This document shows, piece after piece, positions 1-64,000 of a DNA stretch of 64,000 bases; positions within the stretch are counted from its first letter, which is position 1; the number at the start of each line of letters is the position of its first letter. Where the stretch lies: positions 2,216 to 66,215 of the forward strand of contig JBDRNC010000023.1 in assembly GCA_043811535.1 (NCBI GenBank), in the 5' to 3' direction. The position numbers and the translations under genes were made by a program. The notes beneath the pieces were generated by a model, which worked only from the letters and a program-made list of their open reading frames with translations, ran no database searches and had not been told where the DNA came from. Source of the stretch: Elusimicrobiota bacterium (lineage in GTDB: Bacteria; Elusimicrobiota; Endomicrobiia; Endomicrobiales; JBDRNC01).

Positions 1-117
1 CATCCGCGTAATACTGGACAAGAAGCCGAAACACACAGAATACCACGTGATTCTAGTACCCGAGTGCCTCGGGTACTAATTTCAAATTTCAGATTACAGA
101 TTTCAAATTAAAAGGCT

Positions 118-750
118 ATGAATAAGAATAACAAAAAGATACCATCTATAGTTATTCCCCGGCTTTCGCGTTACTACAGGGTGTTGTACGAGTATGTGCA
201 GGACTCGTGGATATCGTCTAAACAGCTTTCCGGGAACACAGGATTTTCAGCCGCCCAGATACGCAGAGACCTTACTTATTTCGGCCAGTTCGGCATTCCC
301 GGAAGAGGATACAAAGTTGATGATCTGAAAAAATCCATTAAGAACATACTGGGCCTGGATAATAAATGGAACGTAGCGTTGATAGGCGTCGGGAACCTCG
401 GGAGAGCCCTGCTTGGCTACCGCGGGTTTATAGAACAGGGTTTTGAGATAGTCGCCGCATTTGACGTGGATAAAAGCAAGGTCGGGCGCAGGATAAACAA
501 AGTGCAGGTTTACGACATATCCGAAATCCCGCATGTAATAAAAGAAAACGGGATAAGCATAGCGATACTCACCGTGCCCGAAAACGTCGCCCAGCTGGTC
601 GCCGAAAAGGCCGCGGCCGCCGGAGTAAAAGCCGTGCTGAATTTCGCTTCAGGGCACCTCAAGCTCCCGGAAACCGTAAAACAGATGCACATCGACATAA
701 CTATAGAGATAGAAAGGTTGTCGTTCCTGATATCAAGAGATTTGAAGTAG
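118..750 (+). CDS. rex: Redox-sensing transcriptional repressor Rex
   Basis: 210 aa. N-terminal wHTH 'PRLSRYYRVL' and Rossmann 'IGVGNLGRALLGY'. Length and architecture are typical of Rex. Confidence 0.85.
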   Translation: MNKNNKKIPSIVIPRLSRYYRVLYEYVQDSWISSKQLSGNTGFSAAQIRRDLTYFGQFGIPGRGYKVDDLKKSIKNILGLDNKWNVALIGVGNLGRALLGYRGFIEQGFEIVAAFDVDKSKVGRRINKVQVYDISEIPHVIKENGISIAILTVPENVAQLVAEKAAAAGVKAVLNFASGHLKLPETVKQMHIDITIEIERLSFLISRDLK

Positions 751-781
751 TAGGACATTTCAATCTGAGGAGGTGAAACAA

Positions 782-961
782 ATGGCAGACATTCTCGTTG
801 TTGTCAGCAAGGTCAAGAAGATGGTCAAGGAAGGCGGTTACAGGACCGGCGCGGACTATTTAGCGGCGCTTTCCGGAAAAGTAGAAGAAATGGTAAAAGC
901 ATCGATAGAGAAAGTAAAGGCATCGGGCGGCAAGAAAACGCTTGGTTCCGAAGACATCTAA
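782..961 (+). CDS. Small (59 aa) Lys/Val-rich helical protein, possibly histone-fold/DUF1931-like
   Basis: GAGGAGG (767-773) lies 8 nt before ATG 782; the track's GTG at 773 abuts the SD. A GC hairpin follows. The function is only a weak recollection. Confidence 0.45.
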   Translation: MADILVVVSKVKKMVKEGGYRTGADYLAALSGKVEEMVKASIEKVKASGGKKTLGSEDI

Positions 962-968
962 GAACTTA

Positions 969-1012
969 TGATGGGAGGGGGCAAGGCATGATCTGCCCTG
1001 CCCCCTCTATCA
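969..1012 (+). terminator. GC-rich imperfect hairpin after the small ORF
   Basis: tgatgggagggggca ... tgccccctctatca, about 12 bp with one bulge. There is no clear U-tract. Confidence 0.35.
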
Positions 1013-1048
1013 TTAGAAAGCGGCAACTTGGTCCACCTACGCCCCGAA

Positions 1049-2155
1049 ATGACACAAAATAAATCAAACCTTCTTCAGGTATCATTCCTTATAGCGTGCG
1101 GCAGCGCTCTGCAGTTGGCGGAAGCCTTCATCCCTTTTCCGCTGCCCGGCATGCGCATTGGACTGGCGAACATAAGCACGGTTCTTGGCCTTATCCTGTT
1201 CGGCCCGGCCGCCGCATTTGAAATAGCGCTATTCCGCCCTATTATAACGAGCCTTACGAACGGCACATTTCTGATGCCCGGGCTGTATTTCAGTTTTTTC
1301 GGATCCATCACAAGCTTCGCGGTGATGGCTGTTATTTTCAGCGCTACAAAAAGGAACAAAATATTCTCGCTTGCGGGAATAAGCGTCATGGGGGCGATAA
1401 CCCACAACATCACCCAACTGCTCCTCGCTCGGTACTGGCTCATTCCTCACGCGGGGGTCCTGGCTTTCGCTCCCATCCTTGTCATAACAGGATTGATCGG
1501 GGGATATCTGGTCGGCTGGGCCAGCGAATATATCTACAAAAAGATCAACGAAGCAAAATTATCCTTTGGAAAACTTGCACCGTCCGGCGCGCGCTCGGTC
1601 AAGAAAGGGACGCTTATTCTAGCCGACAAGCTCAAGATCCTTGCGGCATTCGGCATGGTCATAAGCACAATATTTTTGAAAACCCCGTACGCTTATGTTG
1701 TGCTGCTTTTCGTTGTACTGATACTTATTATCGCGTCCGGGCAGCAGGTATCGCTTATTTTCAAAAGAGTATTCACTCTTTGGGCTGTTATCATTTTCAG
1801 TTTTTTCCTGCCCGTTGTATTCACGCAGGGCGGCAAAGTTTTGCTCTATCTTCCATTCATAAAAGTCACAGTCCCGGGCGTTATTGAAGGGATTATATTT
1901 GTATTGCGGCTTGTATTTCTAATAATGATCAGTATCTGGATAGGCGTAACCCGGCCCGAAAAACTGTCCCAGGAGTTGGAATGGCTTCTATCTCCCTTGA
2001 AAATCTTTAAGATTCCCGTAGACAGGATACCGCGGCTGACATCGCTCTCGCTGTCCTTTCTGCCGCTGATATGGGAACGGCTCAATAAAGTCAAACCCAA
2101 GAAACTGACGCTTGTGCTTGACGCGCTTGTCGGATTGTTTATTGGATTGGAATAA
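1049..2155 (+). CDS. Polytopic membrane protein: Gx-transporter (heptaprenyl-diphosphate-synthase-component-I-like) domain fused to an EcfT/CbiQ-like transmembrane domain
   Basis: The N-half 'PLPGMRIGLANISTVLGLILFG...LTNGTF' resembles the Gx transporter family. The C-half 'LSPLKIFKIPVDRIPRLTSLSLSFLPLIWERL' resembles the EcfT coupling region. Start placed at ATG 1049. Confidence 0.45.
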   Translation: MTQNKSNLLQVSFLIACGSALQLAEAFIPFPLPGMRIGLANISTVLGLILFGPAAAFEIALFRPIITSLTNGTFLMPGLYFSFFGSITSFAVMAVIFSATKRNKIFSLAGISVMGAITHNITQLLLARYWLIPHAGVLAFAPILVITGLIGGYLVGWASEYIYKKINEAKLSFGKLAPSGARSVKKGTLILADKLKILAAFGMVISTIFLKTPYAYVVLLFVVLILIIASGQQVSLIFKRVFTLWAVIIFSFFLPVVFTQGGKVLLYLPFIKVTVPGVIEGIIFVLRLVFLIMISIWIGVTRPEKLSQELEWLLSPLKIFKIPVDRIPRLTSLSLSFLPLIWERLNKVKPKKLTLVLDALVGLFIGLE

Positions 2156-2316
2156 AACACTCGTTGTTTTGGAACACTGAAACATTGAAGCTTTACGGGC
2201 GTAAGCCCGTATATTTCTAAGAAGTTCACGGTCCGCCGCGGCGGAAAATCCGCCGAAACTCTATTTTACTGAGCGAAGGTGGATTGGAGTTTTGGAACTC
2301 TTTTTTTAGGGTATTT

Positions 2317-2778
2317 ATGGATAATCATATAACTCTGACCCCCGATGAAGTGCGCATGCTTTACCGCTCGCTCAGACAGATAGATTTTTTCGCCGACCTG
2401 ACGATGCCTGAGATAGACTGCGTTATTGCCGAGATCAAGCGGGAACAATTCAAAAGCGGCAAAACAATAGTCAAGCAGGGCCAGAAAGGTGATTGTTTCT
2501 ATCTTATATCAAAAGGCGCCGTCTCAGTCTGGCTCAACACGGGGCTGTTCCGCAAAAAACATATAGCGCAGCTGAAAGACGGACAGTATTTCGGTGAGAT
2601 GGCCCTGCTGGACGACCAGACCAGGAAAGCAACGGTGATAGCTGAGACCGACTGCGAGTTTTACGTGCTTTACAGGGACAGATTTTGGGACACCTTAATG
2701 AAGAATCCGTCAATAGACGAAAAGATCCGCAATATCTCCAAAAACAGAAGCAAGGACAACGCAAAGAAAACTGCGTGA
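2317..2778 (+). CDS. Stand-alone cyclic-nucleotide-binding (Crp-type cNMP) domain protein
   Basis: 'GDCFYLISKGAVSVW' and 'FGEMALLDDQTRKATVIA' form the phosphate-binding cassette. There is no DNA-binding HTH after it. Confidence 0.75.
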   Translation: MDNHITLTPDEVRMLYRSLRQIDFFADLTMPEIDCVIAEIKREQFKSGKTIVKQGQKGDCFYLISKGAVSVWLNTGLFRKKHIAQLKDGQYFGEMALLDDQTRKATVIAETDCEFYVLYRDRFWDTLMKNPSIDEKIRNISKNRSKDNAKKTA

Positions 2779-2869
2779 TGTGTGAAGTGTAATGTGCAAT
2801 GAAAAAGGCATTAACTGTATCAAAATAATACAACTTCATTACACATTCAACATCAAACATTACACAATT
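2775..2869. repeat. Intergenic hairpin repeat, family A ('cattacaca' words)
   Basis: Left arm 2775-2803, right arm 2835-2869. The right arm is the exact reverse complement of 6156-6190 (35/35). Confidence 0.85.
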
Positions 2870-2899
2870 TGAAATACTTCAACAGCAAACGGAAGGAAT

Positions 2900-3760
2900 A
2901 TGGAAAAAAATATTCTCGGCATCGATTCAAATAGCTCAAAAATGGTGGGTCTTGTCCTGCCTAAAAATACTATTGAGAACCTGGATTCCTTCCTGACGGA
3001 AACGATCAAATACCTCTCGCTTGCGCTGGAATGCAGGGGATACAACATGGCGCTTTTCAACGAAGAGAACTACGACCTCGAGAGATTTGAAAACCTTTAT
3101 GATAATAAGTTAATAGGCGGGATAATAATGTTCAGCCCTTCGCTGAACGATGCGGAAAGGGCAGCGATCCTCGGTAAAAGCAGGATACCATCGGCCGTAT
3201 TGTTTTCTCATTACGACAAGATAGATTCATTTACATGCGATAACGAGCATGGCGGGTATATGGCAACAATGTTTCTGCTTGAAAAAGGCAGAAGACGGAT
3301 AGCGTTCATCCACGGCTCTCCCACATGGACGGATTCCTACGACAGGTTCCTCGGATACAAAAAGGCCTTGGCAGAATCGGGCGCGGAATTCCGCCCGGAA
3401 CTTGTGAAGAACGCCTATTATGATTATTACACGGCGAAAGTAGTCGTTCAGGAGTTCATGGCGCAAGGCAATAAACCCGACGCTATTTTCGCTGCGAACG
3501 ACAAAATGGCAATGGGGGCCATTCAGGGCATCAGACAGAAAGGACTGGAAGTCCCGAAAGATGTATCGGTGGTGGGTTATGACGATGTCAAGGAAAACGA
3601 GTATGCCGAACTGCCGCTCACCACTCTCGTCCAGCCCATCAAGGACATCTGCGATAATCTGGCGGAACGGATGGCGTCAAAGATAGAAGGGAAAATCAAA
3701 AATGAGAAGCCGGTTCTCGTGGCGCTGAAACCGAAACTGATAGTGAGGGAATCGGCATAA
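2900..3760 (+). CDS. LacI/PBP1-type sugar-binding domain protein lacking the N-terminal HTH
   Basis: 'VGLVLP', 'AIFAANDKMAMGAIQ' and 'VSVVGYDD' are classic LacI-family core motifs. Only 15 residues precede the first core strand. Confidence 0.7.
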   Translation: MEKNILGIDSNSSKMVGLVLPKNTIENLDSFLTETIKYLSLALECRGYNMALFNEENYDLERFENLYDNKLIGGIIMFSPSLNDAERAAILGKSRIPSAVLFSHYDKIDSFTCDNEHGGYMATMFLLEKGRRRIAFIHGSPTWTDSYDRFLGYKKALAESGAEFRPELVKNAYYDYYTAKVVVQEFMAQGNKPDAIFAANDKMAMGAIQGIRQKGLEVPKDVSVVGYDDVKENEYAELPLTTLVQPIKDICDNLAERMASKIEGKIKNEKPVLVALKPKLIVRESA

Positions 3761-3764
3761 ATGC

Positions 3765-3842
3765 GACAGTGACCGGTGACTAGTCGCTTGTGGCTAGTCA
3801 AGGCAGTTACAGGACACTGGTCACAGGTCACTAGTCACTGTA
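3765..3842. repeat. Hairpin repeat, family E ('gtcactagtcac' words) between convergent genes
   Basis: cagtgaccggtgac ... gtcacaggtcactagtcactg. It contains the apbE stop codon (3835-3837). Half-copies occur at 34240-34258 and 37971-38000. Confidence 0.6.
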
Positions 3843-4818
3843 TTAAATCAACATCAATCTTCCTGATTTTCACTTCCTTCTTTAATCCTTCGCTTACAAA
3901 AACATTCCCCTGATTATCTATGATAATCGCTTCCGACCCCGGGAATTTCTTCACTAATTCCATGCCCTTTTCGGGACCCAGGATAAAAGCTGAAAGCGCG
4001 AGCGCGTTTGAAAGAGCGCATTGCGGAGCTACTACAGTCGCGCCTATTGAATTTGCCGCCGGATAGCCTGTCCTGACGTCAAATATGTGGTGGTATCTCT
4101 TCCCGCCTTTAACGAAATACCTTTCGTAATCGCCCGAGGTTGAGACGGCGCAATTTCTTACTTTTATCACCGCAAGCACGCCGTCTTTTTTTCTCGGATG
4201 TTGTATGCCTACCTTCCAGGTCTTGCCGCCAGCCGCCCTTATGTCCCCGCCCGCGTTGACAAGAACCGAGTACGCTCCGGTATCCATCAGCGACTTGGCC
4301 GCCTTGTCGGCTATGTGGCCTTTCGCCATGTTGCTGAGATCCAAGCGCATTCCCTTTTTTTGGAGAAACACATTTGTACCGTCCAGTTTGACTTGCCTGT
4401 AGTCCACAAACTCGAGCGCCTTTAAAATATCCTCTTTCGCAGGAACAGACGGATTCGCGGAATTAACGTCCCAAAGTTTTACAAGCGGGAAAACCGTCGG
4501 ATCGTAAATTCCGCAGGTTATCCGGGATATTTCCATGGCCTTTCTCATAACGGCCGCCGTTTCACTTGAAACTCTCACAGCCGATTCCCCTGCGAGCCTG
4601 GATATTTCAGAAAGGTCGCTTCCCGGGGAATACGGGCTCAGTAATTTCTCAAGCCTGCCGATTTCATTCCACGCCGGTTCCATATTGAAACCGCCGCCGC
4701 ACACAACCTTTATCTCAACGCGCGTGCTCATCATATCCCTTATTTCGACAAGGTTCTTGCGGCGGGAACATGATGCCAGCATAACACAACAGAGTGCCAG
4801 GGCAAGTTGTTTATTCAT
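3835..4818 (-). CDS. apbE: FAD:protein FMN transferase ApbE (lipoprotein)
   Basis: Lipobox 'VMLASCS', plus 'STSGDYERYF' and 'HHIFDVRTGYP'. Start placed at the internal Met (MNKQLAL). Confidence 0.85.
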   Translation of the reverse strand: MNKQLALALCCVMLASCSRRKNLVEIRDMMSTRVEIKVVCGGGFNMEPAWNEIGRLEKLLSPYSPGSDLSEISRLAGESAVRVSSETAAVMRKAMEISRITCGIYDPTVFPLVKLWDVNSANPSVPAKEDILKALEFVDYRQVKLDGTNVFLQKKGMRLDLSNMAKGHIADKAAKSLMDTGAYSVLVNAGGDIRAAGGKTWKVGIQHPRKKDGVLAVIKVRNCAVSTSGDYERYFVKGGKRYHHIFDVRTGYPAANSIGATVVAPQCALSNALALSAFILGPEKGMELVKKFPGSEAIIIDNQGNVFVSEGLKKEVKIRKIDVDLIQ

Positions 4819-6115
4819 TCTTAAAGGCGCCATGAACGGCTCCGGTTGCAGGTTTTAATCCTATAGCGCGATTGAAAAGCTCCATGTTGGAACAGCTCTC
4901 TACGGGCTTAACTTCCTTTAAATGAGGGATGAACACGAAACGGATAATGAACCTAAGAAGCCCGGATATCAGGAATATCGTCAACAGACTGCTTCCGTTT
5001 ATTTTAGGAAGGTAGGCTATCATCGTGCCTCCCATAGCGGCTCCCAGAAAGACACCGAGCCCGTTTATCAGGTTGAAATAAGCAAAACACCTGACGCGTT
5101 TTTCCTCGCTGGCGGCGTCAAAGATAAAGTTGCTCGCCGCAAGGTTAAAACCGGCCCACGCGAAGCCGGATATCACCTGTATGGATATAAGGTAGAGCAG
5201 GTTATGCGAAAACAGCCACATGACCGGGATTACTGGTATGATCAGGCTTGTCAGGCTGATGACGCGTATGCAGCCGAGCTTGTCCGTGTAATGCCCCCAG
5301 CGCTGGAAACTCAGGAGCATCGAAATCATCACGACCGTATTGATGACCGTGAATGACAAGTAGTCGAGTTTTAATTCGCGGAGCATGTACACAGAGAAAA
5401 AGGGGGCCGCCATGTTTACGGCCAGACTCATGCAGCCGACGAAAAACACGAATTTGGCGAAATTGCTTTTCTTTGCACGGGCAATAAAATCGTAAAAAGA
5501 GAAGTACGAGTCCGGCTTCATGCGCAAGGGTATCTCGTGCATCTTGTTTATGAAATACCATGAGACGAGCCTGGATATCATGGCCACGGCGAATATTATC
5601 GTGAATCCGGTGATACTTTCTTTCGGGAAAAGGTAAAGGATATACCCCGCGACGAATGTCATGATAAGAGTTATCGTCCCGTGTATTTTGTACCGCCATG
5701 AAAAATATTGTCCCCGCTTGTCTTTTGGAAGGTACTGAGTCATCATGCTTACCCATGCCGGGCCGGCCAGCGAGCCAAAAAGCACGTAGAGCATCACCGC
5801 GCCGATTAGGTAAGGCACCGGGACGCCAAATATATAAGGAATAAGCAGTATGACCAGCCACATGGATGCCTGCGCGAATATCCAGATAAACAACATCCGC
5901 TTGCGCCCAGTCTTTTCGGTCCAATCCGGTATCTTTATCTGAAAAAGCGAGGAAACAAGCCCGGGCAGGGAGCTCAGGAGACCTATCTGCATGTTGCTCG
6001 CTTTCAGCGCGATAGCGAATGGACTGATGAAGACATCGCCGAACCCAAGCATCATCGCCGCAAACGAGCCGTCCCAGAATGAATATTTCAAACTATTGCG
6101 GATCTTGTTTCTCAT
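4811..6115 (-). CDS. MFS transporter
   Basis: About 12 TM segments with an MFS-like repeat structure. The track's N-terminal 39 residues are translated from a family-A repeat, so the start is set at ATG 6115. Confidence 0.7.
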   Translation of the reverse strand: MRNKIRNSLKYSFWDGSFAAMMLGFGDVFISPFAIALKASNMQIGLLSSLPGLVSSLFQIKIPDWTEKTGRKRMLFIWIFAQASMWLVILLIPYIFGVPVPYLIGAVMLYVLFGSLAGPAWVSMMTQYLPKDKRGQYFSWRYKIHGTITLIMTFVAGYILYLFPKESITGFTIIFAVAMISRLVSWYFINKMHEIPLRMKPDSYFSFYDFIARAKKSNFAKFVFFVGCMSLAVNMAAPFFSVYMLRELKLDYLSFTVINTVVMISMLLSFQRWGHYTDKLGCIRVISLTSLIIPVIPVMWLFSHNLLYLISIQVISGFAWAGFNLAASNFIFDAASEEKRVRCFAYFNLINGLGVFLGAAMGGTMIAYLPKINGSSLLTIFLISGLLRFIIRFVFIPHLKEVKPVESCSNMELFNRAIGLKPATGAVHGAFKNE

Positions 6116-6124
6116 ATTCGCGAT

Positions 6125-6153
6125 ATTGTAATTAATAAATGCCGTGTTGTCAA
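6125..6153 (-). promoter_or_regulatory. Sigma70-type promoter for MFS-apbE (TTGACA-17-TACAAT)
   Basis: On the minus strand, -35 is at 6153-6148 and -10 at 6130-6125. Only 9 nt separate the -10 from the ATG, so the mRNA is near-leaderless. Confidence 0.55.
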
Positions 6154-6155
6154 TA

Positions 6156-6254
6156 AATTGTGTAATGTTTGATGTTGAATGTGTAATGAAACCGCCTTTT
6201 TTGATACAACTGATGTCTTTTTCATTACTCATTACACATTACACTTAACACAAT
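6156..6254. repeat. Hairpin repeat, family A, inverted copy, between divergent promoters
   Basis: Arms at 6156-6190 and 6221-6254. The loop 'gtatcaaaa' also resembles the copy at 2804-2834 in reverse orientation. Confidence 0.85.
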
Positions 6255-6265
6255 ACTCTCGTTCA

Positions 6266-6294
6266 TTGACAAAGGAAGGCATTTCGGGTATAAT
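6266..6294 (+). promoter_or_regulatory. Consensus sigma70 promoter for rnfC (TTGACA-17-TATAAT)
   Basis: TTGACA at 6266-6271, a 17-nt spacer, and TATAAT at 6289-6294, about 40 nt upstream of ATG 6335. Confidence 0.7.
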
Positions 6295-6334
6295 TTACTT
6301 CAATAATCATTCATTTCTGAATTGTTTCGTAATC

Positions 6335-7654
6335 ATGGCCAGAATCAATAATTTCAAAGGCGGCATATTTCTTCGCGGGGAGAAGAGCACTGCGAAACTT
6401 GGCATTGAAACAATGCCGGTTCCCAGAAAAGTCGTCCTGCATTTAAGCCAGCACGCAGGCCTGCCTTCCAGTCCCGTAGTAAAAAAAGGCAGCTATGTGT
6501 TTTCCGGACAGCTTGTTGCCGAGGCGGGCGGGAACGTTTCATCACCCCTGCATTCCTCGATTTCTGGCACGGTCAGAGAAATAACGGAGTGGACGCATCC
6601 CGTTACCGGTTTGCCGGGCGAATCTATAATCGTAGAATCCGACGGCCGTGACGACCGTTCTCCGGATAACAAGAACTTTCATGAATATTTCAGGTTTTCG
6701 CCGGCCGAGATCATCAATGTAGTCAGGGACGCGGGAGTCGTGGGCCTTGGCGGCGGCGCTTTCCCGACGCATATCAAGCTTTCTCTTCATAAAAAGGCCG
6801 ATATCCGCACGCTGATAATCAACGGCGCGGAGAGCGAGCCGTACCTGTCCTCCGATGACAGGCTGATGCGGGAGTATTCCAAGGATATTATTGAAGGCGC
6901 CAAGATAATGATGTACGTCCTTGACGCAGTGAAAGCGATAATAGCCGTCGAGGACAATAAGCCGCAGGCGGTTAAAGAACTCGCGGAAATCATTTTCAAC
7001 GAACCCAATATAGACCTGGCCGTTTTGAAAACCAGGTACCCTCAAGGCTCTGAGAAACAACTTGTAAAGACAATTCTTAATAAAGAGGTGCCTTCCAGCG
7101 GCCTTCCTTTTAACGTCGGGGCCGTTGTCCAGAACGTAGCGACCGCGTACGCCGTCGCCAAAGCGGTAAAAGAAGGGGAAAACCTGACAAGCCGCGTTAT
7201 AACGGTAGCCGGCAAGGGAATACGCGAGCCTAAAAACATCAGGGTCAGGATAGGCACACTGCTTGCAGATATCGCGGAATTCTGCGGGGGCGCGACCGCT
7301 GATCTTGGACAGGTTATTATGGGCGGACCGATGACGGGCGTAGTCCAGCCGACGCTCAAGGTGCCGGTCCTCAAATGCACGACCGGCGTGCTGTTCTTCT
7401 CGAAACAGGAAACTATTGACAGGAATTTCAGCGATTGTTTCCGGTGCGGGAAATGCTCCAGAGTATGTCCGATGGGGCTTCTCCCGGGCATGTTGAGCGC
7501 CCATATAGAAAAAGGGAGGGTCAGTGAGGCGGAGAAATATTATCCTTCTGATTGCATTGAATGCGGGTGCTGCGCTTACGTGTGCCCGGCCCGCAGGCCG
7601 ATAGTGGAACAGATACGAACAGTTAAACAACAAATACTAAACACTAAACTCTAA
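6335..7654 (+). CDS. rnfC: Rnf electron-transport complex subunit C
   Basis: 'GLGGGAFPTHIKL', 'INGAESEPYLSSD', and two clusters 'CFRCGKCSRVCP' and 'CIECGCCAYVCP'. Start at MARINNFKGG. The last 8 codons and the stop lie inside a family-B repeat. Confidence 0.9.
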   Translation: MARINNFKGGIFLRGEKSTAKLGIETMPVPRKVVLHLSQHAGLPSSPVVKKGSYVFSGQLVAEAGGNVSSPLHSSISGTVREITEWTHPVTGLPGESIIVESDGRDDRSPDNKNFHEYFRFSPAEIINVVRDAGVVGLGGGAFPTHIKLSLHKKADIRTLIINGAESEPYLSSDDRLMREYSKDIIEGAKIMMYVLDAVKAIIAVEDNKPQAVKELAEIIFNEPNIDLAVLKTRYPQGSEKQLVKTILNKEVPSSGLPFNVGAVVQNVATAYAVAKAVKEGENLTSRVITVAGKGIREPKNIRVRIGTLLADIAEFCGGATADLGQVIMGGPMTGVVQPTLKVPVLKCTTGVLFFSKQETIDRNFSDCFRCGKCSRVCPMGLLPGMLSAHIEKGRVSEAEKYYPSDCIECGCCAYVCPARRPIVEQIRTVKQQILNTKL

Positions 7655-7769
7655 AAACTAAATAAGCTCAAAACACAAAGGATAAAACACAAACACTGCC
7701 GTTATATTTGAAATTTGAATTTGTATTTTTGGTTTTATTTAGTGTTTAGTATTTTGTGTTTAGTATTTG
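7631..7769. repeat. Hairpin repeat, family B ('tactaaacac' words)
   Basis: caaatactaaacac pairs with gtgtttagtatttg. About 100 nt closely match 63757-63871. Confidence 0.8.
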
Positions 7770-7794
7770 CAAATCAGCATAGGGAATTATCAAC

Positions 7795-8736
7795 ATGGTT
7801 GAAAAAAGTAATCTGTTGGTTGCCTCTTCTCCTCACATCCATTCCGGCGACACGGTGCGGAAAGTGATGGCGAACGTCATGATAGCATTGCTTCCGGCAA
7901 CCGCGGCGTCGGTTTACTACTTTGGCCTGCCGGCGGCGATAGTCATAGCCGTGTCCGTCTTTTCATGCGTGCTCGCCGAATACGTCTGGAAAAAAGCGTT
8001 TAAACTTACCGTTAACATAGACAATCTGAGCGCCGCGGTGACGGGGCTTCTTCTCGGGCTTACGCTCCCGCCGGGGCTCCCGTGGTGGATGGTAGTCATA
8101 GGTTCGGTTTTCGCAGTGGCTGCCGGCAGACATTCGTTCGGCGCGCTAAGCCGGAATATTCTGAATCCGGCGCTGGCCGGCAGGGCATTTCTGCAGATAG
8201 TATGGCCCGGGGCGATGATTACCTGGACAAAGCCGTTTGAAACCGTGACCGCGGCAACGCCCCTGACAATAAGCAAACATTCGCTTCCTGAAGCCCTGCC
8301 AACATATTTTGACATGCTTATCGGAAACAGGACCGGCTCGCTCGGAGAGACATGCATTATCGCTTTGCTGGCGGGAGCGGTCTTCCTTTTAATAAGGAAA
8401 GACATTTTTCTTACCGTTCCTATCGCGTTTATCGGAACGGTCGCTGCCGGGGCCGCCTTATTTGGAGAGGATCCCATTTTTCACGTGCTCGGGGGAGGAC
8501 TTGTGCTGGGCGCGTTCTTCATGGCGACGGACCCGATAACGTCGCCCGTCCCGCGGGCCGGAAAGATCATTTTCGGTGTTGGGTGCGGAACGCTGACCAT
8601 TCTCATGCGCGTCAAAGGATGGTATTCAGAAGGAGTCTGCTTTTCGATACTCGCGATGAACCTTATCGTCCCGCTGCTTGATAAATCGATAATTCCGGGG
8701 CGTTTCGGCGGGCAGAAAGGGGCGGCCGATGCTTGA
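7795..8736 (+). CDS. rnfD: Rnf electron-transport complex subunit D
   Basis: 'SSPHIHSGD', 'TAATPL' (a flavinylation-type Thr motif) and 'FFMATDPITSP'. Confidence 0.88.
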   Translation: MVEKSNLLVASSPHIHSGDTVRKVMANVMIALLPATAASVYYFGLPAAIVIAVSVFSCVLAEYVWKKAFKLTVNIDNLSAAVTGLLLGLTLPPGLPWWMVVIGSVFAVAAGRHSFGALSRNILNPALAGRAFLQIVWPGAMITWTKPFETVTAATPLTISKHSLPEALPTYFDMLIGNRTGSLGETCIIALLAGAVFLLIRKDIFLTVPIAFIGTVAAGAALFGEDPIFHVLGGGLVLGAFFMATDPITSPVPRAGKIIFGVGCGTLTILMRVKGWYSEGVCFSILAMNLIVPLLDKSIIPGRFGGQKGAADA

Positions 8737-9784
8737 ATTCAGTCTGATAGCCATAGTAGCGCTTGTGCTTGTATTGCCGGTGACCGTGCGTTTCATCGAA
8801 CATAATCTGGAACTGTTTCTCCTTGCGATGGGTGCGCTGTCGGTCACATTTTCGCATTTCCTGGGAGAAGAAAAACTTTGGACGCTTCGCCTGATAGAAG
8901 AAGCTCTGGTCGAACCTGTAGCGATAACCGCGGCGGTGGCCGTATTCGGCCTGCTTGTTTTTCTTTTCAGGAAAAAGCTAGTCGATTCTATAATAAAAAT
9001 CGAGCATAAACTCGGCTCAAAACTATTCTGTTTCGCGCTCATAACTGTTCTGGGAATAACATCAAGCATGATTACGGCAATAATGGCGGCTATAATACTT
9101 TCGGAAGTAGTTTCCTCTCTAAGGTTCAGCCGTGATTTTGAAGTAAAACTTGTCGTTCTCGGGTGTTTCTCCATCGGATTGGGCGCGGTCCTCACTCCGA
9201 TCGGCGAACCGCTGTCAACGATCGCCGTTTCAAAGCTGAAAGGAGCGCCGTTCCATGCCGATTTCTTTTTTCTGCTGAGAAACCTGGGATGGTATGTCAT
9301 TCCCGGTGTAATCGCTACGGGAATCCTCGGCGCGATAATAGAACCCTCGGTCAAGGAAGGGAGGGCTAAAGACACCCTTAAAGAAAAGGAAAAGGAAAGT
9401 TTTTCAGGGATCTTTATGCGCGCCGGAAAGGTCTATGTTTTTATATCCGCTCTGATACTGCTGGGAGCAGGATTTAAGCCAATTATTGACAAGTACATAA
9501 TCAGTCTATCCAGCCACTGGCTGTACTGGATAAATATAATTTCCGCGGTAATGGATAATGCAACGCTTACAGCCGCGGAAATAAGCCCCCAGATGTCTCT
9601 CGGCCAGATAAAATACATCCTGATGGGTCTTCTGGTAGCCGGCGGCATGCTTATACCGGGCAACATCCCGAATATCATATCAGCAAGCAAACTCGGTATA
9701 ACCAGCAAGGAATGGGCGAAGATAGGCCTGCCGCTGGGCTTTGCGGCAATGGTCGTCTATTTCCTGATTTTTCTTGTCATATGA
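8729..9784 (+). CDS. Polytopic permease of the ion-transporter superfamily (DUF1646/ArsB-NhaD-like)
   Basis: About 10-11 TM segments. Two re-entrant-type motifs, 'LTPIGEPLS' and 'LIPGNIPNII'. The start overlaps the rnfD stop by 8 nt (ATGCTTGA). Confidence 0.5.
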   Translation: MLEFSLIAIVALVLVLPVTVRFIEHNLELFLLAMGALSVTFSHFLGEEKLWTLRLIEEALVEPVAITAAVAVFGLLVFLFRKKLVDSIIKIEHKLGSKLFCFALITVLGITSSMITAIMAAIILSEVVSSLRFSRDFEVKLVVLGCFSIGLGAVLTPIGEPLSTIAVSKLKGAPFHADFFFLLRNLGWYVIPGVIATGILGAIIEPSVKEGRAKDTLKEKEKESFSGIFMRAGKVYVFISALILLGAGFKPIIDKYIISLSSHWLYWINIISAVMDNATLTAAEISPQMSLGQIKYILMGLLVAGGMLIPGNIPNIISASKLGITSKEWAKIGLPLGFAAMVVYFLIFLVI

Positions 9785-9900
9785 CGGCAGTAAACCGCAG
9801 ACCGAATATAGCAGGCATGACACAAGACAATGAAGTCATTTGTTCCAGTCTTTACCGGTATTCTGTCTGCTGTTTTCTGTTTACTGTTGTTATAAAATGC

Positions 9901-9929
9901 TTGAAATTTATAAAATAAATTGATATAAT
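9901..9929 (+). promoter_or_regulatory. Sigma70 promoter (TTGAAA-17-TGaTATAAT) for the rpsB-tsf cluster
   Basis: -35 at 9901-9906, extended -10 TG at 9921-9922, and TATAAT at 9924-9929. Confidence 0.65.
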
Positions 9930-9977
9930 CCTACATAGAATTAGTTGTTATATGTAATACAGACTCATATAACACAC

Positions 9978-10010
9978 ATCCCGGGATTCTGTCCGGGGTC
10001 TGTTTTTTTC
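9978..10010 (+). terminator. Terminator-like hairpin plus T7 run inside the rpsB leader (possible attenuator)
   Basis: atcccgg / ccggggt forms a 7-bp stem with an 8-nt loop, followed by ctgttttttt. Confidence 0.4.
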
Positions 10011-10120
10011 TGCCCAAACAAATTGGCGCTGGAGAGAACGGCCGGATGGAAGATGAACGGGATGGAGGCCCAGGAAAACCCGCAGGGTTTCCGGGAAAAA
10101 CCAAAGGAGGCAGTAGCAGT

Positions 10121-10930
10121 ATGGCAAACATATCGATGAAGGCTTTGCTTGAAGCCGGCGTCCACTTCGGACACCAAACCAGGCGCTGGAACCCGAAAAT
10201 GGGCAAGTACATATTCGGGACCAGGAACAAAATCCACATCATTGACTTGCAGAAGACCGTAAAAGAACTTAAAAAGGCGTACAAGTTCGTACGAGACTCC
10301 GTAAGCGAAGGCAAGACCATCCTTTTCGTGGGCACCAAGAAACAGGCCCAATCGGCGATAAAGGAAGAGGCCCAGCGCTGCGGAGCTTTTTATGTGTGCG
10401 AAAGATGGCTCGGCGGAACGCTCACAAATTTCGAAACGATCAAAAAATCGATCGGCCGCCTGAACGAAATCTACAAGATGAAAGAAGACGGACTGTTCAA
10501 GACGCTGTCCAAGAAAGAAGTATCTAGAAGGGACAAGGAATTTGCCCGGCTGGAAAAATCTCTTGAAGGCATCAAGAACATGAAAGAACATCCGGGTCTT
10601 CTTTTTATAATAGACCCTTCCGAAGAAACAACCGCAGTGCTTGAAGCCAGAAAACTCCACATTCCAATCGTATCTGTCTGCGACACTAACTGCGATCCCG
10701 ACTTAGTGGATTATCCTATTCCCGGCAACGATGACGCTATTCGAGCGGTTAAGCTGTTCTGCTCCATAATAGCCGACGCCGTGATGGAAGGCAGCGGTCT
10801 TGCCGTCAAACAGGAACAGGATGCAGAAGCGGCATCCGTACCCGAGCGGAAAGAAACAGCCGTCGCGGGAGTGCCGGCGGAAGAACTAAGCAACGAAATA
10901 GAATTGTCGCAGGAAAGCGAGGTAAAATAA
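10121..10930 (+). CDS. rpsB: 30S ribosomal protein S2
   Basis: '[19 protein letters not shown]'. AAGGAGG (10104-10110) lies upstream of ATG 10121. Confidence 0.95.
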
Positions 10931-10932
10931 TA

Positions 10933-11535
10933 ATGAGCCCGACCAATGAAATGATACAGAAACTCCGCGAGATGACCGGCACGGGGATAATGGACTGTAA
11001 AAAAGCCCTTGTCGAAAGCGGAGACGATATAGAAAAAGCCGTTAAATACCTTAGGGAAAAAGGCATCGCCACTGCGGTGAAGAAAGCCGAGCGCTCGGCA
11101 AAAGAAGGGCTTGTCGGCTCATACATTCACGCGGGAGGAAAGCTCGGTGTGCTTGTGGAAGTCAACTGCGAAACCGATTTCGTCGCGAGAACCGAGGAAT
11201 TCCAGAGCTTTGTCAAGGAAATAGCGATGCAAATAGCAGCAGCAAACCCGCTGTACGTAAGGAAAGAAGATGTGCCGAAGGAACTGCTGGAGAAGGAAAA
11301 AGAAATTTACCAGGCGCAGCTGAAACAGGAAGGCAAGCCCGAACAAGTGTGGGAAAAGATCATCGCCGGCAAGATTGAAAAATTCTACACGCAGGTGTGT
11401 CTGATCGAGCAGCCGTACATACGCGACGCTTCCGGCAAAGAAAAGGTTAAAGACCTTGTAACTAACGCCGTCGCCAAGATCGGCGAAAATATAGTCGTCC
11501 GCAGGTTCTCGAGATTCAGGGTAGGGGAAGAGTAA
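10933..11535 (+). CDS. tsf: Elongation factor Ts
   Basis: 'IQKLREMTGTGIMDCKKAL' UBA-like N-terminus. Sits directly after rpsB. Confidence 0.93.
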   Translation: MSPTNEMIQKLREMTGTGIMDCKKALVESGDDIEKAVKYLREKGIATAVKKAERSAKEGLVGSYIHAGGKLGVLVEVNCETDFVARTEEFQSFVKEIAMQIAAANPLYVRKEDVPKELLEKEKEIYQAQLKQEGKPEQVWEKIIAGKIEKFYTQVCLIEQPYIRDASGKEKVKDLVTNAVAKIGENIVVRRFSRFRVGEE

Positions 11536-11538
11536 AAT

Positions 11539-11606
11539 AAATGGCTAAACGGTTAAATGGCTATATGGCTAAAGTCGTTAGCCATTTGACAATTTAGCAA
11601 TTTGGC
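11539..11606. repeat. Hairpin repeat, family C ('ggctaaatgg' words)
   Basis: atggctaa (11565-11572) pairs with ttagccat (11578-11585), with additional outer word pairings. Confidence 0.7.
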
Positions 11607-11615
11607 AATATAACT

Positions 11616-12320
11616 ATGAAATACAAACGAGTTTTACTCAAGATGTCTGGGGAGTCGCTCGCGGGGCAGGCGGGTTTCGGCATAAACATGCGTAGTCTCG
11701 AGCAGACCGTATCCGAGATCGGCAGGGCAAGAAAATCCGGGACACAGATAGCGATAGTCATAGGCGGCGGCAACATATGGAGAGGCGCTGGCAAGGAGAT
11801 TGAACGCGTGACGGCGGATTACATGGGCATGCTCGCGACAATTTTCAACGCGCTTGCGCTGCGCGATGTTCTTGAGACAAGAGGCATACCGGCTAAACTC
11901 CAGTCCGCCTTTGAGATATCAAAGATAGCCGAGCTATACACGCCCAAGAAGACGATAGAATATCTCAAAAAGGGATTCATAGTTATCCTCGCGGGTGGCA
12001 CGGGCAACCCGTATTTCACGACTGACACGACGGCAGCCCTGCGCGCCGTGGAGATAAACGCGGAAATATTATTCAAGGCCACGCAGGTTGACGGTATATA
12101 TGATTCCGATCCGAAGAAAAACAGCTCGGCCAAAAAATTTAAAACGATAACGTACGGCGAAGCGATGGCAAGAAACCTTAAGATAATGGACATCACGGCA
12201 TTTTCGCTGTGCAAAGACAACAGCCTGCCTATAATCGTTTTTGATTTTTACAAACCCGGAAATCTGACCAAAGCCCTCGCGGGCCAAAAAATAGGCACGC
12301 TTGTAACATCAGGCAAATAG
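11616..12320 (+). CDS. pyrH: UMP kinase
   Basis: 'KRVLLKMSGESLAG' and 'IVIGGGNIWRG'. Confidence 0.93.
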   Translation: MKYKRVLLKMSGESLAGQAGFGINMRSLEQTVSEIGRARKSGTQIAIVIGGGNIWRGAGKEIERVTADYMGMLATIFNALALRDVLETRGIPAKLQSAFEISKIAELYTPKKTIEYLKKGFIVILAGGTGNPYFTTDTTAALRAVEINAEILFKATQVDGIYDSDPKKNSSAKKFKTITYGEAMARNLKIMDITAFSLCKDNSLPIIVFDFYKPGNLTKALAGQKIGTLVTSGK

Positions 12321-12332
12321 TTGGAGGTTATT

Positions 12333-12896
12333 ATGATGGATACCAGACAGGTTTTCGCGTCAGCAGAAGATTTAATGAAAAAAACGATTGATAAAATGCA
12401 CGCAGAGTTCGCGGCTCTCAGAACCGGACGCGCGAGTGTGTCCCTCGTTGAAGGCCTGAAAGTTGAAAGCTACGGCACGATGATGCCTATAAGGCAGCTT
12501 GCCAACCTTGGCGCTCCGGACGCAAAGACCATAGAGATAAGGCCGTGGGACATTTCGCAAATGGCCAATATCGAAAAAGCCATACAAAAATCCCAGCTCG
12601 GACTGACTCCAATCAACGACGGCAAGATGATAAGGCTTTCTGTTCCGGCGCTCACTGAAGAGCGCAGGAAAGAACTGATTAAAGTCGTCCATAAGATAGC
12701 CGAGGATTTCAGGATTTCAATCAGGAATGAACGCAGGCAGGCGATGGAAAACATCAAGAAACTTGAAAAAGACAAGAAAATAACCGAAGACGACAGACAA
12801 AAAGGCGAGCAGGATCTTCAGAAATTGACTGAACACTATATTAAAAAAGCCGACGAACTTCTCGCCACAAAAGAAAAAGAAATAATGGAAGTCTAA
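12333..12896 (+). CDS. frr: Ribosome recycling factor
   Basis: 'LRTGRASVSLVEGLKVESYG'. GGAGG at 12323-12327. Confidence 0.93.
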   Translation: MMDTRQVFASAEDLMKKTIDKMHAEFAALRTGRASVSLVEGLKVESYGTMMPIRQLANLGAPDAKTIEIRPWDISQMANIEKAIQKSQLGLTPINDGKMIRLSVPALTEERRKELIKVVHKIAEDFRISIRNERRQAMENIKKLEKDKKITEDDRQKGEQDLQKLTEHYIKKADELLATKEKEIMEV

Positions 12897-12902
12897 TAAG
12901 GA

Positions 12903-12977
12903 CGATTACACTGATTAATTGGGAGATTACACCGATTATTTATCTGTGTAATCATTTTAAGAATCTGTGTAATCATC
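12903..12977. repeat. Two-module hairpin built from 'gattacac' words
   Basis: gattacacTgatt and gattacacCgatt (left arm) pair with atcTgtgtaatc and aatcTgtgtaatc (right arm). The result is two 11-12-bp helices separated by an internal loop. Confidence 0.8.
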
Positions 12978-12992
12978 TCCGGAGGAATAAAA

Positions 12993-13172
12993 ATGGCATT
13001 CAAGATCGATCAGGAAGCATGCGCGGCATGCGGAGTATGCGAGAGCACTTGCAAAACGCAGGCAATAGTTCAGGAAAACGATAAGTACAGTATTTTGCCC
13101 GACAAATGTACTGACTGCGGCGAATGCGTAGATGTGTGCCCCGTAAGCTGCATCAGTGGGACAAAAAAGTAA
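12993..13172 (+). CDS. 2x[4Fe-4S] ferredoxin (59 aa; below the ORF-track cutoff)
   Basis: MAFKIDQEACAACGVCESTCK...CTDCGECVDVCP contains two CxxCxxCxxxC motifs. GGAGGA at 12981-12986. Confidence 0.85.
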   Translation: MAFKIDQEACAACGVCESTCKTQAIVQENDKYSILPDKCTDCGECVDVCPVSCISGTKK

Positions 13173-13200
13173 TCGTTCAAAATATTTGCTCTCAATTGAT

Positions 13201-13920
13201 ATGAAATTGCCTGAAATAGACAATAGCCGGCTGCCGCGTCACATAGCGATTATTATGGACGGGAACGGCCGCTGGGCGCAGAAAAGAAGGCTGCCGAGGA
13301 TATTCGGGCACAGGTCGGGAATGAAAACGGTCAGGGAGATTGTCGAATCCTGCGCCGACCTCAAAATTGAAGTCCTCACCCTTTACGCGTTCTCTACGGA
13401 AAACTGGTCCAGGCCGGAAAAAGAGATCAGCGGGCTTATGACGCTTCTCAGAAGATACCTCAGAAGCGAGCTTAAGACGATGATGAAGAATAATGTACGG
13501 CTGAAGACTATAGGCGACCAGTCTAAATTCCCTGAAATCATCAGTGACGAACTTGCGAAGACGGTGCGTGAAACGGAAAGGAATACCGGCCTAATACTTA
13601 ATCTCGCGCTAAATTACGGCTCCCGTAGGGAAATTATAGGGGCGGTAAATAAACTAATTGCCGGGGGCGCGGGGAAGATAGATGAGGAGATGCTGTCGGA
13701 TTCGCTTGACACTGCAGGTTTCCCCGATCCCGACCTATTGATACGCACTTCCGGAGAGATGAGGATATCTAATTTCCTGCTATGGCAGATCGCTTACGCG
13801 GAACTTTATGTAACTCCGGTTCTGTGGCCGGACTTTAGGACAAAGGACCTGAAGGAAGCGATAATTGAATATCAGAAACGCGAGCGCCGTTTCGGCGGCC
13901 TTTCAAAAGGCAGCAATTAG
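13201..13920 (+). CDS. uppS: Undecaprenyl-diphosphate synthase
   Basis: 'HIAIIMDGNGRWA' and 'LLIRTSGEMRISNFLLWQ'. Confidence 0.93.
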   Translation: MKLPEIDNSRLPRHIAIIMDGNGRWAQKRRLPRIFGHRSGMKTVREIVESCADLKIEVLTLYAFSTENWSRPEKEISGLMTLLRRYLRSELKTMMKNNVRLKTIGDQSKFPEIISDELAKTVRETERNTGLILNLALNYGSRREIIGAVNKLIAGGAGKIDEEMLSDSLDTAGFPDPDLLIRTSGEMRISNFLLWQIAYAELYVTPVLWPDFRTKDLKEAIIEYQKRERRFGGLSKGSN

Positions 13921-13993
13921 CAATTTGCAATTGGCCATTAGTATAGACCAGATATTTTTTAACCAATTGCTAATAGCTAATAGCTGATTGCTG
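13910..13993. repeat. Hairpin repeat, family D ('gcaattagc' words)
   Basis: gcaattgg (13927-13934) pairs with ccaattgc (13963-13970), with outer word pairings. It includes the uppS stop codon. A half-copy lies at 40984-41013. Confidence 0.7.
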
Positions 13994-14004
13994 GATACTA
14001 TAAA

Positions 14005-14832
14005 ATGATTCTACCCCGTATAATCACGGCAATAATCGGCATACCTCTTGTGATGCTCGCTGTTTTCTGGGGCGGGATACCCTTCTTCGTAATGATGATT
14101 GGCGTGACGTTCCTTGCGCTAAGGGAATATTTCATGCTGGCAAGGATCTCGCGCTACGATACTTACCCGCTTGCGGGAACAATCGCCGGATTGCTGCTTT
14201 TCATAAGCATATTCCTTAACAACACTTATCTCGCGGATCTGGATTCCAGCCAGGGCACTTCTTTAATCGTCACCGTTATTTTGATTTTTTTATTTCTTGT
14301 AGAGATGCTCAGAAAAAGCCCGGAAAGAGCCGTTGAAAGGCTTTCAGTCACCTTTTTCGGAGCGTTTTTTATTCCGTGGGCTCTCGCTCATATGTTCCTT
14401 ATACGGAATCTGCCCGGGGGCGGAGCAAATTACCTGTATTTCATCTTCCTGCTGATATGGGTTCTCGATACGGGTGCGTATGCTTTCGGCGTGCGGTTCG
14501 GGAAAAGAAAACTCGCGTCCAGCCTGAGTCCCAGGAAAACCGTAGAAGGAGCCGTGGGAGGGATTGTTACCGGGGCTCTGGGAGCGATTATACTGAGATT
14601 TTTCTTCCTCAGTACGCAGATGACGGTCTCTGAATCAGTAGTACTTGGCATTCTTGTGGCGGTTATAGCGCAGTTTTCGGATCTTGCAGAATCGGTCCTC
14701 AAAAGGGACGCCGGGGTTAAGGATTCTTCGGCGCTGCTTCCGGGGCACGGCGGCATGCTTGACCGTTTCGACTCTTTCCTTTTCGCAGCGCCTCTATTCT
14801 ACTATTATCTTACCGTTTTCAAGGCGGGATAA
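14005..14832 (+). CDS. cdsA: Phosphatidate cytidylyltransferase
   Basis: 'SPRKTVEGAVGG' and 'PGHGGMLDRFDS'. Confidence 0.92.
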   Translation: MILPRIITAIIGIPLVMLAVFWGGIPFFVMMIGVTFLALREYFMLARISRYDTYPLAGTIAGLLLFISIFLNNTYLADLDSSQGTSLIVTVILIFLFLVEMLRKSPERAVERLSVTFFGAFFIPWALAHMFLIRNLPGGGANYLYFIFLLIWVLDTGAYAFGVRFGKRKLASSLSPRKTVEGAVGGIVTGALGAIILRFFFLSTQMTVSESVVLGILVAVIAQFSDLAESVLKRDAGVKDSSALLPGHGGMLDRFDSFLFAAPLFYYYLTVFKAG

Positions 14833-14948
14833 ACCCCGTTAGAAAACAACGGGTGATTCACGGATTAAGATGTCAGCATATTACCTTCTTTTAACAGCAA
14901 TAAATCTGATCGATTCGTAAAACACGGGTGTATTTTTTCTAACGGGGT
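14833..14948. repeat. 116-nt element bounded by perfect 14-bp inverted repeats ACCCCGTTAGAAAA / TTTTCTAACGGGGT
   Basis: IRs at 14833-14846 and 14935-14948. The 11-nt core matches the element at 36414-36498. Confidence 0.8.
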
Positions 14949-15073
14949 AAACCCGCAACACACAAATGAACCCAGCCCCTCCGCACGTGAAAGGAAAATG
15001 GAATGTGTAATCGGATATTTAACATAGAAAAGATATTGCCTAATAACTCGGCTTTAATTTATGGAGGAGCTGG

Positions 15074-16228
15074 GTGAAAAGATTATGCATATTAGGTTCA
15101 ACAGGTTCAATAGGGCTTCAGGCAATTGAAGTCGTGCGCCGTCATCGCGACAAATTGAGTATCACCGCACTTAGCGCCTATTCCAACGTTGAAAAACTTA
15201 AATCACAGATAAAGGAATTCAGGCCGGAAATAGTGTCCGTTTGGTCCGAAAAGTCTGCGAAAGAGCTGAAATCCTGGATAATAAAAAACGGGATTCGCGC
15301 GGAAGTCATCCCGGGTCTTGAAGGGCTTATACGAGCGGCAAGCGATAACAAGGCGGACATGGTCCTTTCGGCGGTTGTCGGATCGGTGGGCATCAGGCCG
15401 CTCATTGAAGCTATAAGATGCGGAAAAGACATCGCCCTCGCAAACAAGGAAGCACTTGTAGTCGCCGGCGGGCTTGTGATGCAGGAAGCCGCTAAATGGA
15501 ACGTCCGGATACTCCCAGTAGACAGCGAGCATTCCGCTATTTTTCAATGCCTGAAAAACGAAGATCCGGGTTCCGTTAAAAGAATCATCCTGACCGCGTC
15601 CGGCGGACCGTTTTACAAAAGCGCGAAGAAGCATTCAAGGATAAGCGTAGAAGACGCGCTTGCTCATCCTACGTGGGAGATGGGGCCGAAAATAACGATT
15701 GATTCCGCCACGCTTATGAATAAGGGTCTTGAAGCCATCGAGGCGCACCATCTTTTTGGGGTTCCTATGAAAAAAATCGGGATTATCATACATCCGCAGT
15801 CAATAGTCCACTCGATGGTGGAATTCTTGGACTCTTCCGTTATAGCGCAGCTTTCAATACCCAACATGCGCCTTCCGATACAATACGCGCTGCTTTACCC
15901 CGCAAGGATGAAATCCCCCGTAAGGGCTCTTGATCTTGCCCGAGCCGGCAGGCTTGATTTTGCCGAACCTGATTTCAAGAAGTTCCCGTGCCTGGAGCTC
16001 GCGCTCGAAGCGGGAAGCGAAGGCGGAACGGTGCCCGCTGTCATGAATGCTGCAAACGAGATAGCCGTGAAGCTGTTCCTGGACAGGAAATTATCTTTTT
16101 CGAAAATACCGGCAATAATATCAAAAACGATGAAGCTTCACAAGAAAATAGCGCGCCCCGCGTTAAATGATATTTTATATGCTGACGTCTGGGCAAGGAA
16201 AAAAGCCGTAGAAGCCAGCGGGCAATAA
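15074..16228 (+). CDS. dxr: 1-deoxy-D-xylulose-5-phosphate reductoisomerase
   Basis: 'ILGSTGSIG' and 'NKGLEAIEAHHLF'. GTG start. Confidence 0.93.
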   Translation: MKRLCILGSTGSIGLQAIEVVRRHRDKLSITALSAYSNVEKLKSQIKEFRPEIVSVWSEKSAKELKSWIIKNGIRAEVIPGLEGLIRAASDNKADMVLSAVVGSVGIRPLIEAIRCGKDIALANKEALVVAGGLVMQEAAKWNVRILPVDSEHSAIFQCLKNEDPGSVKRIILTASGGPFYKSAKKHSRISVEDALAHPTWEMGPKITIDSATLMNKGLEAIEAHHLFGVPMKKIGIIIHPQSIVHSMVEFLDSSVIAQLSIPNMRLPIQYALLYPARMKSPVRALDLARAGRLDFAEPDFKKFPCLELALEAGSEGGTVPAVMNAANEIAVKLFLDRKLSFSKIPAIISKTMKLHKKIARPALNDILYADVWARKKAVEASGQ

Positions 16229-16243
16229 GAAGTATAACATTTG

Positions 16244-16353
16244 CCCTTCCCTCTTGTAGGGGAGGGTGAGGGTGGGGAGTAACGCCATCCCCATCCCGTC
16301 CTTCCCCATAAAGGGGGAAGGTGTAGGTTAAAAACAGATTAAAGAGGATATAA
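16244..16353. repeat. G/C-rich composite hairpin cassette abutting the rseP start codon
   Basis: The hairpin ccttcccc/ggggaagg (16300-16321) plus a 32-nt tail carrying the SD is homologous to 58726-58781. Confidence 0.75.
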
Positions 16354-17424
16354 ATGATTACCATTTTAGGTTACGAAATAACAATTCTGCAGATTTTCAC
16401 CGTTGTTTTCGGCATAGGGCTTCTTATTTTCGTGCACGAGCTGGGGCATTTCCTGATGGCCAAATATTTCAGGCTGAGGGTTGAGAAATTCGCCTTCGGC
16501 TTCGGCCCGGAGCTTATTGGCTTTACACGCGGCGAAACGCGTTATTCGATATGCGCGTTCCCTCTGGGCGGTATGGTGAAACTGCCGGGCGAAGATATAG
16601 ATTCGGCCACGGGTTCCCCGGACGAATTCATGTCGCAGGCCTGGTATAAACGGCTTTTGATAGCTTTTTTCGGCCCGATGATGAATTATATTCTGGCGGT
16701 TCTGTTGTTTGCCGGTGTTGTTTATCTGTGGGGAGTGCAAAAGCCGGTACCTGACCCTATCATAGGACAGGTCATTGAAGGCAGGCCGGCTCAAAAAGCC
16801 GGAATACTCACGGGAGACAGGATCATCAGCGTCAACGCGGTGCAGGTAAAATCCTGGGAAGAGATGGCCTCGTACATATATAAACATCCGGAGGAAAATC
16901 TCAGATTCATAATTGAAAGACAGGAAAAAAGGATCAAGTTGGACATAAGGACAGCAAAAGATTCGAAAACAGGCTATGGTATCATCGGTGTTACGCCCCG
17001 GATGGAATACGAGAAGTACGGATTGGCGGGTTCGGTCAATCTTGGGGTAAAACTTGCCGTGTTTCAGTCGGTTTACACCCTCAAATACCTGGGAACTAAG
17101 CTGATCAGGTGGGAAAAACCTGAACTGGCCGGCCCGATAGGCGTCATACAGATACTCGCGAAGGCCGCCAAGATGGGAATTGACAACATTCTTTACCTGC
17201 TCGGCGTAATATCTGTTGCGCTGGGGCTTTTCAACCTGCTGCCGATACCCCTCGTGGACGGCGGGCACATAACGATAGCCGTGATAGAGTGTGTAACGCG
17301 GAAACCAATAAACAAAAAACTCGTGCAGCTGTCGAACTTTGTAGGCCTAGGGATTATAATATTCATTTTCATATTCGCAACGTACAGCGATATAGCGAGA
17401 ATAGTGCTGGACATGAAAAAATAG
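16354..17424 (+). CDS. rseP: RIP (site-2) zinc metalloprotease RseP
   Basis: 'HELGHFLMAK', a PDZ region, and 'NLLPIPLVDGGH'. Confidence 0.92.
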   Translation: MITILGYEITILQIFTVVFGIGLLIFVHELGHFLMAKYFRLRVEKFAFGFGPELIGFTRGETRYSICAFPLGGMVKLPGEDIDSATGSPDEFMSQAWYKRLLIAFFGPMMNYILAVLLFAGVVYLWGVQKPVPDPIIGQVIEGRPAQKAGILTGDRIISVNAVQVKSWEEMASYIYKHPEENLRFIIERQEKRIKLDIRTAKDSKTGYGIIGVTPRMEYEKYGLAGSVNLGVKLAVFQSVYTLKYLGTKLIRWEKPELAGPIGVIQILAKAAKMGIDNILYLLGVISVALGLFNLLPIPLVDGGHITIAVIECVTRKPINKKLVQLSNFVGLGIIIFIFIFATYSDIARIVLDMKK

Positions 17425-17499
17425 TGTAATGTGGAATGTGTGATGTGTAATGAAGTTTATTAAAGAGGATTATTCTTTACACATTAAACATAACACATT
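17425..17499. repeat. Hairpin repeat, family A
   Basis: tgtaatgtggaatgtgtgatgtgtaatgaag ... ctttacacattaaacataacacatt. Confidence 0.75.
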
Positions 17500-17512
17500 T
17501 TAAGGAATTTAA

Positions 17513-18604
17513 GTGTTTACCCGTAACAATACCAGGAAGATTAAGATAGGCAAGGTTGTCATCGGCGGCGGGAGCCGTATCGCCGTGCAGTCTATGACCA
17601 ATACTGACACGAAAAATGTTTCCGCTACCGTAAACCAGATAAAACAGCTTGAGGGCCTCGGATGCGAGATCGTTCGCGTAGCTGTGCCCGATATGGACGC
17701 GGCGCGCAGGTTAGGGGAAATAAAGAGAAGAATAAACATCCCGCTTGTAGCCGATATACATTTTGATTACCGGCTCGCGCTTGAAGCGATAAATCAGGGC
17801 GTTGACAAGCTTAGGATAAACCCCGGGAACATAGGCTCCGAAGAGAAAGTCGACGCAGTCGTACTGGCCGCAAAAAAGGCCAAGATACCTATCAGGATAG
17901 GCGTCAATGCCGGTTCTCTTAAGACTGTCCGGGGCGTGCATGACGCGGCGAAAAGAGCGGAAAAACTTGTTGATTCGGCAATTCAACACGTGAAAATGCT
18001 TGAAAACCGGAGTTTCCGCGACATCGTGGTGTCATTGAAGGCTTCAGACGTCGCTACGACGGTTGAGGCATATAAACTATTCGCGGCGAAAAGGAATTAT
18101 CCTCTTCATCTCGGCATCACCGAGGCCGGAAGCCTGTTCAGCGGCGCGATAAAATCGTCCGTAGGTATGGGTATTATGCTCTACGTTGGGCTGGGTGACA
18201 CTATAAGGGTATCGCTGACTTCGGACCCCGAAGAGGAGGTCAAGGCATCCTACAAGATACTTCAATCGCTCGGGCTCAGGTCTGCGGGGGTTGAGATCAT
18301 TTCCTGTCCCACCTGCAGCAGGTGCGAAGTTAATCTGATTAAAATAGTCAACGAGTTGGAGAAGGAGCTTGCCCTAATAACCGGAAGCTCGGAACTAAAA
18401 TCTAAAAAACCGATAAAAGTCGCGGTCATGGGCTGTGTGGTAAACGGCCCGGGAGAAGCGTCTGAAGCGGATATAGGCATAGCCGGAGGGAAAAATACGG
18501 GGATTTTATTCAGCGGCGGAAAGGTGATAGGTAAAGTGTCTCCGGATAAGTGGGTGAAAACGCTTAAAAAACTTGTAATAAGAAAGGTTAAGGGTCTTAG
18601 GTAG
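17513..18604 (+). CDS. ispG: HMBPP synthase (GcpE)
   Basis: 'VQSMTNTDT', 'CPTCSRC' and 'VMGCVVNGPGE'. Confidence 0.93.
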   Translation: MFTRNNTRKIKIGKVVIGGGSRIAVQSMTNTDTKNVSATVNQIKQLEGLGCEIVRVAVPDMDAARRLGEIKRRINIPLVADIHFDYRLALEAINQGVDKLRINPGNIGSEEKVDAVVLAAKKAKIPIRIGVNAGSLKTVRGVHDAAKRAEKLVDSAIQHVKMLENRSFRDIVVSLKASDVATTVEAYKLFAAKRNYPLHLGITEAGSLFSGAIKSSVGMGIMLYVGLGDTIRVSLTSDPEEEVKASYKILQSLGLRSAGVEIISCPTCSRCEVNLIKIVNELEKELALITGSSELKSKKPIKVAVMGCVVNGPGEASEADIGIAGGKNTGILFSGGKVIGKVSPDKWVKTLKKLVIRKVKGLR

Positions 18605-18605
18605 A

Positions 18606-19076
18606 ATGGCAAAACAGAGTTATTTGACCAAAGAGGGCTACAGAAAACTGTGCGACGAACTTGACAGGCTGAAGAAACGCAAGCCCGCGCTGCAGGAAGA
18701 GATAGCTCGCGCCCGTGAACACGGCGACCTGCGCGAAAACGCGGAATATCACGCCGCGAAGGAAAGCCTGACCAACCTTCAGCGCCGCATAATGGAACTT
18801 GATACCAAGCTTTCCAACAGCGCTATCATAGATAACTCTCAGATGGAAAAGGACAAGGTCTATATAGGCGCCACGGTCAGCCTGCTGGATGTTGATTCCG
18901 CGGACGAATTTTCGTACACTATAGTAGATGTTGAAGAAGCCGATCTCGCGGTTGGAAAGATCTCGATGCAGTCGCCGCTCGCGCAGGGGCTCATGGGCCA
19001 TAAGACAGGCGAAACTGTGACGGTAGACCTGCCGGCCGGCCCGCTTAAATTGAAGATACTTAAAATAAATAGATAA
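18606..19076 (+). CDS. greA: Transcription elongation factor GreA
   Basis: 'GDLRENAEYHAAKE'. Confidence 0.93.
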   Translation: MAKQSYLTKEGYRKLCDELDRLKKRKPALQEEIARAREHGDLRENAEYHAAKESLTNLQRRIMELDTKLSNSAIIDNSQMEKDKVYIGATVSLLDVDSADEFSYTIVDVEEADLAVGKISMQSPLAQGLMGHKTGETVTVDLPAGPLKLKILKINR

Positions 19077-19078
19077 TA

Positions 19079-19166
19079 TAGTTCATAGTTCGGAGTTGGT
19101 AGTTCGTAGTTAAGGTTAAAGGCAATTATAATACTGCGAACTCTGGACTACGAACTTCGAACTAAT
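19079..19166. repeat. Hairpin repeat ('cgaactac' words)
   Basis: agttcgtagt pairs with actacgaact, plus flanking word pairings. Confidence 0.65.
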
Positions 19167-19179
19167 CAATGGAGTTATT

Positions 19180-20904
19180 ATGCGTTTCACGCAACTATTC
19201 ATACCCACTTTAAGAGAGGCGCCGGCAGACGCTGATATTATATCGGCGAAACTTATGCTTAGGGCCGGGATGATAAGGAAATTGGCGTCAGGCATATATG
19301 AATGGCTCCCGCTGGGGCTGAAAGTCCTAAAGAAGGTAGAACAGATCATACGCGAGGAAATGAACGCGATAAACGGACACGAGGTTTCCCTGCCTATCCT
19401 GCTTCCTAAGGAATTGTGGGAAGAAACAGGCAGGTGGGGGTTATACGGAAAGGAGCTTTTCAGGATCAAGGACAGGAAGGAATCCGAGTTCTGTCTGGGT
19501 CCGACCCACGAAGAGGTAATGACGGATCTTGTCAGGCGCGAAGTCCGCTCTTACAGGCAGCTTCCTCTAATGCTTTACCAGTTCGGGACCAAGTTCCGCG
19601 ACGAGATCAGGCCCCGGTTCGGCGTAATGCGCGCCAGAGAATTCTTGATGAAAGACGCGTATTCATTCCACGCGGATGAAAAAGACGCCGAAGCGTATTA
19701 TCAGGAAGCTTACAAAGCCTATGAAAATATCTGCAGGCGCTGCGGTTTCAAGTTCAGGGTCGTTGAAGCTACCACAGGTCAGATAGGCGGTTCCTTCTCG
19801 CACGAATTCATGGTTCTGGCGGATACGGGAGAAGAAGAGATTGCCTGGTGCGAATGCGGATACGGCGCCAATGTGGAAAAGGCTGAGTGCGGAAAGACGG
19901 AAGAGGGAAGAGGGAAGACGGAAGAAGAAAAAACCATTGAAGAAATACACACCCCCAATTTGAAATCCGTAGAGGAAGTGGGGAAGTTCCTTGAAATGCC
20001 GGCCGATAAATTTATTAAAACCATGATATACATTGCCGACGGCAAGCCCCTTGTCGCCCTGGTAAGGGGAGATCATGAAATAAACGAAACCAAGCTTCAG
20101 AGCGCGGCTGGCGTGTCTGAAATTAAGCTGGCGGACGAAGCGACAATTGAAAAACTCACCGGCGCGCCTCTCGGTTTCGCGGGTCCTGTCGGGATGAAAA
20201 ACAAGACGACGGTCATCGCGGACCATTCCATCGAATGCGTGGCCAACTCTGTGTCCGGCGCGAACAGGAAGGATTATCACCTGAAAAATATTAATGCCGG
20301 CAGGGATTACAAGCCCGACATCACGGCCGATATAAGGAAAGTAAAGCCGGGCGACAAATGCGCGCGCTGCGGAAAAGAGCTCAAGTTCTGCAGGGGTATC
20401 GAGATCGGCCACATTTTCAAACTCGGTTACAAATATTCGAAAGCGATGAATGTTAACTACCTGGACGCCGACGGGAAGGAAAACACCATGGTGATGGGGA
20501 CTTACGGCATAGGCGTATCGCGCATTGTCGCGGCCACTATAGAGCAGTCTAACGACGAGAATGGTATAATATGGCCCATGCCGCTGGCGCCGTATAAAGT
20601 CGTCATAATCCCCGTCAACATAAAGGATGAACAGGTAAAGAACACAGCGGAGAGCATCTATGCGGGACTGATTAAGGAGGGCATAGATACGCTGATAGAT
20701 GACCGCGACGAACGTGCCGGGGTTAAGTTCAAGGACGCGGACCTCACAGGTATTCCGTACCGTATAACTATAGGCGAGAAGAACCTTAAAGACGGCAAAG
20801 CTGAACTCAAGAAACGGGCCGATAAACAGGGAACAACGGAGCTCGTGCCCGTCTCGGATATAATAGGAAAAGTGACAGGGCTTATTAAAAATCAAGACCG
20901 TTGA
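19180..20904 (+). CDS. proS: Prolyl-tRNA synthetase (bacterial type with editing insertion)
   Basis: 'LRAGMIRKLASGIY' and 'FRDEIRPRFGVMRAREF'. 574 aa. Confidence 0.95.
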   Translation: MRFTQLFIPTLREAPADADIISAKLMLRAGMIRKLASGIYEWLPLGLKVLKKVEQIIREEMNAINGHEVSLPILLPKELWEETGRWGLYGKELFRIKDRKESEFCLGPTHEEVMTDLVRREVRSYRQLPLMLYQFGTKFRDEIRPRFGVMRAREFLMKDAYSFHADEKDAEAYYQEAYKAYENICRRCGFKFRVVEATTGQIGGSFSHEFMVLADTGEEEIAWCECGYGANVEKAECGKTEEGRGKTEEEKTIEEIHTPNLKSVEEVGKFLEMPADKFIKTMIYIADGKPLVALVRGDHEINETKLQSAAGVSEIKLADEATIEKLTGAPLGFAGPVGMKNKTTVIADHSIECVANSVSGANRKDYHLKNINAGRDYKPDITADIRKVKPGDKCARCGKELKFCRGIEIGHIFKLGYKYSKAMNVNYLDADGKENTMVMGTYGIGVSRIVAATIEQSNDENGIIWPMPLAPYKVVIIPVNIKDEQVKNTAESIYAGLIKEGIDTLIDDRDERAGVKFKDADLTGIPYRITIGEKNLKDGKAELKKRADKQGTTELVPVSDIIGKVTGLIKNQDR

Positions 20905-20962
20905 AAAAGTCCTCAACGGCGATTGCTGGGGTTTTTCATCAATCTCAAATTACTGATACCGC

Positions 20963-22825
20963 ATGCAAACCAATCAATTCCGAATTATTCTTTTTCCTCT
21001 AATTGCTGTTTTTTTTCTCCTATCTACCGCACCGGCGGTATTTTTGCGGGCTACGGTCTCTAAATCAAACCTTAAAAAAGCCTCAACAGGCACAATAGAA
21101 CTTAAGAATGACTATATAACTGTAGTCGTTGACGATACCGGCAAGTTTACCGTAGGAACAGTGGAAGGCGACCCAACGATTGATTCGGACAACGAGAAAG
21201 ACCTTCTGTACGGCCATCCCAGCCCGTCGACTTCGGAAACGATGATTCTGGTCGACAGCATCACTTATACTTTCGGCGAAGACGGTACGAACACGACAGC
21301 CCCTGCGCTGAGCGGAGACACCCTGGTTTGCGCGTGGAACGTAGCTAAAAACATCGTTGTTACGCAGACAATGACGATCGTTAAGAGTAAGGGCACGCGC
21401 AATGACGATACTATAGAGATAAAATACACGTTAAAGAACAACGACACCGCCGCTCATAAGGTGGCCCTGCGCATCCAGCTGGACACTCTGCTGGGCGAAA
21501 ATGACGGGGCGCCTTTCAGGGTGCCCAACATAGGCGAAGTGACTAAGGATAAGGAATTCGCCAACAGCACATACACGGTAACAATACCTGACATTCCTCA
21601 GTTTGTTCATGTTTTTGACAGCCTGTCAAATCCCACGGTTTTTTCCATGCTGACTTTCAAGGACATTGGCTACAGGACCCCCGACAGGCTCATCCTGGGA
21701 TACTGGCCGGATTCGTACAACTCATGGGATTACACCGTAGATCCCAACCAGTCCTTTCTTGATTATGACGGCGACGGCGAGATCACCGGCAGCAGCCCTG
21801 ACAGCGACAGCTCGGCGGTCATTTATTGGGGCTATCCCTATAACGCCATATCGCTGGCGCCGGGAGAATCGCTCGACCTGGCCTTCCTGTATGGATTATC
21901 AAACATGAACTACGTGGCCGGAGTGCCCTTCAATATAGGACTGACATCTCCGAGTGAATTTGAAGCTAGCTACTCCGGCTCGGTCTTCGCGTATTATCCG
22001 CAGCCGTTCACTGTAACAGCATACTTGCTGAACACCCTAAATACCTCGGTTAACAACGGCACAATAACGCTTAACCTGCCTACGGAATTTTATCTTGTGC
22101 CCGGAGAGACCGCGACAAAATACATTGAGGAAGTCAGCGGTTCGCGCTCTGTCGGGGCGCTGAAAAGCGCGCAGGTTTCGTGGAGCGTGAAAACTTTCGC
22201 GCGGTATAAGGGAGACAGGACGTTTTCCGTAACGTCAAACACGGGCTACGGCTTGCTGACGGTCGGGCGCATGATATACGTGCCGGGCATCGCGAACGCC
22301 GTTTTCGGCCAGGTAACGGATAAGTCGGGCAATCCGATACGCAGCGCCACCGTGGAATTGCTGCAGAACGGCGTGCTTATTTCGGCAGTTTCTACTAATT
22401 CCGACGGCGTTTACATATTTTCGGGGCTCGCGCTGGGAGAATACTCGGTCAGGATAACCGCCGCGGGTTATCCTGTATTCACGATGCCCGCTACCGTCAC
22501 GGCAGATTCCTCAAGCACGAATCCCGTTTTGGACTCCTCACCCGCGGAGCCGTTTGAGTGTTTCGCGTATCCAACGCCCGTGAAAGAAGGCGACGTCAGG
22601 ATCCGTTTCTATACAACGAAGAATTCGGACCTGACAGTCCGGATATTCGACGCGGCGGGAGGACTGATCAAAACATATTCCGTTATTCCGGCCGCCGGCC
22701 AATGGCAGGAAGTCCTCTGGAACATAGACGATGTCGCTAACGGGGTGTACTTTTTTTCGATTAGCGGCGCCGGCGCGGATATGAAAGGCAAAATAGCGGT
22801 CATTAAAAGAAAACCAATGCAATGA
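20963..22825 (+). CDS. Secreted protein: unknown N-domain, carboxypeptidase-regulatory-like domain, and T9SS-type / FlgD-Ig-like C-terminal domain
   Basis: Signal peptide present. 'GQVTDKSGNPIRSATVELL...DGVYIFSGLALGEYSV' is CarboxypepD_reg-like. The C-terminus 'YPTPVKEGDVRIRFY...GVYFFSI...GKIAVIK' resembles a sorting domain. Confidence 0.55.
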   Translation: MQTNQFRIILFPLIAVFFLLSTAPAVFLRATVSKSNLKKASTGTIELKNDYITVVVDDTGKFTVGTVEGDPTIDSDNEKDLLYGHPSPSTSETMILVDSITYTFGEDGTNTTAPALSGDTLVCAWNVAKNIVVTQTMTIVKSKGTRNDDTIEIKYTLKNNDTAAHKVALRIQLDTLLGENDGAPFRVPNIGEVTKDKEFANSTYTVTIPDIPQFVHVFDSLSNPTVFSMLTFKDIGYRTPDRLILGYWPDSYNSWDYTVDPNQSFLDYDGDGEITGSSPDSDSSAVIYWGYPYNAISLAPGESLDLAFLYGLSNMNYVAGVPFNIGLTSPSEFEASYSGSVFAYYPQPFTVTAYLLNTLNTSVNNGTITLNLPTEFYLVPGETATKYIEEVSGSRSVGALKSAQVSWSVKTFARYKGDRTFSVTSNTGYGLLTVGRMIYVPGIANAVFGQVTDKSGNPIRSATVELLQNGVLISAVSTNSDGVYIFSGLALGEYSVRITAAGYPVFTMPATVTADSSSTNPVLDSSPAEPFECFAYPTPVKEGDVRIRFYTTKNSDLTVRIFDAAGGLIKTYSVIPAAGQWQEVLWNIDDVANGVYFFSISGAGADMKGKIAVIKRKPMQ

Positions 22826-23868
22826 ACCGTAAAAGTAATAAATCATTTATCGTATTCCTTGCCCTGTGCATGACGGGTCTTTGCGCTTTCCTTCATGCTG
22901 ATGACAAAGGGAAATCACAGACTGCGGCGGCTTATCTCTGGATAACTCCCAGCATAAGGGCTGCCGCCCTGGGCAGCGCCTTTACGGGGCTTTCCGATGA
23001 TTCGGGCGCGCTGTATTACAATCAGGGGGGCATAGCGTTAACTCAGCGCCACGAGATATCGCTGACATCCTCGATGCTCGGACTTGACAGGAAATACAAC
23101 TACATGTCATATATCTATTCATTCGCAAAGGAGAGAAACCGTACCTCCAGGTATTGGGACAATTGGAACTCTCTGGAAAACAGAGAAAAGATATTCAGGG
23201 CTCCCGCGGAAAGATATTACGGCATTGGCATCGCCATGACAAGTTTCGGTGTGGACGCGATAGATTCATATGACGAGTTCGGCAATAAGGGCGCAGCGAT
23301 AACCGACGCCGAAAATACCGTTCTGCTGGGTTTCGGAATAAACGCTTTCGAAGACATTTACTGGGGAATCAACCTGAAGCTTTACAGCCAGACGCTAAGC
23401 GATGTGAATGCTTCCGGCTTCGGAGCTGACATGGGATTTCTCTTCGCGAACCCCAAGGACAGGTTCACGTGGGGCGTATCGTTCCAGAATATCGCCGCAA
23501 TGCTTAAATGGAAAGTGCCGGACGATATCACGAACCTTGTATCTGAATACAGCGAACCCATACAGATGACTTCGCGGCTGGGAGCGGCGTACAGGTTCTC
23601 GAAAAAATCGCTGCTCCTTACCGACATAGACTATGCCTCGAAGCAGAATGTCGGATGGCACATAGGCCATGAATACATGCTGAACAAGTGGACTGCCGTG
23701 CGTGTAGGAATGGATAATACGGATCCGACTTTTGGAATGGGTTTCGCTCTGCTCAAAAAATCCTTTGAACTTGAAGTTGATTACGCGTATGTGTTCGACA
23801 CGCAGGGCCTTTCAAATCTCCACCGCCTTGGTCTTACGGCAAAATTCTTATCGATGAGATTTATATGA
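22822..23868 (+). CDS. PorV/PorQ-family (UPF0164-like) outer-membrane beta-barrel protein
   Basis: Signal peptide present. 'AAAYLWITPSIRAAALGSAFTGLSDDSGALYYNQGGIA' and alternating beta-strand patterns ending in F. The start overlaps the upstream stop by 4 nt. Confidence 0.6.
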   Translation: MNRKSNKSFIVFLALCMTGLCAFLHADDKGKSQTAAAYLWITPSIRAAALGSAFTGLSDDSGALYYNQGGIALTQRHEISLTSSMLGLDRKYNYMSYIYSFAKERNRTSRYWDNWNSLENREKIFRAPAERYYGIGIAMTSFGVDAIDSYDEFGNKGAAITDAENTVLLGFGINAFEDIYWGINLKLYSQTLSDVNASGFGADMGFLFANPKDRFTWGVSFQNIAAMLKWKVPDDITNLVSEYSEPIQMTSRLGAAYRFSKKSLLLTDIDYASKQNVGWHIGHEYMLNKWTAVRVGMDNTDPTFGMGFALLKKSFELEVDYAYVFDTQGLSNLHRLGLTAKFLSMRFI

Positions 23869-23947
23869 GCGCTTCGGCGAAATCCTCCGAACCTCAGATA
23901 GGTCGGGACAAAGCGGTGAGCAGCAACGCATTATTTTTTGAAATTAC

Positions 23948-23976
23948 TTGATAATAAGCAAAGTATTTTGTATAAT
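23948..23976 (+). promoter_or_regulatory. Sigma70-type promoter (TTGATA-17-TATAAT) upstream of rimP-nusA-infB
   Basis: -35 at 23948-23953 and -10 at 23971-23976. Confidence 0.55.
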
Positions 23977-23985
23977 CTAATTGTT

Positions 23986-24017
23986 AAGAGTGGCTGTACG
24001 CCACTCTTTATTTTTGG
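23986..24017 (+). terminator. Strong intrinsic terminator/attenuator 10 nt after the -10 box
   Basis: aagagtggc / gccactctt forms a 9-bp stem with a 5-nt loop, followed by tattttt. Confidence 0.65.
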
Positions 24018-24139
24018 AAAGCCGAAGGCTTGACATCCCGCCGTTAGGCAGGACTAGGTGCCGAAAGAAGGTATTAGATAAAGCCTGTCCCGAGGCTTGC
24101 CGAGGGATTGGCACCTTAAAAGTCATTTAATATAACACA

Positions 24140-24595
24140 ATGAATTTACAGGAAAGAATAGAATCCGCCGTTGCGTCTCTGCTGGAAACCGAGAAGCTCG
24201 AGCTTGTCGACATTCAGATCATGGGAGAACACGGCAAGAAAGTCGTCAGGTTCTTCATTGACAAAGAGGGCGGGATAAACCTTTCCGACTGCGAAACTAT
24301 GAGCCGCAAAATGGGGGATGAACTGGACAAAACTGATATTTTTCCGGACGGATACATCCTTGAAGTCTCGTCGCCCGGGATGGACAGGGTGCTTAAAAAG
24401 GAAAAAGATTTTGTCAAATACAAGGGAAAAAAGGTCCGTGTTACGGTTTTTGCTCCGATCGACGGCCAGCGCAATTTTCTCGGAGAGATATTAGATTTTG
24501 AGAATAATTGTGTGAAAATAAACGATGTTACGGGAAGAATAGTGGCGATAGGATTGGATAAGATAGCCCGCGCGAGACTGGAACCGGAAATATAA
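24140..24595 (+). CDS. rimP: Ribosome maturation factor RimP
   Basis: 'LELVDIQIMGEHGKKVVRFFIDKEGG' and 'LEVSSPGMDRVL'. Confidence 0.9.
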   Translation: MNLQERIESAVASLLETEKLELVDIQIMGEHGKKVVRFFIDKEGGINLSDCETMSRKMGDELDKTDIFPDGYILEVSSPGMDRVLKKEKDFVKYKGKKVRVTVFAPIDGQRNFLGEILDFENNCVKINDVTGRIVAIGLDKIARARLEPEI

Positions 24596-24607
24596 CATAA
24601 CAATAAC

Positions 24608-24704
24608 AAAATTCAAATGTCAAAATATAAAGCCAATGTTTAATATTCAAAAGAAAATGATTTGAAATTGTAATTTGTCCTTATATTTTGTCATTTGTGC
24701 TTTG
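24608..24704. repeat. Hairpin repeat, family I ('ttcaaat / tgtcaaaa' words)
   Basis: ttcaaatgtcaaaatataaag pairs with ccttatattttgtcatttg. An inner attcaaa/tttgaaat hairpin is present. Confidence 0.6.
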
Positions 24705-24734
24705 CAATTAGAGTTTATTTATTGGAGGATTTTA

Positions 24735-26039
24735 ATGTCAGAAAAAAGCGAGTTGATGCTTGCGTTAGAGCAAATAGAAAAAGACAAGAAAATAAAAAAG
24801 GAAGACATTCTCAAGGTCATCGAGAACGCGCTTGTTTCCGCGTACAAGAAACACGTTGGCAAGAACGTCAATGTTGAGGCCACGGTTGATCCTGCCACGG
24901 GAGAGATGAGAGCAATGGCCATCAAAAAAGTAGTGGCGGAAGTAAGCAACTCCAACCTGGAGATATCCCCTGAAGAAGCAAAAGAATTTTCTCCTTCCCC
25001 TAAAATAGACGAAGACATTAGAATACCGCTGGATACGCAGGATTTCTCGCGCATCGCCGCCCAAACGGCAAAGCAGGTCATAATACAGAAGATACGCGAA
25101 TCTGAAAGGGAAACAATGCTGACTGAATACAAAGATAAAATCGGTCAGATGATGAACGGCGTTGTCTGGAGATTTGCGAACCGCAACCTTATAGTGGACC
25201 TCGGCAAGGCTGAAGCGATACTTCCAATCTCCGAACAGGTCCCGCGCGAAAGATTCAAACTCGGCCAGCACCTGCGGGCCGTGATAGTCAATGTCGAAAA
25301 GGGTTCGCGGGGCCCGTCCATAATCCTGTCCCGGACGCATCCTGACATCGTAAAAAGGCTTTTTGAAGTTGAAGTGCCTGAAATATACGAAAAAGTCGTG
25401 GAGATAGTGAATGCCGTCCGCGAGCCCGGCATGAGGACCAAGGTTGCCGTCATCTCGCATAATCCAAAGGTTGACCCCGTAGGGGCGTGCGTCGGAGTGA
25501 AGGGCGCGCGCGTCAAGCCCATCATAGAAGAGCTGCAGGGCGAACGCATCGACCTTATACCTTTTTCAAACGATATAACGAAGTACATGACGTCGGCTCT
25601 CACACCCGCAAAAGTTTTAAACGTCTATATAATTTCAAAAGAAGAAAGGAGAGCGGAAGTTCTTGTGGCTGATGACATGCTCTCCCTTGCGATAGGAAAG
25701 AACGGGCATAACGTCCGGCTCGCCGCTAAATTGACCGATTGGCATATCGACATTAAGTCGGAGTCAAGAAAGAAGCAGGAACAGGAAGAAAAGAACGCTG
25801 CGACCGCCGAAAGTTTGGGCCAGCTTGAAGGCGTTGGCCGCAAAACAGCAGAAGTATTGACAAAGGCGGGCTTAACTGATATAAAGAGACTTGCCGAAAG
25901 CGGCGTTGACGACCTCACCACCCTCCAGGGAATCGGCGAGAAAACCGCTGAAAAAATAATCGAATCCGCGAAAAACCTCTTAAAATCCGGCAAGGATAAA
26001 AAAGAAAAGGATGCTGAAGATGCCCCAGAAAAAGAGTAA
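24735..26039 (+). CDS. nusA: Transcription termination/antitermination factor NusA
   Basis: S1 and KH domains ('GACVGVKGARVKPI') and a C-terminal HhH. GGAGG at 24724-24728. Confidence 0.93.
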   Translation: MSEKSELMLALEQIEKDKKIKKEDILKVIENALVSAYKKHVGKNVNVEATVDPATGEMRAMAIKKVVAEVSNSNLEISPEEAKEFSPSPKIDEDIRIPLDTQDFSRIAAQTAKQVIIQKIRESERETMLTEYKDKIGQMMNGVVWRFANRNLIVDLGKAEAILPISEQVPRERFKLGQHLRAVIVNVEKGSRGPSIILSRTHPDIVKRLFEVEVPEIYEKVVEIVNAVREPGMRTKVAVISHNPKVDPVGACVGVKGARVKPIIEELQGERIDLIPFSNDITKYMTSALTPAKVLNVYIISKEERRAEVLVADDMLSLAIGKNGHNVRLAAKLTDWHIDIKSESRKKQEQEEKNAATAESLGQLEGVGRKTAEVLTKAGLTDIKRLAESGVDDLTTLQGIGEKTAEKIIESAKNLLKSGKDKKEKDAEDAPEKE

Positions 26040-28374
26040 AACTTCTTCCGATAAGCCCGTTAAATCGAACTCATCGGACATTCAGAAAAAAAAGAAAACC
26101 GCTGAAACTGAACAATCTTTGGGCGGCGGGGGACATGTAAGCCACGATCACGCTCCCGCAAAACACGGCGCTGTTGAGGAAAAACCCGCGAAAGCGCGCG
26201 TAAAAAAAGCCGCTAAAAAAGCGTCTGCCGAAGAAACACAAGCTAAACTTGACACAAAAACAGAAAAAACCTTTAAAAAAGCCAAGACATCTAAAATAGC
26301 AAAAATCGAACCGGAACAAAAAGAACCCACTGCTGAAGTTCAAGCCGCGGAACCGGTAAAAGAAGAAAGCCGTTTCTCGCAAGTCCAGACCGCTTTCAGG
26401 AAAGAAACAAAGGCTCCTATTAAAATCGAGCCTCAGAAAAAGAAAGTTGTTGAAAAACCAAGGCCTCCGGTCCAGCACCAGGTAAAAGCTCCGGAAAAAC
26501 ATAAAATCGCGCCAGCACCCGAAAAAAAGCATGAGCCCGAACCCGCGGCTCCGAAGCCTGTTGAAACTCCGGTAGCGCTTCCTCTGACAGCGCCTCCTCT
26601 GACAGTGCCTTCGCCTCCGGCTCCGATATCTTTAGGTGAAATAAAGATCAACGAATTGATTACCGTTCGGGAACTATCGGAAAAGATACGCCTAAGACCG
26701 GGTGACGTGCTCAAAAAACTCCTTTCGATGGGAAGTCTAGCCACGATAAACCAGCGCCTTGAGCGGGACATCGCGGTGCTTTTGGCCCATGAATTCGGCT
26801 ACGAAGCCAAATTTGAGACCATATACGGGCAGGAAGCCGCGACCGAAGAAAAGGAAAGCGCGGATAAACTGAAACCAAGGCCGCCCGTTGTCACGGTAAT
26901 GGGACATGTCGACCACGGCAAGACCTCGCTCCTGGACGTGATAAGAAGCACGAATGTCGCGCAAGGTGAAGCCGGCGGCATTACACAGCATATAGGCGCG
27001 TACAGCGTCAAGACCTCAAAGGGCGAGGTCACATTCCTGGACACGCCGGGCCATGAAGCTTTCACGGCAATGCGTTCGCGCGGCGCGAAAGTTACCGATC
27101 TTGTAGTGCTTGTCGTGTCTGCTTCCGACGGTGTTATGCCTCAGACGGTAGAAGCCATCGACCACGCGCGCGCCGCCAACGTACCAATAATAGTCGCAAT
27201 AAACAAGATAGATATAGCAGGCGCTAATCCCGAACAGATAAAACAGGAACTCAATAAATATAACGTTATCCCTGAAGACTGGGGCGGCGACACCATAATG
27301 GTTGAGGTGTCTGCGAAGAAAAACATAAATATAGAACAGCTGCTTGAGATGATACTGCTCAAAGCCGAACTCATGGAATTGAAAGCCAATCCGGACCGCA
27401 TGGCGAAAGGGGCTGTCATAGAAGCAAAGCTTGATCCCAGAAGAGGCCCTGTTGCCACGGTACTTGTACAGACAGGCACGCTCAAGGTCAGCGATAATTT
27501 CGTGGTTGGAACCACATTTGGAAAAGTGCGAGCGATGACAGATGACCATGGCCGCAGGCTCAACGAAGTGTTTCCCGGCAGGCCGGCAGAAATACTAGGT
27601 ATAACGTCAGCGCCTCAGGCCGGAGATCAATTCATCGTCGTAGAAGATGAGCGCGTGGCAAGAGAGATATCTCGGTCAAGGCAGAACCGCGCGAAAGAAG
27701 ACGCGCTGAGGCCGCGCCATCACCTCTCTCTTGAAGACATCAGTCTAGGCAAGACAAAAGACCTGCGCGTTATACTCAAAACAGACGTGCAAGGGTCTCT
27801 CGGGGCGCTAAGCGATTCGCTTGAAAAACTTTCAACTTCGGAAATAAACTTGAAATTAATTCACAGAGGCGTGGGAAGTATTACGGAATCGGATGTTATG
27901 CTCGCGGCGTCGTCAGACGCGATGATAATCGGCTTTAATATCCGCCCCGAAGCGGCGTCGCAGAAACTGGCTGATAAAGAGGGAGTCAGTATCAGGGTTT
28001 ACCGCATCATATACGAAGTCATAAGCGAGATCAGGGCGGCCATGGAAGGACTGCTGGAGCCTGAAGTCAAGGAAGTCGTGATAGGAAAAGCGCTTGTAAG
28101 GCAGGTCTTTAAGACTTCTAAGGCAGGGACGGTAGCCGGAAGCGCGGTTACTGACGGCAAGATACAGCGAAGCTCTTTCGTAAGGCTGCTGAGAGACAAC
28201 GTAATAGTCTATCAGGGAAGCCTGGCGTCGCTGCGCAGGTTCAAGGATGATGTCAAAGAGGTTGATAAAGGTTTTGAGTGCGGAATCGCTCTTGAAAACT
28301 TCGCGGATATTAAGCAGGGAGACGTCCTTGAGGTCTATATCAAGGAAAATATATCAAGGAAATTAGAAGGGTAA
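26011..28374 (+). CDS. infB: Translation initiation factor IF-2
   Basis: Lys/Pro-rich N-terminus, plus '[16 protein letters not shown]', 'DTPGHEAF' and 'NKID'. The start could instead be ATG 26020. Confidence 0.93.
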
Positions 28375-28402
28375 ATAAAACAACGGCTATATTATTGATA
28401 AC

Positions 28403-28474
28403 GGAAATGGCTAAATGGCTAAACGGATATATGGTTAAAGACGTTAGCCATTTAACAATATAACCATTTAACCG
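28403..28474. repeat. Hairpin repeat, family C
   Basis: ggaaatggctaaatggctaaacgg...ttagccatttaacaatataaccatttaaccg. Confidence 0.7.
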
Positions 28475-28489
28475 TGTATTATTACTACT

Positions 28490-28915
28490 ATGCAAAGCTA
28501 CAAGCGTTCGGTGAGAGTCGCTGAACTGATACAGCAGGAAATATCAAAAATAATTCAGGAACTGAAGAATCCGGGGCTGGGTTTTGTAACCATTACCGGC
28601 GTAAAACTCACCGACGACCTCCAGGACGCCAGAATATTCTACTCGGTAATAGGCAGCGACAAGGATATTTCCGATACCAAGGATATTCTGGAAAGATCTA
28701 TCCCCGAAATTCGCCACCTGCTTGCCATGCGTATCAATCTCAGGCGCACGCCCGTCTTGACTCTGGTATTTGACGATACCGCGAAACGCGCGAACCGCAT
28801 ATTTGAAATTCTTGAGAAGATAAGATCGGAAGAGAATGGTCCGATACCGGAACTGCCGGTTGAGGCCGAACCTGAAACAAAGGCTAAAACTATAAAAAAT
28901 GACAAAACAAAATGA
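28490..28915 (+). CDS. rbfA: Ribosome-binding factor A
   Basis: 'RVAELIQQEISKII' and 'LRRTPVLTLVFD'. Confidence 0.9.
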   Translation: MQSYKRSVRVAELIQQEISKIIQELKNPGLGFVTITGVKLTDDLQDARIFYSVIGSDKDISDTKDILERSIPEIRHLLAMRINLRRTPVLTLVFDDTAKRANRIFEILEKIRSEENGPIPELPVEAEPETKAKTIKNDKTK

Positions 28916-29879
28916 GATACTCGCGAAAATAAAGGACGCTATCGGCAAAAGCCGGACCTTTTTCATTGCCGGGCACATTAAACCTGACGGAGATACCGTA
29001 GGAACCGCGCTTGCCCTTTCCTCTTTGCTCAAAAGAATGGGGAAAAAGCCGGAAATATATTCAAGGGAGCCCGTCCCCGGGTATTTCAGCTTCCTTAACG
29101 GCATCGGCAGGATAAAGGTCGCCGAAAAGGTATGCAAGGAATATGACTGCGCTATCATACTTGAATGCGCTAACGCCGAAAGAATGGGCGATATAATCAG
29201 CATGGAACAGGCAGCTTTCGTTATAAATATAGACCATCACGCTCATTACAATAATTTCGGGCACATAAACTACATCGATCCGGAAGCTTCTTCCAGCGCC
29301 CAGCAGGTCTTCAACCTCTTCAAATACCTCGGGCACGGCATCAAGAAAGACGAGGCCGAAGCGCTGTACGTAGGGCTTGTCACGGACACGGGTAAATTCC
29401 AGCAAACTAATACGACGACCGCCGCGTTTGATATGGCGTCCGAGCTCGTAAAGTCCGGCGTTCAACCGCCGGTGATTTACGAGAAAATATACGCGTCGAA
29501 GTCATATTCTGCGCTGAAACTGCTTGGACTCGCGCTTAACACGCTCAATATAACCCCTTCAGGACTGGTTTCCTATGTCGAGATCAAGCATTCGATGTAC
29601 CATAAGTCGCATTCCAATGTCACTGAAACGGAAGATATCATCAATCACACGATGATGATCCCGGGAACAACCGTAGGAATGCTTTTCAGGGAAACTGAGG
29701 CCCCTGGAATAATAAAGGTAAGTTTCAGGTCGCGCAGCGGTTTCGACGTCAATAAAATCGCACAGCATTTCGGGGGCGGCGGGCATAAGAACGCAGCTGG
29801 TTGCAGTGTAAAGGGGAATTTGACAACAGCGAAACGTGCTGTTTTGAAATATCTGGGAAAGTTTATAAAAATTGATTAA
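28899..29879 (+). CDS. nrnA: DHH/DHHA1 phosphoesterase (NrnA-like oligoribonuclease/pAp phosphatase)
   Basis: 'GHIKPDGDTVGTALAL', 'NIDHH' and 'GGGGHKNAAG'. Confidence 0.85.
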   Translation: MTKQNEILAKIKDAIGKSRTFFIAGHIKPDGDTVGTALALSSLLKRMGKKPEIYSREPVPGYFSFLNGIGRIKVAEKVCKEYDCAIILECANAERMGDIISMEQAAFVINIDHHAHYNNFGHINYIDPEASSSAQQVFNLFKYLGHGIKKDEAEALYVGLVTDTGKFQQTNTTTAAFDMASELVKSGVQPPVIYEKIYASKSYSALKLLGLALNTLNITPSGLVSYVEIKHSMYHKSHSNVTETEDIINHTMMIPGTTVGMLFRETEAPGIIKVSFRSRSGFDVNKIAQHFGGGGHKNAAGCSVKGNLTTAKRAVLKYLGKFIKID

Positions 29880-29883
29880 GAAA

Positions 29884-30008
29884 TATGGTCAAATAGCTGT
29901 ATTGTCAAATGGCCAAAAACCAACTGCATGGTTAAATTGTTAAACGGCTATATGGCTGTATTATTAAGACATAAGCAATTGAGCCATTTAACCATTTAGC
30001 AATTTAAT
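29884..30008. repeat. Hairpin repeat, family C (longer copy)
   Basis: atggttaaat (29928-29937) pairs with atttaaccat (29987-29996). The inner atggct/agccat also pair. Confidence 0.65.
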
Positions 30009-30009
30009 T

Positions 30010-30735
30010 ATGTTAACTTCCGGTCTTTTAAATATAAATAAACATCCCGGCATAACCTCGTTCCGGGCAGTTTCGATAGTAAAGAACACGCTGAACGTCA
30101 GGAAGGCCGGGCATTGCGGAACGCTTGACCCGGCGGCAGAAGGTGTCCTGCTTGTGCTTTTCGGCAAGGCAACAAAACTTCAGGGAAAATTGATAGGCCT
30201 GCCGAAAACCTATTACGCGAGGATCCTGCTCGGTACGGTGACTGACAGCGGCGATACCACAGGAAAGGTTTTGCGGAGCTCTGAGGTCAATCCTGAATCT
30301 ATCAAAGAGATAGAAAGCGTCGTCGCCGGTTTTAGCGGCGAGATATTGCAGATACCGCCTATGTTCTCAGCTCTGAAATACGGCGGTAAAAAACTGTACG
30401 AATTCGCCCGCGCCGGACGCGAAGTCCCGCGCGAACCAAGGAAAATAAGCATCTATTCAATCAAGACTCTTAATATCCGTGACAACAGGATTGAGCTGCG
30501 GGTGGAGTGTTCAAGAGGAACTTACATTAGGACGCTTGCCGTAGATATCGGGGATAAACTAGGATGCGGAGGAACGCTGGAATACCTCCGCAGGGAAAAG
30601 ATCGGCCCGTTCGACATAGATGATTCTATCAGCATTAACGGCAAGTTGGACGTAAATGATCTGCTCTCCCGCGCGATGAGCGAAGAAAATATATTACAAA
30701 TTACAGATATTCCCGACTCTGCCGGGACTCCATAA
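30010..30735 (+). CDS. truB: tRNA pseudouridine(55) synthase
   Basis: 'GHCGTLDPAAEGVL' and 'QIPPMFSALK'. Confidence 0.92.
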   Translation: MLTSGLLNINKHPGITSFRAVSIVKNTLNVRKAGHCGTLDPAAEGVLLVLFGKATKLQGKLIGLPKTYYARILLGTVTDSGDTTGKVLRSSEVNPESIKEIESVVAGFSGEILQIPPMFSALKYGGKKLYEFARAGREVPREPRKISIYSIKTLNIRDNRIELRVECSRGTYIRTLAVDIGDKLGCGGTLEYLRREKIGPFDIDDSISINGKLDVNDLLSRAMSEENILQITDIPDSAGTP

Positions 30736-30820
30736 CGAATATTATGGATGTCGCAAATTACAAATTGAAAATACTGAACGCCTTTGATCTGTAATATGTA
30801 ATTTGTAATGTGTAATTATT

Positions 30821-31705
30821 ATGAAACATTCTGCGGTGGCAATAGGGACATTTGACGGTTTTCACAAAGGCCACAGTTTCCTTGTACAAAAACTTGTTTC
30901 AATCGCTAAAATACACAAGCTAAGAAGCGTAATAGTGGCGCTTTCTGCCCCGGTCAGGCGCGGCACGGCTCTATTGACGCCGCTTGATGAAAAAGTAGCT
31001 CTTTTAAAACAGTTGCCGGTGGATGAAGTCGTTATTTTGCACACTGGACCCGAAATAACTTCGATGACAGCGCGCTCGTTCTTTGAAGGATTCCTTATAG
31101 GGAGTTTCAAAGCCGCTCACATTGTGGTCGGAACAAACTTCGCGTTCGGGCATAACCGTGAAGGCGACACAAAATGGCTGAAAAAGGCATGCAAGGGCAG
31201 TGGCATCAAAGTGGACGCCGTAGAGCCTTTGAAAGCCGGAGGCCAAGCCGTATCTTCTTCAAGGATCCGCGCGTTATTGCACGAAAGCAGATTAACTTCG
31301 GCAAATAAACTCCTCGGAAGAGCGTATTCTGTTTCTGGCCTGCCGGTGCGCGGAAACAGGATCGGAAGGAAACTCGGCTTTCCGACGGTTAATCTGGCGA
31401 CGCCGCCGTGCAAGCTGCTCCCTCTCGGGGTATTCGCCGGGATAGCGTCAGCGAAAGGCAGGCATTACGCCGCCGTCGCCAACATAGGCACAAGGCCCAC
31501 ATTTTTCGGAAAAGGCGGCTCCGGCGCTCTCGTTGAGATAAATCTTCTTGGTTTTACGGGCAGATGGCCCGTGACGCAAACAAAGCTGTATCTTCTCAGG
31601 CATCTGAGGGCCGAAAAAAGATTTTCAAACGTAAAAGCTTTGGCAGAGCAAATTCGCAAGGACTTGGATAAAGCAAGAGTATATTTGCGAGAAACGGAGG
31701 CTTAA
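30821..31705 (+). CDS. ribF: Bifunctional riboflavin kinase / FAD synthetase
   Basis: 'AIGTFDGFHKGH', 'FPTVNL' and 'IGTRPTF'. Confidence 0.9.
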   Translation: MKHSAVAIGTFDGFHKGHSFLVQKLVSIAKIHKLRSVIVALSAPVRRGTALLTPLDEKVALLKQLPVDEVVILHTGPEITSMTARSFFEGFLIGSFKAAHIVVGTNFAFGHNREGDTKWLKKACKGSGIKVDAVEPLKAGGQAVSSSRIRALLHESRLTSANKLLGRAYSVSGLPVRGNRIGRKLGFPTVNLATPPCKLLPLGVFAGIASAKGRHYAAVANIGTRPTFFGKGGSGALVEINLLGFTGRWPVTQTKLYLLRHLRAEKRFSNVKALAEQIRKDLDKARVYLRETEA

Positions 31706-31706
31706 A

Positions 31707-33689
31707 ATGAAAAATTATGCTCCTCAGGATCTGCGCAACATCTGTCTTGTCGGCGCTCAAGGCGAAGGAAAAACTTTACTTGCCGAAACCATGCTGTTTA
31801 ACGCGGGTGTTACGAACCGCCAGGGAAAGATAGAAGAGGGGAATACTGTCTGCGACTACACGGAAGAAGAAATAGCACGGAAAATATCGATAACGCTGTC
31901 CCTCGCTTTCATCGAAGAAAAAGATAAGAAAATCAATATGCTCGTCACGCCGGGCTACGGCGATTTCGTAGGCGACATGGTTACGGGCCTCGCGGTAGCG
32001 GACACGGCAATATTCGTGGTAGGCGGCGATACCGGCCTTTCCCCGTCTGCGCAAAATATCTGGGAATATCTCGAAGATAAAAAAATACCGACCGTCCTCT
32101 TTCTTAACAAACTGGACAAGGAAAACCTTAATTTCGACAGCATTATCGCCAGTCTTAAAGAAAAGCTCGGACAGCAGGTAGTCCCTATCACTGTGCCCAA
32201 CGCGACAGGCGCCGGCATCTCGTCGCTTGAGAACATCCTCGACGAAAGCATCCCGGATTCCGAAAAACCGCATCTCGAATCGTTCACTGAAGCGGTTTCC
32301 TCCACCGACGACGCCCTGACCGAAAAATTTCTTGACGGGAAGCCCATATCCATGCAGGAACTCAAGAGCGCGCTGGCCAAGGCGATTAAGGAACGCAAGA
32401 TATTCCCTTTGCTATCGGGAAGCTCAACGAAAAATATCGGAGTCAAGGAATTAACCTCCTTCATTGCCGAACATCTGCCTTCGCCCGCGCTCAATGAAAA
32501 GGACTCTTCGTTCTCGGCGCTTTGCTTCAAGACTATTAACGAGCAGGGTCTCGGCCATATAAATTTTATAAAAGTATTTTCAGGTTCCGTTGGCCACGGA
32601 AAAGATATCGCCAATATCCAGCGCCAGATGGGCGAGCGCGTAGGGCAGATGTGCTTCGTACAAGGGAAAAAGAAAACAGACACCCCCTCGGCCGCGGCCG
32701 GGGATATAGTAGGCATCCTGAAACTTAAGGATACCAGGACGAACGACATCCTGTCCGACCCCAAAACAAACCCGGCAGTCAAGCAGATCGAACTGCCCGC
32801 CACGGTTTTCGACCGGGCCATTTCCGCCAAATCTAAAGGCGAAGAAGAAAAAATGGGCAACGCGCTTTCCATTATCGCGCTCGAGAACCCTACGGTAAGA
32901 TACCATTTCAGCAACGAGACAAAAGAGATGGTGATGTCGGGAATGGGTTCACTGCAATTGGAGATAACGGTCCAGAAGATAAAGTCAAAATTCGGCGTAG
33001 AGATAGAGCTCAAACCTCCGCGAGTCCCGTACAAGGAAACAGTGCGCGGAAAATCCGAGGTCCAGGGAAAATATAAAAGGCAGACTGGCGGTCACGGACA
33101 GTACGGAGACTGCTGGCTTAGGATCGAACCTCTCGAACGCGGCAAAGGTTTTGAATTCGTAGACAAGATAGTCGGCGGCGTTATACCCAAGAACTTCATC
33201 CCCGCTGTTGAAAAAGGCGTCAAGGAAGCGATGGAACAGGGCGTCATAGCCGGTTACCCCGTCATGGATACGCGCGTCACGGTCTTCGACGGGTCGTACC
33301 ACGACGTGGATTCTTCGGAAATGGCCTTCAAGATAGCGGGATCGATGGCTCTCAGAAAAGCCGTAACCGAAGCTAAACCATCTCTGCTCGAGCCGATAAT
33401 GATCGCCGAGATATTCGTGCCGCCGGAATACATGGGCACCATCATGGGTGACCTGAATTCAAGAAGAGGCCGGGTGCTCGGCATGGACAAGGTGGGCAGC
33501 AAAGAGGTCATCAAGGCGACGGTACCTCTCGCCGAGATGTATCAATACGCCACGGACCTCAGGTCCATGACAAAAGGCAGCGGCAGGTTCTCGATGAAAG
33601 CGGACCATTATCAGGAAACACCCCCGCATATCGCACAGCCGCTTATAGAAACTTACACAAAGAGCCGTTCCGCGGATGCGGATAAATAG
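31707..33689 (+). CDS. Elongation factor G paralog (EF-G II-like) with degenerate G-domain motifs
   Basis: Five-domain EF-G layout with 'SYHDVDSSEMAFKIAGSMA' conserved. However, G1 reads 'GAQGEGKT' and G3 reads 'VTPGYGDF' instead of DTPGHVDF. Confidence 0.8.
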   Translation: MKNYAPQDLRNICLVGAQGEGKTLLAETMLFNAGVTNRQGKIEEGNTVCDYTEEEIARKISITLSLAFIEEKDKKINMLVTPGYGDFVGDMVTGLAVADTAIFVVGGDTGLSPSAQNIWEYLEDKKIPTVLFLNKLDKENLNFDSIIASLKEKLGQQVVPITVPNATGAGISSLENILDESIPDSEKPHLESFTEAVSSTDDALTEKFLDGKPISMQELKSALAKAIKERKIFPLLSGSSTKNIGVKELTSFIAEHLPSPALNEKDSSFSALCFKTINEQGLGHINFIKVFSGSVGHGKDIANIQRQMGERVGQMCFVQGKKKTDTPSAAAGDIVGILKLKDTRTNDILSDPKTNPAVKQIELPATVFDRAISAKSKGEEEKMGNALSIIALENPTVRYHFSNETKEMVMSGMGSLQLEITVQKIKSKFGVEIELKPPRVPYKETVRGKSEVQGKYKRQTGGHGQYGDCWLRIEPLERGKGFEFVDKIVGGVIPKNFIPAVEKGVKEAMEQGVIAGYPVMDTRVTVFDGSYHDVDSSEMAFKIAGSMALRKAVTEAKPSLLEPIMIAEIFVPPEYMGTIMGDLNSRRGRVLGMDKVGSKEVIKATVPLAEMYQYATDLRSMTKGSGRFSMKADHYQETPPHIAQPLIETYTKSRSADADK

Positions 33690-33698
33690 CGGCGCATA

Positions 33699-33800
33699 GA
33701 GTAATGTTTAAAGTGTAATGTGTGATGAAAACAGCAATTATTCAATGTTTGGATGCAGTAATAACTCAATTCATCACACATTCAACATAGCACATTACAC
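33699..33800. repeat. Hairpin repeat, family A
   Basis: The inner 13 bp, aatgtgtgatgaa / ttcatcacacatt, pair perfectly. Arms at 33699-33729 and 33770-33800. Confidence 0.8.
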
Positions 33801-33877
33801 AGTTCCTTTTGTCATTTACTTTTCAGCTGGAATTTGATAAAATAACGCATCATTTCTAATAAAGGAGAATACGTAAA

Positions 33878-34138
33878 ATGGAGTCCAACAAAAAGGGCAT
33901 TATCGAGACCTACAAGGCTCACGCTACTGATACGGGTTCGCCTGAAGTGCAGATAGCGATCCTGACTAGCAGGATAAATTATCTTAGCGAGCATTTTAAG
34001 AAGTATCCGAAGGATTTCGGCTCTCGCGGTGGTTTTCTGAAACTCATCGGCCAGCGCCGCCGCCTGCTGGAATACCTTAAGAAGCACAGCAAGGATAAAT
34101 ACAAAAAACTTATTGAAAAGCTTGAGCTAAGGAAGTAG
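33878..34138 (+). CDS. rpsO: 30S ribosomal protein S15
   Basis: 'DTGSPEVQIAILTSRINYLSEHFK'. Confidence 0.95.
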   Translation: MESNKKGIIETYKAHATDTGSPEVQIAILTSRINYLSEHFKKYPKDFGSRGGFLKLIGQRRRLLEYLKKHSKDKYKKLIEKLELRK

Positions 34139-34313
34139 AATATCCGCTTAAGGCGGAAATAACATGCCGTTGGGCAGGGTAAAAACCCAAGAGATGCAAT
34201 AAACTACAATGTCCAAGGATTTTTGAATCCTGGGCAATGGTCACTAGTCACTTGACATTGAGTTTATTGGATCTTTTGTGTCTTTCCCGACTCGATGGCA
34301 AAGGAGCAGTACA

Positions 34314-36392
34314 GTGGAAAAAGTTGTCAAAAAGATTGAGGTCGGGGGAAAGACCCTGACAATCGAGACGGGACACATAGCCAGGCAGGCGAACGGCGCT
34401 TGCCAGGTGACGGTAGGCGATACATCCATACTTGTCACCGCGGTATCGGGGCGCGAGCCTAAGAAAGACGTTGATTTCATGCCGCTCACGGTTGATTTCA
34501 GGGAGCGGACCTATGCCGCAGGGAAAATTCCCGGCGGTTTTTTTAAAAGAGAGTCAAGACCGAGAGATAAAGAAATACTTACGAGCCGCCTCATAGACAG
34601 GACCATAAGGCCCTTGTTCCCCGAATTTTGGAGAAACGTAACCCAGCTCGGCGTGATTTTGCTCTCATATGACGGCGTCAATGACGCGGATGTTCTCGGC
34701 ATAATGGGAGCTTCCATCGCCTTAAGAATGTCCGATATACCTTTTGCGGCCCCCGTAGCAGCGGTAAGGATAGGACGTATCAACGGAAATTTTGTCATCT
34801 ATCCCACGGTGGAGGAACAGAAATCGTCCGATCTGGATCTGGATATGGTGGTCAGCGGGACCAAGGACGCCATCCTGATGGTTGAGGCCGGCGCGAACGA
34901 GCTCCCGGAAAGTGAACTGATACAGGCACTGTCAAGGGCGCACGAAGAAATCAAAAAGATATGCGATTTCCAGGCGTCTTTCCAGGAAAAACCTAAGATG
35001 CAGGCGGCAGCTCCCGATATCGAAGCGGGCCTTAAAAAAGTGATTGAAGACGCCGCGGTTCCAAAAACCGAGCAGGTAGTCAGGATAAAAGAAAAATCCG
35101 AACGCGAACTTGCCTGGAACACGTTCAAGAAGGAATTAAAAGCCGGGCTCGCCGAAAAATACCCCGAACAGGAATCCAATATAGAATACCTGCTGGAAGA
35201 CACGCTTTACAGAAAAGCAAGGGCGTTGATACTCAACGACAAGGTGCGCACGGACGGCAGGAAAATGGACGAAATAAGGCCCATAGAATGCCTTACAGGC
35301 GTACTTCCGAGAACGCACGGTTCGGCCATCTTCACGCGCGGGCAGACGCAGGCTCTTGTCACAGCCACATTAGGAACACCCGATGATATGCAGAGAATGG
35401 ACGAACTGGGAGGGGAATACAAGGAAAGATTCCTTTTCCATTATAACTTCCCCGGTTTCGCCACGGGCGAGCCAAAACCTGAACGTTCGGCCGGCCGCAG
35501 GGAAATCGGGCACGGCGCATTGGCAAGGCGCGCTCTTCTGCGACTGCTACCGAGCGAAGCGGATTTTCCCTACACCATAAGGATAGTTTCCGATATACTT
35601 GAATCAAACGGTTCATCCTCGATGGCTTCGGTCTGCGGCGGTTCGCTCGCGCTTTTTGACGCCGGTGTTCCCGTAAAATCAGACTGCGCCGGAATCGCGA
35701 TGGGGCTCATCAAGGAAGACGCAAACTACGCTATCCTTACTGATATAATGGGTATGGAAGACCATCTCGGCGATATGGATTTCAAGGTCGCCGGCACAAA
35801 GAAAGGCATAACCGCCCTCCAGATGGACATAAAGATATCCGGCCTCGATATGAATATAATGACCGAGGCGCTTGAAAGGGCGAGGGTCGGCAGGATGTTC
35901 ATTCTCGACAAGATGGAACAGACTATGGCGGCTCCAAAGAACGAAATATCGAATTACGCGCCGAGCATGGTCATCGTACAGATACCTCAGGCAAAAATAG
36001 GCGAACTTATCGGTCCCGGCGGGAAGAATATCCGCAAACTGCAGGAGGATACCGGCGCCGAGATCAATATAGAAGAGGACGGCAGAGTCTTCATTTCCAG
36101 CACCGACAAGGAAGCTGTCGCGCGCTGCAAGGAACTGGTTGAGTGCATCTCGGCTGAAGCCGAGGTGGGCAAGATATACAAGGGCAAAGTAATGAGGCTG
36201 ATGAATTTCGGCGCTTTTGTCGAAATACTGCCCGGCAAAGAAGGCCTTGTCCATATATCACGGCTTGCCGAAGGGCATGTCAAGAAAGTTGAGGATGTCG
36301 TCAAAGAAGGCGACACCGTATCCGTGAAAGTATATGAAATTGACAGCCAGAACAGGATAAACCTGAGCATGAAAGGCGTGCCGCAAAAATAG
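34314..36392 (+). CDS. pnp: Polynucleotide phosphorylase
   Basis: Two RNase PH domains, a KH domain and an S1 domain ('GKVMRLMNFGAFVEILPGKEGLVHIS'). GTG 34314 lies 7 nt after AAGGAG. The track start at 34278 is also possible. Confidence 0.93.
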   Translation: MEKVVKKIEVGGKTLTIETGHIARQANGACQVTVGDTSILVTAVSGREPKKDVDFMPLTVDFRERTYAAGKIPGGFFKRESRPRDKEILTSRLIDRTIRPLFPEFWRNVTQLGVILLSYDGVNDADVLGIMGASIALRMSDIPFAAPVAAVRIGRINGNFVIYPTVEEQKSSDLDLDMVVSGTKDAILMVEAGANELPESELIQALSRAHEEIKKICDFQASFQEKPKMQAAAPDIEAGLKKVIEDAAVPKTEQVVRIKEKSERELAWNTFKKELKAGLAEKYPEQESNIEYLLEDTLYRKARALILNDKVRTDGRKMDEIRPIECLTGVLPRTHGSAIFTRGQTQALVTATLGTPDDMQRMDELGGEYKERFLFHYNFPGFATGEPKPERSAGRREIGHGALARRALLRLLPSEADFPYTIRIVSDILESNGSSSMASVCGGSLALFDAGVPVKSDCAGIAMGLIKEDANYAILTDIMGMEDHLGDMDFKVAGTKKGITALQMDIKISGLDMNIMTEALERARVGRMFILDKMEQTMAAPKNEISNYAPSMVIVQIPQAKIGELIGPGGKNIRKLQEDTGAEINIEEDGRVFISSTDKEAVARCKELVECISAEAEVGKIYKGKVMRLMNFGAFVEILPGKEGLVHISRLAEGHVKKVEDVVKEGDTVSVKVYEIDSQNRINLSMKGVPQK

Positions 36393-36413
36393 AAACCGCT
36401 CTAAACGGAGTTC

Positions 36414-36498
36414 ACCCCGTTAGAGATTTACAAGTAGGCGTTATTTTGATAATTGGATAAAAAACGGTCGTCTGATGACGACTTATCTCTAACGGGGT
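36414..36498. repeat. 85-nt element bounded by perfect 14-bp inverted repeats ACCCCGTTAGAGAT / ATCTCTAACGGGGT
   Basis: IRs at 36414-36427 and 36485-36498. The GGGG of the right IR sits 6-7 nt before the accB ATG. Confidence 0.8.
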
Positions 36499-36504
36499 AA
36501 ATTG

Positions 36505-36990
36505 ATGAAGGAAACAGTAAACGAGAAGGGGAAGCCTCTTAAGAAACAGGTCAGCGCTCTTTATGACCTGATGAAGTCCGAGAATCTTGATGAGCTTGAG
36601 ATTAAGGACAATGGACTGCACGTTCATCTTAAGCGCAAGGGAATAAGAGCGAAACCGCAAGTTGCCGAGCAATTGCCGCGGCAGACAAAAGCGTCCGCCT
36701 CGGAGCAGCAGTCTTCAACCGCGCCGGCCCGGGAGGGCGGAAACACGAACGGCGATACCATAAAATCCCCCATCACGGGCGTTTTCTACAGGGCTCCGTC
36801 GCCTTCGTCCCCGCCGTTCATCAAAGAAGGCGACACCATTGACACGGGCAAGACTCTTTGCATTGTTGAAGCGATGAAAGTTATGAACGAGATAAAGGCG
36901 GAGAACAGGATGAAAATACTCAAGATCCTGCTGGAAAACGGCAAATCAGTGACGGCCGGCCAGGAAATTCTTGTTATTGAAAAACTCTGA
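36505..36990 (+). CDS. accB: Biotin carboxyl carrier protein (AccB-like), with no adjacent accC
   Basis: 'CIVEAMKVMNEIKAE' biotinyl-Lys motif and a Pro/Ala-rich linker. Confidence 0.85.
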   Translation: MKETVNEKGKPLKKQVSALYDLMKSENLDELEIKDNGLHVHLKRKGIRAKPQVAEQLPRQTKASASEQQSSTAPAREGGNTNGDTIKSPITGVFYRAPSPSSPPFIKEGDTIDTGKTLCIVEAMKVMNEIKAENRMKILKILLENGKSVTAGQEILVIEKL

Positions 36991-36991
36991 T

Positions 36992-37198
36992 ATGCAGGAA
37001 ATCGTCGGAAAAGCAGCCGGGGATATCTGGCAGTATCTAAAAGAAAACGGGCCGTCTACCGCGCTTAAGATAAAATCGGCTCTCGGAATCTCAAACAGCA
37101 TTCTGCACCTCGGGCTGGGCTGGCTTTCGCGCGAAGGCAAAGTTGAAATAGCGGAATCCGGGCACACGCTTAATATCTCATTAAAATCCGATGCTTGA
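36992..37198 (+). CDS. Small winged-helix protein (DUF2582-like)
   Basis: 'AGDIWQYLKENGPSTALKIKSAL...LGLGWLSREGKV'. Tightly packed between accB (1-nt gap) and uppP (8-nt overlap). Confidence 0.55.
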   Translation: MQEIVGKAAGDIWQYLKENGPSTALKIKSALGISNSILHLGLGWLSREGKVEIAESGHTLNISLKSDA

Positions 37199-37949
37199 CA
37201 CGACCATACTTGGCATTGTGCAGGGCCTTACGGAGTTCCTTCCGGTTTCTTCAAGCGCTCACCTGGTTTTCATTCAGTCACTCTTGGGATGGCAACAACC
37301 AGAACTATTTTTTGACATAATGCTGCACATGGCGACGCTTGCCGCGGTGCTCGTGTTTTTCAGGAAAGAAATATTAAATATAGCGAAGGGCGACTGGAAA
37401 TACCTTTTTTTGCTTGCGGCGGCGACGGTTCCAACCGGGATCATTGGCTATCTGGCGAAGGATTACGTTGAAACCGCATTTATGTCAGTCGGGTGGGCGG
37501 CTGTTTTTCTTATAATAACGGGTTTTATGCTCCTGGCGGCTCAGAAATACGGCAGGAGCTTCAAGTCGCACGCGGATATAACACTAAGGGACGCGCTGAT
37601 AATAGGCATCATTCAGGGGATAGCGGTCCTGCCCGGCATATCACGGTCGGGCTCAACGATAGCCGTCGCGATGCTTCTGGGCATTGAGAAAACCGAGGCC
37701 GCTAAGTTCGCTTTTCTTCTGTCAATACCCGCGATACTCGGCGCGGCCGCGCTGGGGCTCAATGAATTCGGGGCCGAGACCCACGTCGCGGCAGCAGGAC
37801 ATGTGTACGGCGCGGTATTCGCTTTCGTCGCTGGTTTATTCGCCATCTATCTGCTCATGAAAGTACTTGTTAAGAATAAACTGACGTATTTTTCGTATTA
37901 CTGCTGGGCATTAGGGCTTATAGTACTGTCATTGAACTTCTTTAAATAA
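37191..37949 (+). CDS. uppP: Undecaprenyl-diphosphate phosphatase
   Basis: 'GIVQGLTEFLPVSSSAHL' and 'PGISRSGSTI'. Confidence 0.92.
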   Translation: MLDTTILGIVQGLTEFLPVSSSAHLVFIQSLLGWQQPELFFDIMLHMATLAAVLVFFRKEILNIAKGDWKYLFLLAAATVPTGIIGYLAKDYVETAFMSVGWAAVFLIITGFMLLAAQKYGRSFKSHADITLRDALIIGIIQGIAVLPGISRSGSTIAVAMLLGIEKTEAAKFAFLLSIPAILGAAALGLNEFGAETHVAAAGHVYGAVFAFVAGLFAIYLLMKVLVKNKLTYFSYYCWALGLIVLSLNFFK

Positions 37950-38007
37950 CGTGGTCTTTGTTCTTGTCTTTCTAGTCACTGATCACTAGTCACTGGGCAC
38001 TAATAAT

Positions 38008-40218
38008 ATGTATTTTAGAGTGAAAGCGAAAAAGAAAAAAGGCATTTCAAGGGAACTCCAGGGGTTCCTATTAATCCTTGTGGGCATCTTTCTAGGCTAC
38101 TGCCTTATCCTGCCGGATCAGACAGGCGCGATCGGACAGTCGGTCGCCAGGTTTTTCGGAGTCGCCTGCGGGAAAGCCGCTTATCTAATTCCGGTCCTTT
38201 TTTTCTGGTGGGGAATGCAGCTTATCAGGCCTTTGTCCCAGCTGCATGCCAGGCTTGACCTGATATGGAGCCTTGTGCTTTTATTGAGCGCATCGGCCTT
38301 CTTCTCGATTTTCGGAAGCATTTTTTACGGCGTCAATTTCGGCGGGTGGACCGGCAAGAAAATAAATCCTCTTTTTCACAGGCTTTTCGGGGACTACCTC
38401 GCGCTCGGCATTACCGCTGGGCTTATAGTCTACGTAGCGAGCCAGCTTCTCAGGGTTTCCTTGCGCAAGCTCATCGCCATCGGCTGGCAGAAATTGCTCG
38501 AAGATTACGGCGAGTGGCAGAAAGCGCGCGAGTTGCTTAGGAAATCAGCCCCGCCTAAAATAAAATCCCAACCGAAAACGTACGGAAAGCCTGAACCAGG
38601 GCTTGAAAGACCCGGCATAAAGCAGGAACAACCCGTAGAACCCAATGTCCCGCCGAAGATAATAACCACACAGCAACCAAAACCCATAGCAACGGCCGAA
38701 CCTAAGAAACAACCCGTTCCCAGGAAACAGGACGTTCCGCCAGCCGAATCCAAACCAGCAGTCCCGCTGAATTATGTGCTGCCTTCCGTCGACATACTTG
38801 CCGATGAAAAAGACGCTTTGATAGAGAGCCGGCACGAAGAACACCTTGCAAACGCCGAACTTCTCACAAAGACGCTCGCGGATTTCGACATCTCGGCCAA
38901 GGTAAAGGAAATAATACCGGGGCCGGTCGTGACTCGATATGACATCGAACTTGCCCCCGGCATTAAACTCCAGGCGGTCAGCGCGCTATCCGAGAACATA
39001 GCCCTGTCCATGCGTTCGCCATCCGTGCGCATAGTTCCCGTTCCGGAAAAATCGGCCGTGGGCATTGAAGTTCCGAACTCAAAAAGCAAGATAGTAGGAC
39101 TCAAGGGGATTATTACAAGCCCCGGCTACGTCGGCGCGAGCTCGCTCCTTACACTGGCGATGGGAAGGACTACGGACGGTGAGGCCTACGTGACCAACCT
39201 TACGCCGATGCCGCACCTGCTTGTCGCTGGCGCGACCGGATCCGGAAAAAGCGTGTGCATACACAGTGTGATACTTTCGCTTCTTTATAAGGCAAAACCG
39301 GACGAAGTCAAGTTACTTCTTATAGACCCCAAGAGGCTCGAACTGCCTTTATACAGAGGATTACCGCATCTATACGACCCGCGAGTGCCTTGCGATCAGG
39401 TTGATATAATCACTCAGCCGAAGGAAGCTGCGGAATCCCTTAAAAAACTTGTCAAGGTGATGGAGAAGCGCTACGAGAAGTTCGCGAATGAAACGGTCAG
39501 AAACATAGAAGGCTACAACGAAAAAATGGCGGAAACCGGCGGACAAAAAGAATTTTATATCGTAGTAATAATAGATGAACTCGCCGACCTCATACTTCTT
39601 TCAACGAAAGATGTGGAAAATTCCATCCAGCGCCTCGCGCAGATGGCGAGAGCCGTCGGCATACACCTGATACTGGCTACACAGCGCCCGTCGGTTGACG
39701 TAATAACGGGCGTTATCAAAGCGAATTTCTCGGCCCGCATCGCGTTCCAGACGACGTCCAAGGTTGATTCGCGCGTCATACTTGACGTGATCGGCGCCGA
39801 AGACCTGCTCGGGCGCGGCGACATGCTGTTCCTTCCTCCGGGAGAATCAAGGCCGGCGCGGCTCCAGGGAGCTTTCGTTTCGGTCAAGGAAACGGAAAAA
39901 GTGATAAAATTCATCACCTCGCAGGGCATCAAACCTCAGTATGAGGACCTTTTCGCAAGGCCGGCCGGCAGCACTCTCTCCGAAGATGAGGGTGACAGCG
40001 AAGAGACGACACAGGAACTGATAAGGGCGCTTCGCCTTATTCAAGAGAGGAAGAGAATATCTCAGGACCTTCTCAAGGCGCACTTCGGTTCGTCCGCGAG
40101 AGCTACTAACATTTTGAGCCTGCTTGAAACAAAGGGATTTATACATAAACCGGAAGGCACTAACCGCTGGAGCATATACTACGACAAGATAGACGAATTT
40201 CTTAAAAGTCGTCAATAA
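38008..40218 (+). CDS. ftsK: DNA translocase FtsK
   Basis: N-terminal TM segments, a Pro/Lys-rich linker, 'VAGATGSGKSV', 'VVIIDELADL', and a gamma wHTH at the C-terminus. Confidence 0.93.
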   Translation: MYFRVKAKKKKGISRELQGFLLILVGIFLGYCLILPDQTGAIGQSVARFFGVACGKAAYLIPVLFFWWGMQLIRPLSQLHARLDLIWSLVLLLSASAFFSIFGSIFYGVNFGGWTGKKINPLFHRLFGDYLALGITAGLIVYVASQLLRVSLRKLIAIGWQKLLEDYGEWQKARELLRKSAPPKIKSQPKTYGKPEPGLERPGIKQEQPVEPNVPPKIITTQQPKPIATAEPKKQPVPRKQDVPPAESKPAVPLNYVLPSVDILADEKDALIESRHEEHLANAELLTKTLADFDISAKVKEIIPGPVVTRYDIELAPGIKLQAVSALSENIALSMRSPSVRIVPVPEKSAVGIEVPNSKSKIVGLKGIITSPGYVGASSLLTLAMGRTTDGEAYVTNLTPMPHLLVAGATGSGKSVCIHSVILSLLYKAKPDEVKLLLIDPKRLELPLYRGLPHLYDPRVPCDQVDIITQPKEAAESLKKLVKVMEKRYEKFANETVRNIEGYNEKMAETGGQKEFYIVVIIDELADLILLSTKDVENSIQRLAQMARAVGIHLILATQRPSVDVITGVIKANFSARIAFQTTSKVDSRVILDVIGAEDLLGRGDMLFLPPGESRPARLQGAFVSVKETEKVIKFITSQGIKPQYEDLFARPAGSTLSEDEGDSEETTQELIRALRLIQERKRISQDLLKAHFGSSARATNILSLLETKGFIHKPEGTNRWSIYYDKIDEFLKSRQ

Positions 40219-40221
40219 TAC

Positions 40222-40305
40222 CAAGTTTCAACTGTTTCAGCCGTTTCAACCGTTTAACATCGTTCAACAGATGAAACTATTGGAACAGTTGAAACGGTTT
40301 GAACG
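40222..40305. repeat. Hairpin repeat ('gtttcaac' words)
   Basis: ccgtttcaac pairs with gttgaaacgg. gtttcaactgtt pairs with aacagttgaaac as an alternative. Confidence 0.6.
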
Positions 40306-40317
40306 TAAATTAATAGC

Positions 40318-40977
40318 ATGGGAATTTCTATGAAAAAAGTATTTATTATTCTGATCGCGTTATTTGTCTATAGTATTCCTGTTTTAGCCGAGGATTTTGA
40401 CCTCGACAAATTTCTCCTTGACATGGAAAACTCCGAAAAGACGCTTGAAAACGTGAAGTTTGACTATACCCAGGAGATATCCTTTCCTCTCACCGGCGAA
40501 AAACAGATTAGCAACGGACAGGTCATTTTCGCCAAACCGTCCAACATTTACATAAAGCAACTGAAACCACTGGAACAGATCATCGTTTCCGACGGAAAGA
40601 AAGTGTGGATATACACGCCGGATTACAACCAGGTAATAACGGACAATTGGAAGAAATGGACAAAGAACAGCATGATACCGGATTCCCTGCTGAACATGAA
40701 GCAAAACTGGACGGAATTGAAGGAAAAATACTCGTTCGCCTACGCTGATTCAGAACCCGATAGCAGGATACTCCTTCTGACTCCCAAGAAAAAGGACATC
40801 TGGAAGATTAAGTTCTGGGTAAACTCCAAGACCTACATCGTGAACAAACTCATACTGTATGCCGAAAACATATCGGTTGCGACAACTTCCTATAACTATA
40901 AGATCAATACCGAGATCGATAAGAATATTTTCAAATTCAAGCCGCCGAAAGGCGCTGAAGTTCTGAAAATGGAATAA
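40318..40977 (+). CDS. LolA-like outer-membrane lipoprotein carrier/sorting protein
   Basis: Signal peptide present. 'GQVIFAKPSNIYIKQLKPLEQIIVSDGKKVWIYTPDYNQV' is LolA-fold-like. Confidence 0.6.
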   Translation: MGISMKKVFIILIALFVYSIPVLAEDFDLDKFLLDMENSEKTLENVKFDYTQEISFPLTGEKQISNGQVIFAKPSNIYIKQLKPLEQIIVSDGKKVWIYTPDYNQVITDNWKKWTKNSMIPDSLLNMKQNWTELKEKYSFAYADSEPDSRILLLTPKKKDIWKIKFWVNSKTYIVNKLILYAENISVATTSYNYKINTEIDKNIFKFKPPKGAEVLKME

Positions 40978-41036
40978 TTACTTCAGCAATTAGCTATTAG
41001 CAATTGGCAATTAGTTAACGACAAAGCAAGGAAAAA

Positions 41037-41750
41037 ATGAAACTTATAGGCGAGATACTCAAAAAAAGGCGCGAAGAGCGAAAACTGACTCTTGAAGAGA
41101 TTCACAACGATACGTATATCTCCAAAGGGTACATTAAGGCGCTTGAAGAAGGGAATATGGATGTATTTCCCGCCGAAGTCTACTATCTCGGTTTTCTTAA
41201 GAGATACGCCTCATACCTCAGACTCAATCCCGACGAACTCGTCAGCAGGTATTACAATTCCATCAAACAACGCGTAGAGACCTCCGAAGATTTCAAGATA
41301 AACAAAAAAATAATTAATTACAGGCCGGTTCTCTTTATTATTCTCTTCGCGATCTTTTCCGTGACAGCTTACCTTTTATACAAGAGTTCCTCATATTTTA
41401 TCAGAAATAACGGGAACGGCGAGTTGGCGCGACAGCAATCTGCCGCGGCGACTGAGAATCCTGATAACGTCAATTCCGCGCCGCTTACGCTGGAAATTGA
41501 AATAGTTGAGAACTCATGGATAAAGGTTGTTACGGACGATAAAGTTGTTTTTGAGGGCATTCTTAGTTCCGGAAAGAAACAAAAATGGACCGCCGGAAAC
41601 AATATCAGGCTTAACATAGGCTACACGACCGGGGTAAAAGTCAGGCTTAACGGTGAACCGGTTGACATCACAAAAGGCGCAAGACAGGAAGTAAACGAGC
41701 TTAATTTCAACGCAAAAGATCTAAGCCCTAAAAAAGTGAAGCAACCTTAG
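41037..41750 (+). CDS. rodZ: RodZ-like cytoskeleton protein (HTH + TM + DUF4115)
   Basis: N-terminal Xre-type HTH, one TM segment, and C-terminal 'SWIKVVTDDKVVFEGIL...GVKVRLNGEPV'. Confidence 0.7.
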   Translation: MKLIGEILKKRREERKLTLEEIHNDTYISKGYIKALEEGNMDVFPAEVYYLGFLKRYASYLRLNPDELVSRYYNSIKQRVETSEDFKINKKIINYRPVLFIILFAIFSVTAYLLYKSSSYFIRNNGNGELARQQSAAATENPDNVNSAPLTLEIEIVENSWIKVVTDDKVVFEGILSSGKKQKWTAGNNIRLNIGYTTGVKVRLNGEPVDITKGARQEVNELNFNAKDLSPKKVKQP

Positions 41751-41936
41751 AAGTATGCTTCACTCTTCGGCGGAATCCGCCGAAGCATCCACCTTCGCTA
41801 ATCGTGTCATCAATAAACGCAGCTATTTCACCCTTCGGGTGATCTCCCGTAGGGATGACACAGCATTGTTGACACAGTTTCGGTGGATTATCCTTTTCGC
41901 CCCGATACGTCAGGGCGAAGGCGGACAAACCGGCAA

Positions 41937-43229
41937 ATGAAACTCTGCCTGATAACCCTCGGCTGCCCCAAAAATACCGTTGAAGGCGAAAAACTGGCAG
42001 GACTGATCGAAAAGCACGGATGGTCTCTTACGACGAAGCTGGACGGCGCCGATGCGGCGGTCATTCACACATGTTCTTTCATAAAGGACGCAAAGGAAGA
42101 ATCCATGCAGGGAATTGCGTCGCTCTCCGAGCTTAAAAAAAGCGGGGCAATAGGCAAGTTATTCGTTACCGGCTGCCTTGTTCAGGAAGAAAGATCAACG
42201 CTGCGCGGCCGTTTCCCGCTTGTGGACGGAATACTAGGTACCGGCGAACTCGAGAAACTGCCCGCGATGCTTTCCGGCAGGAAACAGGACCTGACTTTCG
42301 AGCCGGGAGGCCTGCTTGACACGAACGCGCCGAGGCTCCTGTCATCGGATATCCCGTCGGCTTACCTGCGGATAGCGGAAGGATGCGACCACACTTGCAG
42401 CTTCTGCGCTATACCTTCGCTCCGGGGCGGATACAAGAGCAGGGAGATGGGAAATATCACGGGCGAAGCGACAGAACTTGCCCGCCGCGGCATAAAAGAG
42501 CTGGTTCTGATAGCCCAGGATACGACATTCTACGGCAAAGACATATATTCCGCTTTCAGACTTCCCGCGCTTCTGCGGAAGCTCGCGGCGATAGACGGCA
42601 TTGAATGGATAAGGATATTGTACGCCTATCCCGACACGCTTACCGACGAGATGCTCGAAACCATCGGTTTGGAACCTAAGATCTGCAAGTACTTGGATAT
42701 CCCGCTCCAGCACGTCAGCGCGGGCGTTTTAAGGAAGATGCGCAGAAAACCCGGCGGGCTTCAGCTTATTCGCAAGATCAAGTCAAGATTCCCGGATATG
42801 GCGTTGCGAACGACCTTTATCACGGGTTTCCCGGGCGAAACAAAAAAAGATTTCAGTGAACTGCTTGAAGCCGTTTCCGGGGGCTGGTTTGACCATGTTG
42901 GGGTGTTTGAATTCTCTCCGCATCCGGGAACACGGTCTTTCGGCATGCCGGGAAAAATAAGCGAAGCGGTAAAAAAAGAAAGAAAAAAAGAGCTTATGCT
43001 AATGCAGCGGAATGTTGTCCGGGCAAAAAACAAGTCGCTGGCCGGTTCGCTGCAAAAAGTTCTCGTTGAAGGAGTTCTTAAGGGCGGCAATTATGTCGGC
43101 AGGGCTTCTTTCCAGGCTCCGGAGATAGATAATTTAGTGTATTTTTCGGGAAAGCCGAAGCCGGGACCGTTCCAGCGCGTCAAGATTACGGGTTATAAAG
43201 GTTATGATTTGACAGGGAAAATAATATGA
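41937..43229 (+). CDS. rimO: Ribosomal protein S12 methylthiotransferase RimO
   Basis: 'LGCPKN', radical-SAM 'CDHTCSFCAIP', and a TRAM C-terminus. Confidence 0.85.
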   Translation: MKLCLITLGCPKNTVEGEKLAGLIEKHGWSLTTKLDGADAAVIHTCSFIKDAKEESMQGIASLSELKKSGAIGKLFVTGCLVQEERSTLRGRFPLVDGILGTGELEKLPAMLSGRKQDLTFEPGGLLDTNAPRLLSSDIPSAYLRIAEGCDHTCSFCAIPSLRGGYKSREMGNITGEATELARRGIKELVLIAQDTTFYGKDIYSAFRLPALLRKLAAIDGIEWIRILYAYPDTLTDEMLETIGLEPKICKYLDIPLQHVSAGVLRKMRRKPGGLQLIRKIKSRFPDMALRTTFITGFPGETKKDFSELLEAVSGGWFDHVGVFEFSPHPGTRSFGMPGKISEAVKKERKKELMLMQRNVVRAKNKSLAGSLQKVLVEGVLKGGNYVGRASFQAPEIDNLVYFSGKPKPGPFQRVKITGYKGYDLTGKII

Positions 43230-43843
43230 ATCTTGCGAACAAACTCACTCTTTTAAGGATAGCCCTCGTGCCCGTGCTGGTAATGTTCATGTACGTGAAC
43301 AACTTCTGGACGCGCATTTTCGCCCTTGTCATTTTCATCCTGGCGGCGGTAACCGATATATACGACGGTTTTTTTGCCAGGAAGTACAAAACCATTACCA
43401 CCCTCGGCATATTCCTTGACCCCATAGCCGATAAATTGATAATATCCGCCGCATTCATTACTTTCGTCGGTCTCAAGGAGCTTCGTATACCCGCCTGGAT
43501 GGTCATTCTGATAATCACGCGCGAATTCATAATTACGGGACTGAGGTCCCTCGCCGCGTCAAAGAATATCGTCATCCCCGCGAAAAAATCAGGGAAATTC
43601 AAAACGACATCGCAGATCATTTCCATAATAGCGCTTCTTCTGATACTTATCGTAAACTCGGCGCTCTGGCGTTATTACCGTATTGTCCCTTCGGAACTCT
43701 TGTATTCCGCCGAAACGATGAAGTACGCCCTCGGATGGATACTCGTCAAACTGCCGTTCTGGCTGATGCTGATTACAACGACGCTCACCGTCATATCAGG
43801 CGCGACCTATTTAAAAGAGCACAAGGACTTGCTCAGGGAATGA
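43226..43843 (+). CDS. pgsA: CDP-diacylglycerol--glycerol-3-phosphate 3-phosphatidyltransferase
   Basis: 'AAVTDIYDGFFARK...LDPIADKL'. The start overlaps the rimO stop. Confidence 0.9.
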   Translation: MNLANKLTLLRIALVPVLVMFMYVNNFWTRIFALVIFILAAVTDIYDGFFARKYKTITTLGIFLDPIADKLIISAAFITFVGLKELRIPAWMVILIITREFIITGLRSLAASKNIVIPAKKSGKFKTTSQIISIIALLLILIVNSALWRYYRIVPSELLYSAETMKYALGWILVKLPFWLMLITTTLTVISGATYLKEHKDLLRE

Positions 43844-44295
43844 AGAACTTTATAGTAAAACTTATCTCGACGGGGCTTGGGACGGGTTATTCTCCTCTGG
43901 CTTCGGGCACGGCCGGAACCGCGCTGGCCTTCGGAATTTTCTGGTTCCTATGCCCCGAAGACGGCTTAATCCTGCTGATTATAGCTTTATGCCTGCTTGT
44001 TATTTCAATAGTGTCCGCGGGTATGGCGGAAAAGGTATTTGGCGCCAAAGACGACGGCCGCATTGTCATTGATGAGGTCGCGGGATATTTCTTCGCGGTG
44101 CTGTTCCTGCCGAAAACGCTTTTATTCGCGCTGTCCGCGTTTTTCCTGTTCCGTCTGTTTGACGTAATCAAGCCGCTCGGCATAAGGAAAACCCAGGACT
44201 GGCCCGGCGGGTGGGGCGTCACATTTGACGACATCTTCGCCGGCTTGCTGTCAAATATAATCCTACAGGTGGCCCATTATGCATTTAAAATTTAG
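43840..44295 (+). CDS. pgpA: Phosphatidylglycerophosphatase A
   Basis: 'GLGTGYSPLASGTAGT' and 'FRLFDVIKP'. ATGA overlap with pgsA. Confidence 0.85.
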   Translation: MKNFIVKLISTGLGTGYSPLASGTAGTALAFGIFWFLCPEDGLILLIIALCLLVISIVSAGMAEKVFGAKDDGRIVIDEVAGYFFAVLFLPKTLLFALSAFFLFRLFDVIKPLGIRKTQDWPGGWGVTFDDIFAGLLSNIILQVAHYAFKI

Positions 44296-45100
44296 GTTTT
44301 TGTCCTTCCTTCTTCCGTCTTCCATCTTCCTTCTTTCCTGTTTTTCGGGTTGCGCCACCAATCCCGTCTCCGGCAAGCAGGAGATCCGGCTTTTTTCGGA
44401 TGACGATGAGATAACCCTGGGCTCGCAGACAAAACAGGTCATCATAAAGGAATACGGCGAGTACAGTGACCCGGGACTCAAGCAGTACATCGAAGACGTG
44501 GGAAGAAGGCTGGTTGCCTCAAGCGAAAGAAAGTACCTGCCGTACAACTTCACGATACTTGACACCGACATGATAAACGCCTTTGCCGCGCCCGGAGGAT
44601 GCATTTTCGTGACGCGAGGGATACTTAAGGCCTTTGAAAATGAGGCCGAACTCGCCGCGGTCGTCGGCCACGAGATAGGCCATGTTTCCGCCAGACACAG
44701 CATGGGCGCCCTTGAAAAGCAGTATGGCTATGAGATCATGTTCAAACTTGCGGAAATACTGAGCAAGAAGGACCTCGCTTCGCTGAAACAGTATTCGGAC
44801 ACGCTTTCCGGGCTGATACTGCTGGGTTACGGGCGCGAAAACGAGTTTGAAGCCGACAACTGCGGGGTAAAGTACGCCGTGGCCGCGGGTTTCGACGGGC
44901 GCGGAGCAGTCACATTCTTTCAGAAGCTTGAAAAACTTGAAGGTTCAAAACCGACGCAGCTAGAAATGCTATTCCGCACGCACCCGTCTACGGATGACAG
45001 GATAGCGAAGATCAAGCAATACCTTGTTTCAATAGGTTATCAGCCGCCTGCAAACGCGGCAAACGACGGTTATAAGCAAAGAGTGCAGGCGCTGCCCTGA
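44279..45100 (+). CDS. M48-family zinc metalloprotease lipoprotein
   Basis: Lipobox 'CFSGC' and 'HEIGHVSARH'. The signal-peptide codons are a copy of the pyrimidine-rich arm of the 3' hairpin. Confidence 0.82.
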   Translation: MHLKFRFLSFLLPSSIFLLSCFSGCATNPVSGKQEIRLFSDDDEITLGSQTKQVIIKEYGEYSDPGLKQYIEDVGRRLVASSERKYLPYNFTILDTDMINAFAAPGGCIFVTRGILKAFENEAELAAVVGHEIGHVSARHSMGALEKQYGYEIMFKLAEILSKKDLASLKQYSDTLSGLILLGYGRENEFEADNCGVKYAVAAGFDGRGAVTFFQKLEKLEGSKPTQLEMLFRTHPSTDDRIAKIKQYLVSIGYQPPANAANDGYKQRVQALP

Positions 45101-45112
45101 TAAATGACAAAT

Positions 45113-45185
45113 GCAGAAGGAAGACCGAAGAAGGAAGAATGAAGTAAAAATTTCTTCCGTCTTCCAACTTCCATCTTCCGTCTCC
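45113..45185. repeat. Hairpin repeat, family F (purine-rich 'gaaggaag' arm / pyrimidine-rich 'cttccgtcttcc' arm)
   Basis: Left arm 45113-45144, right arm 45152-45185. 15 nt of the right arm are identical to 44310-44324. Confidence 0.7.
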
Positions 45186-45193
45186 ACTTTATT

Positions 45194-45820
45194 ATGCCTG
45201 ATAAATATATTTTAATCACCGTCGTTGTAGGTTCCCTCGAGACCAATTGCTATCTGCTTGCCGACGCATCCTCAAAACAAACGTTCATCATAGACCCCGG
45301 CGACGCTCCCGAAAGAATAATCAAAAGAATTGAGTATAAGGAATTAAAGCCGACCGCGATTATCAACACGCACGGCCATGCCGACCATATCATAGGCAAC
45401 CAGGCGCTCAGGGAGGTCTACAAGGTGCCTTTATATATCCTCGCGCCTGACAAGGACTACCTCACTGACCCTGCGCTGAATTACTCTCTTTTCGCCGGGA
45501 CCTCGGCCGTCTCTTGCGCGGCAGATAAGCTTTTGAATGACGGTGACGTATTAGAGGCAGGGGGGCTGAAGGTCAAGGTCATCGCTTCTCCCGGCCACAC
45601 GCCTGGAGGAATGCTTCTGCTGTGCGAAGACCTGCTTTTTACGGGAGACACCCTTTTCTGCGGCTCTGCCGGCAGGACCGACCTTCCCGGCGGAGATGAC
45701 GACGCGCTTATGGCTTCCCTGAAAATGATCCGCTCGATGCCCAAACACCTGAAGATTCTCCCGGGCCACGGCCCGGCCTGCAAACTGGAAGAGGAACTGA
45801 AGCATAACCCCTACCTTTAA
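45194..45820 (+). CDS. MBL-fold metallo-hydrolase (glyoxalase II-like)
   Basis: 'NTHGHADHI' and 'SPGHTPGG'. Confidence 0.82.
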   Translation: MPDKYILITVVVGSLETNCYLLADASSKQTFIIDPGDAPERIIKRIEYKELKPTAIINTHGHADHIIGNQALREVYKVPLYILAPDKDYLTDPALNYSLFAGTSAVSCAADKLLNDGDVLEAGGLKVKVIASPGHTPGGMLLLCEDLLFTGDTLFCGSAGRTDLPGGDDDALMASLKMIRSMPKHLKILPGHGPACKLEEELKHNPYL

Positions 45821-45999
45821 TCCTCCCACTTTGAAAAAGGGGGATTGAGGGGGATTTTTATATAGTCATTGCGAGGAAGTCGCCCCGGCGACTGACGAAG
45901 CAATCTCTGCACAAAACAACTCTATAACAACTATGCAAACACAGTATTGACATAAGTAATTCCATATAGGTATGCCGAATTAACATAATTGGAGGCTAC

Positions 46000-46692
46000 A
46001 TGGACAAAACAAATACAGATAATAAAAGCAAAAATACATTTTCCGGTTTTATTGCATTCATTCCGAAATTATTGAAATTATTCGGATTAATTATAGGAAC
46101 ATTCGCAGGAATATTCCTAGTTTATGACAGATTATTATCTCCAATTGAAATAAAAGGAAAAATTATTAGTGGATATGAAATAACCTACAAGAATGAGGCA
46201 AGATCATCTTTACTGAAAATGTCTATCTTTTCAAAGAATCACGATTTTTACTTAAAAGATGTTAATGTGTATATCAAGAAACCAAATAGTAAGTGTGAGC
46301 AGAAATGTATAGTTAGATGTCCTAGAGCTTATGTAATAATTGATGAGTTCAACGGTCGAAAAAGATATAATGCATTAAGAAATGATAAAATAGAATTTAT
46401 TAATACATTTACTGTTTTACCAAAAAATAAAGCAATTTCGGGTTACTTACAATTTACTGATACAAACACAGCCAATGGGCCATATTATGGAAAATACGAA
46501 TATGCGAAAATAGTGTTTATTGATTTTAATAAAAAATCTTATGAGATTATGTTTAATAGCGACAAATTGTATCCAGAAGACAATTTCTACGATGACAGCA
46601 TTTGGAAAGAATCATCATTAAATGAATTTAGTAAATTCTTGAATCAAAAGGAAATGTCTGATTTGCAAAGAAATGGCACATTTCTAAAATGA
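46000..46692 (+). CDS. Membrane-anchored hypothetical protein (ORFan) in an AT-rich island
   Basis: GGAGG at 45991-45995. One N-terminal TM segment (FIAFIPKLLKLFGLIIGTFAGIFLVY). Asn/Lys/Ile/Tyr-rich. I recognise no motif. Confidence 0.6.
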   Translation: MDKTNTDNKSKNTFSGFIAFIPKLLKLFGLIIGTFAGIFLVYDRLLSPIEIKGKIISGYEITYKNEARSSLLKMSIFSKNHDFYLKDVNVYIKKPNSKCEQKCIVRCPRAYVIIDEFNGRKRYNALRNDKIEFINTFTVLPKNKAISGYLQFTDTNTANGPYYGKYEYAKIVFIDFNKKSYEIMFNSDKLYPEDNFYDDSIWKESSLNEFSKFLNQKEMSDLQRNGTFLK

Positions 46693-46740
46693 TAATTAAA
46701 CGCAAATATTCAAGATAGTTTGTGTGCACTAAGGTGTTCG

Positions 46741-47628
46741 ATGAGCGAATTATACTTAAAGCAGTTTGAATCCTATCTGTCGGCCGAGAAGGGTTTAGCA
46801 AAAAACACCCTACTAGCGTACAAATCTGACCTAAAAATCTTCTTTGAGTACCTTGGAAAACTTAATAAGGACATTTTCAAGGTGAAACACGCCGACCTGA
46901 CGGAATTCCTGTGGCAGCACAAGCTTTCCAGCCACCAGCCGCGCTCTGTGGCAAGGATGATGGAAACCCTGCGCCAGTTTTACAGGTTTCTGGTGGCGGA
47001 AGGCCTTACATCTAACGACCCAACCGCTAATCTCATCCCGCCTAAAATAGCATTTAAGCTGCCTTCGATGCTTAACAACAACGAAATAGAGCGGCTCATG
47101 CACGCGGTTTCCGGGCACAAGGAGCGGGAAATCAGGAACCGCGCGATGATAGAACTGCTCTACGCGACCGGACTGAGGGTGTCGGAACTGGTAGGCCTGA
47201 ACACCGAACAGGTTGACCTGAAGATCGGGTTCCTGCGCGTGATAGGTAAGGGGAACAAGGAACGGCTCGTCCCCATAGGTAAAACCGCCCTGCACTATGT
47301 CAAACGCTACCTTGAAGCGCGCGCGAAGAACAAGCGGATGAACCCCGGCGAAAAGGGGCTTTTTTTAAGCAAGCTCGGCAGGAAGATCTCGCGTATGGAG
47401 TTCTGGCGCCAGTTGAAAAACTACGCTAAGAAGGCGGGAATAAACAAAAAGATGACTCCCCATATGCTGAGGCATTCGTTCGCTTCGCACCTCCTTATGG
47501 GTGGGGCCGATCTCAGGTTCGTTCAGGAGATGCTCGGACACTCTTCCATAGTCACCACCCAAATCTACACCCACGTTGACAAGGAACGCCTTAAAGAACT
47601 GCACAAGAAGTACCATCCGAGGGGATAA
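46741..47628 (+). CDS. xerD: Tyrosine recombinase XerD/XerC
   Basis: 'ELLYATGLRVSELVGL' and 'RHSFASHLLMGGADLRFVQEMLGHSSIVTTQIYTHV'. Confidence 0.85.
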   Translation: MSELYLKQFESYLSAEKGLAKNTLLAYKSDLKIFFEYLGKLNKDIFKVKHADLTEFLWQHKLSSHQPRSVARMMETLRQFYRFLVAEGLTSNDPTANLIPPKIAFKLPSMLNNNEIERLMHAVSGHKEREIRNRAMIELLYATGLRVSELVGLNTEQVDLKIGFLRVIGKGNKERLVPIGKTALHYVKRYLEARAKNKRMNPGEKGLFLSKLGRKISRMEFWRQLKNYAKKAGINKKMTPHMLRHSFASHLLMGGADLRFVQEMLGHSSIVTTQIYTHVDKERLKELHKKYHPRG

Positions 47629-47696
47629 AGGGGACGGTTCTATTTTTTGTCAAAAACATAAAATAATCCAAAAATAGAACCGTCCCCTTTATTTCC
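47628..47696 (+). terminator. Intrinsic terminator with a perfect 20-bp stem
   Basis: aaggggacggttctattttt (47628-47647) pairs with aaaaatagaaccgtcccctt (47670-47689), followed by tatttcc. Same family as 61544-61589. Confidence 0.85.
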
Positions 47697-47697
47697 C

Positions 47698-47726
47698 TTG
47701 ACGACAACCCGTTTTCCTGCTATATT
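47698..47726 (+). promoter_or_regulatory. Sigma70-type promoter (TTGACG-17-TATATT) of the LacI-glycosidase operon
   Basis: -35 at 47698-47703 and -10 at 47721-47726. Confidence 0.6.
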
Positions 47727-47745
47727 TATGCCACCGGTGGCATAA
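47726..47745. promoter_or_regulatory. Perfect 20-bp palindrome TTATGCCACCGGTGGCATAA, a candidate LacI-family operator
   Basis: All 10 positions pair. It has a central CG, as LacI/GalR operators do. It overlaps the -10 box and ends 3 nt before the ATG of the LacI gene. Confidence 0.55.
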
Positions 47746-47748
47746 ACT

Positions 47749-48771
47749 ATGAAGATAACGATAGACGACATCGCGAAACAGGCAAGGGTATCCAAAAGAA
47801 CGGTATCCCGCGTATTAAACAACTCTCCTCACGTTAACAAATCCACTAGAAAAACCATAGAGAATATTATCAAGCGCAACGGTTTTAAGGTTAATCTCCT
47901 GGCAAAGGGCCTTTCCGGAGGCACAGGGCTTAATCTTATAGGCATCCTTGCGGGCGTCGAGGCCCTTTACGGCAAATCCTATTTCATAAAAATCATCAAC
48001 AGCATAGAAAATCATTTAAAAGTCAAGGGGTTTAACGCGTTGATAATCAACATTTCAGAAGACCTGTCGGATCCGGGCAATAAGAGCAAGATTGAAATGC
48101 TGCACGGCCTCTTCAATAATAAAGTTATTTGCGGATTGGTTGTTTTGGGCCCCGTTATAAATGACCGGCGAATCAAATACCTGAAAAGAAACGGCATCAA
48201 AGGCATTGTGATAGGCAGTAAAACCGCCGTTAGAGGTTTCGGCTATATAGATTCCGATAACAGGCAGGGAACGCGCGATATGATCGAACATCTGATAGGC
48301 TGCGGCCATAGAAAGATCGCTTTTATAAACGGGCCGTCCGATCTGACTTCTTCAATAGAAAGAAAAGCGGCTTTTTGCGAAACTCTTGAAAAAAACCAGT
48401 TGGAGACCAGGGATGAATACATTGTTAACGGAGATTATACAAGGGGCGGCGGGATGTCGGCGGCCATGCAGCTGCTGATGCTTAAAGTCCGGCCTACAGT
48501 CATAGTTGCCGCCAACGACGACATGGCGCTGGGCGCTTATGACGGTGCAAGGTCTCTCGGTATAAGCATACCGGAAGATATTTCCGTATGCGGCTTTGAC
48601 GACGTTGACGGCGCCGCCCTGGCCCAGCCGCCTCTGACAACGGTATCCCATTCTTATGACAAGATGGGGGAAAAAGCGGCATCCTGCATAGTCGAAAACC
48701 GTTTCAATTTGAAGATAAACCTTCCGGTAACTCTTGTTACCAGGGGTTCCGTATCAAAACTAAACAAATGA
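47749..48771 (+). CDS. LacI-family transcriptional regulator
   Basis: HTH 'ITIDDIAKQARVSKRTVSRVLNN' and the PBP core 'VIVAANDDMALGAYDG...ISVCGFDD'. Confidence 0.9.
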   Translation: MKITIDDIAKQARVSKRTVSRVLNNSPHVNKSTRKTIENIIKRNGFKVNLLAKGLSGGTGLNLIGILAGVEALYGKSYFIKIINSIENHLKVKGFNALIINISEDLSDPGNKSKIEMLHGLFNNKVICGLVVLGPVINDRRIKYLKRNGIKGIVIGSKTAVRGFGYIDSDNRQGTRDMIEHLIGCGHRKIAFINGPSDLTSSIERKAAFCETLEKNQLETRDEYIVNGDYTRGGGMSAAMQLLMLKVRPTVIVAANDDMALGAYDGARSLGISIPEDISVCGFDDVDGAALAQPPLTTVSHSYDKMGEKAASCIVENRFNLKINLPVTLVTRGSVSKLNK

Positions 48772-51512
48772 ATAGGTTAATCGGGCGAATTATTTCATCT
48801 CTGTTTATCATATCAACCGCCGCAGTGGTACTTTCAGCCGCGGCGACGTGGGATCTGCGCAAGGTCGCTTCGCTGTGCAAGGCTTCATCCTCGGAAGGGG
48901 AGAAACCGGTGGGTTTGGCCTTTGACGCTGACACTTGGACCCGGTGGGCCTCCGAATTCAAGGACAACCAGTGGATTTTTCTTGACCTGTCAGAAGTCCG
49001 CGATATAACAAGGATCAATATTATCTGGGAAGCTGCGTACGCGAAAGAATACAGGATAGAACTCTCGGACGACTTTAAGAACTGGAAAGAACTCGTTTAT
49101 GTAAAGGACGGCAAAGGCAAACCGGACAACTTTCTGCCGGAAGGCGGAGTCAGGGCGAGATATATCCGCCTCAACTGCATCAAAAGGGCCACGCAATGGG
49201 GTTTTTCAGTGTATGAATTCGGCGTGTACGGGCCCATGGATGGAGTTGAGCCGGAGCACGGCGGACTGATAGTGCCGGCTTCTAAGATAACCATCTATGA
49301 CCGCGACTGGAAGACGCTTGACCCGTATTTCGCGGCGCAGCTGGCCGCGGACCCTCCCGATTCAAAGAACATGACGGACGACGAGTTCCTCAATCTTATA
49401 GAAAAACGCACATTTGACTATTTCTGGTGCGAAGTAAGCACCGCCACCTTCTGGGTCGTGGACAGCCAGACTTGGAAAACGCACACGTCCATCGCGGGTA
49501 TCGGCTTTCAGCTCGGGGCGTACGTCGCCGGCCATTACAGGGAATACAGGCCGAAGAAAGAAATCTACGACCGCGTAGAAAAACTTCTGGATAACTGCTG
49601 GGACGACCCCAATGACCCTAATGACGTATGCCTGGAGAGCCATTCCGGCTGGGCTTACCACTGGGTCAATATACTGACCGGTAAGTGGGAAGGCCAGGAG
49701 CACGTCTGCACGCACGATTCAATAGCGTACCTGAGCGGAGTGATACTTGCCAAACACTATTTCGCGGGAACGAAGGCCGGCGACATAGCCGCCAAGATAC
49801 TGGACTCGGTTGACTGGAAATGGATAATACACGACGGTTTCAACAAGCGCTTTGTCTCCAACGCCTACGCCTACACCTACGACCCGATGTGCGGAGGCGA
49901 GGTTATTTTTTACGACGGCATGAAGTTCGATTACATCCTGCCTATAGGCGGGATAAAATCCAGCGTCCCGCCTGTATACTGGCACAATTTCGCACAGACA
50001 TTCCCGTGGGAGGACTACAAGGGCGGATACTGGAGGATTGAGCGGCCAGCCATATGGATACACCAATGGGACAATCAGTTCTTCGATTTCAGGTACATGA
50101 AAGACGACTACGCGGATTACTATCAGAACTCGGTTGAAGCCGCGCTGGCCAACAGGCAATGGTGCATCGACAACAAACTCTACGACGAAAGCCTCTGGGG
50201 CGTCGGGCCCTCATACGGCCCCAATGACGACGGGGGATTCACCTACAAGGATTTCGGAGCGCCGCAGGACAAACTGTGTTTCCAGAAAGGCGGCGACAAC
50301 GACGGCACGATTACCCCGAACGCCGCGCTCGGTTCCATCGTCTTCACCCCGAAGGAGTCGATAATGGCCGCAAGGACAATGTACGACAAATATAAAGATA
50401 AGATATGGGAAAAATACGGCTTTACGGACGCCTTCAATCCGAACAAATCGTGGTACTCGGACAGGTATATCTCGATTGACCAGGGGACCATCATCATGAG
50501 CATAGAGAACTACCGCTCGGGCATAATCTGGAAGAATTACGCGAAAGAAGAAGTGGTCTGGAACGGGCTGGACAGGTGCGGGTTCAAAGGCGTTATAGAC
50601 AATTTCGATGAATCAGAACATTCCCCGCCTTACGGCGTATGGAGCGACCCTGATAGCGGAAAATATTACACTTACGTGAAAACTGATGAGAACGTTAAGG
50701 AAGCCGGACATTCCCTCAAGGTCACATACGGCCTGAAAGGTTCGGCGGACAAGCACTTTTCAGTTTCACCGCTGCTTAAGGATTTTTCCAGGTACAAGTA
50801 CCTGTCGTTCTGGGTTAACGGCACGGAAGATATCGCCGTAAGCATCGCCGGCGGAGCGGAGCGGCCCCTTGAACATTCCGCGACAGTCAAATCTTTCTCG
50901 GGATGGAAGAAGGAGTATTTCAAGCTTCCAGCGGAAAGCATTTCAAAAAATGTTGATAAGCTGAATTTCACGGTCAAGAACGCCGGGAAAGGCGCGCTGT
51001 ATTTGGATGATATAACGCTTGTCAACGCGATCGCCGAGGCCGAACCTGTCCTGCTGATAGACGACATGGAGGAGAGCGAAGACCTTAACACGCCGATGAC
51101 ATCGGTCAGCTGCGATATCGACACCTCCGAGGAAAAGAAGCAGGAAGGGAATAAATCGCTGAAGATTGTTTTTGACGGCGCCGCAAAGGGGACGAAGCCG
51201 TGCGTGAAGATCACGCCGCCGTTCAAGGACTGGCGCAAGTGTCACTCCATTTCAATGTGGGTGTACGGGAAAACAAAGATACTGGTGAAACTGAAAGATT
51301 CCGGCGGCCACTCGTTCGAAACGGGCAAGGCGCAGATATCCGCGAAAGACGGCTGGAACCACCTCTTCTTCAATATACAGGCAAACCTGAATCCGGGTAA
51401 CTTCTGGGAACAGAAATACGATAAAGAAAACATAAGGGAAATGCAGATATTCCTGGAACCCGAAAAGGCCTCCAAACCTGTTTACATTGATTCGCTTATG
51501 CTTACGGAATAA
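48768..51512 (+). CDS. Secreted discoidin (F5/8 type C) + glucoamylase-like PF10091/GH144-like (endo-beta-1,2-glucanase-like) catalytic domain + two C-terminal CBM-like domains
   Basis: 'TRWASEFKDNQWIFLDL...YRIELSDDFKNW' is the discoidin module. 'RTFDYFWCE...SIAGIGFQLGAY' and 'YGFTDAFNP...ISIDQGTIIMSIENYRSG' form the GH144-like core. Confidence 0.5.
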   Translation: MNRLIGRIISSLFIISTAAVVLSAAATWDLRKVASLCKASSSEGEKPVGLAFDADTWTRWASEFKDNQWIFLDLSEVRDITRINIIWEAAYAKEYRIELSDDFKNWKELVYVKDGKGKPDNFLPEGGVRARYIRLNCIKRATQWGFSVYEFGVYGPMDGVEPEHGGLIVPASKITIYDRDWKTLDPYFAAQLAADPPDSKNMTDDEFLNLIEKRTFDYFWCEVSTATFWVVDSQTWKTHTSIAGIGFQLGAYVAGHYREYRPKKEIYDRVEKLLDNCWDDPNDPNDVCLESHSGWAYHWVNILTGKWEGQEHVCTHDSIAYLSGVILAKHYFAGTKAGDIAAKILDSVDWKWIIHDGFNKRFVSNAYAYTYDPMCGGEVIFYDGMKFDYILPIGGIKSSVPPVYWHNFAQTFPWEDYKGGYWRIERPAIWIHQWDNQFFDFRYMKDDYADYYQNSVEAALANRQWCIDNKLYDESLWGVGPSYGPNDDGGFTYKDFGAPQDKLCFQKGGDNDGTITPNAALGSIVFTPKESIMAARTMYDKYKDKIWEKYGFTDAFNPNKSWYSDRYISIDQGTIIMSIENYRSGIIWKNYAKEEVVWNGLDRCGFKGVIDNFDESEHSPPYGVWSDPDSGKYYTYVKTDENVKEAGHSLKVTYGLKGSADKHFSVSPLLKDFSRYKYLSFWVNGTEDIAVSIAGGAERPLEHSATVKSFSGWKKEYFKLPAESISKNVDKLNFTVKNAGKGALYLDDITLVNAIAEAEPVLLIDDMEESEDLNTPMTSVSCDIDTSEEKKQEGNKSLKIVFDGAAKGTKPCVKITPPFKDWRKCHSISMWVYGKTKILVKLKDSGGHSFETGKAQISAKDGWNHLFFNIQANLNPGNFWEQKYDKENIREMQIFLEPEKASKPVYIDSLMLTE

Positions 51513-51516
51513 AACG

Positions 51517-53109
51517 ATGCGAAAACTTGTCTTTGCTTTCGCTCTTGCTTTTGCCGCTGTTTTTTCGGGCACCTGCGCGGTTTTAGCCACCGGCGACGGC
51601 GTTTATTACGAAGTATTCGTCCGCTCTTTCTACGATTCCGACGGCGACGGCATCGGCGATTTCAAGGGCTTGACGATGAAACTCGATTATCTCAATGACG
51701 GAAACCCGGCCACGGATACCGACCTAGGTATTAAAGGTATATGGCTCATGCCAGTGCTTGAATCGCCCAGTTACCACGGCTATGACGTGACTGATTACTA
51801 CAAGATAGAGAAAGAGTACGGGACGGAACAGGATTTTGACGCCTTTATAGCCGCCGCGCACAAAAGGGGCATTAAGGTTATCATGGATCTGGTATTAAAC
51901 CATACATCGTCGGAAAACAAGTGGTTCGTAGATCCGATGAAACGCGATTGGTACGTATGGAGAAATACCGTTCCCGCGGAATGGACCAAGCCGTGGGGCG
52001 GGGGCCGCCCGGAAGAGGTATGGCATAAGAAGAACGGAGCTTACTACTACGGAGCCTTCGGCGGGCACATGCCCGAATTGAATTACCAGAATCCGGATGT
52101 CGTCAAACAGATGGAAGACGTTATAAAATTCTGGCTTGACAGGGGCGTTGACGGCTTCCGGCTTGACGCCGTCAGGTATCTCGTGGAAACAGGCGGGGGG
52201 CCGGCCAGGCAGGCGGACACTCCGGAGACGCACGATATCTTAAAAACGCTTTCGAAATACGCGAGGAGCATTAATAAGGATTGTTTTATTGTAGGCGAGG
52301 TCTGGGCCGGCAACGATACCGGCGCGAAGTATTACGGCGGCGGAGAAGAACTCGGGCATGTATTTAATTTTGATCTTGCCTCAGCGATAATCAACTCGGT
52401 AAAATCCAATAATTACTCGGAGATAGAGAATGTCATGAACAGGGCCGCGGGTTATCCTGTTCCAACGGATTTTTACTGTCCATTCCTTGCCAATCACGAC
52501 CAGAACAGGATAGCGTCGGAATTTAAGGGTGACATCCCTAGGATGAAACTCGCCACTAGCATTCTACTGTCAATGAAAGGGATTCCTTTCATGTACTACG
52601 GCGAAGAGGTCGGGATGGCCGGAAGCGGCCCGCATGAGAGCATACGCACGCCCATGCAGTGGGATGTTTCTGCAAACGCGGGTTTTACCAAAGGAAAGCC
52701 GTGGGAAAGGATGCAGGATTACTATTCCGGACAGAACGTGGCGGCGCAGGCTAAAAACCGCGGATCGCTGCTCAACCACTACAAAACACTTATATCTGTA
52801 AGGAACAGCCGCTCGGAGTTTTTCACACATGAAAGAATATACATAAAGAACAACGTTGCCAAGGTATATTCGTACATGTATACGGATGGTTCGTCAGGAT
52901 TACTGTTCGCGCACAATTTTGACGGCGCGCTTTCCAGGGAAATAACGCTGTACATGGAAGAGTCAGGCATGAAAGGCGGGAAATGCGCTTTAGTTAACCT
53001 GATTAGCGGAAAAATACAAAATGTGCCGCTTCCGCACCTTCAGATAGACCCGCTGGCGCCCTACGAAACAAGAATCTATCAAATTGACATCTTAAAGGGA
53101 GAAAAATGA
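51517..53109 (+). CDS. GH13 alpha-amylase-family enzyme (secreted)
   Basis: 'DLVLNHTS', 'GVDGFRLDAVRYL', 'FIVGEVW' and 'FLANHDQNR' are GH13 regions I-IV. Confidence 0.88.
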   Translation: MRKLVFAFALAFAAVFSGTCAVLATGDGVYYEVFVRSFYDSDGDGIGDFKGLTMKLDYLNDGNPATDTDLGIKGIWLMPVLESPSYHGYDVTDYYKIEKEYGTEQDFDAFIAAAHKRGIKVIMDLVLNHTSSENKWFVDPMKRDWYVWRNTVPAEWTKPWGGGRPEEVWHKKNGAYYYGAFGGHMPELNYQNPDVVKQMEDVIKFWLDRGVDGFRLDAVRYLVETGGGPARQADTPETHDILKTLSKYARSINKDCFIVGEVWAGNDTGAKYYGGGEELGHVFNFDLASAIINSVKSNNYSEIENVMNRAAGYPVPTDFYCPFLANHDQNRIASEFKGDIPRMKLATSILLSMKGIPFMYYGEEVGMAGSGPHESIRTPMQWDVSANAGFTKGKPWERMQDYYSGQNVAAQAKNRGSLLNHYKTLISVRNSRSEFFTHERIYIKNNVAKVYSYMYTDGSSGLLFAHNFDGALSREITLYMEESGMKGGKCALVNLISGKIQNVPLPHLQIDPLAPYETRIYQIDILKGEK

Positions 53110-55859
53110 AGAATACCGGATTTTTAACCATGGTATTGGCCTTTACTTTTGTGCTTTCGACTGCGCAGGCAAAAACCGAGAAGCTTAATGTTGCCGGCAT
53201 CACGGCTTCATCGCTTGAGAACGGCAAGCAGGAAATGGCGGCAGAGAACGCAATTGACGGCAACGTTTCCACAAGGTGGGCATCCGAGTGGGCCGACCCG
53301 CAGTGGATAGCGTGCGACCTCGGCGCGGAAAAGGAGTTCAACCTCGTTAAAATACTCTGGGAAAGCGCTTTTGCTGAGAATTACGACATTCAGGTTTCAA
53401 ACAATCAGGCGGACTGGAATACCGTTTATTCGAAGACCGGAGGCAGCGGGTCACAGGATATCTGCCCGCTCGGAAAGCAAAAGGCGCGATACGTGAGGAT
53501 ACTGGGCAAAAAGCGCGGAACACAATGGGGATACTCAATTCTTGAATTGGAAGTAGACAATTACGTTTCAGGCGCCTTCTCACCGCCTGAAAAGGTAGAA
53601 TCCCTAACAGGCAATAAGGTCATGGTCATCAGATGGAGCCCCAAAAAGGAAAACGAGGATATCTACGCGTACAATATCTATCGCTGCGAAAATCCTATAA
53701 AAACGGACAATAACTACAAAAAAATAAACGAAACGCCGGTAGATAAAAATGAATACTGCGACAGGGACATAAAGGACAAAACCGCCTATTCTTATCTTGT
53801 AAAATCCATTGATTACGCGGGAAAGGAAAGCAAAAATTCGGGTGAAATGACGATCGTTACCGCTTTTATCAGCGAAAAGGGCACATATCTGGACGCTTCG
53901 CTTGATGTTGAGCAGAGAGTTAATGACCTTGTATCCAGAATGTCGCTGGAAGAAAAAATCGAACAGCTGGGCGGCACGCTTAAAGGGCGCGAGGGCTATG
54001 ACGACATGTCAAATCCCAGGAACAACCGGCTGGGCATACCGCCCATCAAATGCACCGACGGGCCGTGGGGCGTAAGGTGGGGCGATGCCACCGCTTTCCC
54101 TGTCTCCATAGCCGTCGCGGCCAGCTGGGATATAAAGCTCGCAGAGAAAGTAGGCGCGGGGATAGGCAGCGAAGTCAGGGCCAAAGGCAGGAACACCAGT
54201 TTGGGCCCGTGTTTCAACATCGCCAGGGACCCCAGGGGCGGGAGAGTGCATGAAGGTTTCGGCGAGGACCCGTACCTGGCGTCAGAGATAGCCGTTGCCA
54301 CCATAAAGGGCGTTCAGAGCCGGAAAGTCATCGCTACAGCGAAACATTTCGCGTGCAACAATAAGGAAGACGGCAGGTTCGGCGGCCCTGTAGTGATAGA
54401 CGAGATAACGCTCAGAGAAATATATCTTCCGGCTTTTGAAGCAGCCGTAAAGAAAGGCGGCGCTTGGTCCATAATGTCGGCGCATAATAAAGTCAACGCA
54501 ACTTACTGCGCCGAGAACAAGCATTTACTCAGGGACATATTGAAAGACGAATGGGGGTTCAAGGGTTTTGTAATGTGCGACTGGGGCGGATGTTACAGCG
54601 CGGCAAATTCGGCCAATTACGGACTGGATCTTGAGATGCCTTACGGCATATATTACGGCAAACCGCTGGAAGAGGCGGTGCGCGGCGGCGCAGTCAAGGA
54701 AGAAGTGATAGACGATATGGTCCGCAGGATGCTGCGGCCGAGATTCTGGGCGGGATTGTTCGAAGAAGAGGCGAAGGAAGACCCGTCGGTCTTTACAAGC
54801 CGGGAACACAAGGAACTGGCGCTGGAAGCGGCAAGGGAATCCATCGTTCTTCTGAAAAATGAAGGGAATCTTCTCCCGATAGACAAGAACAAGGTCAAAA
54901 AGATAGCAGTCATAGGCCCGGGCGCTAAACTTGGATGCGCCGGAGAGGATCTCGGCAGCGGTCAGGTATACCCGCTTTACGCGGTGACGCCTCTCGACGG
55001 CATAAAGAACAAAGCCGCAGGAATCGAGATAACGGATTCCGTAAAAGACGCCGATCTTGTCATATACGTCGGCGGATTGACAAAAGCCATCGGAGGAAGG
55101 CAGGAAGGCGAAGGCATGGACAGGACCGACCTCCGCCTGCCCGGAGGCCAGGACCAGCAGATATCCGCGGCGCTCAAAGAGAATAAGAAGCTGGTTATTG
55201 TTTTAGTCGGCGGCAGCGCCGTTCTCATGGATTGGATAGATTCCGTTCCCGCGGTCGTGCAGGCCTGGTACTGCGGCCAGGAAGGCGGCAACGCTATCGC
55301 GGACGTTCTTTTCGGGGATTACAGTCCCGGCGGAAAACTGCCGCTGACATTCCCTAAATCAATGGAGCAGCTGCGCGCGTATGACTGGAATTACACGAAC
55401 GAATACAAAACAGGCGTCGGGTATCCCTACTATGAAAAAATGAAACTTGCCCCGCTGTTCCCGTTCGGCCACGGGCTGAGTTACACGAAATTCAAATACG
55501 GGAAAATGAGCGTGACACCTGCTGAAAGCGCTTCCGGGAATATAGATATCAGCGTTGAGATAGAAAACAACGGCTCCCGCGCTGGCGATGAAGTGGTCCA
55601 GCTCTACATCAAAGACGAAATAAGCGCCAGGGAAAGGCCCGTGAAAGCTCTAAGGGGATTCAAGAGAATAACTCTAAAGCCCGGAGAGAAATCCAGCGTT
55701 ACATTCAAATTGAACGCCAAGGACCTGGCCTATTACAGGGATGATATGAAACTAATCGTTGAACCGGGCGTGTTCAAGGCGATGATAGGAAGTTCGTCCG
55801 CCGACATAAGATGCGAGAAGACCTTTAAAATATCGAAGGAGATCCTGGATCCGAAGTAA
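53106..55859 (+). CDS. Secreted discoidin + Fn3 + GH3 beta-glucosidase
   Basis: 'TRWASEWADPQWIACDLG', 'KHFACNN', 'GFVMCDWGG', and the Fn3-like C-terminus 'GHGLSYTKF'. Confidence 0.85.
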   Translation: MKNTGFLTMVLAFTFVLSTAQAKTEKLNVAGITASSLENGKQEMAAENAIDGNVSTRWASEWADPQWIACDLGAEKEFNLVKILWESAFAENYDIQVSNNQADWNTVYSKTGGSGSQDICPLGKQKARYVRILGKKRGTQWGYSILELEVDNYVSGAFSPPEKVESLTGNKVMVIRWSPKKENEDIYAYNIYRCENPIKTDNNYKKINETPVDKNEYCDRDIKDKTAYSYLVKSIDYAGKESKNSGEMTIVTAFISEKGTYLDASLDVEQRVNDLVSRMSLEEKIEQLGGTLKGREGYDDMSNPRNNRLGIPPIKCTDGPWGVRWGDATAFPVSIAVAASWDIKLAEKVGAGIGSEVRAKGRNTSLGPCFNIARDPRGGRVHEGFGEDPYLASEIAVATIKGVQSRKVIATAKHFACNNKEDGRFGGPVVIDEITLREIYLPAFEAAVKKGGAWSIMSAHNKVNATYCAENKHLLRDILKDEWGFKGFVMCDWGGCYSAANSANYGLDLEMPYGIYYGKPLEEAVRGGAVKEEVIDDMVRRMLRPRFWAGLFEEEAKEDPSVFTSREHKELALEAARESIVLLKNEGNLLPIDKNKVKKIAVIGPGAKLGCAGEDLGSGQVYPLYAVTPLDGIKNKAAGIEITDSVKDADLVIYVGGLTKAIGGRQEGEGMDRTDLRLPGGQDQQISAALKENKKLVIVLVGGSAVLMDWIDSVPAVVQAWYCGQEGGNAIADVLFGDYSPGGKLPLTFPKSMEQLRAYDWNYTNEYKTGVGYPYYEKMKLAPLFPFGHGLSYTKFKYGKMSVTPAESASGNIDISVEIENNGSRAGDEVVQLYIKDEISARERPVKALRGFKRITLKPGEKSSVTFKLNAKDLAYYRDDMKLIVEPGVFKAMIGSSSADIRCEKTFKISKEILDPK

Positions 55860-55862
55860 CTT

Positions 55863-58607
55863 ATGAAAAACTCTCGTCTGCCTTTTAAAAGTATTCTGGC
55901 GCTGGGCTGTTTGTTTGCAATTGTCCAATTATCCTTCGCCGTCAGTGAAAGGCTAAAAATCCTGAAAGCCACCGCTTCGTCAGTGGAAAACGGCAACGCC
56001 GGGCTTGCGGCCGAAAATACGCTTGACGGCGATGTTTCCACGAGATGGGCCTCCGACTGGAAGGATCCGCAGTGGATAATGTACGATTTCGGCTCTCAGA
56101 AGTCTTTCAATGCCGTTTCCATTTTATGGGAAAACGCATACGGCAAGGCATACAGCATCCAGGTATCGGACAACGCGCTTAACTGGAAAGTTGTTTTCAA
56201 CGAAAATGACAGCGACGGCCAGACGGACAACATAGTGTTCGAAAGGCAAAGAGCCAGGTATGTGCGCGTGTTCTGCACAAAAAGGGCTACCCCATGGGGG
56301 TGTTCAATGAAAGAGTTCAAAGCGATAGACAGCGACGCCGAAAAGTCCGTTCCGCCCGCAAACATCAACATACTCAAAGGCGACAATACCCTGGCGCTTG
56401 AATGGGGGATGAGCCCGGAAGCGGACGTCAGCAAATACAATATCTACCGCTCGGAGAACGAAACCGGGGGCTACCAGAAAATCGCGGAGCAGCAGGTTGA
56501 GGACACGTCATTCGTGGATAAATCGCTGGTTTCCGGTCAGACCTATTACTACCGCATAAGGGCCGTGGATTTTCTCGGCAACGAAAGCGAACCTTCAAAA
56601 ACGATATCGGCGAAAGCCTCATCCATAGAAAAGAAAGGGACATACCTTGATCCTGCCTTATCTTCTGATAAAAGGGCTAAGGACCTTCTTGCGCGAATGA
56701 CTCTTGAAGAGAAGGTAGAACAGATGGGCGGCATCCTCAATTCCGACGACATGACATCCTGCGGCAACGAAAGGCTTGGCATACCGTCAATCAAATGCGC
56801 CGACGGCCCGTGGGGCGTCAGGTGGCAAAACGGGACGGCTTTTCCTGTCTCCATTGCGGTCGCGGCTACCTGGGATCCTGAAATTGCGCGAAAAATCGGC
56901 GTAGCGATGGCAAGGGAACTCAAGGCCAAGGGCCGCAACATGAGTTTGGGCCCGTGCCTGAATCTGTGCAGGGACCCGAGAGGCGGCAGGGTGCATGAAG
57001 GTTTCGGAGAAGACCCGTTCCTGGCGTCCAGAATGGCCGTGGCGGCAATCACGGGCCTGCAGAGCGAGAAAGTAATTGCCACTCCAAAACATTACGCATG
57101 CAACAACAGGGAACGCGAAAGGGATGGCGGTCCCGTGGAGATTGACGAGCGCACTTTGAAAGAACTCTATCTCAGGGCGTTCAGAGCATGCGTCAAGGAA
57201 GGGCAGGCGTGGTCAATAATGGGCGCATATAACAAGATAAACGGCGAATTCTCGTGCGCGAACAAGCATATATTAAAGGATATCCTTAAGGACGAATGGG
57301 GATTCAAGGGTTTCGTGATATCGGACTGGTACGCGGTGCATGAAACTTCCAAATCCGCCGTCGCGGGCCTTGACCTTGAAATGCCTTTCGCGAAGTTTTA
57401 CGGCGAAAGCCTGCTGGGAGCCGTCAGGAGCGGAGCTGTCCCTGAGGCCGACATTGACGACAGTGTTAGAAGGCTCCTCTGGGCCAAGTTCCAGGCAGGC
57501 CTTTTTGAGCCGCAGGAGAATGTCCCGCCGTCGGTTGTTGAATCAAAAGAACACATAGCGCTGGCGAAGGAAGCGGGGAGAAAATCCATAGTCCTGCTCA
57601 AAAACAAGGATAATTTCCTGCCTCTCGACAAAAACAAGCCGCTTAAGATAGCTGTGACCGGGCCAAGCGCCAAGTTAACCACCGCCGGCATGGATCTGGG
57701 AAGCGGTCAGGTGAACCCTTCATATTCAGTTTCGCCGCTGGATGGAATGAAACGCTACATTTCCGGCAATATAAAAATAGTGGAGTCCGTGCAGGACGCC
57801 GATATTGTCGTTTTTTGCGCCGGGCTGAGCAGGGACATAGCCGGCCGCGTGGAAGGCGAAGGAATGGACAGGGAAGACCTTACCCTTCCGGGAAATCAGG
57901 ATAAAATGATAAGGGAAACAATCGCAAAAAACAAGAACGTGGTTGTCGTGCTGATCGGCGGCAGCGCGGTTGGGATGAACCAGTGGCTTGGTTCGGTCCC
58001 GGCGGTCGTTCAGGCGTGGTATTGCGGGCAGGAGGGCGGGAATGTCATAGCCGAAGTGCTTTTTGGGGATTATAATCCCGGCGGCAAACTGCCCATCACT
58101 TTCCCGATGTCCTCGGTCTCTCTTCCTGATTTCGGCTGGAACTATGTTGATGAATATAAGAAGGGAATAGGATACATGTATTTCGATAAGGAAGAGAAAG
58201 AGCCGCTTTTTCCGTTCGGGCACGGCTTGAGCTATACTAAATTCGCTTATTCCAACCTGTTGATAACGCCCGCGGAAACAAGCAGCGCAAACGTCAGCGT
58301 GAAGGTAGACGTGAAGAATACCGGCGGAAAAGCAGGCGATGAAGTCGTGCAATTATACATCGGCGGGGGAGAAAGCAAAATCGAAAGGCCCGTCAAGCTG
58401 TTGAAAGCGTTTAAGAGGATTACACTGTCTCCGGGCGAGTCAAAAACCGTAACTTTCAAGCTGACGCCGGAAGACCTGGCCCGCTACGGCGCCGATATGA
58501 AATACATCGTTGAACCCGGCGCTTACAAGGCCATGGTGGGCGGCTCGTCAAAGGATATCCGCCTGACCGGGGACTTTAATATCAGCAAGACAATATCTGT
58601 CAGATGA
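55863..58607 (+). CDS. Secreted discoidin + Fn3 + GH3 beta-glucosidase (tandem paralog)
   Basis: Collinear with 53106-55859 along its whole length. 'TRWASDWKDPQWIMYDFG', 'KHYACNN' and 'GFVISDWYA'. Confidence 0.85.
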   Translation: MKNSRLPFKSILALGCLFAIVQLSFAVSERLKILKATASSVENGNAGLAAENTLDGDVSTRWASDWKDPQWIMYDFGSQKSFNAVSILWENAYGKAYSIQVSDNALNWKVVFNENDSDGQTDNIVFERQRARYVRVFCTKRATPWGCSMKEFKAIDSDAEKSVPPANINILKGDNTLALEWGMSPEADVSKYNIYRSENETGGYQKIAEQQVEDTSFVDKSLVSGQTYYYRIRAVDFLGNESEPSKTISAKASSIEKKGTYLDPALSSDKRAKDLLARMTLEEKVEQMGGILNSDDMTSCGNERLGIPSIKCADGPWGVRWQNGTAFPVSIAVAATWDPEIARKIGVAMARELKAKGRNMSLGPCLNLCRDPRGGRVHEGFGEDPFLASRMAVAAITGLQSEKVIATPKHYACNNRERERDGGPVEIDERTLKELYLRAFRACVKEGQAWSIMGAYNKINGEFSCANKHILKDILKDEWGFKGFVISDWYAVHETSKSAVAGLDLEMPFAKFYGESLLGAVRSGAVPEADIDDSVRRLLWAKFQAGLFEPQENVPPSVVESKEHIALAKEAGRKSIVLLKNKDNFLPLDKNKPLKIAVTGPSAKLTTAGMDLGSGQVNPSYSVSPLDGMKRYISGNIKIVESVQDADIVVFCAGLSRDIAGRVEGEGMDREDLTLPGNQDKMIRETIAKNKNVVVVLIGGSAVGMNQWLGSVPAVVQAWYCGQEGGNVIAEVLFGDYNPGGKLPITFPMSSVSLPDFGWNYVDEYKKGIGYMYFDKEEKEPLFPFGHGLSYTKFAYSNLLITPAETSSANVSVKVDVKNTGGKAGDEVVQLYIGGGESKIERPVKLLKAFKRITLSPGESKTVTFKLTPEDLARYGADMKYIVEPGAYKAMVGGSSKDIRLTGDFNISKTISVR

Positions 58608-58632
58608 GCGCCGCTATTTGATATTAGACGTA

Positions 58633-58781
58633 TCCCCCTCCTTTGTAAGAAGGGGTTAGGGGAGATTTTCACAACCAAATCCCCCTGTCTCCCCCTTTAA
58701 GAAAGGGGGAATAAATTATGTGTGACCTTCCCCCATAGAAGGGGGAAGGTGAATGTTAGAAACAGTTTAAAGGAGAACTCA
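58633..58781. repeat. G/C-rich composite hairpin cassette abutting the start codon of the GH15-like gene
   Basis: Hairpins tcccccttt/aaaggggga (58690-58710) and ccttccccc/gggggaagg (58726-58749), plus a 32-nt SD-bearing tail homologous to 16322-16353. Confidence 0.75.
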
Positions 58782-61526
58782 ATGAAATTCAGGAAATCGG
58801 CGGTCCTGTCATCAATCATTTGCTTAAGCGTATTTTTGGGCGGCATGGCAGCGGCGGAGGAAGGAATCAAGCCGGTTTCCGTGAAAGCTTCATCTTTTGA
58901 AAAGGGCCTGAAGCCGGAAAACACGATTGACAACAACGACGGCACCCGCTGGGGCAGTGTTTTCGCGGACCCCCAGTGGATAATGTACGACCTCGGAAAG
59001 GAAACCGCGGTCCAGAAAATCTTCATCAGCTGGGAAGACGCCCACGCCAAGACCTACCAGCTCCAGGCCTCAAACGACGCGAAGAATTGGCGCATACTTT
59101 ACTACACTGACGACTGCCGCGGCGGCAAGGAAACGCCGGCGTTCAATGCGGTAAAGGCAAGATATATCAGGATTTTCGGAATAGCGCGCAAGACTAACTG
59201 GGGATATTCCATCAAGGAAGTTAAAATATTTACCTCATCCGATAAACCCGCGGAGCTGTCGTCTTTCGATGAATTCAGCGCCGCGTCCATATTGAAACTC
59301 GCGCAGGAATCTCCCAAAACCTATTACAGTCTCGTGACCGGGCTTTCGCAGGCGAAGTATTACCCGCTTTACATGGACAAGAAACAGGGTTATTACACTG
59401 TCGTTGGAACCGAAAAAGGTTTCGGCGAGAGCGCCGTATGCGAGGACGGCACGATTGACGCGGGAAGCAAGAAGTTCTCGGTCATACCCTATGTCTATTC
59501 CGAAGGCGAACTGATAGCCGTAACGGACCTTAAGCCGGAATACTCGCTTGAAGACGGATACCTTCCTATACCTATTATCAAAGGAAATTATAAAGGCGTT
59601 GATTTCACGCAGAAGGTCTTTGATTACGAAAACGGCGGCAGGGACGGCGCGATTATATGGTACAAGCTCATCAATAAAGGAAAAAAGGCCGTCAGCGGGA
59701 AGTTCTTTATGACTGTCAGGCCTTTTGAGGTCAACCCATACTGGCAGAGCGGCGGCCTGGTGGACGTTTTCAGCATAGAAAGCGATTCAGCGAAAAACAT
59801 TACGGTCAACAGCAGGGACCTGCTGTGCTGCTCGGAAAACTTCAATAACTTCGCCGCCTTCAGCTACCAGGAAGGCGACATTATAGATTTTTTGAAGAAG
59901 GGACAGCTAATCCCAAAGATGAAAAACGCTTATGACCCGCTCGGCGGCGCCTCGGGCGCTCTGGAATACGCTCTTGAAATTCCCGCGGGCGGCGAAAAGG
60001 AGTTCTTTTTCGCGATACCCTTCGGCAATCCGCCCGTTCCCGTAAATATCACCCCGTCAGCCGCGGTGAAATATTTTGAGATTGCGAAAGCAAGGTGGAA
60101 AGAGAAACTGAACAGGATAAAGATATCCCTGCCCGACAAAAAACCGTTCGACGTCTTCCGGTCAAACATCGCGTATATACTGATAAACAGGGACGGCCCG
60201 GCTGTCCAGGGGGGCTCGAGAAATTACGAGAGAGTCTGGATGAGGGACGGCGCCGAGATAGGAGTCGCACTTTTAAGGGCGGGATTCAAGGATGATGTCA
60301 GGGATTACATAGACTGGGTCTCGGATCGCGCTATTCTGCACAACGGCGAAGCGCTCGGAATGATAAACGCCGACGGCAGCGCCTGGGACTGGGGAAAAGT
60401 CCTGAACGAATACGACGGTCAGGGATGCTATATATTCCTCGTGTCTGAATACTACAGGTTCACTAAAGATAAAGAGTTCCTGAAATCCAAGTTCCCTTAC
60501 ATCATTAAGGCCGCGAAGTTCATAAAAACCCTGCGCGGTCAGGAAATGAGAGATGAATTAAAGAACGGTTCCGCCGAGAAGAAGAGATTTTACGGCATAC
60601 TGCCGATATCCGTAAGCCATGAAGGATACGTGGCGCCCGGCCAGCATTCCTACTGGGATGACTTCTGGGCGTTAAGGGGGCTGAAAGACGCCAGAGAGAT
60701 GGCGCTTGTCCTTGGAGAAACGGAAAACGCGAAATGGCTAGGAGACGAGGAAAAAGACCTGAGGAAATGCCTGCTTGATTCCATCAAGTACGCGCAGGAA
60801 TTCGCGAAAATCGATTTTATTCCCGGATGCGCCGATCTCGGCGACTTTGACCCCTGTTCCCTGGCAATCAGCGCCTGGCCTACGGAGGAATCGCAGTACC
60901 TGCCGGATTCCGCCCTGCTGAAAACCATGGACAGATGGTATGACGAGGTTTACCTGCCGGTAAGAATGGACGGCAAAAAGAAAGTTGACCTGCTCCCGTA
61001 CGAAATGAGGATGGCTAATGCATACCTCATGCTGGACATGAAGCCGAAGACGCTGGCAATGTTTAACTACTATCTGCCGCTGGTAAGGCCTTACGGCTGG
61101 AACCACTGGGGCGAGGTAGTATACAATGATTACCGCGAGCCGAAATACGTCGGCGACATGCCTCATTCATGGGTAGGCGGCATTTTTGTAAACTTCCTGA
61201 GGAACATGTTCGCTTATGAAAGATACGGAAAACTCGTGCTGGGCGCCGGGATAGACGAGAAGTGGCTTGAAAAAGGCGACGAGATATCCGCCGAGAACCT
61301 GCCCACGAGTTTCGGCACGGTTACGCTGAAGATTAAGAAGCAGGGTAAAACGCTGAAAGTCAGCGTTACCGGCGACGCCAAACCCGAAAACGGTTTTGTA
61401 TTCAAATCCCCGTTCCTGAAAGGGAAAATATCCGGAGTCGCGCTCAACGGCGCCAAGACTGACAAATTCACCGGTTCGGAAGTCACGTTTAGCCAGCTGC
61501 CGGCTGAGATAGTAATTAATTATTGA
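58782..61526 (+). CDS. Secreted discoidin domain + beta-sandwich + (alpha/alpha)6 glycosidase-like domain (GH15 glucoamylase/trehalase-like)
   Basis: 'TRWGSVFADPQWIMYDLG...YQLQASNDAKNW' is the discoidin module. 'RNYERVWMRDGAEIGVALLRAG' resembles the GH15 'Y..W.RD' motif. Confidence 0.45.
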   Translation: MKFRKSAVLSSIICLSVFLGGMAAAEEGIKPVSVKASSFEKGLKPENTIDNNDGTRWGSVFADPQWIMYDLGKETAVQKIFISWEDAHAKTYQLQASNDAKNWRILYYTDDCRGGKETPAFNAVKARYIRIFGIARKTNWGYSIKEVKIFTSSDKPAELSSFDEFSAASILKLAQESPKTYYSLVTGLSQAKYYPLYMDKKQGYYTVVGTEKGFGESAVCEDGTIDAGSKKFSVIPYVYSEGELIAVTDLKPEYSLEDGYLPIPIIKGNYKGVDFTQKVFDYENGGRDGAIIWYKLINKGKKAVSGKFFMTVRPFEVNPYWQSGGLVDVFSIESDSAKNITVNSRDLLCCSENFNNFAAFSYQEGDIIDFLKKGQLIPKMKNAYDPLGGASGALEYALEIPAGGEKEFFFAIPFGNPPVPVNITPSAAVKYFEIAKARWKEKLNRIKISLPDKKPFDVFRSNIAYILINRDGPAVQGGSRNYERVWMRDGAEIGVALLRAGFKDDVRDYIDWVSDRAILHNGEALGMINADGSAWDWGKVLNEYDGQGCYIFLVSEYYRFTKDKEFLKSKFPYIIKAAKFIKTLRGQEMRDELKNGSAEKKRFYGILPISVSHEGYVAPGQHSYWDDFWALRGLKDAREMALVLGETENAKWLGDEEKDLRKCLLDSIKYAQEFAKIDFIPGCADLGDFDPCSLAISAWPTEESQYLPDSALLKTMDRWYDEVYLPVRMDGKKKVDLLPYEMRMANAYLMLDMKPKTLAMFNYYLPLVRPYGWNHWGEVVYNDYREPKYVGDMPHSWVGGIFVNFLRNMFAYERYGKLVLGAGIDEKWLEKGDEISAENLPTSFGTVTLKIKKQGKTLKVSVTGDAKPENGFVFKSPFLKGKISGVALNGAKTDKFTGSEVTFSQLPAEIVINY

Positions 61527-61543
61527 AATTCTAAAGAAAACAT

Positions 61544-61597
61544 AAAGGGGACGGTTCTATATTTTGAATAATATGGAACCGTCCTCTTTATTTATGG
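61544..61597 (+). terminator. Intrinsic terminator, same family as 47628-47696
   Basis: aaaggggacggttctatat pairs with atatggaaccgtcctcttt (19 bp, 2 mismatches), followed by atttat. 'ataaaggggacggttctat' is identical in both copies. Confidence 0.75.
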
Positions 61598-61649
61598 CGC
61601 CGAAAAAAGTATAATCTTATTTATAAATCTATCGAATTTGGAGTTCAAA

Positions 61650-62648
61650 ATGCCTAAAACTGAAGAAAAAAAAGACCTTGCTTTAGTAGAAAAACTTAAG
61701 TCAGCTTACAAATCCATCCGCGAGCAGCTTTCAAAAGTCATTGTAGGCCAGGACGAAGTCATTGAGCAGCTGCTGACGGCGCTTTTCAGCCGCGGCCACG
61801 TATTGATAGTGGGTGTTCCGGGCCTTGCCAAGACACTTCTTATCTCAAGCCTCGCCAGCATACTTGACCTTAACTTCAAGCGCATACAGTTCACACCCGA
61901 CCTGATGCCTTCAGACATCACGGGCACCGAAGTAATAGACATGGACTCCGCGTCGGGCAAGAAATCCTTCAGGTTCGTCAAGGGCCCGCTTTTCGGCCAG
62001 ATAATCCTTGCGGACGAGATAAACAGGACGCCTCCAAAGACGCAGTCCGCCCTTCTGCAGGCGATGCAGGAATACAAGATCACGGCGGCCGGGCAGACCT
62101 ATCCCATAGAGTTGCCGTTCTTTGTGCTCGCCACGCAGAACCCTATTGAACAGGAAGGCACGTACCCGCTTCCCGAGGCCCAATTGGACAGGTTCTTCTT
62201 CCAGATAAACATCAGTTATCCTTCCTTTGAAGAAGAAAAAAAGATAATACTCCAGACGACCGGGTCGTACGAACCTGAACTGAAAAAGGTGCTTTCCGCC
62301 GACGAGATACTGCAGTTGCAGGACATAGTCCGCAGAGTCCCTGTCGCCGAACACGTCGCGGACTACGCCGTCAAGCTGGCGCGCATGACCCGCCCTGATG
62401 CCGAAGCGCCCGAGTTTGTCAGGCAGTCGGTAAGCTGGGGCGCCGGTCCGAGAGGGGCGCAGGCGCTGATACTCGGCGGCAAGGCCCGCGCGATACTCTA
62501 CGGACGCTACGCCGTATCCGTTGAAGACATAAAAGCCGTTGCCTTTCCGGGGCTCCGTCACAGGATAATAATGAGCTTCCACGGCGAAGCCGAGGGGATG
62601 AATTCCGAACAGCTCATTACAAAACTGATGGCAGAAGCAGAGAAATAA
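61650..62648 (+). CDS. moxR: MoxR-family AAA+ ATPase
   Basis: 'VLIVGVPGLAKT', 'ILADEINRTPPKTQSALLQAMQE' and 'VLATQNPIEQEGTYPLPEAQLDRF'. Confidence 0.9.
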   Translation: MPKTEEKKDLALVEKLKSAYKSIREQLSKVIVGQDEVIEQLLTALFSRGHVLIVGVPGLAKTLLISSLASILDLNFKRIQFTPDLMPSDITGTEVIDMDSASGKKSFRFVKGPLFGQIILADEINRTPPKTQSALLQAMQEYKITAAGQTYPIELPFFVLATQNPIEQEGTYPLPEAQLDRFFFQINISYPSFEEEKKIILQTTGSYEPELKKVLSADEILQLQDIVRRVPVAEHVADYAVKLARMTRPDAEAPEFVRQSVSWGAGPRGAQALILGGKARAILYGRYAVSVEDIKAVAFPGLRHRIIMSFHGEAEGMNSEQLITKLMAEAEK

Positions 62649-62665
62649 AAATATATTAATAGATC

Positions 62666-62863
62666 CAAATGACAAAACACAAATGATCCGACTTCACATG
62701 CGACCATCTGCTATTTATTTAACCGAAGTCCCTCTTTCGGGGAGACTCCATTATGAATATTAGTGAAATCGCAAAATATAACGCCAATATCAAAGCACAA
62801 AACTTTTTAAATTTAGATATTTGAATTTATTTTGTCATTTGAATTTTGAGCTTTGAATTTGCC
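62666..62863. repeat. Repeat-laden spacer, family I words, between moxR and the DUF58 gene
   Basis: caaatgacaaaa (62666-62677) pairs with ttttgtcatttg (62831-62842). atcaaagcacaaaa pairs with ttttgagctttgaat. About 90 nt of unrelated insert lies between them. Confidence 0.55.
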
Positions 62864-62871
62864 CTTACTAT

Positions 62872-63750
62872 ATGCCTATCCTCGATTCTCTCGACCTGAA
62901 TAAACTCTCCAAACTGCGTTTGAATGTCCGCCATGTCGTAGAAGGCCTGCTTTCCGGACTCCATTCCAGCCCCTACAAAGGCCAATCACTTGAATTCGCC
63001 CAGCACAGGGAATACTCGCCCGGCGACGAGATCCGCCACGTTGACTGGAAGGTATTCGGCAGGTCCGACAGGTTTTTCATCAAGCAGTACCAGGACGAAA
63101 CGAACTTGCGCGCCTACATACTGTTGGACTCGTCCGGCTCAATGAAATACTCGTCAAAAGGACAGCCCTCAAAACTCAACTATGCCGCCCACATTGCCGG
63201 GGCTATCGCCTATCTGCTTCTAAAGCAGGAAGATGCCGTCTCTTTGGGCGCTTTCGACGATTCCCTGCGTTTTTACCTTCCGCCGAATCACCAGACTTCG
63301 CATTTGCAGGAGATTTTCCGTAAACTTGAGGGCGTTGAGGCGGGCGGAGAGACGGGCATAGGCAAGGTTTTGAAGGGTTTCGGGAGACACATCAGGCGCA
63401 GGGGCTTGATAATACTTGTTTCCGATCTTTTAGCCGAACCGCGCAAGGTGATAGAGACTCTTAAATATTTCAGGTGCCGGCACCACGAGATACTGGTCAT
63501 ACAGGTGCTTGACCCTGAAGAAGTGAAATTCCGGTTCTCTGGAGAAAACACCTTCGTCCAGTTGGAGGGGAACGCCGAGATATCCGCGGATTCCGACACG
63601 GTTCGGGACGAATACCGGCAGCTGATGAAGAACTTCATTGACGAGTACAAACACAGTTTCCGGCGCTCCCGCATAGAATACGCCATGGCCACCACGGACA
63701 TGCCGCTGGAAAAAACGATATATAACGCGTTGATGTACGGGAATAAGTGA
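62872..63750 (+). CDS. DUF58 (vWA-like) protein, the usual MoxR partner
   Basis: 'HREYSPGDEIRHVDWKVFGRSDRFFIKQYQDE' and 'ILLDSSGSM' (MIDAS-like). Confidence 0.88.
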   Translation: MPILDSLDLNKLSKLRLNVRHVVEGLLSGLHSSPYKGQSLEFAQHREYSPGDEIRHVDWKVFGRSDRFFIKQYQDETNLRAYILLDSSGSMKYSSKGQPSKLNYAAHIAGAIAYLLLKQEDAVSLGAFDDSLRFYLPPNHQTSHLQEIFRKLEGVEAGGETGIGKVLKGFGRHIRRRGLIILVSDLLAEPRKVIETLKYFRCRHHEILVIQVLDPEEVKFRFSGENTFVQLEGNAEISADSDTVRDEYRQLMKNFIDEYKHSFRRSRIEYAMATTDMPLEKTIYNALMYGNK

Positions 63751-63756
63751 CTTCAT

Positions 63757-63871
63757 AAAATACTAAACACTAAACTCTAAATACTAAATAAGCTCAAAAT
63801 ACAAAAGTTAAAACACAGCAGTTATATTTGATATTTGAATTTGTAACTTTGGATTTGTTTAGTATTTAGTG
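63757..63871. repeat. Hairpin repeat, family B (second copy)
   Basis: The first 23 nt are identical to 7633-7655, and the copy is collinear over about 100 nt with scattered substitutions. Confidence 0.8.
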
Positions 63872-63884
63872 AGCCGTCAAACCA

Positions 63885-64000
63885 CCAGGCTCCTGCCTGG
63901 TGATGGATAGGCCAGTCCAGACGGCAGGCCTGGTAAAAATGATATAATCTGCGAATGAGATTCAGAAAGAGCACGCACGCAGTATATAAGACGGAGTATC
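63885..64000 (+). mobile_element. tnpA: Left end and first 15 codons of an IS200/IS605-type tnpA (truncated by the window edge)
   Basis: ATG 63955 gives MRFRKSTHAVYKTEY, matching the TnpA_Y1 N-terminal pattern (K-S-x-H-x-x-Y-x-x-x-YH). GC hairpin caccagg/cctggtg at 63890-63909. TGaTATAAT at 63940-63948. Confidence 0.5.

Follow-up and report, generated by a model that had tools for sequence, protein, structure and literature searches.

What are the long hairpins that occupy so many intergenic spacers of an uncultured Elusimicrobiota bacterium, and by what means did they come to lie there? The window considered here, a stretch of 64,000 nucleotides from a 93%-complete assembly, had been described in a sequence-only reading as carrying such a hairpin in almost every spacer, with Y1 transposases as possible mobilising agents. 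We regard it as on balance probable that the word-built hairpins are DNA-level repeats of the same class as selfish cassettes with a PF05635 gene, the empty copies being gene-less versions of them.

Hairpins in the window

The intergenic hairpins are real. All 17 of the claimed sites that were folded contain the described inverted repeats, and at 15 of them (z = -2.2 to -7.0; 200 dinucleotide shuffles each) at most 3 shuffles of the same composition folded equally well, i.e., at least 197 of 200 were beaten. The two weak folds are a family I copy at 24596 (z = -2.0) and the site at 30736 (z = -1.25); the array at 78..109, a possible further copy of family I, is present (Table 1).

The window has 35 spacers of 40 nt or longer. 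A threshold of z <= -3 is reached by 20 of them and one of z <= -2 by 27, and 19 of the 35 contain an array of 7-, 8- or 9-nt units. Several strong hairpins of the window are not word-built, among them a REP doublet (47629-47687) and two members of a separate inverted-repeat family at 14833 and 36393. Genome-wide, 39% of 1013 spacers of 50-250 nt fold at z <= -3, compared with 2% of length-matched coding controls, and 41% of the spacers from 50 nt upwards (526 of 1267) hold an array. The claim of a hairpin in almost every spacer applies to the window only if the other hairpin classes are counted; the genome-wide figure is about 40%. The discrete families do recur throughout the genome, with matches at 20-90 further loci for each family of the window.

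Table 1. Word-array elements of the window and the adjoining insertion sequence (positions within the 64,000-nt stretch).
Element	Position	Strand	Support	Arms and arrays
Solo heptamer array, AAATTTC/CAGATTA units	78..109		enclosing spacer z = -3.7	
Family A hairpin, GTGTAAT-type heptamers	2775..2870		z = -2.67, 3/200 shuffles as good	3' arm 2837-2866
Family E hairpin, GTGACYR/GTCACTA heptamers	3761..3834		z = -5.69	
Family A hairpin (copy A2)	6156..6262		z = -3.41	
Family B two-tier hairpin, rnfC/rnfD junction	7631..7772		z = -4.92	outer arms TACTAAA/CACTAAA, inner second array tier; arrays 7669-7693, 7736-7768
Family C hairpin, AAATGGCT octamers, fills tsf/pyrH gap	11536..11615		z = -6.97	arms 11538-11573, 11578-11609
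'gattacac' hairpin 3' of frr	12897..12985		z = -5.28	
Family D hairpin, GCAATTA heptamers, uppS/cdsA	13905..13995		z = -3.27	5' arm 13912-13941
Family A hairpin, upstream of ispG (GcpE)	17424..17500		z = -4.71	array 17424-17452
'TAGTTCG' heptamer hairpin, upstream of proS	19077..19179		z = -5.11	array 19079-19111
Family C hairpin, infB/rbfA	28395..28489		z = -3.71	arrays 28405-28439, 28444-28473
Family C composite hairpin, nrnA(DHH)/truB	29880..30009		z = -2.65, 0/200 shuffles as good	array 29984-30007
ATTACAN-family element, truB/ribF	30752..30817		weak fold, z = -1.25	array 30790-30817; 5' arm degenerate
Family A hairpin	33699..33805		z = -3.00, 1/200 shuffles as good	
Solo family E array, CTAGTCA units	37972..38002		array listing	
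'GTTTCAACY' 9-nt-unit hairpin, upstream of lolA	40219..40317		z = -5.53	array 40225-40255
Solo family D array, few nt past stop codon	40985..41014		array listing	
Family F array, CTTCCNT units	44304..44338	+	within coding sequence	
Family F hairpin, GAAGGAA/GAAGACC heptamers	45101..45193		z = -4.89	arms 45110-45144, 45153-45183
Solo array, AAAATTC units, upstream of DUF58 gene	62829..62860		array listing	
Family B hairpin, 3' arm shortened by IS insertion after TTAG	63757..63869		z = -2.2	
IS200-type IS, left end; contig stops within IS	63870..64000	+	PF01797 2.6e-27	tnpA from 63955

Array structure and slippage

The genome holds 827 intergenic word arrays. An inverted partner lies within 160 nt, the distance that defines paired arrays here, for 61% of them versus 4% in the null test, and about 40% are solo. 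Each arm consists of four to five tandem units of 7 nt (in some cases 8-9 nt), about 31-33 nt in total, instead of the two to three copies of an 8-13-nt word that had been supposed. About 97 word-family labels were assigned, the two largest families being ATTACAN (the largest, with about 102 elements) and AAATGGCT, and period-7 autocorrelation is confined to intergenic DNA.

Heptamer simple sequence repeats (SSRs) of this kind might generate themselves at gene boundaries when the polymerase slips or switches template, with selection retaining imperfect arrays of limited length and with four-helix-bundle genes as unrelated passengers that settle or home in the loops. [quoted passage not shown] We nevertheless consider it unlikely. 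Neighbouring identical units are depleted 4-10-fold in most of the eight families tested and about 2-fold in the weakest, which is the reverse of what fresh slippage is expected to leave and argues against it. The median arm measures 31, 33 and 32 nt for 7-, 8- and 9-nt units, respectively, with a sharp mode at 30-33 nt whatever the unit size, and this near constancy suggests a ruler that is counted in nucleotides. Polarity within families is almost absolute (2 violations in 439 arms), and the register of arms and inner boundaries is kept over dozens of dispersed copies. The arrays are not plain slippage products.

Placement at gene boundaries and RNA structure

The first arm begins at a median of 4 nt past the stop codon and about 18-20 nt separate the end of the far arm from the next start codon, so that the elements occupy the gap between stop codon and ribosome-binding site (RBS) and leave the latter free. 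Solo arrays obey the same geometry. In the window, the 5' arm of the family A hairpin at 2775..2870 begins on the stop codon of a cNMP-binding gene, the copy at 17424..17500 starts directly 3' of a stop codon, and the stop codons of rnfC (7652-7654) and uppS (TAG) are located inside the 5' arms of the family B and family D hairpins at these junctions. The gene junctions named previously are correct except that a small ferredoxin ORF, whose RBS comes next after the 'gattacac' hairpin, intervenes between frr and uppS. The hairpin claimed at 3765 is indeed flanked by convergent genes, for a LacI-type binding protein (+) and ApbE (-), and copy A2 lies, as stated, exactly between divergent consensus promoters (-35 boxes at 6153-6148 on the minus and 6266-6271 on the plus strand), where it is probably untranscribed. 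One family F array (44304..44338) is in frame and encodes the hydrophobic core of a lipoprotein signal peptide.

Comparison with relatives shows these junctions in other states. The tsf/pyrH gap measures 0-5 nt in G006, G011 and G010, truB and ribF abut in G006, and no hairpin follows frr in the relatives compared. Genome G004 carries hairpins with different words at the same three junctions, truB/ribF among them, a pattern that would suit self-generated repeats.

Such a position would likewise suit functional mRNA elements, be it intercistronic processing sites for RNase III or other nucleases, 3'-end stabilisers, or bidirectional terminators without a U-tail that tune operon expression. The REPs of Escherichia coli, for example, are mRNA stabilisers. 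Hairpins are about twice as common in the co-directional and convergent spacer types (41%, 41% and 39%) as in divergent spacers (22%). RNase III is encoded in the genome, and stems of about 30 bp match its substrates in the intervening sequences (IVS) of 23S rRNA (PMC4990558). The structure tests, however, make this reading improbable. Stability does not differ between sense and antisense folds (155 versus 163 cases, p = 0.81), G-U pairs are equally frequent on both strands, and there is no covariation between paired arms; arms of the same hairpin are even slightly less complementary than arms taken across copies of the family. The word hairpins thus show no signature of selected RNA structure. 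T-rich tails follow 15 of 112 hairpins (13%) and a terminator scan picked up none of the word hairpins, in line with the earlier remark that they are not simply terminators; intrinsic terminators they are not. The copy between divergent -35 boxes, the large solo fraction, the array within coding sequence and the abutting of the same genes in close relatives all speak against an RNA function as well.

IS200-type element and RAYT-like genes

If a Y1 HUH transposase (a RAYT or an IS200/IS605 TnpA) mobilised the hairpins in trans, they would be REP/BIME- or REPIN-like. They do form inverted doublets with singlets alongside, as REPINs do (PMC3116915), and the genome possesses one IS200-type TnpA family and four RAYT-like genes. 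No transposase, target-site duplication or reverse transcriptase was found for the word elements, and the missing duplications are consistent with HUH transposition. This explanation is nonetheless largely refuted, and we regard it as very improbable. The tnpA at 63955, once taken as the candidate mobiliser, belongs to an ordinary multicopy IS (one full copy and about 10 copies at contig ends), whose part in the window matches the full copy C35:12141-12760 at 100% identity. The IS carries GC-rich end hairpins of a distinct kind, and its insertion sites are always 3' of TTAG; 5 of 6 left ends lie within heptamer arrays, so that the arrays serve as its targets. Each RAYT-like gene is flanked by its own family of GC-rich REP palindromes (4-40 copies), unrelated to the word arrays, and the REP doublet of the window (47629-47687) is of this kind. 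The separate IS ends and the RAYT-specific REPs speak against Y1 mobilisation of the word hairpins, whose arms moreover are not palindromic and lack compensatory changes of the REPIN type.

Association with PF05635 genes

PF05635 comprises the four-helix-bundle protein S23p, the '23S rRNA intervening-sequence protein' of about 120 aa, a homologue of the accessory protein Avd of DGRs; the protein found here matches the S23p of Xanthomonas campestris (PDB 2GSC) at 4e-23. All six PF05635 genes of the genome are associated with word-array arms, the five intact copies with both inverted arms and the sixth, which is cut by an IS, with one. Their arm families are AAAGATTN, D, AACCGTTT, A, B and F, of which A, B, D and F are also present in the window (e.g., family D words flank the gene at C12:54833-55150 and a family F arm that at C39:156323-156547). 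The surroundings of these genes have inverted-repeat scores of 18-37; random small ORFs score 10 at the median and 19 at the 95th percentile. Identity among the paralogues is 22-49%, and no two of them share a word. In other Elusimicrobiota, inverted period-7 arms border 8 of 10 PF05635 genes, and in Xanthomonadaceae 3 of 3 genes examined lie between G-rich inverted heptamer arms, with differing words in both groups. In three distant lineages, genes as diverged as these each have a separate arm family, which points to gene and arms moving as a unit and weighs against self-generated SSRs.

PF05635 genes are present in 17 of 18 genomes with ATTACAN arrays versus 66 of 282 others (Fisher p = 1e-9, with kinship ignored). 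The hairpins of the window contain no PF05635 gene and are linked to the cassettes only by shared arm families. Empty hairpins have loops that are similar to the inside of the cognate cassette (p = 4e-4); family B drives this result, and families D and A are not significant. For the ATTACAN and AAATGGCT families no gene-bearing copy was found in the 93%-complete assembly; an ATTACAN-armed PF05635 copy is present in genome G003. In samples of 40 kb per genome, G006 and G011 showed few arrays although both possess PF05635 genes, which indicates that the gene alone does not cause proliferation and would suit the SSR origin; the genes could instead home into pre-existing hairpins.

Comparison with known repeats

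Several known repeats share features with the elements described here. The STRR heptamers of heterocystous cyanobacteria and the heptameric long SSRs (Mazel 1990, Mrazek 2007), so far as they are summarised in PMC4692102 and PMC4679880, likewise consist of 7-nt units in tandem, lie predominantly between genes, form several families within a genome and have no known function. The arrays of this Elusimicrobiota genome differ from that summary in being mostly inverted pairs of fixed polarity, about 31 nt long, with non-identical neighbouring units, and in having a candidate protein partner. TAACTGA direct repeats of Beggiatoaceae, Cyanobacteria and Bacteroidetes (MacGregor 2015, PMC4679880) also form arrays of 2-6 heptamers at gene boundaries, patchy across phyla and without known mechanism, but they consist of one word, mostly direct and just upstream of start codons, whereas our elements comprise many words, mostly in inverted pairs beside stop codons. 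The convergent GGGAATC pairs of X. campestris and X. citri (Rehm et al. 2015, PMC4692102) resemble them as inverted intergenic heptamer arrays that lie nearer the 5' neighbouring ORF and are rare between divergent genes; their G-rich words were read as G-quadruplex formers, in contrast to the mostly AT-rich words here. The link of Xanthomonadaceae heptamer arrays to PF05635 is absent from that study and was found here. REPINs and RAYTs (Bertels and Rainey 2011, PMC3116915) parallel our elements in their inverted hairpin doublets, in singlets as apparent remnants, and in that each family is tied to a single diverged gene, present in one copy and bordered by repeats of that family. The partner gene here, however, encodes a four-helix-bundle protein instead of a Y1 transposase, the arms are built as tandem arrays instead of short palindromes and show no compensatory covariation, and a true RAYT/REP system coexists separately in the source genome.

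The 23S rRNA IVS that encode S23p, known from Coxiella burnetii, Leptospira, Brucella and Haemophilus, are similar in having an inverted-repeat stem of about 28-30 bp, heptamers in or beside the stem and a PF05635 ORF in the loop; in Coxiella, the 28-bp terminal-inverted-repeat stem is accompanied by tandem GACAGAT heptamers and the IVS is excised by RNase III (PMC4990558). Both are viewed as selfish and horizontally acquired. They differ in location (between protein-coding genes here, helix 25 or 45 of 23S rRNA for the IVS) and in the hundreds of gene-less copies and many word families of our genome.

In the cassette interpretation that we favour, a cassette would consist of a PF05635 gene with an array of 7-8-nt words, about 30 nt long, on either side in inverted orientation, and the source genome would hold six diverged cassettes with a separate word family each. 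The hundreds of short hairpins, i.e., two arms and a short, fast-changing loop, and the solo arrays would be gene-less cassettes, which may derive from complete ones or spread via the same machinery. The four-helix-bundle protein presumably recognises its own word array. Transcribed stems of about 30 bp may be cut by RNase III, by analogy with the excision published for the IVS, and such cutting would render the elements tolerable within operons. The cassettes would then be a kind of selfish insert that is already known from 23S ribosomal RNA genes.

Organization of the word arrays

The word hairpins of the window are best explained as gene-less members of a class of IVS-like cassettes, in which arms made of heptamer arrays occur with or without an S23p-type gene. 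Each hairpin consists of two inverted arms, and each arm is a tandem array of short units. The sequence-only reading had placed such hairpins in almost every longer spacer, and the described sequence is indeed present at every site. Of 17 claimed inverted repeats that were folded, 15 gave z-scores from -2.2 to -7.0, and for each of these no more than 3 of 200 dinucleotide shuffles were as good; the family I repeat at 24596 and an element at 30736 were weak. Among the 35 window spacers of at least 40 nt, 20 reach z <= -3 and 27 reach z <= -2, and 19 contain an array of 7-9-nt units. Across the genome, z <= -3 is reached by 39% of 1013 spacers, compared with 2% of length-matched coding segments. 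The window's families each match 20-90 further loci and are thus not confined to this stretch. A gapless Watson-Crick inverted-repeat scan (388 vs 48 in shuffles) detected a real signal but was too strict for imperfect stems, and was therefore replaced by folding z-scores and TRF.

The window corresponds to C23:2216-66215 of an assembly (2.65 Mb, 40 contigs, 93% complete) that PyrH and a taxon-guided search assign to Elusimicrobiota. This genome is the sole representative of its family and has GTDB relatives at order level only; a PyrH search of genome and metagenome collections found no relative above 59% identity. The order also holds small complete genomes of Endomicrobium size.

Self-similarity at lags of 7, 14 and 21 nt is confined to intergenic DNA, and TRF arrays of period 7, 8 and 14 are likewise overwhelmingly intergenic. 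The units are heptamers, with some octamers and nonamers. The 827 intergenic arrays that we count form about 588 elements and carry about 97 word labels, and each of the five largest word families has 41-102 elements. The arrays account for 11% of the intergenic DNA, and of the 1267 spacers that are 50 nt or longer, 526 contain one. An inverted partner lies within 160 nt for 61% of the arrays (4% in a non-complement control), and the hairpin span has a median of 84 nt. Arm length shows a sharp mode at 30-33 nt, and the medians for 7-, 8- and 9-nt units are 31, 33 and 32 nt, which indicates that the limit is counted in nucleotides and not in units. Tandem 7-nt units, intergenic enrichment and the presence of several families are features shared with STRR and heptameric long SSRs.

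Within a family 3-4 unit positions are nearly invariant and 1-3 are free. Identical neighbouring units are depleted, with 6 of 258 observed against 25 expected in ATTACAN, the largest family, and 2 of 191 against 21 in the AAATGGCT family; depletion is similar in the other six families tested. Polarity is fixed for each family, the unit X preceding its reverse complement (X...rcX, not rcX...X), with 2 violations in 439 arms, and the inward-reading strand is A-rich (40% A, 29% T). We rejected an explanation of this polarity by arms that present stop codons in three frames to incoming ribosomes, as X closes more frames in six families and rcX in eight. Local clustering of word families is weak (59 observed vs 43 +/- 6 expected).

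Two further repeat types of the window are built differently (see table). The inverted repeats with ACCCCGTTAGA termini belong to a MITE-like family with 78 genomic matches of the motif, half of them intergenic, and are not word-built. The GC-rich nested hairpin has about 23 related genomic loci and was missed by TRF.

Cassettes with PF05635 genes

The genome contains six PF05635 genes, every one of them flanked by word-array arms arranged as X...rcX (see table). All are situated outside the window, whose own hairpins carry no PF05635 gene. Gapless inverted-repeat scores at the five intact genes range from 18 to 37; in a control set of 120 comparably sized random ORFs the median is 10 and the 95th percentile is 19. 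In the family A and family D cassettes the arms align in register with the empty hairpins of the window at both the inner and the outer boundaries. The six proteins share 22-49% identity, the closest pair being both octamer-armed, and one of them matches PDB 2GSC (X. campestris S23p) at 4e-23. The family D cassette (positions 1870-3318 of the extracted locus) fills the gap between two convergent genes, its arms abutting both stop codons; judged by eye from their translations, the neighbours are putative malate/lactate dehydrogenase-like and DinB/Pol IV-like genes.

A search for long elements bounded by left and right arrays had returned nothing above the null. This result is superseded by the cassettes and was a false negative, because their arms had different unit labels or overlapped called ORFs.

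Coordinates of cassettes, mobile elements and other features of the genome and the window
Feature	Location	Arms or sequence	Remarks
PF05635 cassette	C27:28112	family B	
PF05635 cassette	C27:35177	AAAGATTN	
PF05635 cassette	C12:54833	family D	
PF05635 cassette	C18:79723	AACCGTTT	
PF05635 cassette	C28:36189	family A	
PF05635 cassette	C39:156323	family F	gene (C39:156323-156547) cut by an IS200 copy; left arm alone visible
IS200-type element, full copy	C35:12141-12760		tnpA only (142 aa), PF01797 at 3e-27
IS200-type element, left part	window 63866-64000		tnpA start 63955
REP doublet, perfect 19 bp	window 47629-47687	AGGGGACGGTTCTATTTTT ... AAAAATAGAACCGTCCCCT	REPIN-type, distinct from word hairpins
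Long-range inverted repeats	window 14833-14948 and 36414-36498	ACCCCGTTAGA termini	enclosing 60-90 nt
GC-rich nested hairpin	window 16239-16328	G-rich/C-rich runs GGGGAGGGTGAGGGTGGGGAG / CCCCATCCCGTCCTTCCCC	z = -6.0
Ferredoxin-like small ORF (4Fe-4S)	window 12994-13155		3' of frr

PF05635 resembles Avd (PMC10053308). The genome has no PF00078 match and hence no reverse transcriptase, so the genes are not Avd of diversity-generating retroelements (DGR), and an origin templated by reverse transcriptase was rejected as well.

The main rival to the cassette reading takes the arrays for self-generated SSRs in which the PF05635 genes are passengers. The cassette reading has three weak points: the two largest word families have no gene-bearing copy in the 93%-complete assembly, similarity of hairpin loops to the cognate cassette is found for family B only, and PF05635 is also present in array-poor relatives.

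Placement between genes

Arms near a gene's 3' end begin a median of 4 nt past the stop codon; of 136 such arms, 38 are in contact with the codon or overlap it. For rnfC (TAA, window 7652-7654) and uppS (TAG, 13918-13920) the stop codon falls within the first units of a family B and a family D array, respectively, so that these gene ends are supplied by the arrays. Arms near a 5' end stop about 18-20 nt upstream of the start codon, which leaves room for a ribosome-binding site, and solo arrays (single arms) show the same geometry. On the best-supported interpretation, the gap from a stop codon to the following ribosome-binding site is the only place where word hairpins insert or are tolerated.

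The junctions named by the sequence-only reading were right except for frr|uppS, where the ferredoxin-like ORF, whose position is kept in relatives, separates the two genes and makes the junction frr|fdx. Orthologous junctions in order-level relatives are nearly empty: tsf and pyrH abut in three of them (0-5 nt gap), a short plain spacer comes after frr, and truB and ribF abut in one (G006). The hairpins at these junctions are therefore insertions. A genome from another family of the order (G004) has heptamer hairpins at the same three junctions, with different words. Its truB|ribF hairpin (G004:C7, 1340-1470 of the extracted locus), of AAATGCA units, has two additional GC-rich palindromes (gtgtcgcctttggcgac, cccgccaaggcggg) in its loop and is a nested composite.

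One family A copy occupies exactly the interval that separates the -35 boxes of two divergent consensus promoters. These near-consensus, sigma-70-type promoters (window 6125-6294) read TTGACA-17-TACAAT on the minus and TTGACA-17-TATAAT on the plus strand. At 44304-44338 a family F array of CTTCCNT units, read in frame, forms the hydrophobic core of a lipoprotein signal peptide (MHLKFRFLSFLLPSSIFLLSCFSGC).

Hairpin structure and transcription

That the hairpins are not simply terminators, as had been proposed, is borne out: at least 5 T in 8 nt follow on the sense strand at only 15 of 112, and a terminator scan picks other sites and no word hairpin. Selection on an RNA structure has left no sign either. 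Sense and antisense folds are equal (155 vs 163, p = 0.81) in 340 co-directional spacers, as are the numbers of G-U pairs on the two strands, and compensatory changes preserving the hairpin are absent. Complementarity of arms within a hairpin is not above that across copies and even falls a little short of it (mean difference -1.8, n = 75). The family A copy flanked by divergent promoters also speaks against such selection. Neither Rfam nor tRNA scanning of the window gave a match. The hairpin potential is best explained as a consequence of the inverted layout of two arrays, each of which is conserved as a sequence and not as part of a pair.

Relationship to mobile elements

Mobilisation by a Y1 (IS200-like) transposase had been suggested from an IS200-type tnpA directly after a family B copy, but this relationship is one of target and insertion. 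Besides the one full copy, at least five left and at least five right ends of the element lie at contig ends, so at least six copies exist and the assembly is broken by them. The left end always lies 3' of TTAG. Five of six left ends are inside heptamer arrays (four of family B type, one of family D), and three of the five right ends at contig ends continue directly into an array, which indicates that IS200 uses the arrays as targets. The IS200 ends are GC-rich hairpins (ccaccaggctcctgcctggtg and gccgccggctcctgccggcgg) unrelated to the arrays. We accordingly reject a PATE, that is, a non-autonomous derivative of IS200/IS605: the array ends are unlike the subterminal hairpins of the resident IS, and the arrays merely supply TTAG.

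The expectation that RAYT/TnpA_Y1 genes would be flanked by word hairpins failed as well. Four longer RAYT-like genes are each flanked by their own, unrelated GC-rich palindrome, with 4-40 genomic copies, and the REP family of the window's doublet (about 40 genomic matches) also flanks the RAYT-like gene C36:8220-8876. These genes and the doublet show that a true RAYT/REP system is present, and it coexists with the word hairpins as a separate, minor class. Word hairpins do share with REPINs the foldable layout of two inverted repeats plus spacer, but a REPIN or REP/BIME identity is rejected because no RAYT is flanked by word arrays and no compensatory hairpin-preserving changes occur.

Direct repeats of k = 2-6 flanking the elements are not above the null. 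A MITE of a DDE transposon is rejected since target-site duplications are lacking and the termini of the IS families at contig ends are different. Autonomous elements hidden at contig ends were likewise discarded, these ends holding other IS families without heptamer termini.

Distribution in other genomes

Eight of ten PF05635 genes sampled from other Elusimicrobiota lie between inverted period-7 arms of other words, some GC-rich; one copy, in G003, has ATTACAN arms. In Xanthomonadaceae all three PF05635 genes examined (three genomes) are enclosed by G-rich inverted heptamer arrays; it is in this clade that convergent GGGAATC pairs have been described (PMC4692102). ATTACAN arrays of 4-5 units are found in about 10% of 300 genomes of the phylum, the paired ones with the same polarity, and hardly occur in 30 outgroup genomes; family C is confined to the present genome. 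Of the 18 genomes with at least three ATTACAN matches, 17 encode PF05635, compared with 66 of the other 282 (p = 1e-9, without phylogenetic correction). A search of viral contigs for ATTACAN arrays gave 53 matches, mostly in giant-virus bins, and was not informative. The reversed control (ACATTAN x3) had 93 and 24 matches in the whole genomes G075 and G152 of the same order, which points to a large array family of their own.

Heptamer repeats and S23p-type proteins

Heptamer repeats have been on record since 1990 (cyanobacterial STRR) and are the most over-represented class of bacterial long SSRs; to our knowledge neither a mechanism nor a partner is known for them. The IVS elements of 23S rRNA that encode a protein are a curiosity of their own and no better explained, and S23p forms homopentameric rings. 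The IVS of Coxiella burnetii is a selfish 428-nt element in 23S rRNA with an S23p ORF in its loop, a 28-bp stem of terminal inverted repeats, excision by RNase III and tandem GACAGAT heptamers whose copy number varies between strains (PMC4990558). In X. campestris, S23p assembles as a homopentamer of four-helix bundles (PMC4990558). The cassettes resemble S23p-type IVS, with their stem of about 28 bp and heptamers, in having arms of 30-33 nt and period 7-8; they differ in lying between protein-coding genes, whereas IVS are located in helix 25 or 45 of 23S rRNA. The four-helix-bundle protein may recognise the arrays, and its pentameric ring may set the arm length of about 31 nt. The genome encodes RNase III, which might cut word-hairpin stems in mRNA.

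It is conceivable, though in our judgement unlikely, that S23p/Avd-like four-helix-bundle proteins are sequence-specific partners of bacterial heptamer repeats at large. Each PF05635 paralogue would then read its own 7-8-nt word, and one ring per arm, covering about 31-35 nt or about 4.5-5 units, would fix the arm length. Gene and arms together would constitute a mobile cassette without a transposase, its gene-less forms being the STRR-type hairpins of Elusimicrobiota, Xanthomonas and cyanobacteria and its rRNA insertions the classical IVS elements. The literature searched contained no paper proposing the link between S23p and heptamer repeats as a general rule.

This genome joins heptamer repeats and IVS, as six diverged S23p-type genes each lie between arms of different words. 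The word families flanking them also build hundreds of intergenic hairpins, and the architecture recurs in distant phyla. The cassette reading accounts for hairpins that resemble neither RNA regulators nor transposon relics. For annotation, about 11% of the intergenic DNA and about 40% of the spacers represent repeat insertions, and landing pads for IS200-type elements, rather than regulatory sequence. S23p-type proteins are a concrete and testable candidate for the recognition or propagation of heptamer arrays.

Follow-up and report, generated by a model that had tools for sequence, protein, structure and literature searches.

What does an Rnf locus do when only two of its six genes are in place? 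In the window (the whole 64-kb stretch of DNA analysed here, spanning nearly all of a 66-kb contig) the rnf content is limited to rnfC and rnfD, both of them genuine genes, with a divergent MFS-apbE operon alongside and a permease gene overlapping the end of rnfD. Either the other subunits are encoded elsewhere or, as the initial annotation proposed as an alternative, RnfCD works with the permease as a different membrane partner. The overall explanation that we favour, and consider rather probable, is an rnfCD-only operon accompanied by a flavinylation support block, with the permease, a DUF1646 protein, as a passenger.

The identity of both Rnf subunits is clear. The gene rnfC (6335-7654, plus strand) encodes the NADH/FMN-binding subunit with two [4Fe-4S] motifs and scores 514.6 bits against TIGR01945 (cut-off 246); its score against the PrdC profile is 210 bits, under the cut-off of 490. 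The protein carries GLGGGAFPTH and both CxxCxxCxxxCP motifs, as had been read from the sequence initially, and can be aligned over its full length with RnfC from Rnf structures (7ZC6_C, 8e-111, and 9ERI_C). The consensus promoter noticed ahead of it is a 12/12 match to TTGACA-17-TATAAT (6266-6294, plus strand); the true start is the ATG at 6335, and the longest ORF, from 6179, crosses this promoter. The membrane subunit RnfD (7795-8736, plus strand; TIGR01946 283 bits, PF03116 349 bits) matches 7ZC6_D (6e-81) and 9ERI_D (1e-72) over its full length. Its flavinylation threonine, T155, sits in VTAATPL, which aligns with VTTATPL of both structures, and FFMATDPITSP is also present, so that the two motifs first used to name the protein are upheld. 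The 140-nt spacer between the two genes is filled by a long AT-rich hairpin repeat (7631-7769, plus strand; inverted repeat I3 with 43-nt arms; RNA MFE -37.1 kcal/mol, z = -5.3), a second copy of which lies at 63758-63870; the corresponding spacer is 38 nt in the related locus L005 and 5 nt on the related contig P0122.

Are the other four subunits really missing? A tblastn search of the window with queries from a related full operon gave no match to rnfG, rnfE, rnfA or rnfB at E<=1e-5, and no FMN_bind, Rnf-Nqr or RnfB domain came up when 28 window ORFs (the conserved block described below, 21-36 kb and 46-64 kb) were scanned with Pfam. ORFs at 36.4-48.8 kb were read as translations, and those at 10-21 kb were named from reading and from synteny with the P0122 contig. 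Within the window, the early impression that rnfC and rnfD stand without rnfG/E/A/B is therefore correct. Nor was rnfGEAB found in the clade contigs as far as they were seen, ~125 kb in all (window 64 kb, L005 13.7 of 19 kb, L097 12.4 kb, P0122 14.5 of 27 kb). Elsewhere rnfD is followed by rnfG/E/A, in 60 of 60 unrelated loci that extend at least 1.2 kb beyond it.

The arrangement recurs in relatives. Around the rnfCD-only operon lies a block of genes for Rex, an EetB::EcfT fusion, a cyclic-nucleotide-binding protein, a periplasmic-binding-protein-like (PBP) protein, ApbE and an MFS transporter, found in four related genomes (window, L005, L097 and P0122). All four loci are metagenomic; L097 is cut inside rnfC, and three (window, L005, P0122) are seen through rnfD. 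RnfC is 62% identical to its L005 orthologue and 58% identical to that of L097 over the first 292 residues, where the latter is cut, and the RnfD orthologues of the clade share 60-66% identity. In the tree the RnfDs of rnfCD-only loci form a single clade, with full-operon RnfDs as its sister; the nearest relatives, L096 and L007, have full Rnf operons. The rnfCD-only arrangement is neither an assembly accident nor a one-off, since orthologous loci recur in relatives and form a monophyletic RnfD clade. Of the six Rnf genes, this small set of uncultured, Elusimicrobiota-like bacteria would seem to have rnfC and rnfD alone at this locus, most likely because an ancestral rnfCDGEAB operon lost rnfGEAB by deletion.

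At the left edge of the block is the redox-sensing repressor Rex (118-750, plus strand; NF003995 240 bits), with an 80% identical orthologue in the equivalent position in L097. It is followed by the fusion of an EetB-type (PF07456, 120 bits) and an EcfT/CbiQ-type membrane domain (CbiQ 28.9 bits; 1028-2155, plus strand; 64-69% identity in L005 and L097), a predicted FAD exporter feeding the periplasmic ApbE; in both of these relatives a NusG_II gene precedes the fusion. Two further members on the same strand are a stand-alone cyclic-nucleotide-binding-domain protein (2284-2778; PF00027 80 bits; 73-76% identity in L005 and L097) and a LacI-type sugar-binding domain protein with neither HTH nor signal peptide (2900-3760; Peripla_BP_3 112 bits; 56-64%). 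The divergent MFS and lipoprotein ApbE genes are as initially annotated. ApbE, the FAD:protein FMN transferase (3835-4833, minus strand; PF02424 269 bits), is a predicted lipoprotein with the lipobox MLASC in its translation, and overlaps by 23 nt the MFS gene (4811-6115, minus strand; PF07690), whose true start is at 6115. In L005 and L097 an ApbE orthologue lies 3' of the MFS gene, and the apbE position on the P0122 contig holds a cut 299-aa ORF (no Pfam look-up); ApbE is part of the conserved block. MFS identity is 66% on P0122 and 72-73% in L005 and L097; the more remote orthologue of L098 (56%) is unlinked to apbE or rnf. The MFS-apbE promoter, TTGACA-17-TACAAT (6153-6125, minus strand; 11/12 match), is kept in L005 and L097, as is that of rnfC including part of its spacer. 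Between the divergent promoters lies a palindromic repeat (6152-6256; families D4/D5, inverted repeats I2 and I19) of a genome-specific family, and the relatives have unrelated repeats in the equivalent place. On the right the locus is bounded by the rpsB promoter, TTGAAA-17-TATAAT with an upstream TG (9901-9929, plus strand; 11/12 match), which is indeed the next element past the permease and precedes rpsB-tsf-pyrH-frr. Taken as a whole, the locus is a conserved, expressed-looking two-gene rnfCD operon within a protein-flavinylation support block.

How could such an operon work? RnfC would take electrons from NADH via FMN and two [4Fe-4S] clusters and pass them to the flavins of RnfD. The periplasmic lipoprotein ApbE would attach an outward-facing FMN to Thr155 of RnfD, using FAD exported by the EetB::EcfT fusion encoded a few genes upstream. 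RnfD is the sole evident ApbE substrate in the 64 kb: no FMN_bind domain was found in the scanned ORFs, and the motif D..[ST]GA[ST] is absent from all reading-frame segments of the window that reach 80 aa. Rex at the edge of the block may link it to the NADH/NAD+ ratio, although a search near rnfC revealed no canonical Rex box or operator.

What is the role of the permease then? The 351-aa protein (8729-9784, plus strand) is a full-length DUF1646 member (PF07854 376 bits, profile positions 3-347 of 347), and its start overlaps the rnfD stop by 8 nt, as first described (ATGCTTGA, 8729-8736, with AAAGGGG just before). Its AlphaFold model (pLDDT 85, pTM 0.82) matches in Foldseek VcINDY, Pho90, NaDC3, NaS1 and ArsB (TM 0.50-0.57, probability 1.00), so that of the families first suggested DUF1646 is matched by profile and ArsB by structure; the modelled fold is of the IT-superfamily elevator type. 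The family has been associated with Na+-I and nhaA-I riboswitches (PMC9337991, PMC9646797), and the protein is a predicted Na+/Li+ (H+) cation transporter. Orthologues with 57-68% identity are found away from rnfCD in seven relative loci: after MTHFR in five (L002, L003, L004, L094, L095), directly behind an nhaA-I (Li+/Na+) riboswitch in L001 (66% identical; flanking rnf and MTHFR absent), and as Rex-DUF1646-rpsB on the P0009 contig, with no rnf, apbE, MFS or EetB within the 14 kb shown. The last case, DUF1646 without EetB, ApbE, MFS and RnfCD, suggests that gain or loss may affect the whole block at once. The rnfD-rpsB interval is a variable slot, holding DUF1646 in the window, an alpha/beta-hydrolase-like (esterase-like) gene in L005 and nothing in P0122. 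A recurrent rnfC-rnfD-permease junction was looked for in L005 and P0122 and is absent from both, leaving the window genome as the only one of the three loci with it. Synteny thus points to DUF1646 as a passenger in this slot and not a component of the rnfCD machine, apparently tied to the end of the rnfCD transcript in the window genome only. There it is probably co-expressed with rnfD because of the 8-nt overlap and the Shine-Dalgarno sequence, and a lineage-specific functional link with RnfCD, for example in Na+ handling, is possible.

The same overlap, and the relation of both Rnf and DUF1646 to Na+ biology, are what speak for a new complex in which the permease replaces RnfG/E/A/B and couples NADH oxidation to ion transport. 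This second half of the original proposal is largely refuted by synteny and we regard it as very improbable: DUF1646 is missing at two of the three rnfCD-only loci, occurs without rnf in the seven others, is found near none of 85 background rnfD loci, and has no redox motif and a predicted elevator-type carrier fold. It is extremely unlikely that rnfCD is a functionless leftover of a deleted rnf operon. The lack of rnfGEAB at the locus would fit decay, and substitutions in RnfC are somewhat above typical: of 77 columns at least 90% conserved in canonical RnfC, the window protein departs at 6 and the clade at 6-8 (canonical mean 1.5, maximum 7). However, frames are intact and all cofactor motifs are kept in RnfC and RnfD of the clade, the consensus promoter is conserved, and orthologues persist down to ~60% identity in at least three genomes.

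The choice is thus between a split Rnf and a flavin wire that runs from NADH to the periplasm on its own. In a split Rnf, RnfCD would be the NADH module of a six-subunit ferredoxin:NAD+ oxidoreductase with rnfGEAB unlinked, or a second complete rnf operon would exist elsewhere in the genome, and DUF1646 would be unrelated; this is quite possible, if clearly short of an even chance. Splitting of Rnf genes is conceivable, given that in Chlamydia genomes the homologous nqr genes are dispersed. Both subunits align end to end with those of solved complexes, full operons exist in the nearest relatives, and RnfD has suffered no clade-wide loss, keeping 58-62 of 63 columns at least 90% conserved in canonical RnfD (1-5 departures, 5 in the window; canonical mean 1.3), as expected of a protein working inside a full complex. 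Against this stand the contiguity of the genes in 60/60 background loci, the ~125 kb of clade contigs lacking rnfGEAB, and the self-contained look of a block that brings exporter, ApbE and promoters of its own. We give about an even chance, or a shade less, to RnfCD being a unidirectional flavin wire which reduces a periplasmic acceptor. The same 60/60 adjacency elsewhere favours it, as do bona fide, full-length subunits with intact frames and motifs, recurrence at three loci (L097 being equivalent up to its cut) in a monophyletic clade sister to full-operon RnfDs, rnfC and MFS promoters conserved in three genomes, and RnfD as the only evident ApbE substrate. One-way RnfD-based electron transfer has a precedent in Nqr/Rnf-like complexes (PMC8238504, PMC10979944), and genes for EetB-family exporters are found together with apbE and Rnf (PMC9973259). 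On the other hand, the evidence comes from contigs of four metagenomic loci, one cut inside rnfC, and rnfGEAB or a second operon may lie elsewhere; neither a periplasmic acceptor nor an RnfG-like partner was found in the block, while known reduced systems have an RnfG-like subunit.

Comparison with known systems places the locus between several of them. With canonical Rnf (RnfCDGEAB of Clostridium tetanomorphum, 7ZC6, and Acetobacterium woodii, 9ERI) it shares full-length RnfC/RnfD homology (E 8e-111/6e-81) and the motifs for NADH/FMN, 2x[4Fe-4S] and the flavinylated Thr; in both, rnfC opens the operon, and apbE and eetB-type genes are associated with it. At 3/3 loci seen through rnfD, however, rnfG, rnfE, rnfA and rnfB are absent. 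The two-subunit Nqr/Rnf-like complexes (Meheust et al., 2021, PMC8238504; Huang et al., 2024, PMC10979944), for which a one-way electron flow from NAD(P)H in the cytosol to a flavin outside it has been proposed, are likewise reduced, RnfD-based and adjoined by apbE. However, they carry an NqrF-type NAD-binding domain (PF00175) joined to their RnfD-like domain, have an RnfG-like subunit and have lost the flavinylation Thr, whereas here a separate true RnfC provides the NADH site, the block has no RnfG-like subunit and the Thr is kept. As in Listeria-type flavinylation genes (FmnB/ApbE, EetB and FmnA, the latter two for FAD export, with eetB co-localised with apbE and Rnf; PMC9973259), PF07456, EcfT/CbiQ-like and ApbE proteins cluster with a membrane redox protein that is flavinylated; at this locus a single polypeptide combines the S-like and T-like parts, ECF ATPase genes are absent nearby and the organism is a diderm Elusimicrobiota-like bacterium. 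Finally, the permease is a full-length member with the IT-superfamily fold of the DUF1646 family (PF07854) of the Na+-I and nhaA-I regulons (PMC9337991, PMC9646797), but in contrast to those regulon members it has no riboswitch at its gene (no Rfam match), overlaps rnfD and is probably expressed from the rnfCD transcript.

In an NCBIfam scan the rnfC product reaches 514.6 bits against TIGR01945 (cut-off 246); an identity as PrdC was rejected at only 210 bits against a cut-off of 490. The gene starts at the ATG at 6335, 41 nt 3' of a perfect consensus promoter (TTGACA-17-TATAAT, 6266-6294), and its translation contains the GLGGGAFPTH loop as well as the two CxxCxxCxxxCP motifs; promoter and motifs are as read in the initial annotation. 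The protein aligns end to end with the solved RnfC subunits of Clostridium tetanomorphum (7ZC6_C, 8e-111), Acetobacterium woodii and Azotobacter vinelandii, and profile, motifs and alignment together point to an NADH/FMN site and two [4Fe-4S] clusters. RnfD (7795-8736, 313 aa, with PF03116 as its sole Pfam domain) scores 283 bits against TIGR01946 (cut-off 207) and aligns over its full length with RnfD in the C. tetanomorphum and A. woodii structures (7ZC6_D and 9ERI_D). Its VTAATPL lies opposite VTTATPL at the conserved flavinylation site, so the flavinylation-type threonine motif noted earlier stands as a predicted site, and A154, T155, P156 and L157 are invariant, with the threonine kept, in all four RnfDs of the clade, by which we mean the rnfCD-only loci of the window and its closest relatives, locus L005 and the P0122 contig among them. 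The longest reading frames, from 6179 (rnfC), 6232 (MFS gene) and 10046 (rpsB), extend upstream across promoters or repeats; judged from promoters, homologue lengths and alignments, translation truly starts at 6335, 6115 and 10121. Judged by their sequences, rnfC and rnfD are clearly functional across the clade, which argues against a decaying remnant.

Queries for RnfG, RnfE, RnfA and RnfB from a related complete operon gave no tblastn match in the 64-kb window, which is nearly the entire 66-kb contig, so the original observation that nothing of the kind follows rnfD extends to the whole stretch. FMN_bind (RnfG), PF02508 (RnfE and RnfA) and RnfB were likewise absent from the window ORFs scanned with Pfam, and the DNA 3' of rnfD has none of the four genes in L005 or on the P0122 contig either. 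As a control, rnfG/E/A adjoin rnfD in 60 of 60 loci whose DNA extends at least 1.2 kb 3' of that gene, the control set being the ordinary RnfDs from a scan of metagenomes based on an alignment of four RnfD sequences, where the best 80 among the matches listed are all of this kind (41-50% identity). A GTDB scan with RnfD, run with overly specific peptide patterns, returned five relatives (44-45% identity), all from full operons. A literature search found no published description of an RnfCD-only, incomplete or partial Rnf; a survey of Elusimicrobia counted Rnf as present only with at least four of the six subunits (bioRxiv 10.1101/765248), and this criterion would overlook an rnfCD-only arrangement. 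The rest of the window consists of housekeeping genes and a glycoside-hydrolase cluster. The latter (47749-61526), a glycan-utilisation cluster, encodes a LacI regulator together with a glucoamylase-like protein, an alpha-amylase, two GH3 paralogues and a further protein of ~930 aa, and its four large proteins each carry an N-terminal F5/8 type C (discoidin) domain.

The rnfD stop overlaps the start of a permease gene by 8 nt (ATGCTTGA, 8729-8736, with AAAGGGG 5' of it), as first described, and this permease had been proposed as an alternative membrane partner of RnfCD. A collection of 5.8 billion proteins yielded only three close relatives of RnfD, 60-66% identical. The contig of one of them, P0122 (66%), has a truncated ORF in the place of ApbE, the MFS gene and then, divergently, rnfC, rnfD, rpsB, tsf, pyrH and frr, with 204 nt and no called gene between rnfD and rpsB. 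The locus of P0124 (60%), L005, reads NusG_II, EetB::CbiQ, cNMP, PBP, two inserted genes, ApbE, MFS, an AAA_14 gene, RnfC, RnfD, a 247-aa protein and rpsB. The 247-aa protein was considered as an RnfG substitute and ruled out by its GFSAGA nucleophile elbow and alpha/beta-hydrolase-like sequence, which is unrelated to DUF1646 or RnfG. The AAA_14/DUF4143 ATPase gene (7051-8382 of L005) is inserted between the MFS and rnfC promoters, so that the divergent intergenic region evidently tolerates insertions. The junction of rnfC, rnfD and permease thus recurs in neither relative, and with DUF1646 also absent from all 85 unrelated rnfD loci, the proposed partnership is not supported. Another arrangement is seen on the contig of P0009, where BirA, PBP, Rex and a DUF1646 orthologue come before rpsB, tsf and what follows them, and where the 14 kb shown lacks rnf, apbE and MFS genes; since the P0009 and P0122 contigs come from one sample and each contains rpsB-tsf-pyrH-frr, they represent two different related genomes. 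The differing contents among loci mean that the slot between rnfD and rpsB is variable, and by these gene orders the 8-nt coupling of rnfD to DUF1646 is lineage-specific.

The permease itself matches the DUF1646 profile over its full length (PF07854, 376 bits, positions 3-347 of 347). Its AF2 model, built from 62 homologues (pLDDT 85, pTM 0.82), matches the Na+-coupled DASS carriers VcINDY, NaDC3 and NaS1 as well as Pho90 and ArsB (TM 0.50-0.57, probability 1.00), which agrees with the ion-transporter-superfamily assignment made at the outset and suggests, at the level of the whole fold, an elevator-type member of it, a class with two re-entrant hairpins. A sequence search of the PDB gave no match, and an exact-sequence look-up found no record of the window's DUF1646. 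The family is the namesake of the Na+-I riboswitch, occasionally lies behind nhaA-I (Li+/Na+-II) riboswitches and is predicted to comprise Na+/H+ antiporter-type carriers (PMC9337991, PMC9646797). The window gave no Rfam match of any kind, hence neither a Na+-I nor an nhaA-I riboswitch. In the relatives' locus L001, a DUF1646 orthologue that stands alone and is 66% identical to the window protein is preceded, at a distance of 130 nt, by an nhaA-I element (Li+/Na+-II class; RF03057, 9813-9868 of that locus, 45.1 bits against a gathering score of 37). The other orthologues, which together with those of L001 and the P0009 contig span 57-68% identity, sit after MTHFR in L002, L003, L004, L094 and L095, directly downstream of it in these Elusimicrobiota-like relatives, with L003 cut there; a DUF5981 gene precedes MTHFR in L002, L094 and L095, and an HMGL-like gene follows DUF1646 in L004, L094 and L095. 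Orthologues behave as alkali-cation transporter genes in their own right, with one placed under an nhaA-I riboswitch, and the riboswitch links and the modelled fold taken together point to an autonomous alkali-cation transporter, not a redox partner.

A terminator-like hairpin with a T-run (9978-9999) separates the rpsB promoter (9901-9929) from the start of the gene at 10121; it has no Rfam match and suggests a leader or attenuator. The intergenic regions also carry AT-rich, genome-specific palindromic repeats of at least three families made of short reiterated words (GTGTAATG-type, AAATACTAAACAC-type and AAATGGCTAAA-type), located at 2765-2870, 6152-6256, 17416-17500 and 33691-33804; at 7618-7770 and 63758-63870; and at 11535-11611, 28405-28478 and 29883-30009. 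The 140 nt between rnfC and rnfD are filled by one of these repeats, which folds as a long hairpin (-37 kcal/mol, z = -5.3). In relatives, other repeats occupy the matching intergenic positions, and L005 and L002 share only two short repeat matches.

What is conserved around rnfCD is a block of genes with an evident link to flavinylation. As in the first reading, an MFS gene and a gene for a predicted lipoprotein ApbE are divergent from rnfC; the MFS gene has its own promoter (6153-6125) and overlaps apbE by 23 nt, and the PF02424 domain (269 bits) and N-terminal lipobox MLASC of ApbE suggest an extracytosolic flavin transferase. Both divergent promoters are kept in the three of three loci with DNA, and the palindromic repeats between them differ. 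At 1028-2155 a single 375-aa polypeptide joins an EetB-type ECF-S-like domain (PF07456, 120 bits) to an EcfT/CbiQ-like domain (CbiQ 28.9 bits, cut-off 25), a fusion also found in L005 and L097, where NusG_II precedes it. PF07456 is the EetB family; in Listeria, EetB and the EcfT-like FmnA export FAD for ApbE-type flavinylation, and eetB is commonly found close to apbE and Rnf genes (PMC9973259). By analogy, the fusion is likely to be the FAD exporter for ApbE. ECF ATPase genes were not noted among the window ORFs scanned or near 1028-2155, and these subunits could be shared housekeeping EcfA/A' encoded elsewhere. The window has neither an FMN_bind domain nor a D..[ST]GA[ST] motif, and no evident candidate substrate of ApbE besides RnfD.

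Two further block members, a stand-alone cNMP-binding-domain protein (2284-2778, 73-76% identity in relatives) and a LacI-type sugar-binding domain without HTH (2900-3760, 56-64%; the PBP is duplicated in L097), may be regulatory. The Rex operator TTGTGA-N6-TCACAA, allowing at most two mismatches, matches three times in the window against 2.1 expected, with none near the block. Identity between window and L005 falls from 82% (RpsB) through 76% (cNMP), 73% (MFS), 64% (EetB::CbiQ), 62% (RnfC), 60% (RnfD) and 56% (PBP) to 48% (ApbE). A fourth locus, L097, found by searching with the MFS protein, reads Rex, a 59-aa ORF, NusG_II, EetB::CbiQ, cNMP, PBP, PBP, ApbE, MFS and then a divergent rnfC whose product is 58% identical and cut by the contig end. 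Besides this 66-kb contig, the contigs that carry the clade loci are ENA ERZ27297473 k141_2876691, Logan SRR22388160_219141 and one of 27,395 bp in JGI 3300075153. The best named matches, to Endomicrobiales for DUF1646 (65%) and MFS (59%) and to Endomicrobiia for RnfD (51%), indicate an Elusimicrobiota-like organism. In a neighbour-joining tree the four clade RnfDs form one group, with P0125, from the rnfG- and rnfE-bearing locus L096, as its sister; P0127 branches off beyond these, followed by L007, a full rnfCDGEAB operon. The simplest history would be one loss of rnfGEAB from the locus in the clade ancestor. On this comparative evidence the rnfCD-only operon is real; it is conserved and accompanied by flavinylation support genes of its own.

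Where do the electrons go then? From established knowledge of Rnf, Nqr and ApbE, they would pass from NADH to the FMN of RnfC, through two [4Fe-4S] clusters and on to the flavins of RnfD, on whose Thr155 periplasmic ApbE would install an outward-facing FMN, using FAD exported by EetB::EcfT. By analogy with Nqr/Rnf-like complexes, RnfCD could then be a one-way wire from NADH to a periplasmic acceptor other than RnfG/E/A/B, to which we give close to even chances. The competing explanation, that the electrons go on to RnfG/E/A/B encoded elsewhere or in a second operon, has a substantial chance, somewhat short of even. At columns at least 90% conserved (63 from 89 canonical RnfDs and 77 from 57 canonical RnfCs), the clade RnfDs deviate at 1-5 (canonical mean 1.3, sd 1.2, maximum 4) and the RnfCs at 6-8 (mean 1.5, sd 1.6, maximum 7), with the conservative changes A141G, T172S and I369F in RnfC and I271M in RnfD common to the clade. 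RnfD therefore looks canonical and deviation in RnfC mildly elevated, which would fit a split operon and a stand-alone module alike. We lean slightly towards the periplasmic acceptor, because a clean deletion is simpler than relocating four genes, because the block comes with an exporter, a transferase and promoters of its own, and because it is missing at the corresponding position in the related genome with Rex-DUF1646-rpsB. The fuller proposal, a free-standing two-subunit Rnf derivative that acts as an ApbE-flavinylated wire from NADH to a periplasmic acceptor and may move Na+ via RnfD, with the co-transcribed DUF1646 carrier recycling that Na+ in this lineage, we put forward tentatively, as on balance slightly doubtful.

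Rnf and Nqr are regarded as machines that need all six of their subunits, and it is still debated whether RnfD/NqrB or RnfA/E carries the ion. Should these genomes truly lack the other four genes, RnfCD would be a natural, evolutionarily stable module, a minimal system for transmembrane electron transfer by RnfCD only, for Na+ translocation and for the acceptor of electrons from the outward-facing FMN, and it would represent a new class of ApbE-dependent extracytosolic electron-transfer systems. If they are merely unlinked, what we have is a split rnf operon, rare but of limited interest.

Among known systems, the Nqr/Rnf-like complexes (PMC8238504, PMC10979944) would share with the clade a one-way flow of electrons from NADH to the periplasm, if RnfCD does act as a wire. 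However, the clade departs from that two-subunit system on all three defining features: it has a separate RnfC in place of a PF00175 NqrF-type NAD-binding fusion, the window cluster lacks an RnfG/NqrC-like FMN_bind subunit, and the flavinylation threonine, which is not conserved there, is retained here.
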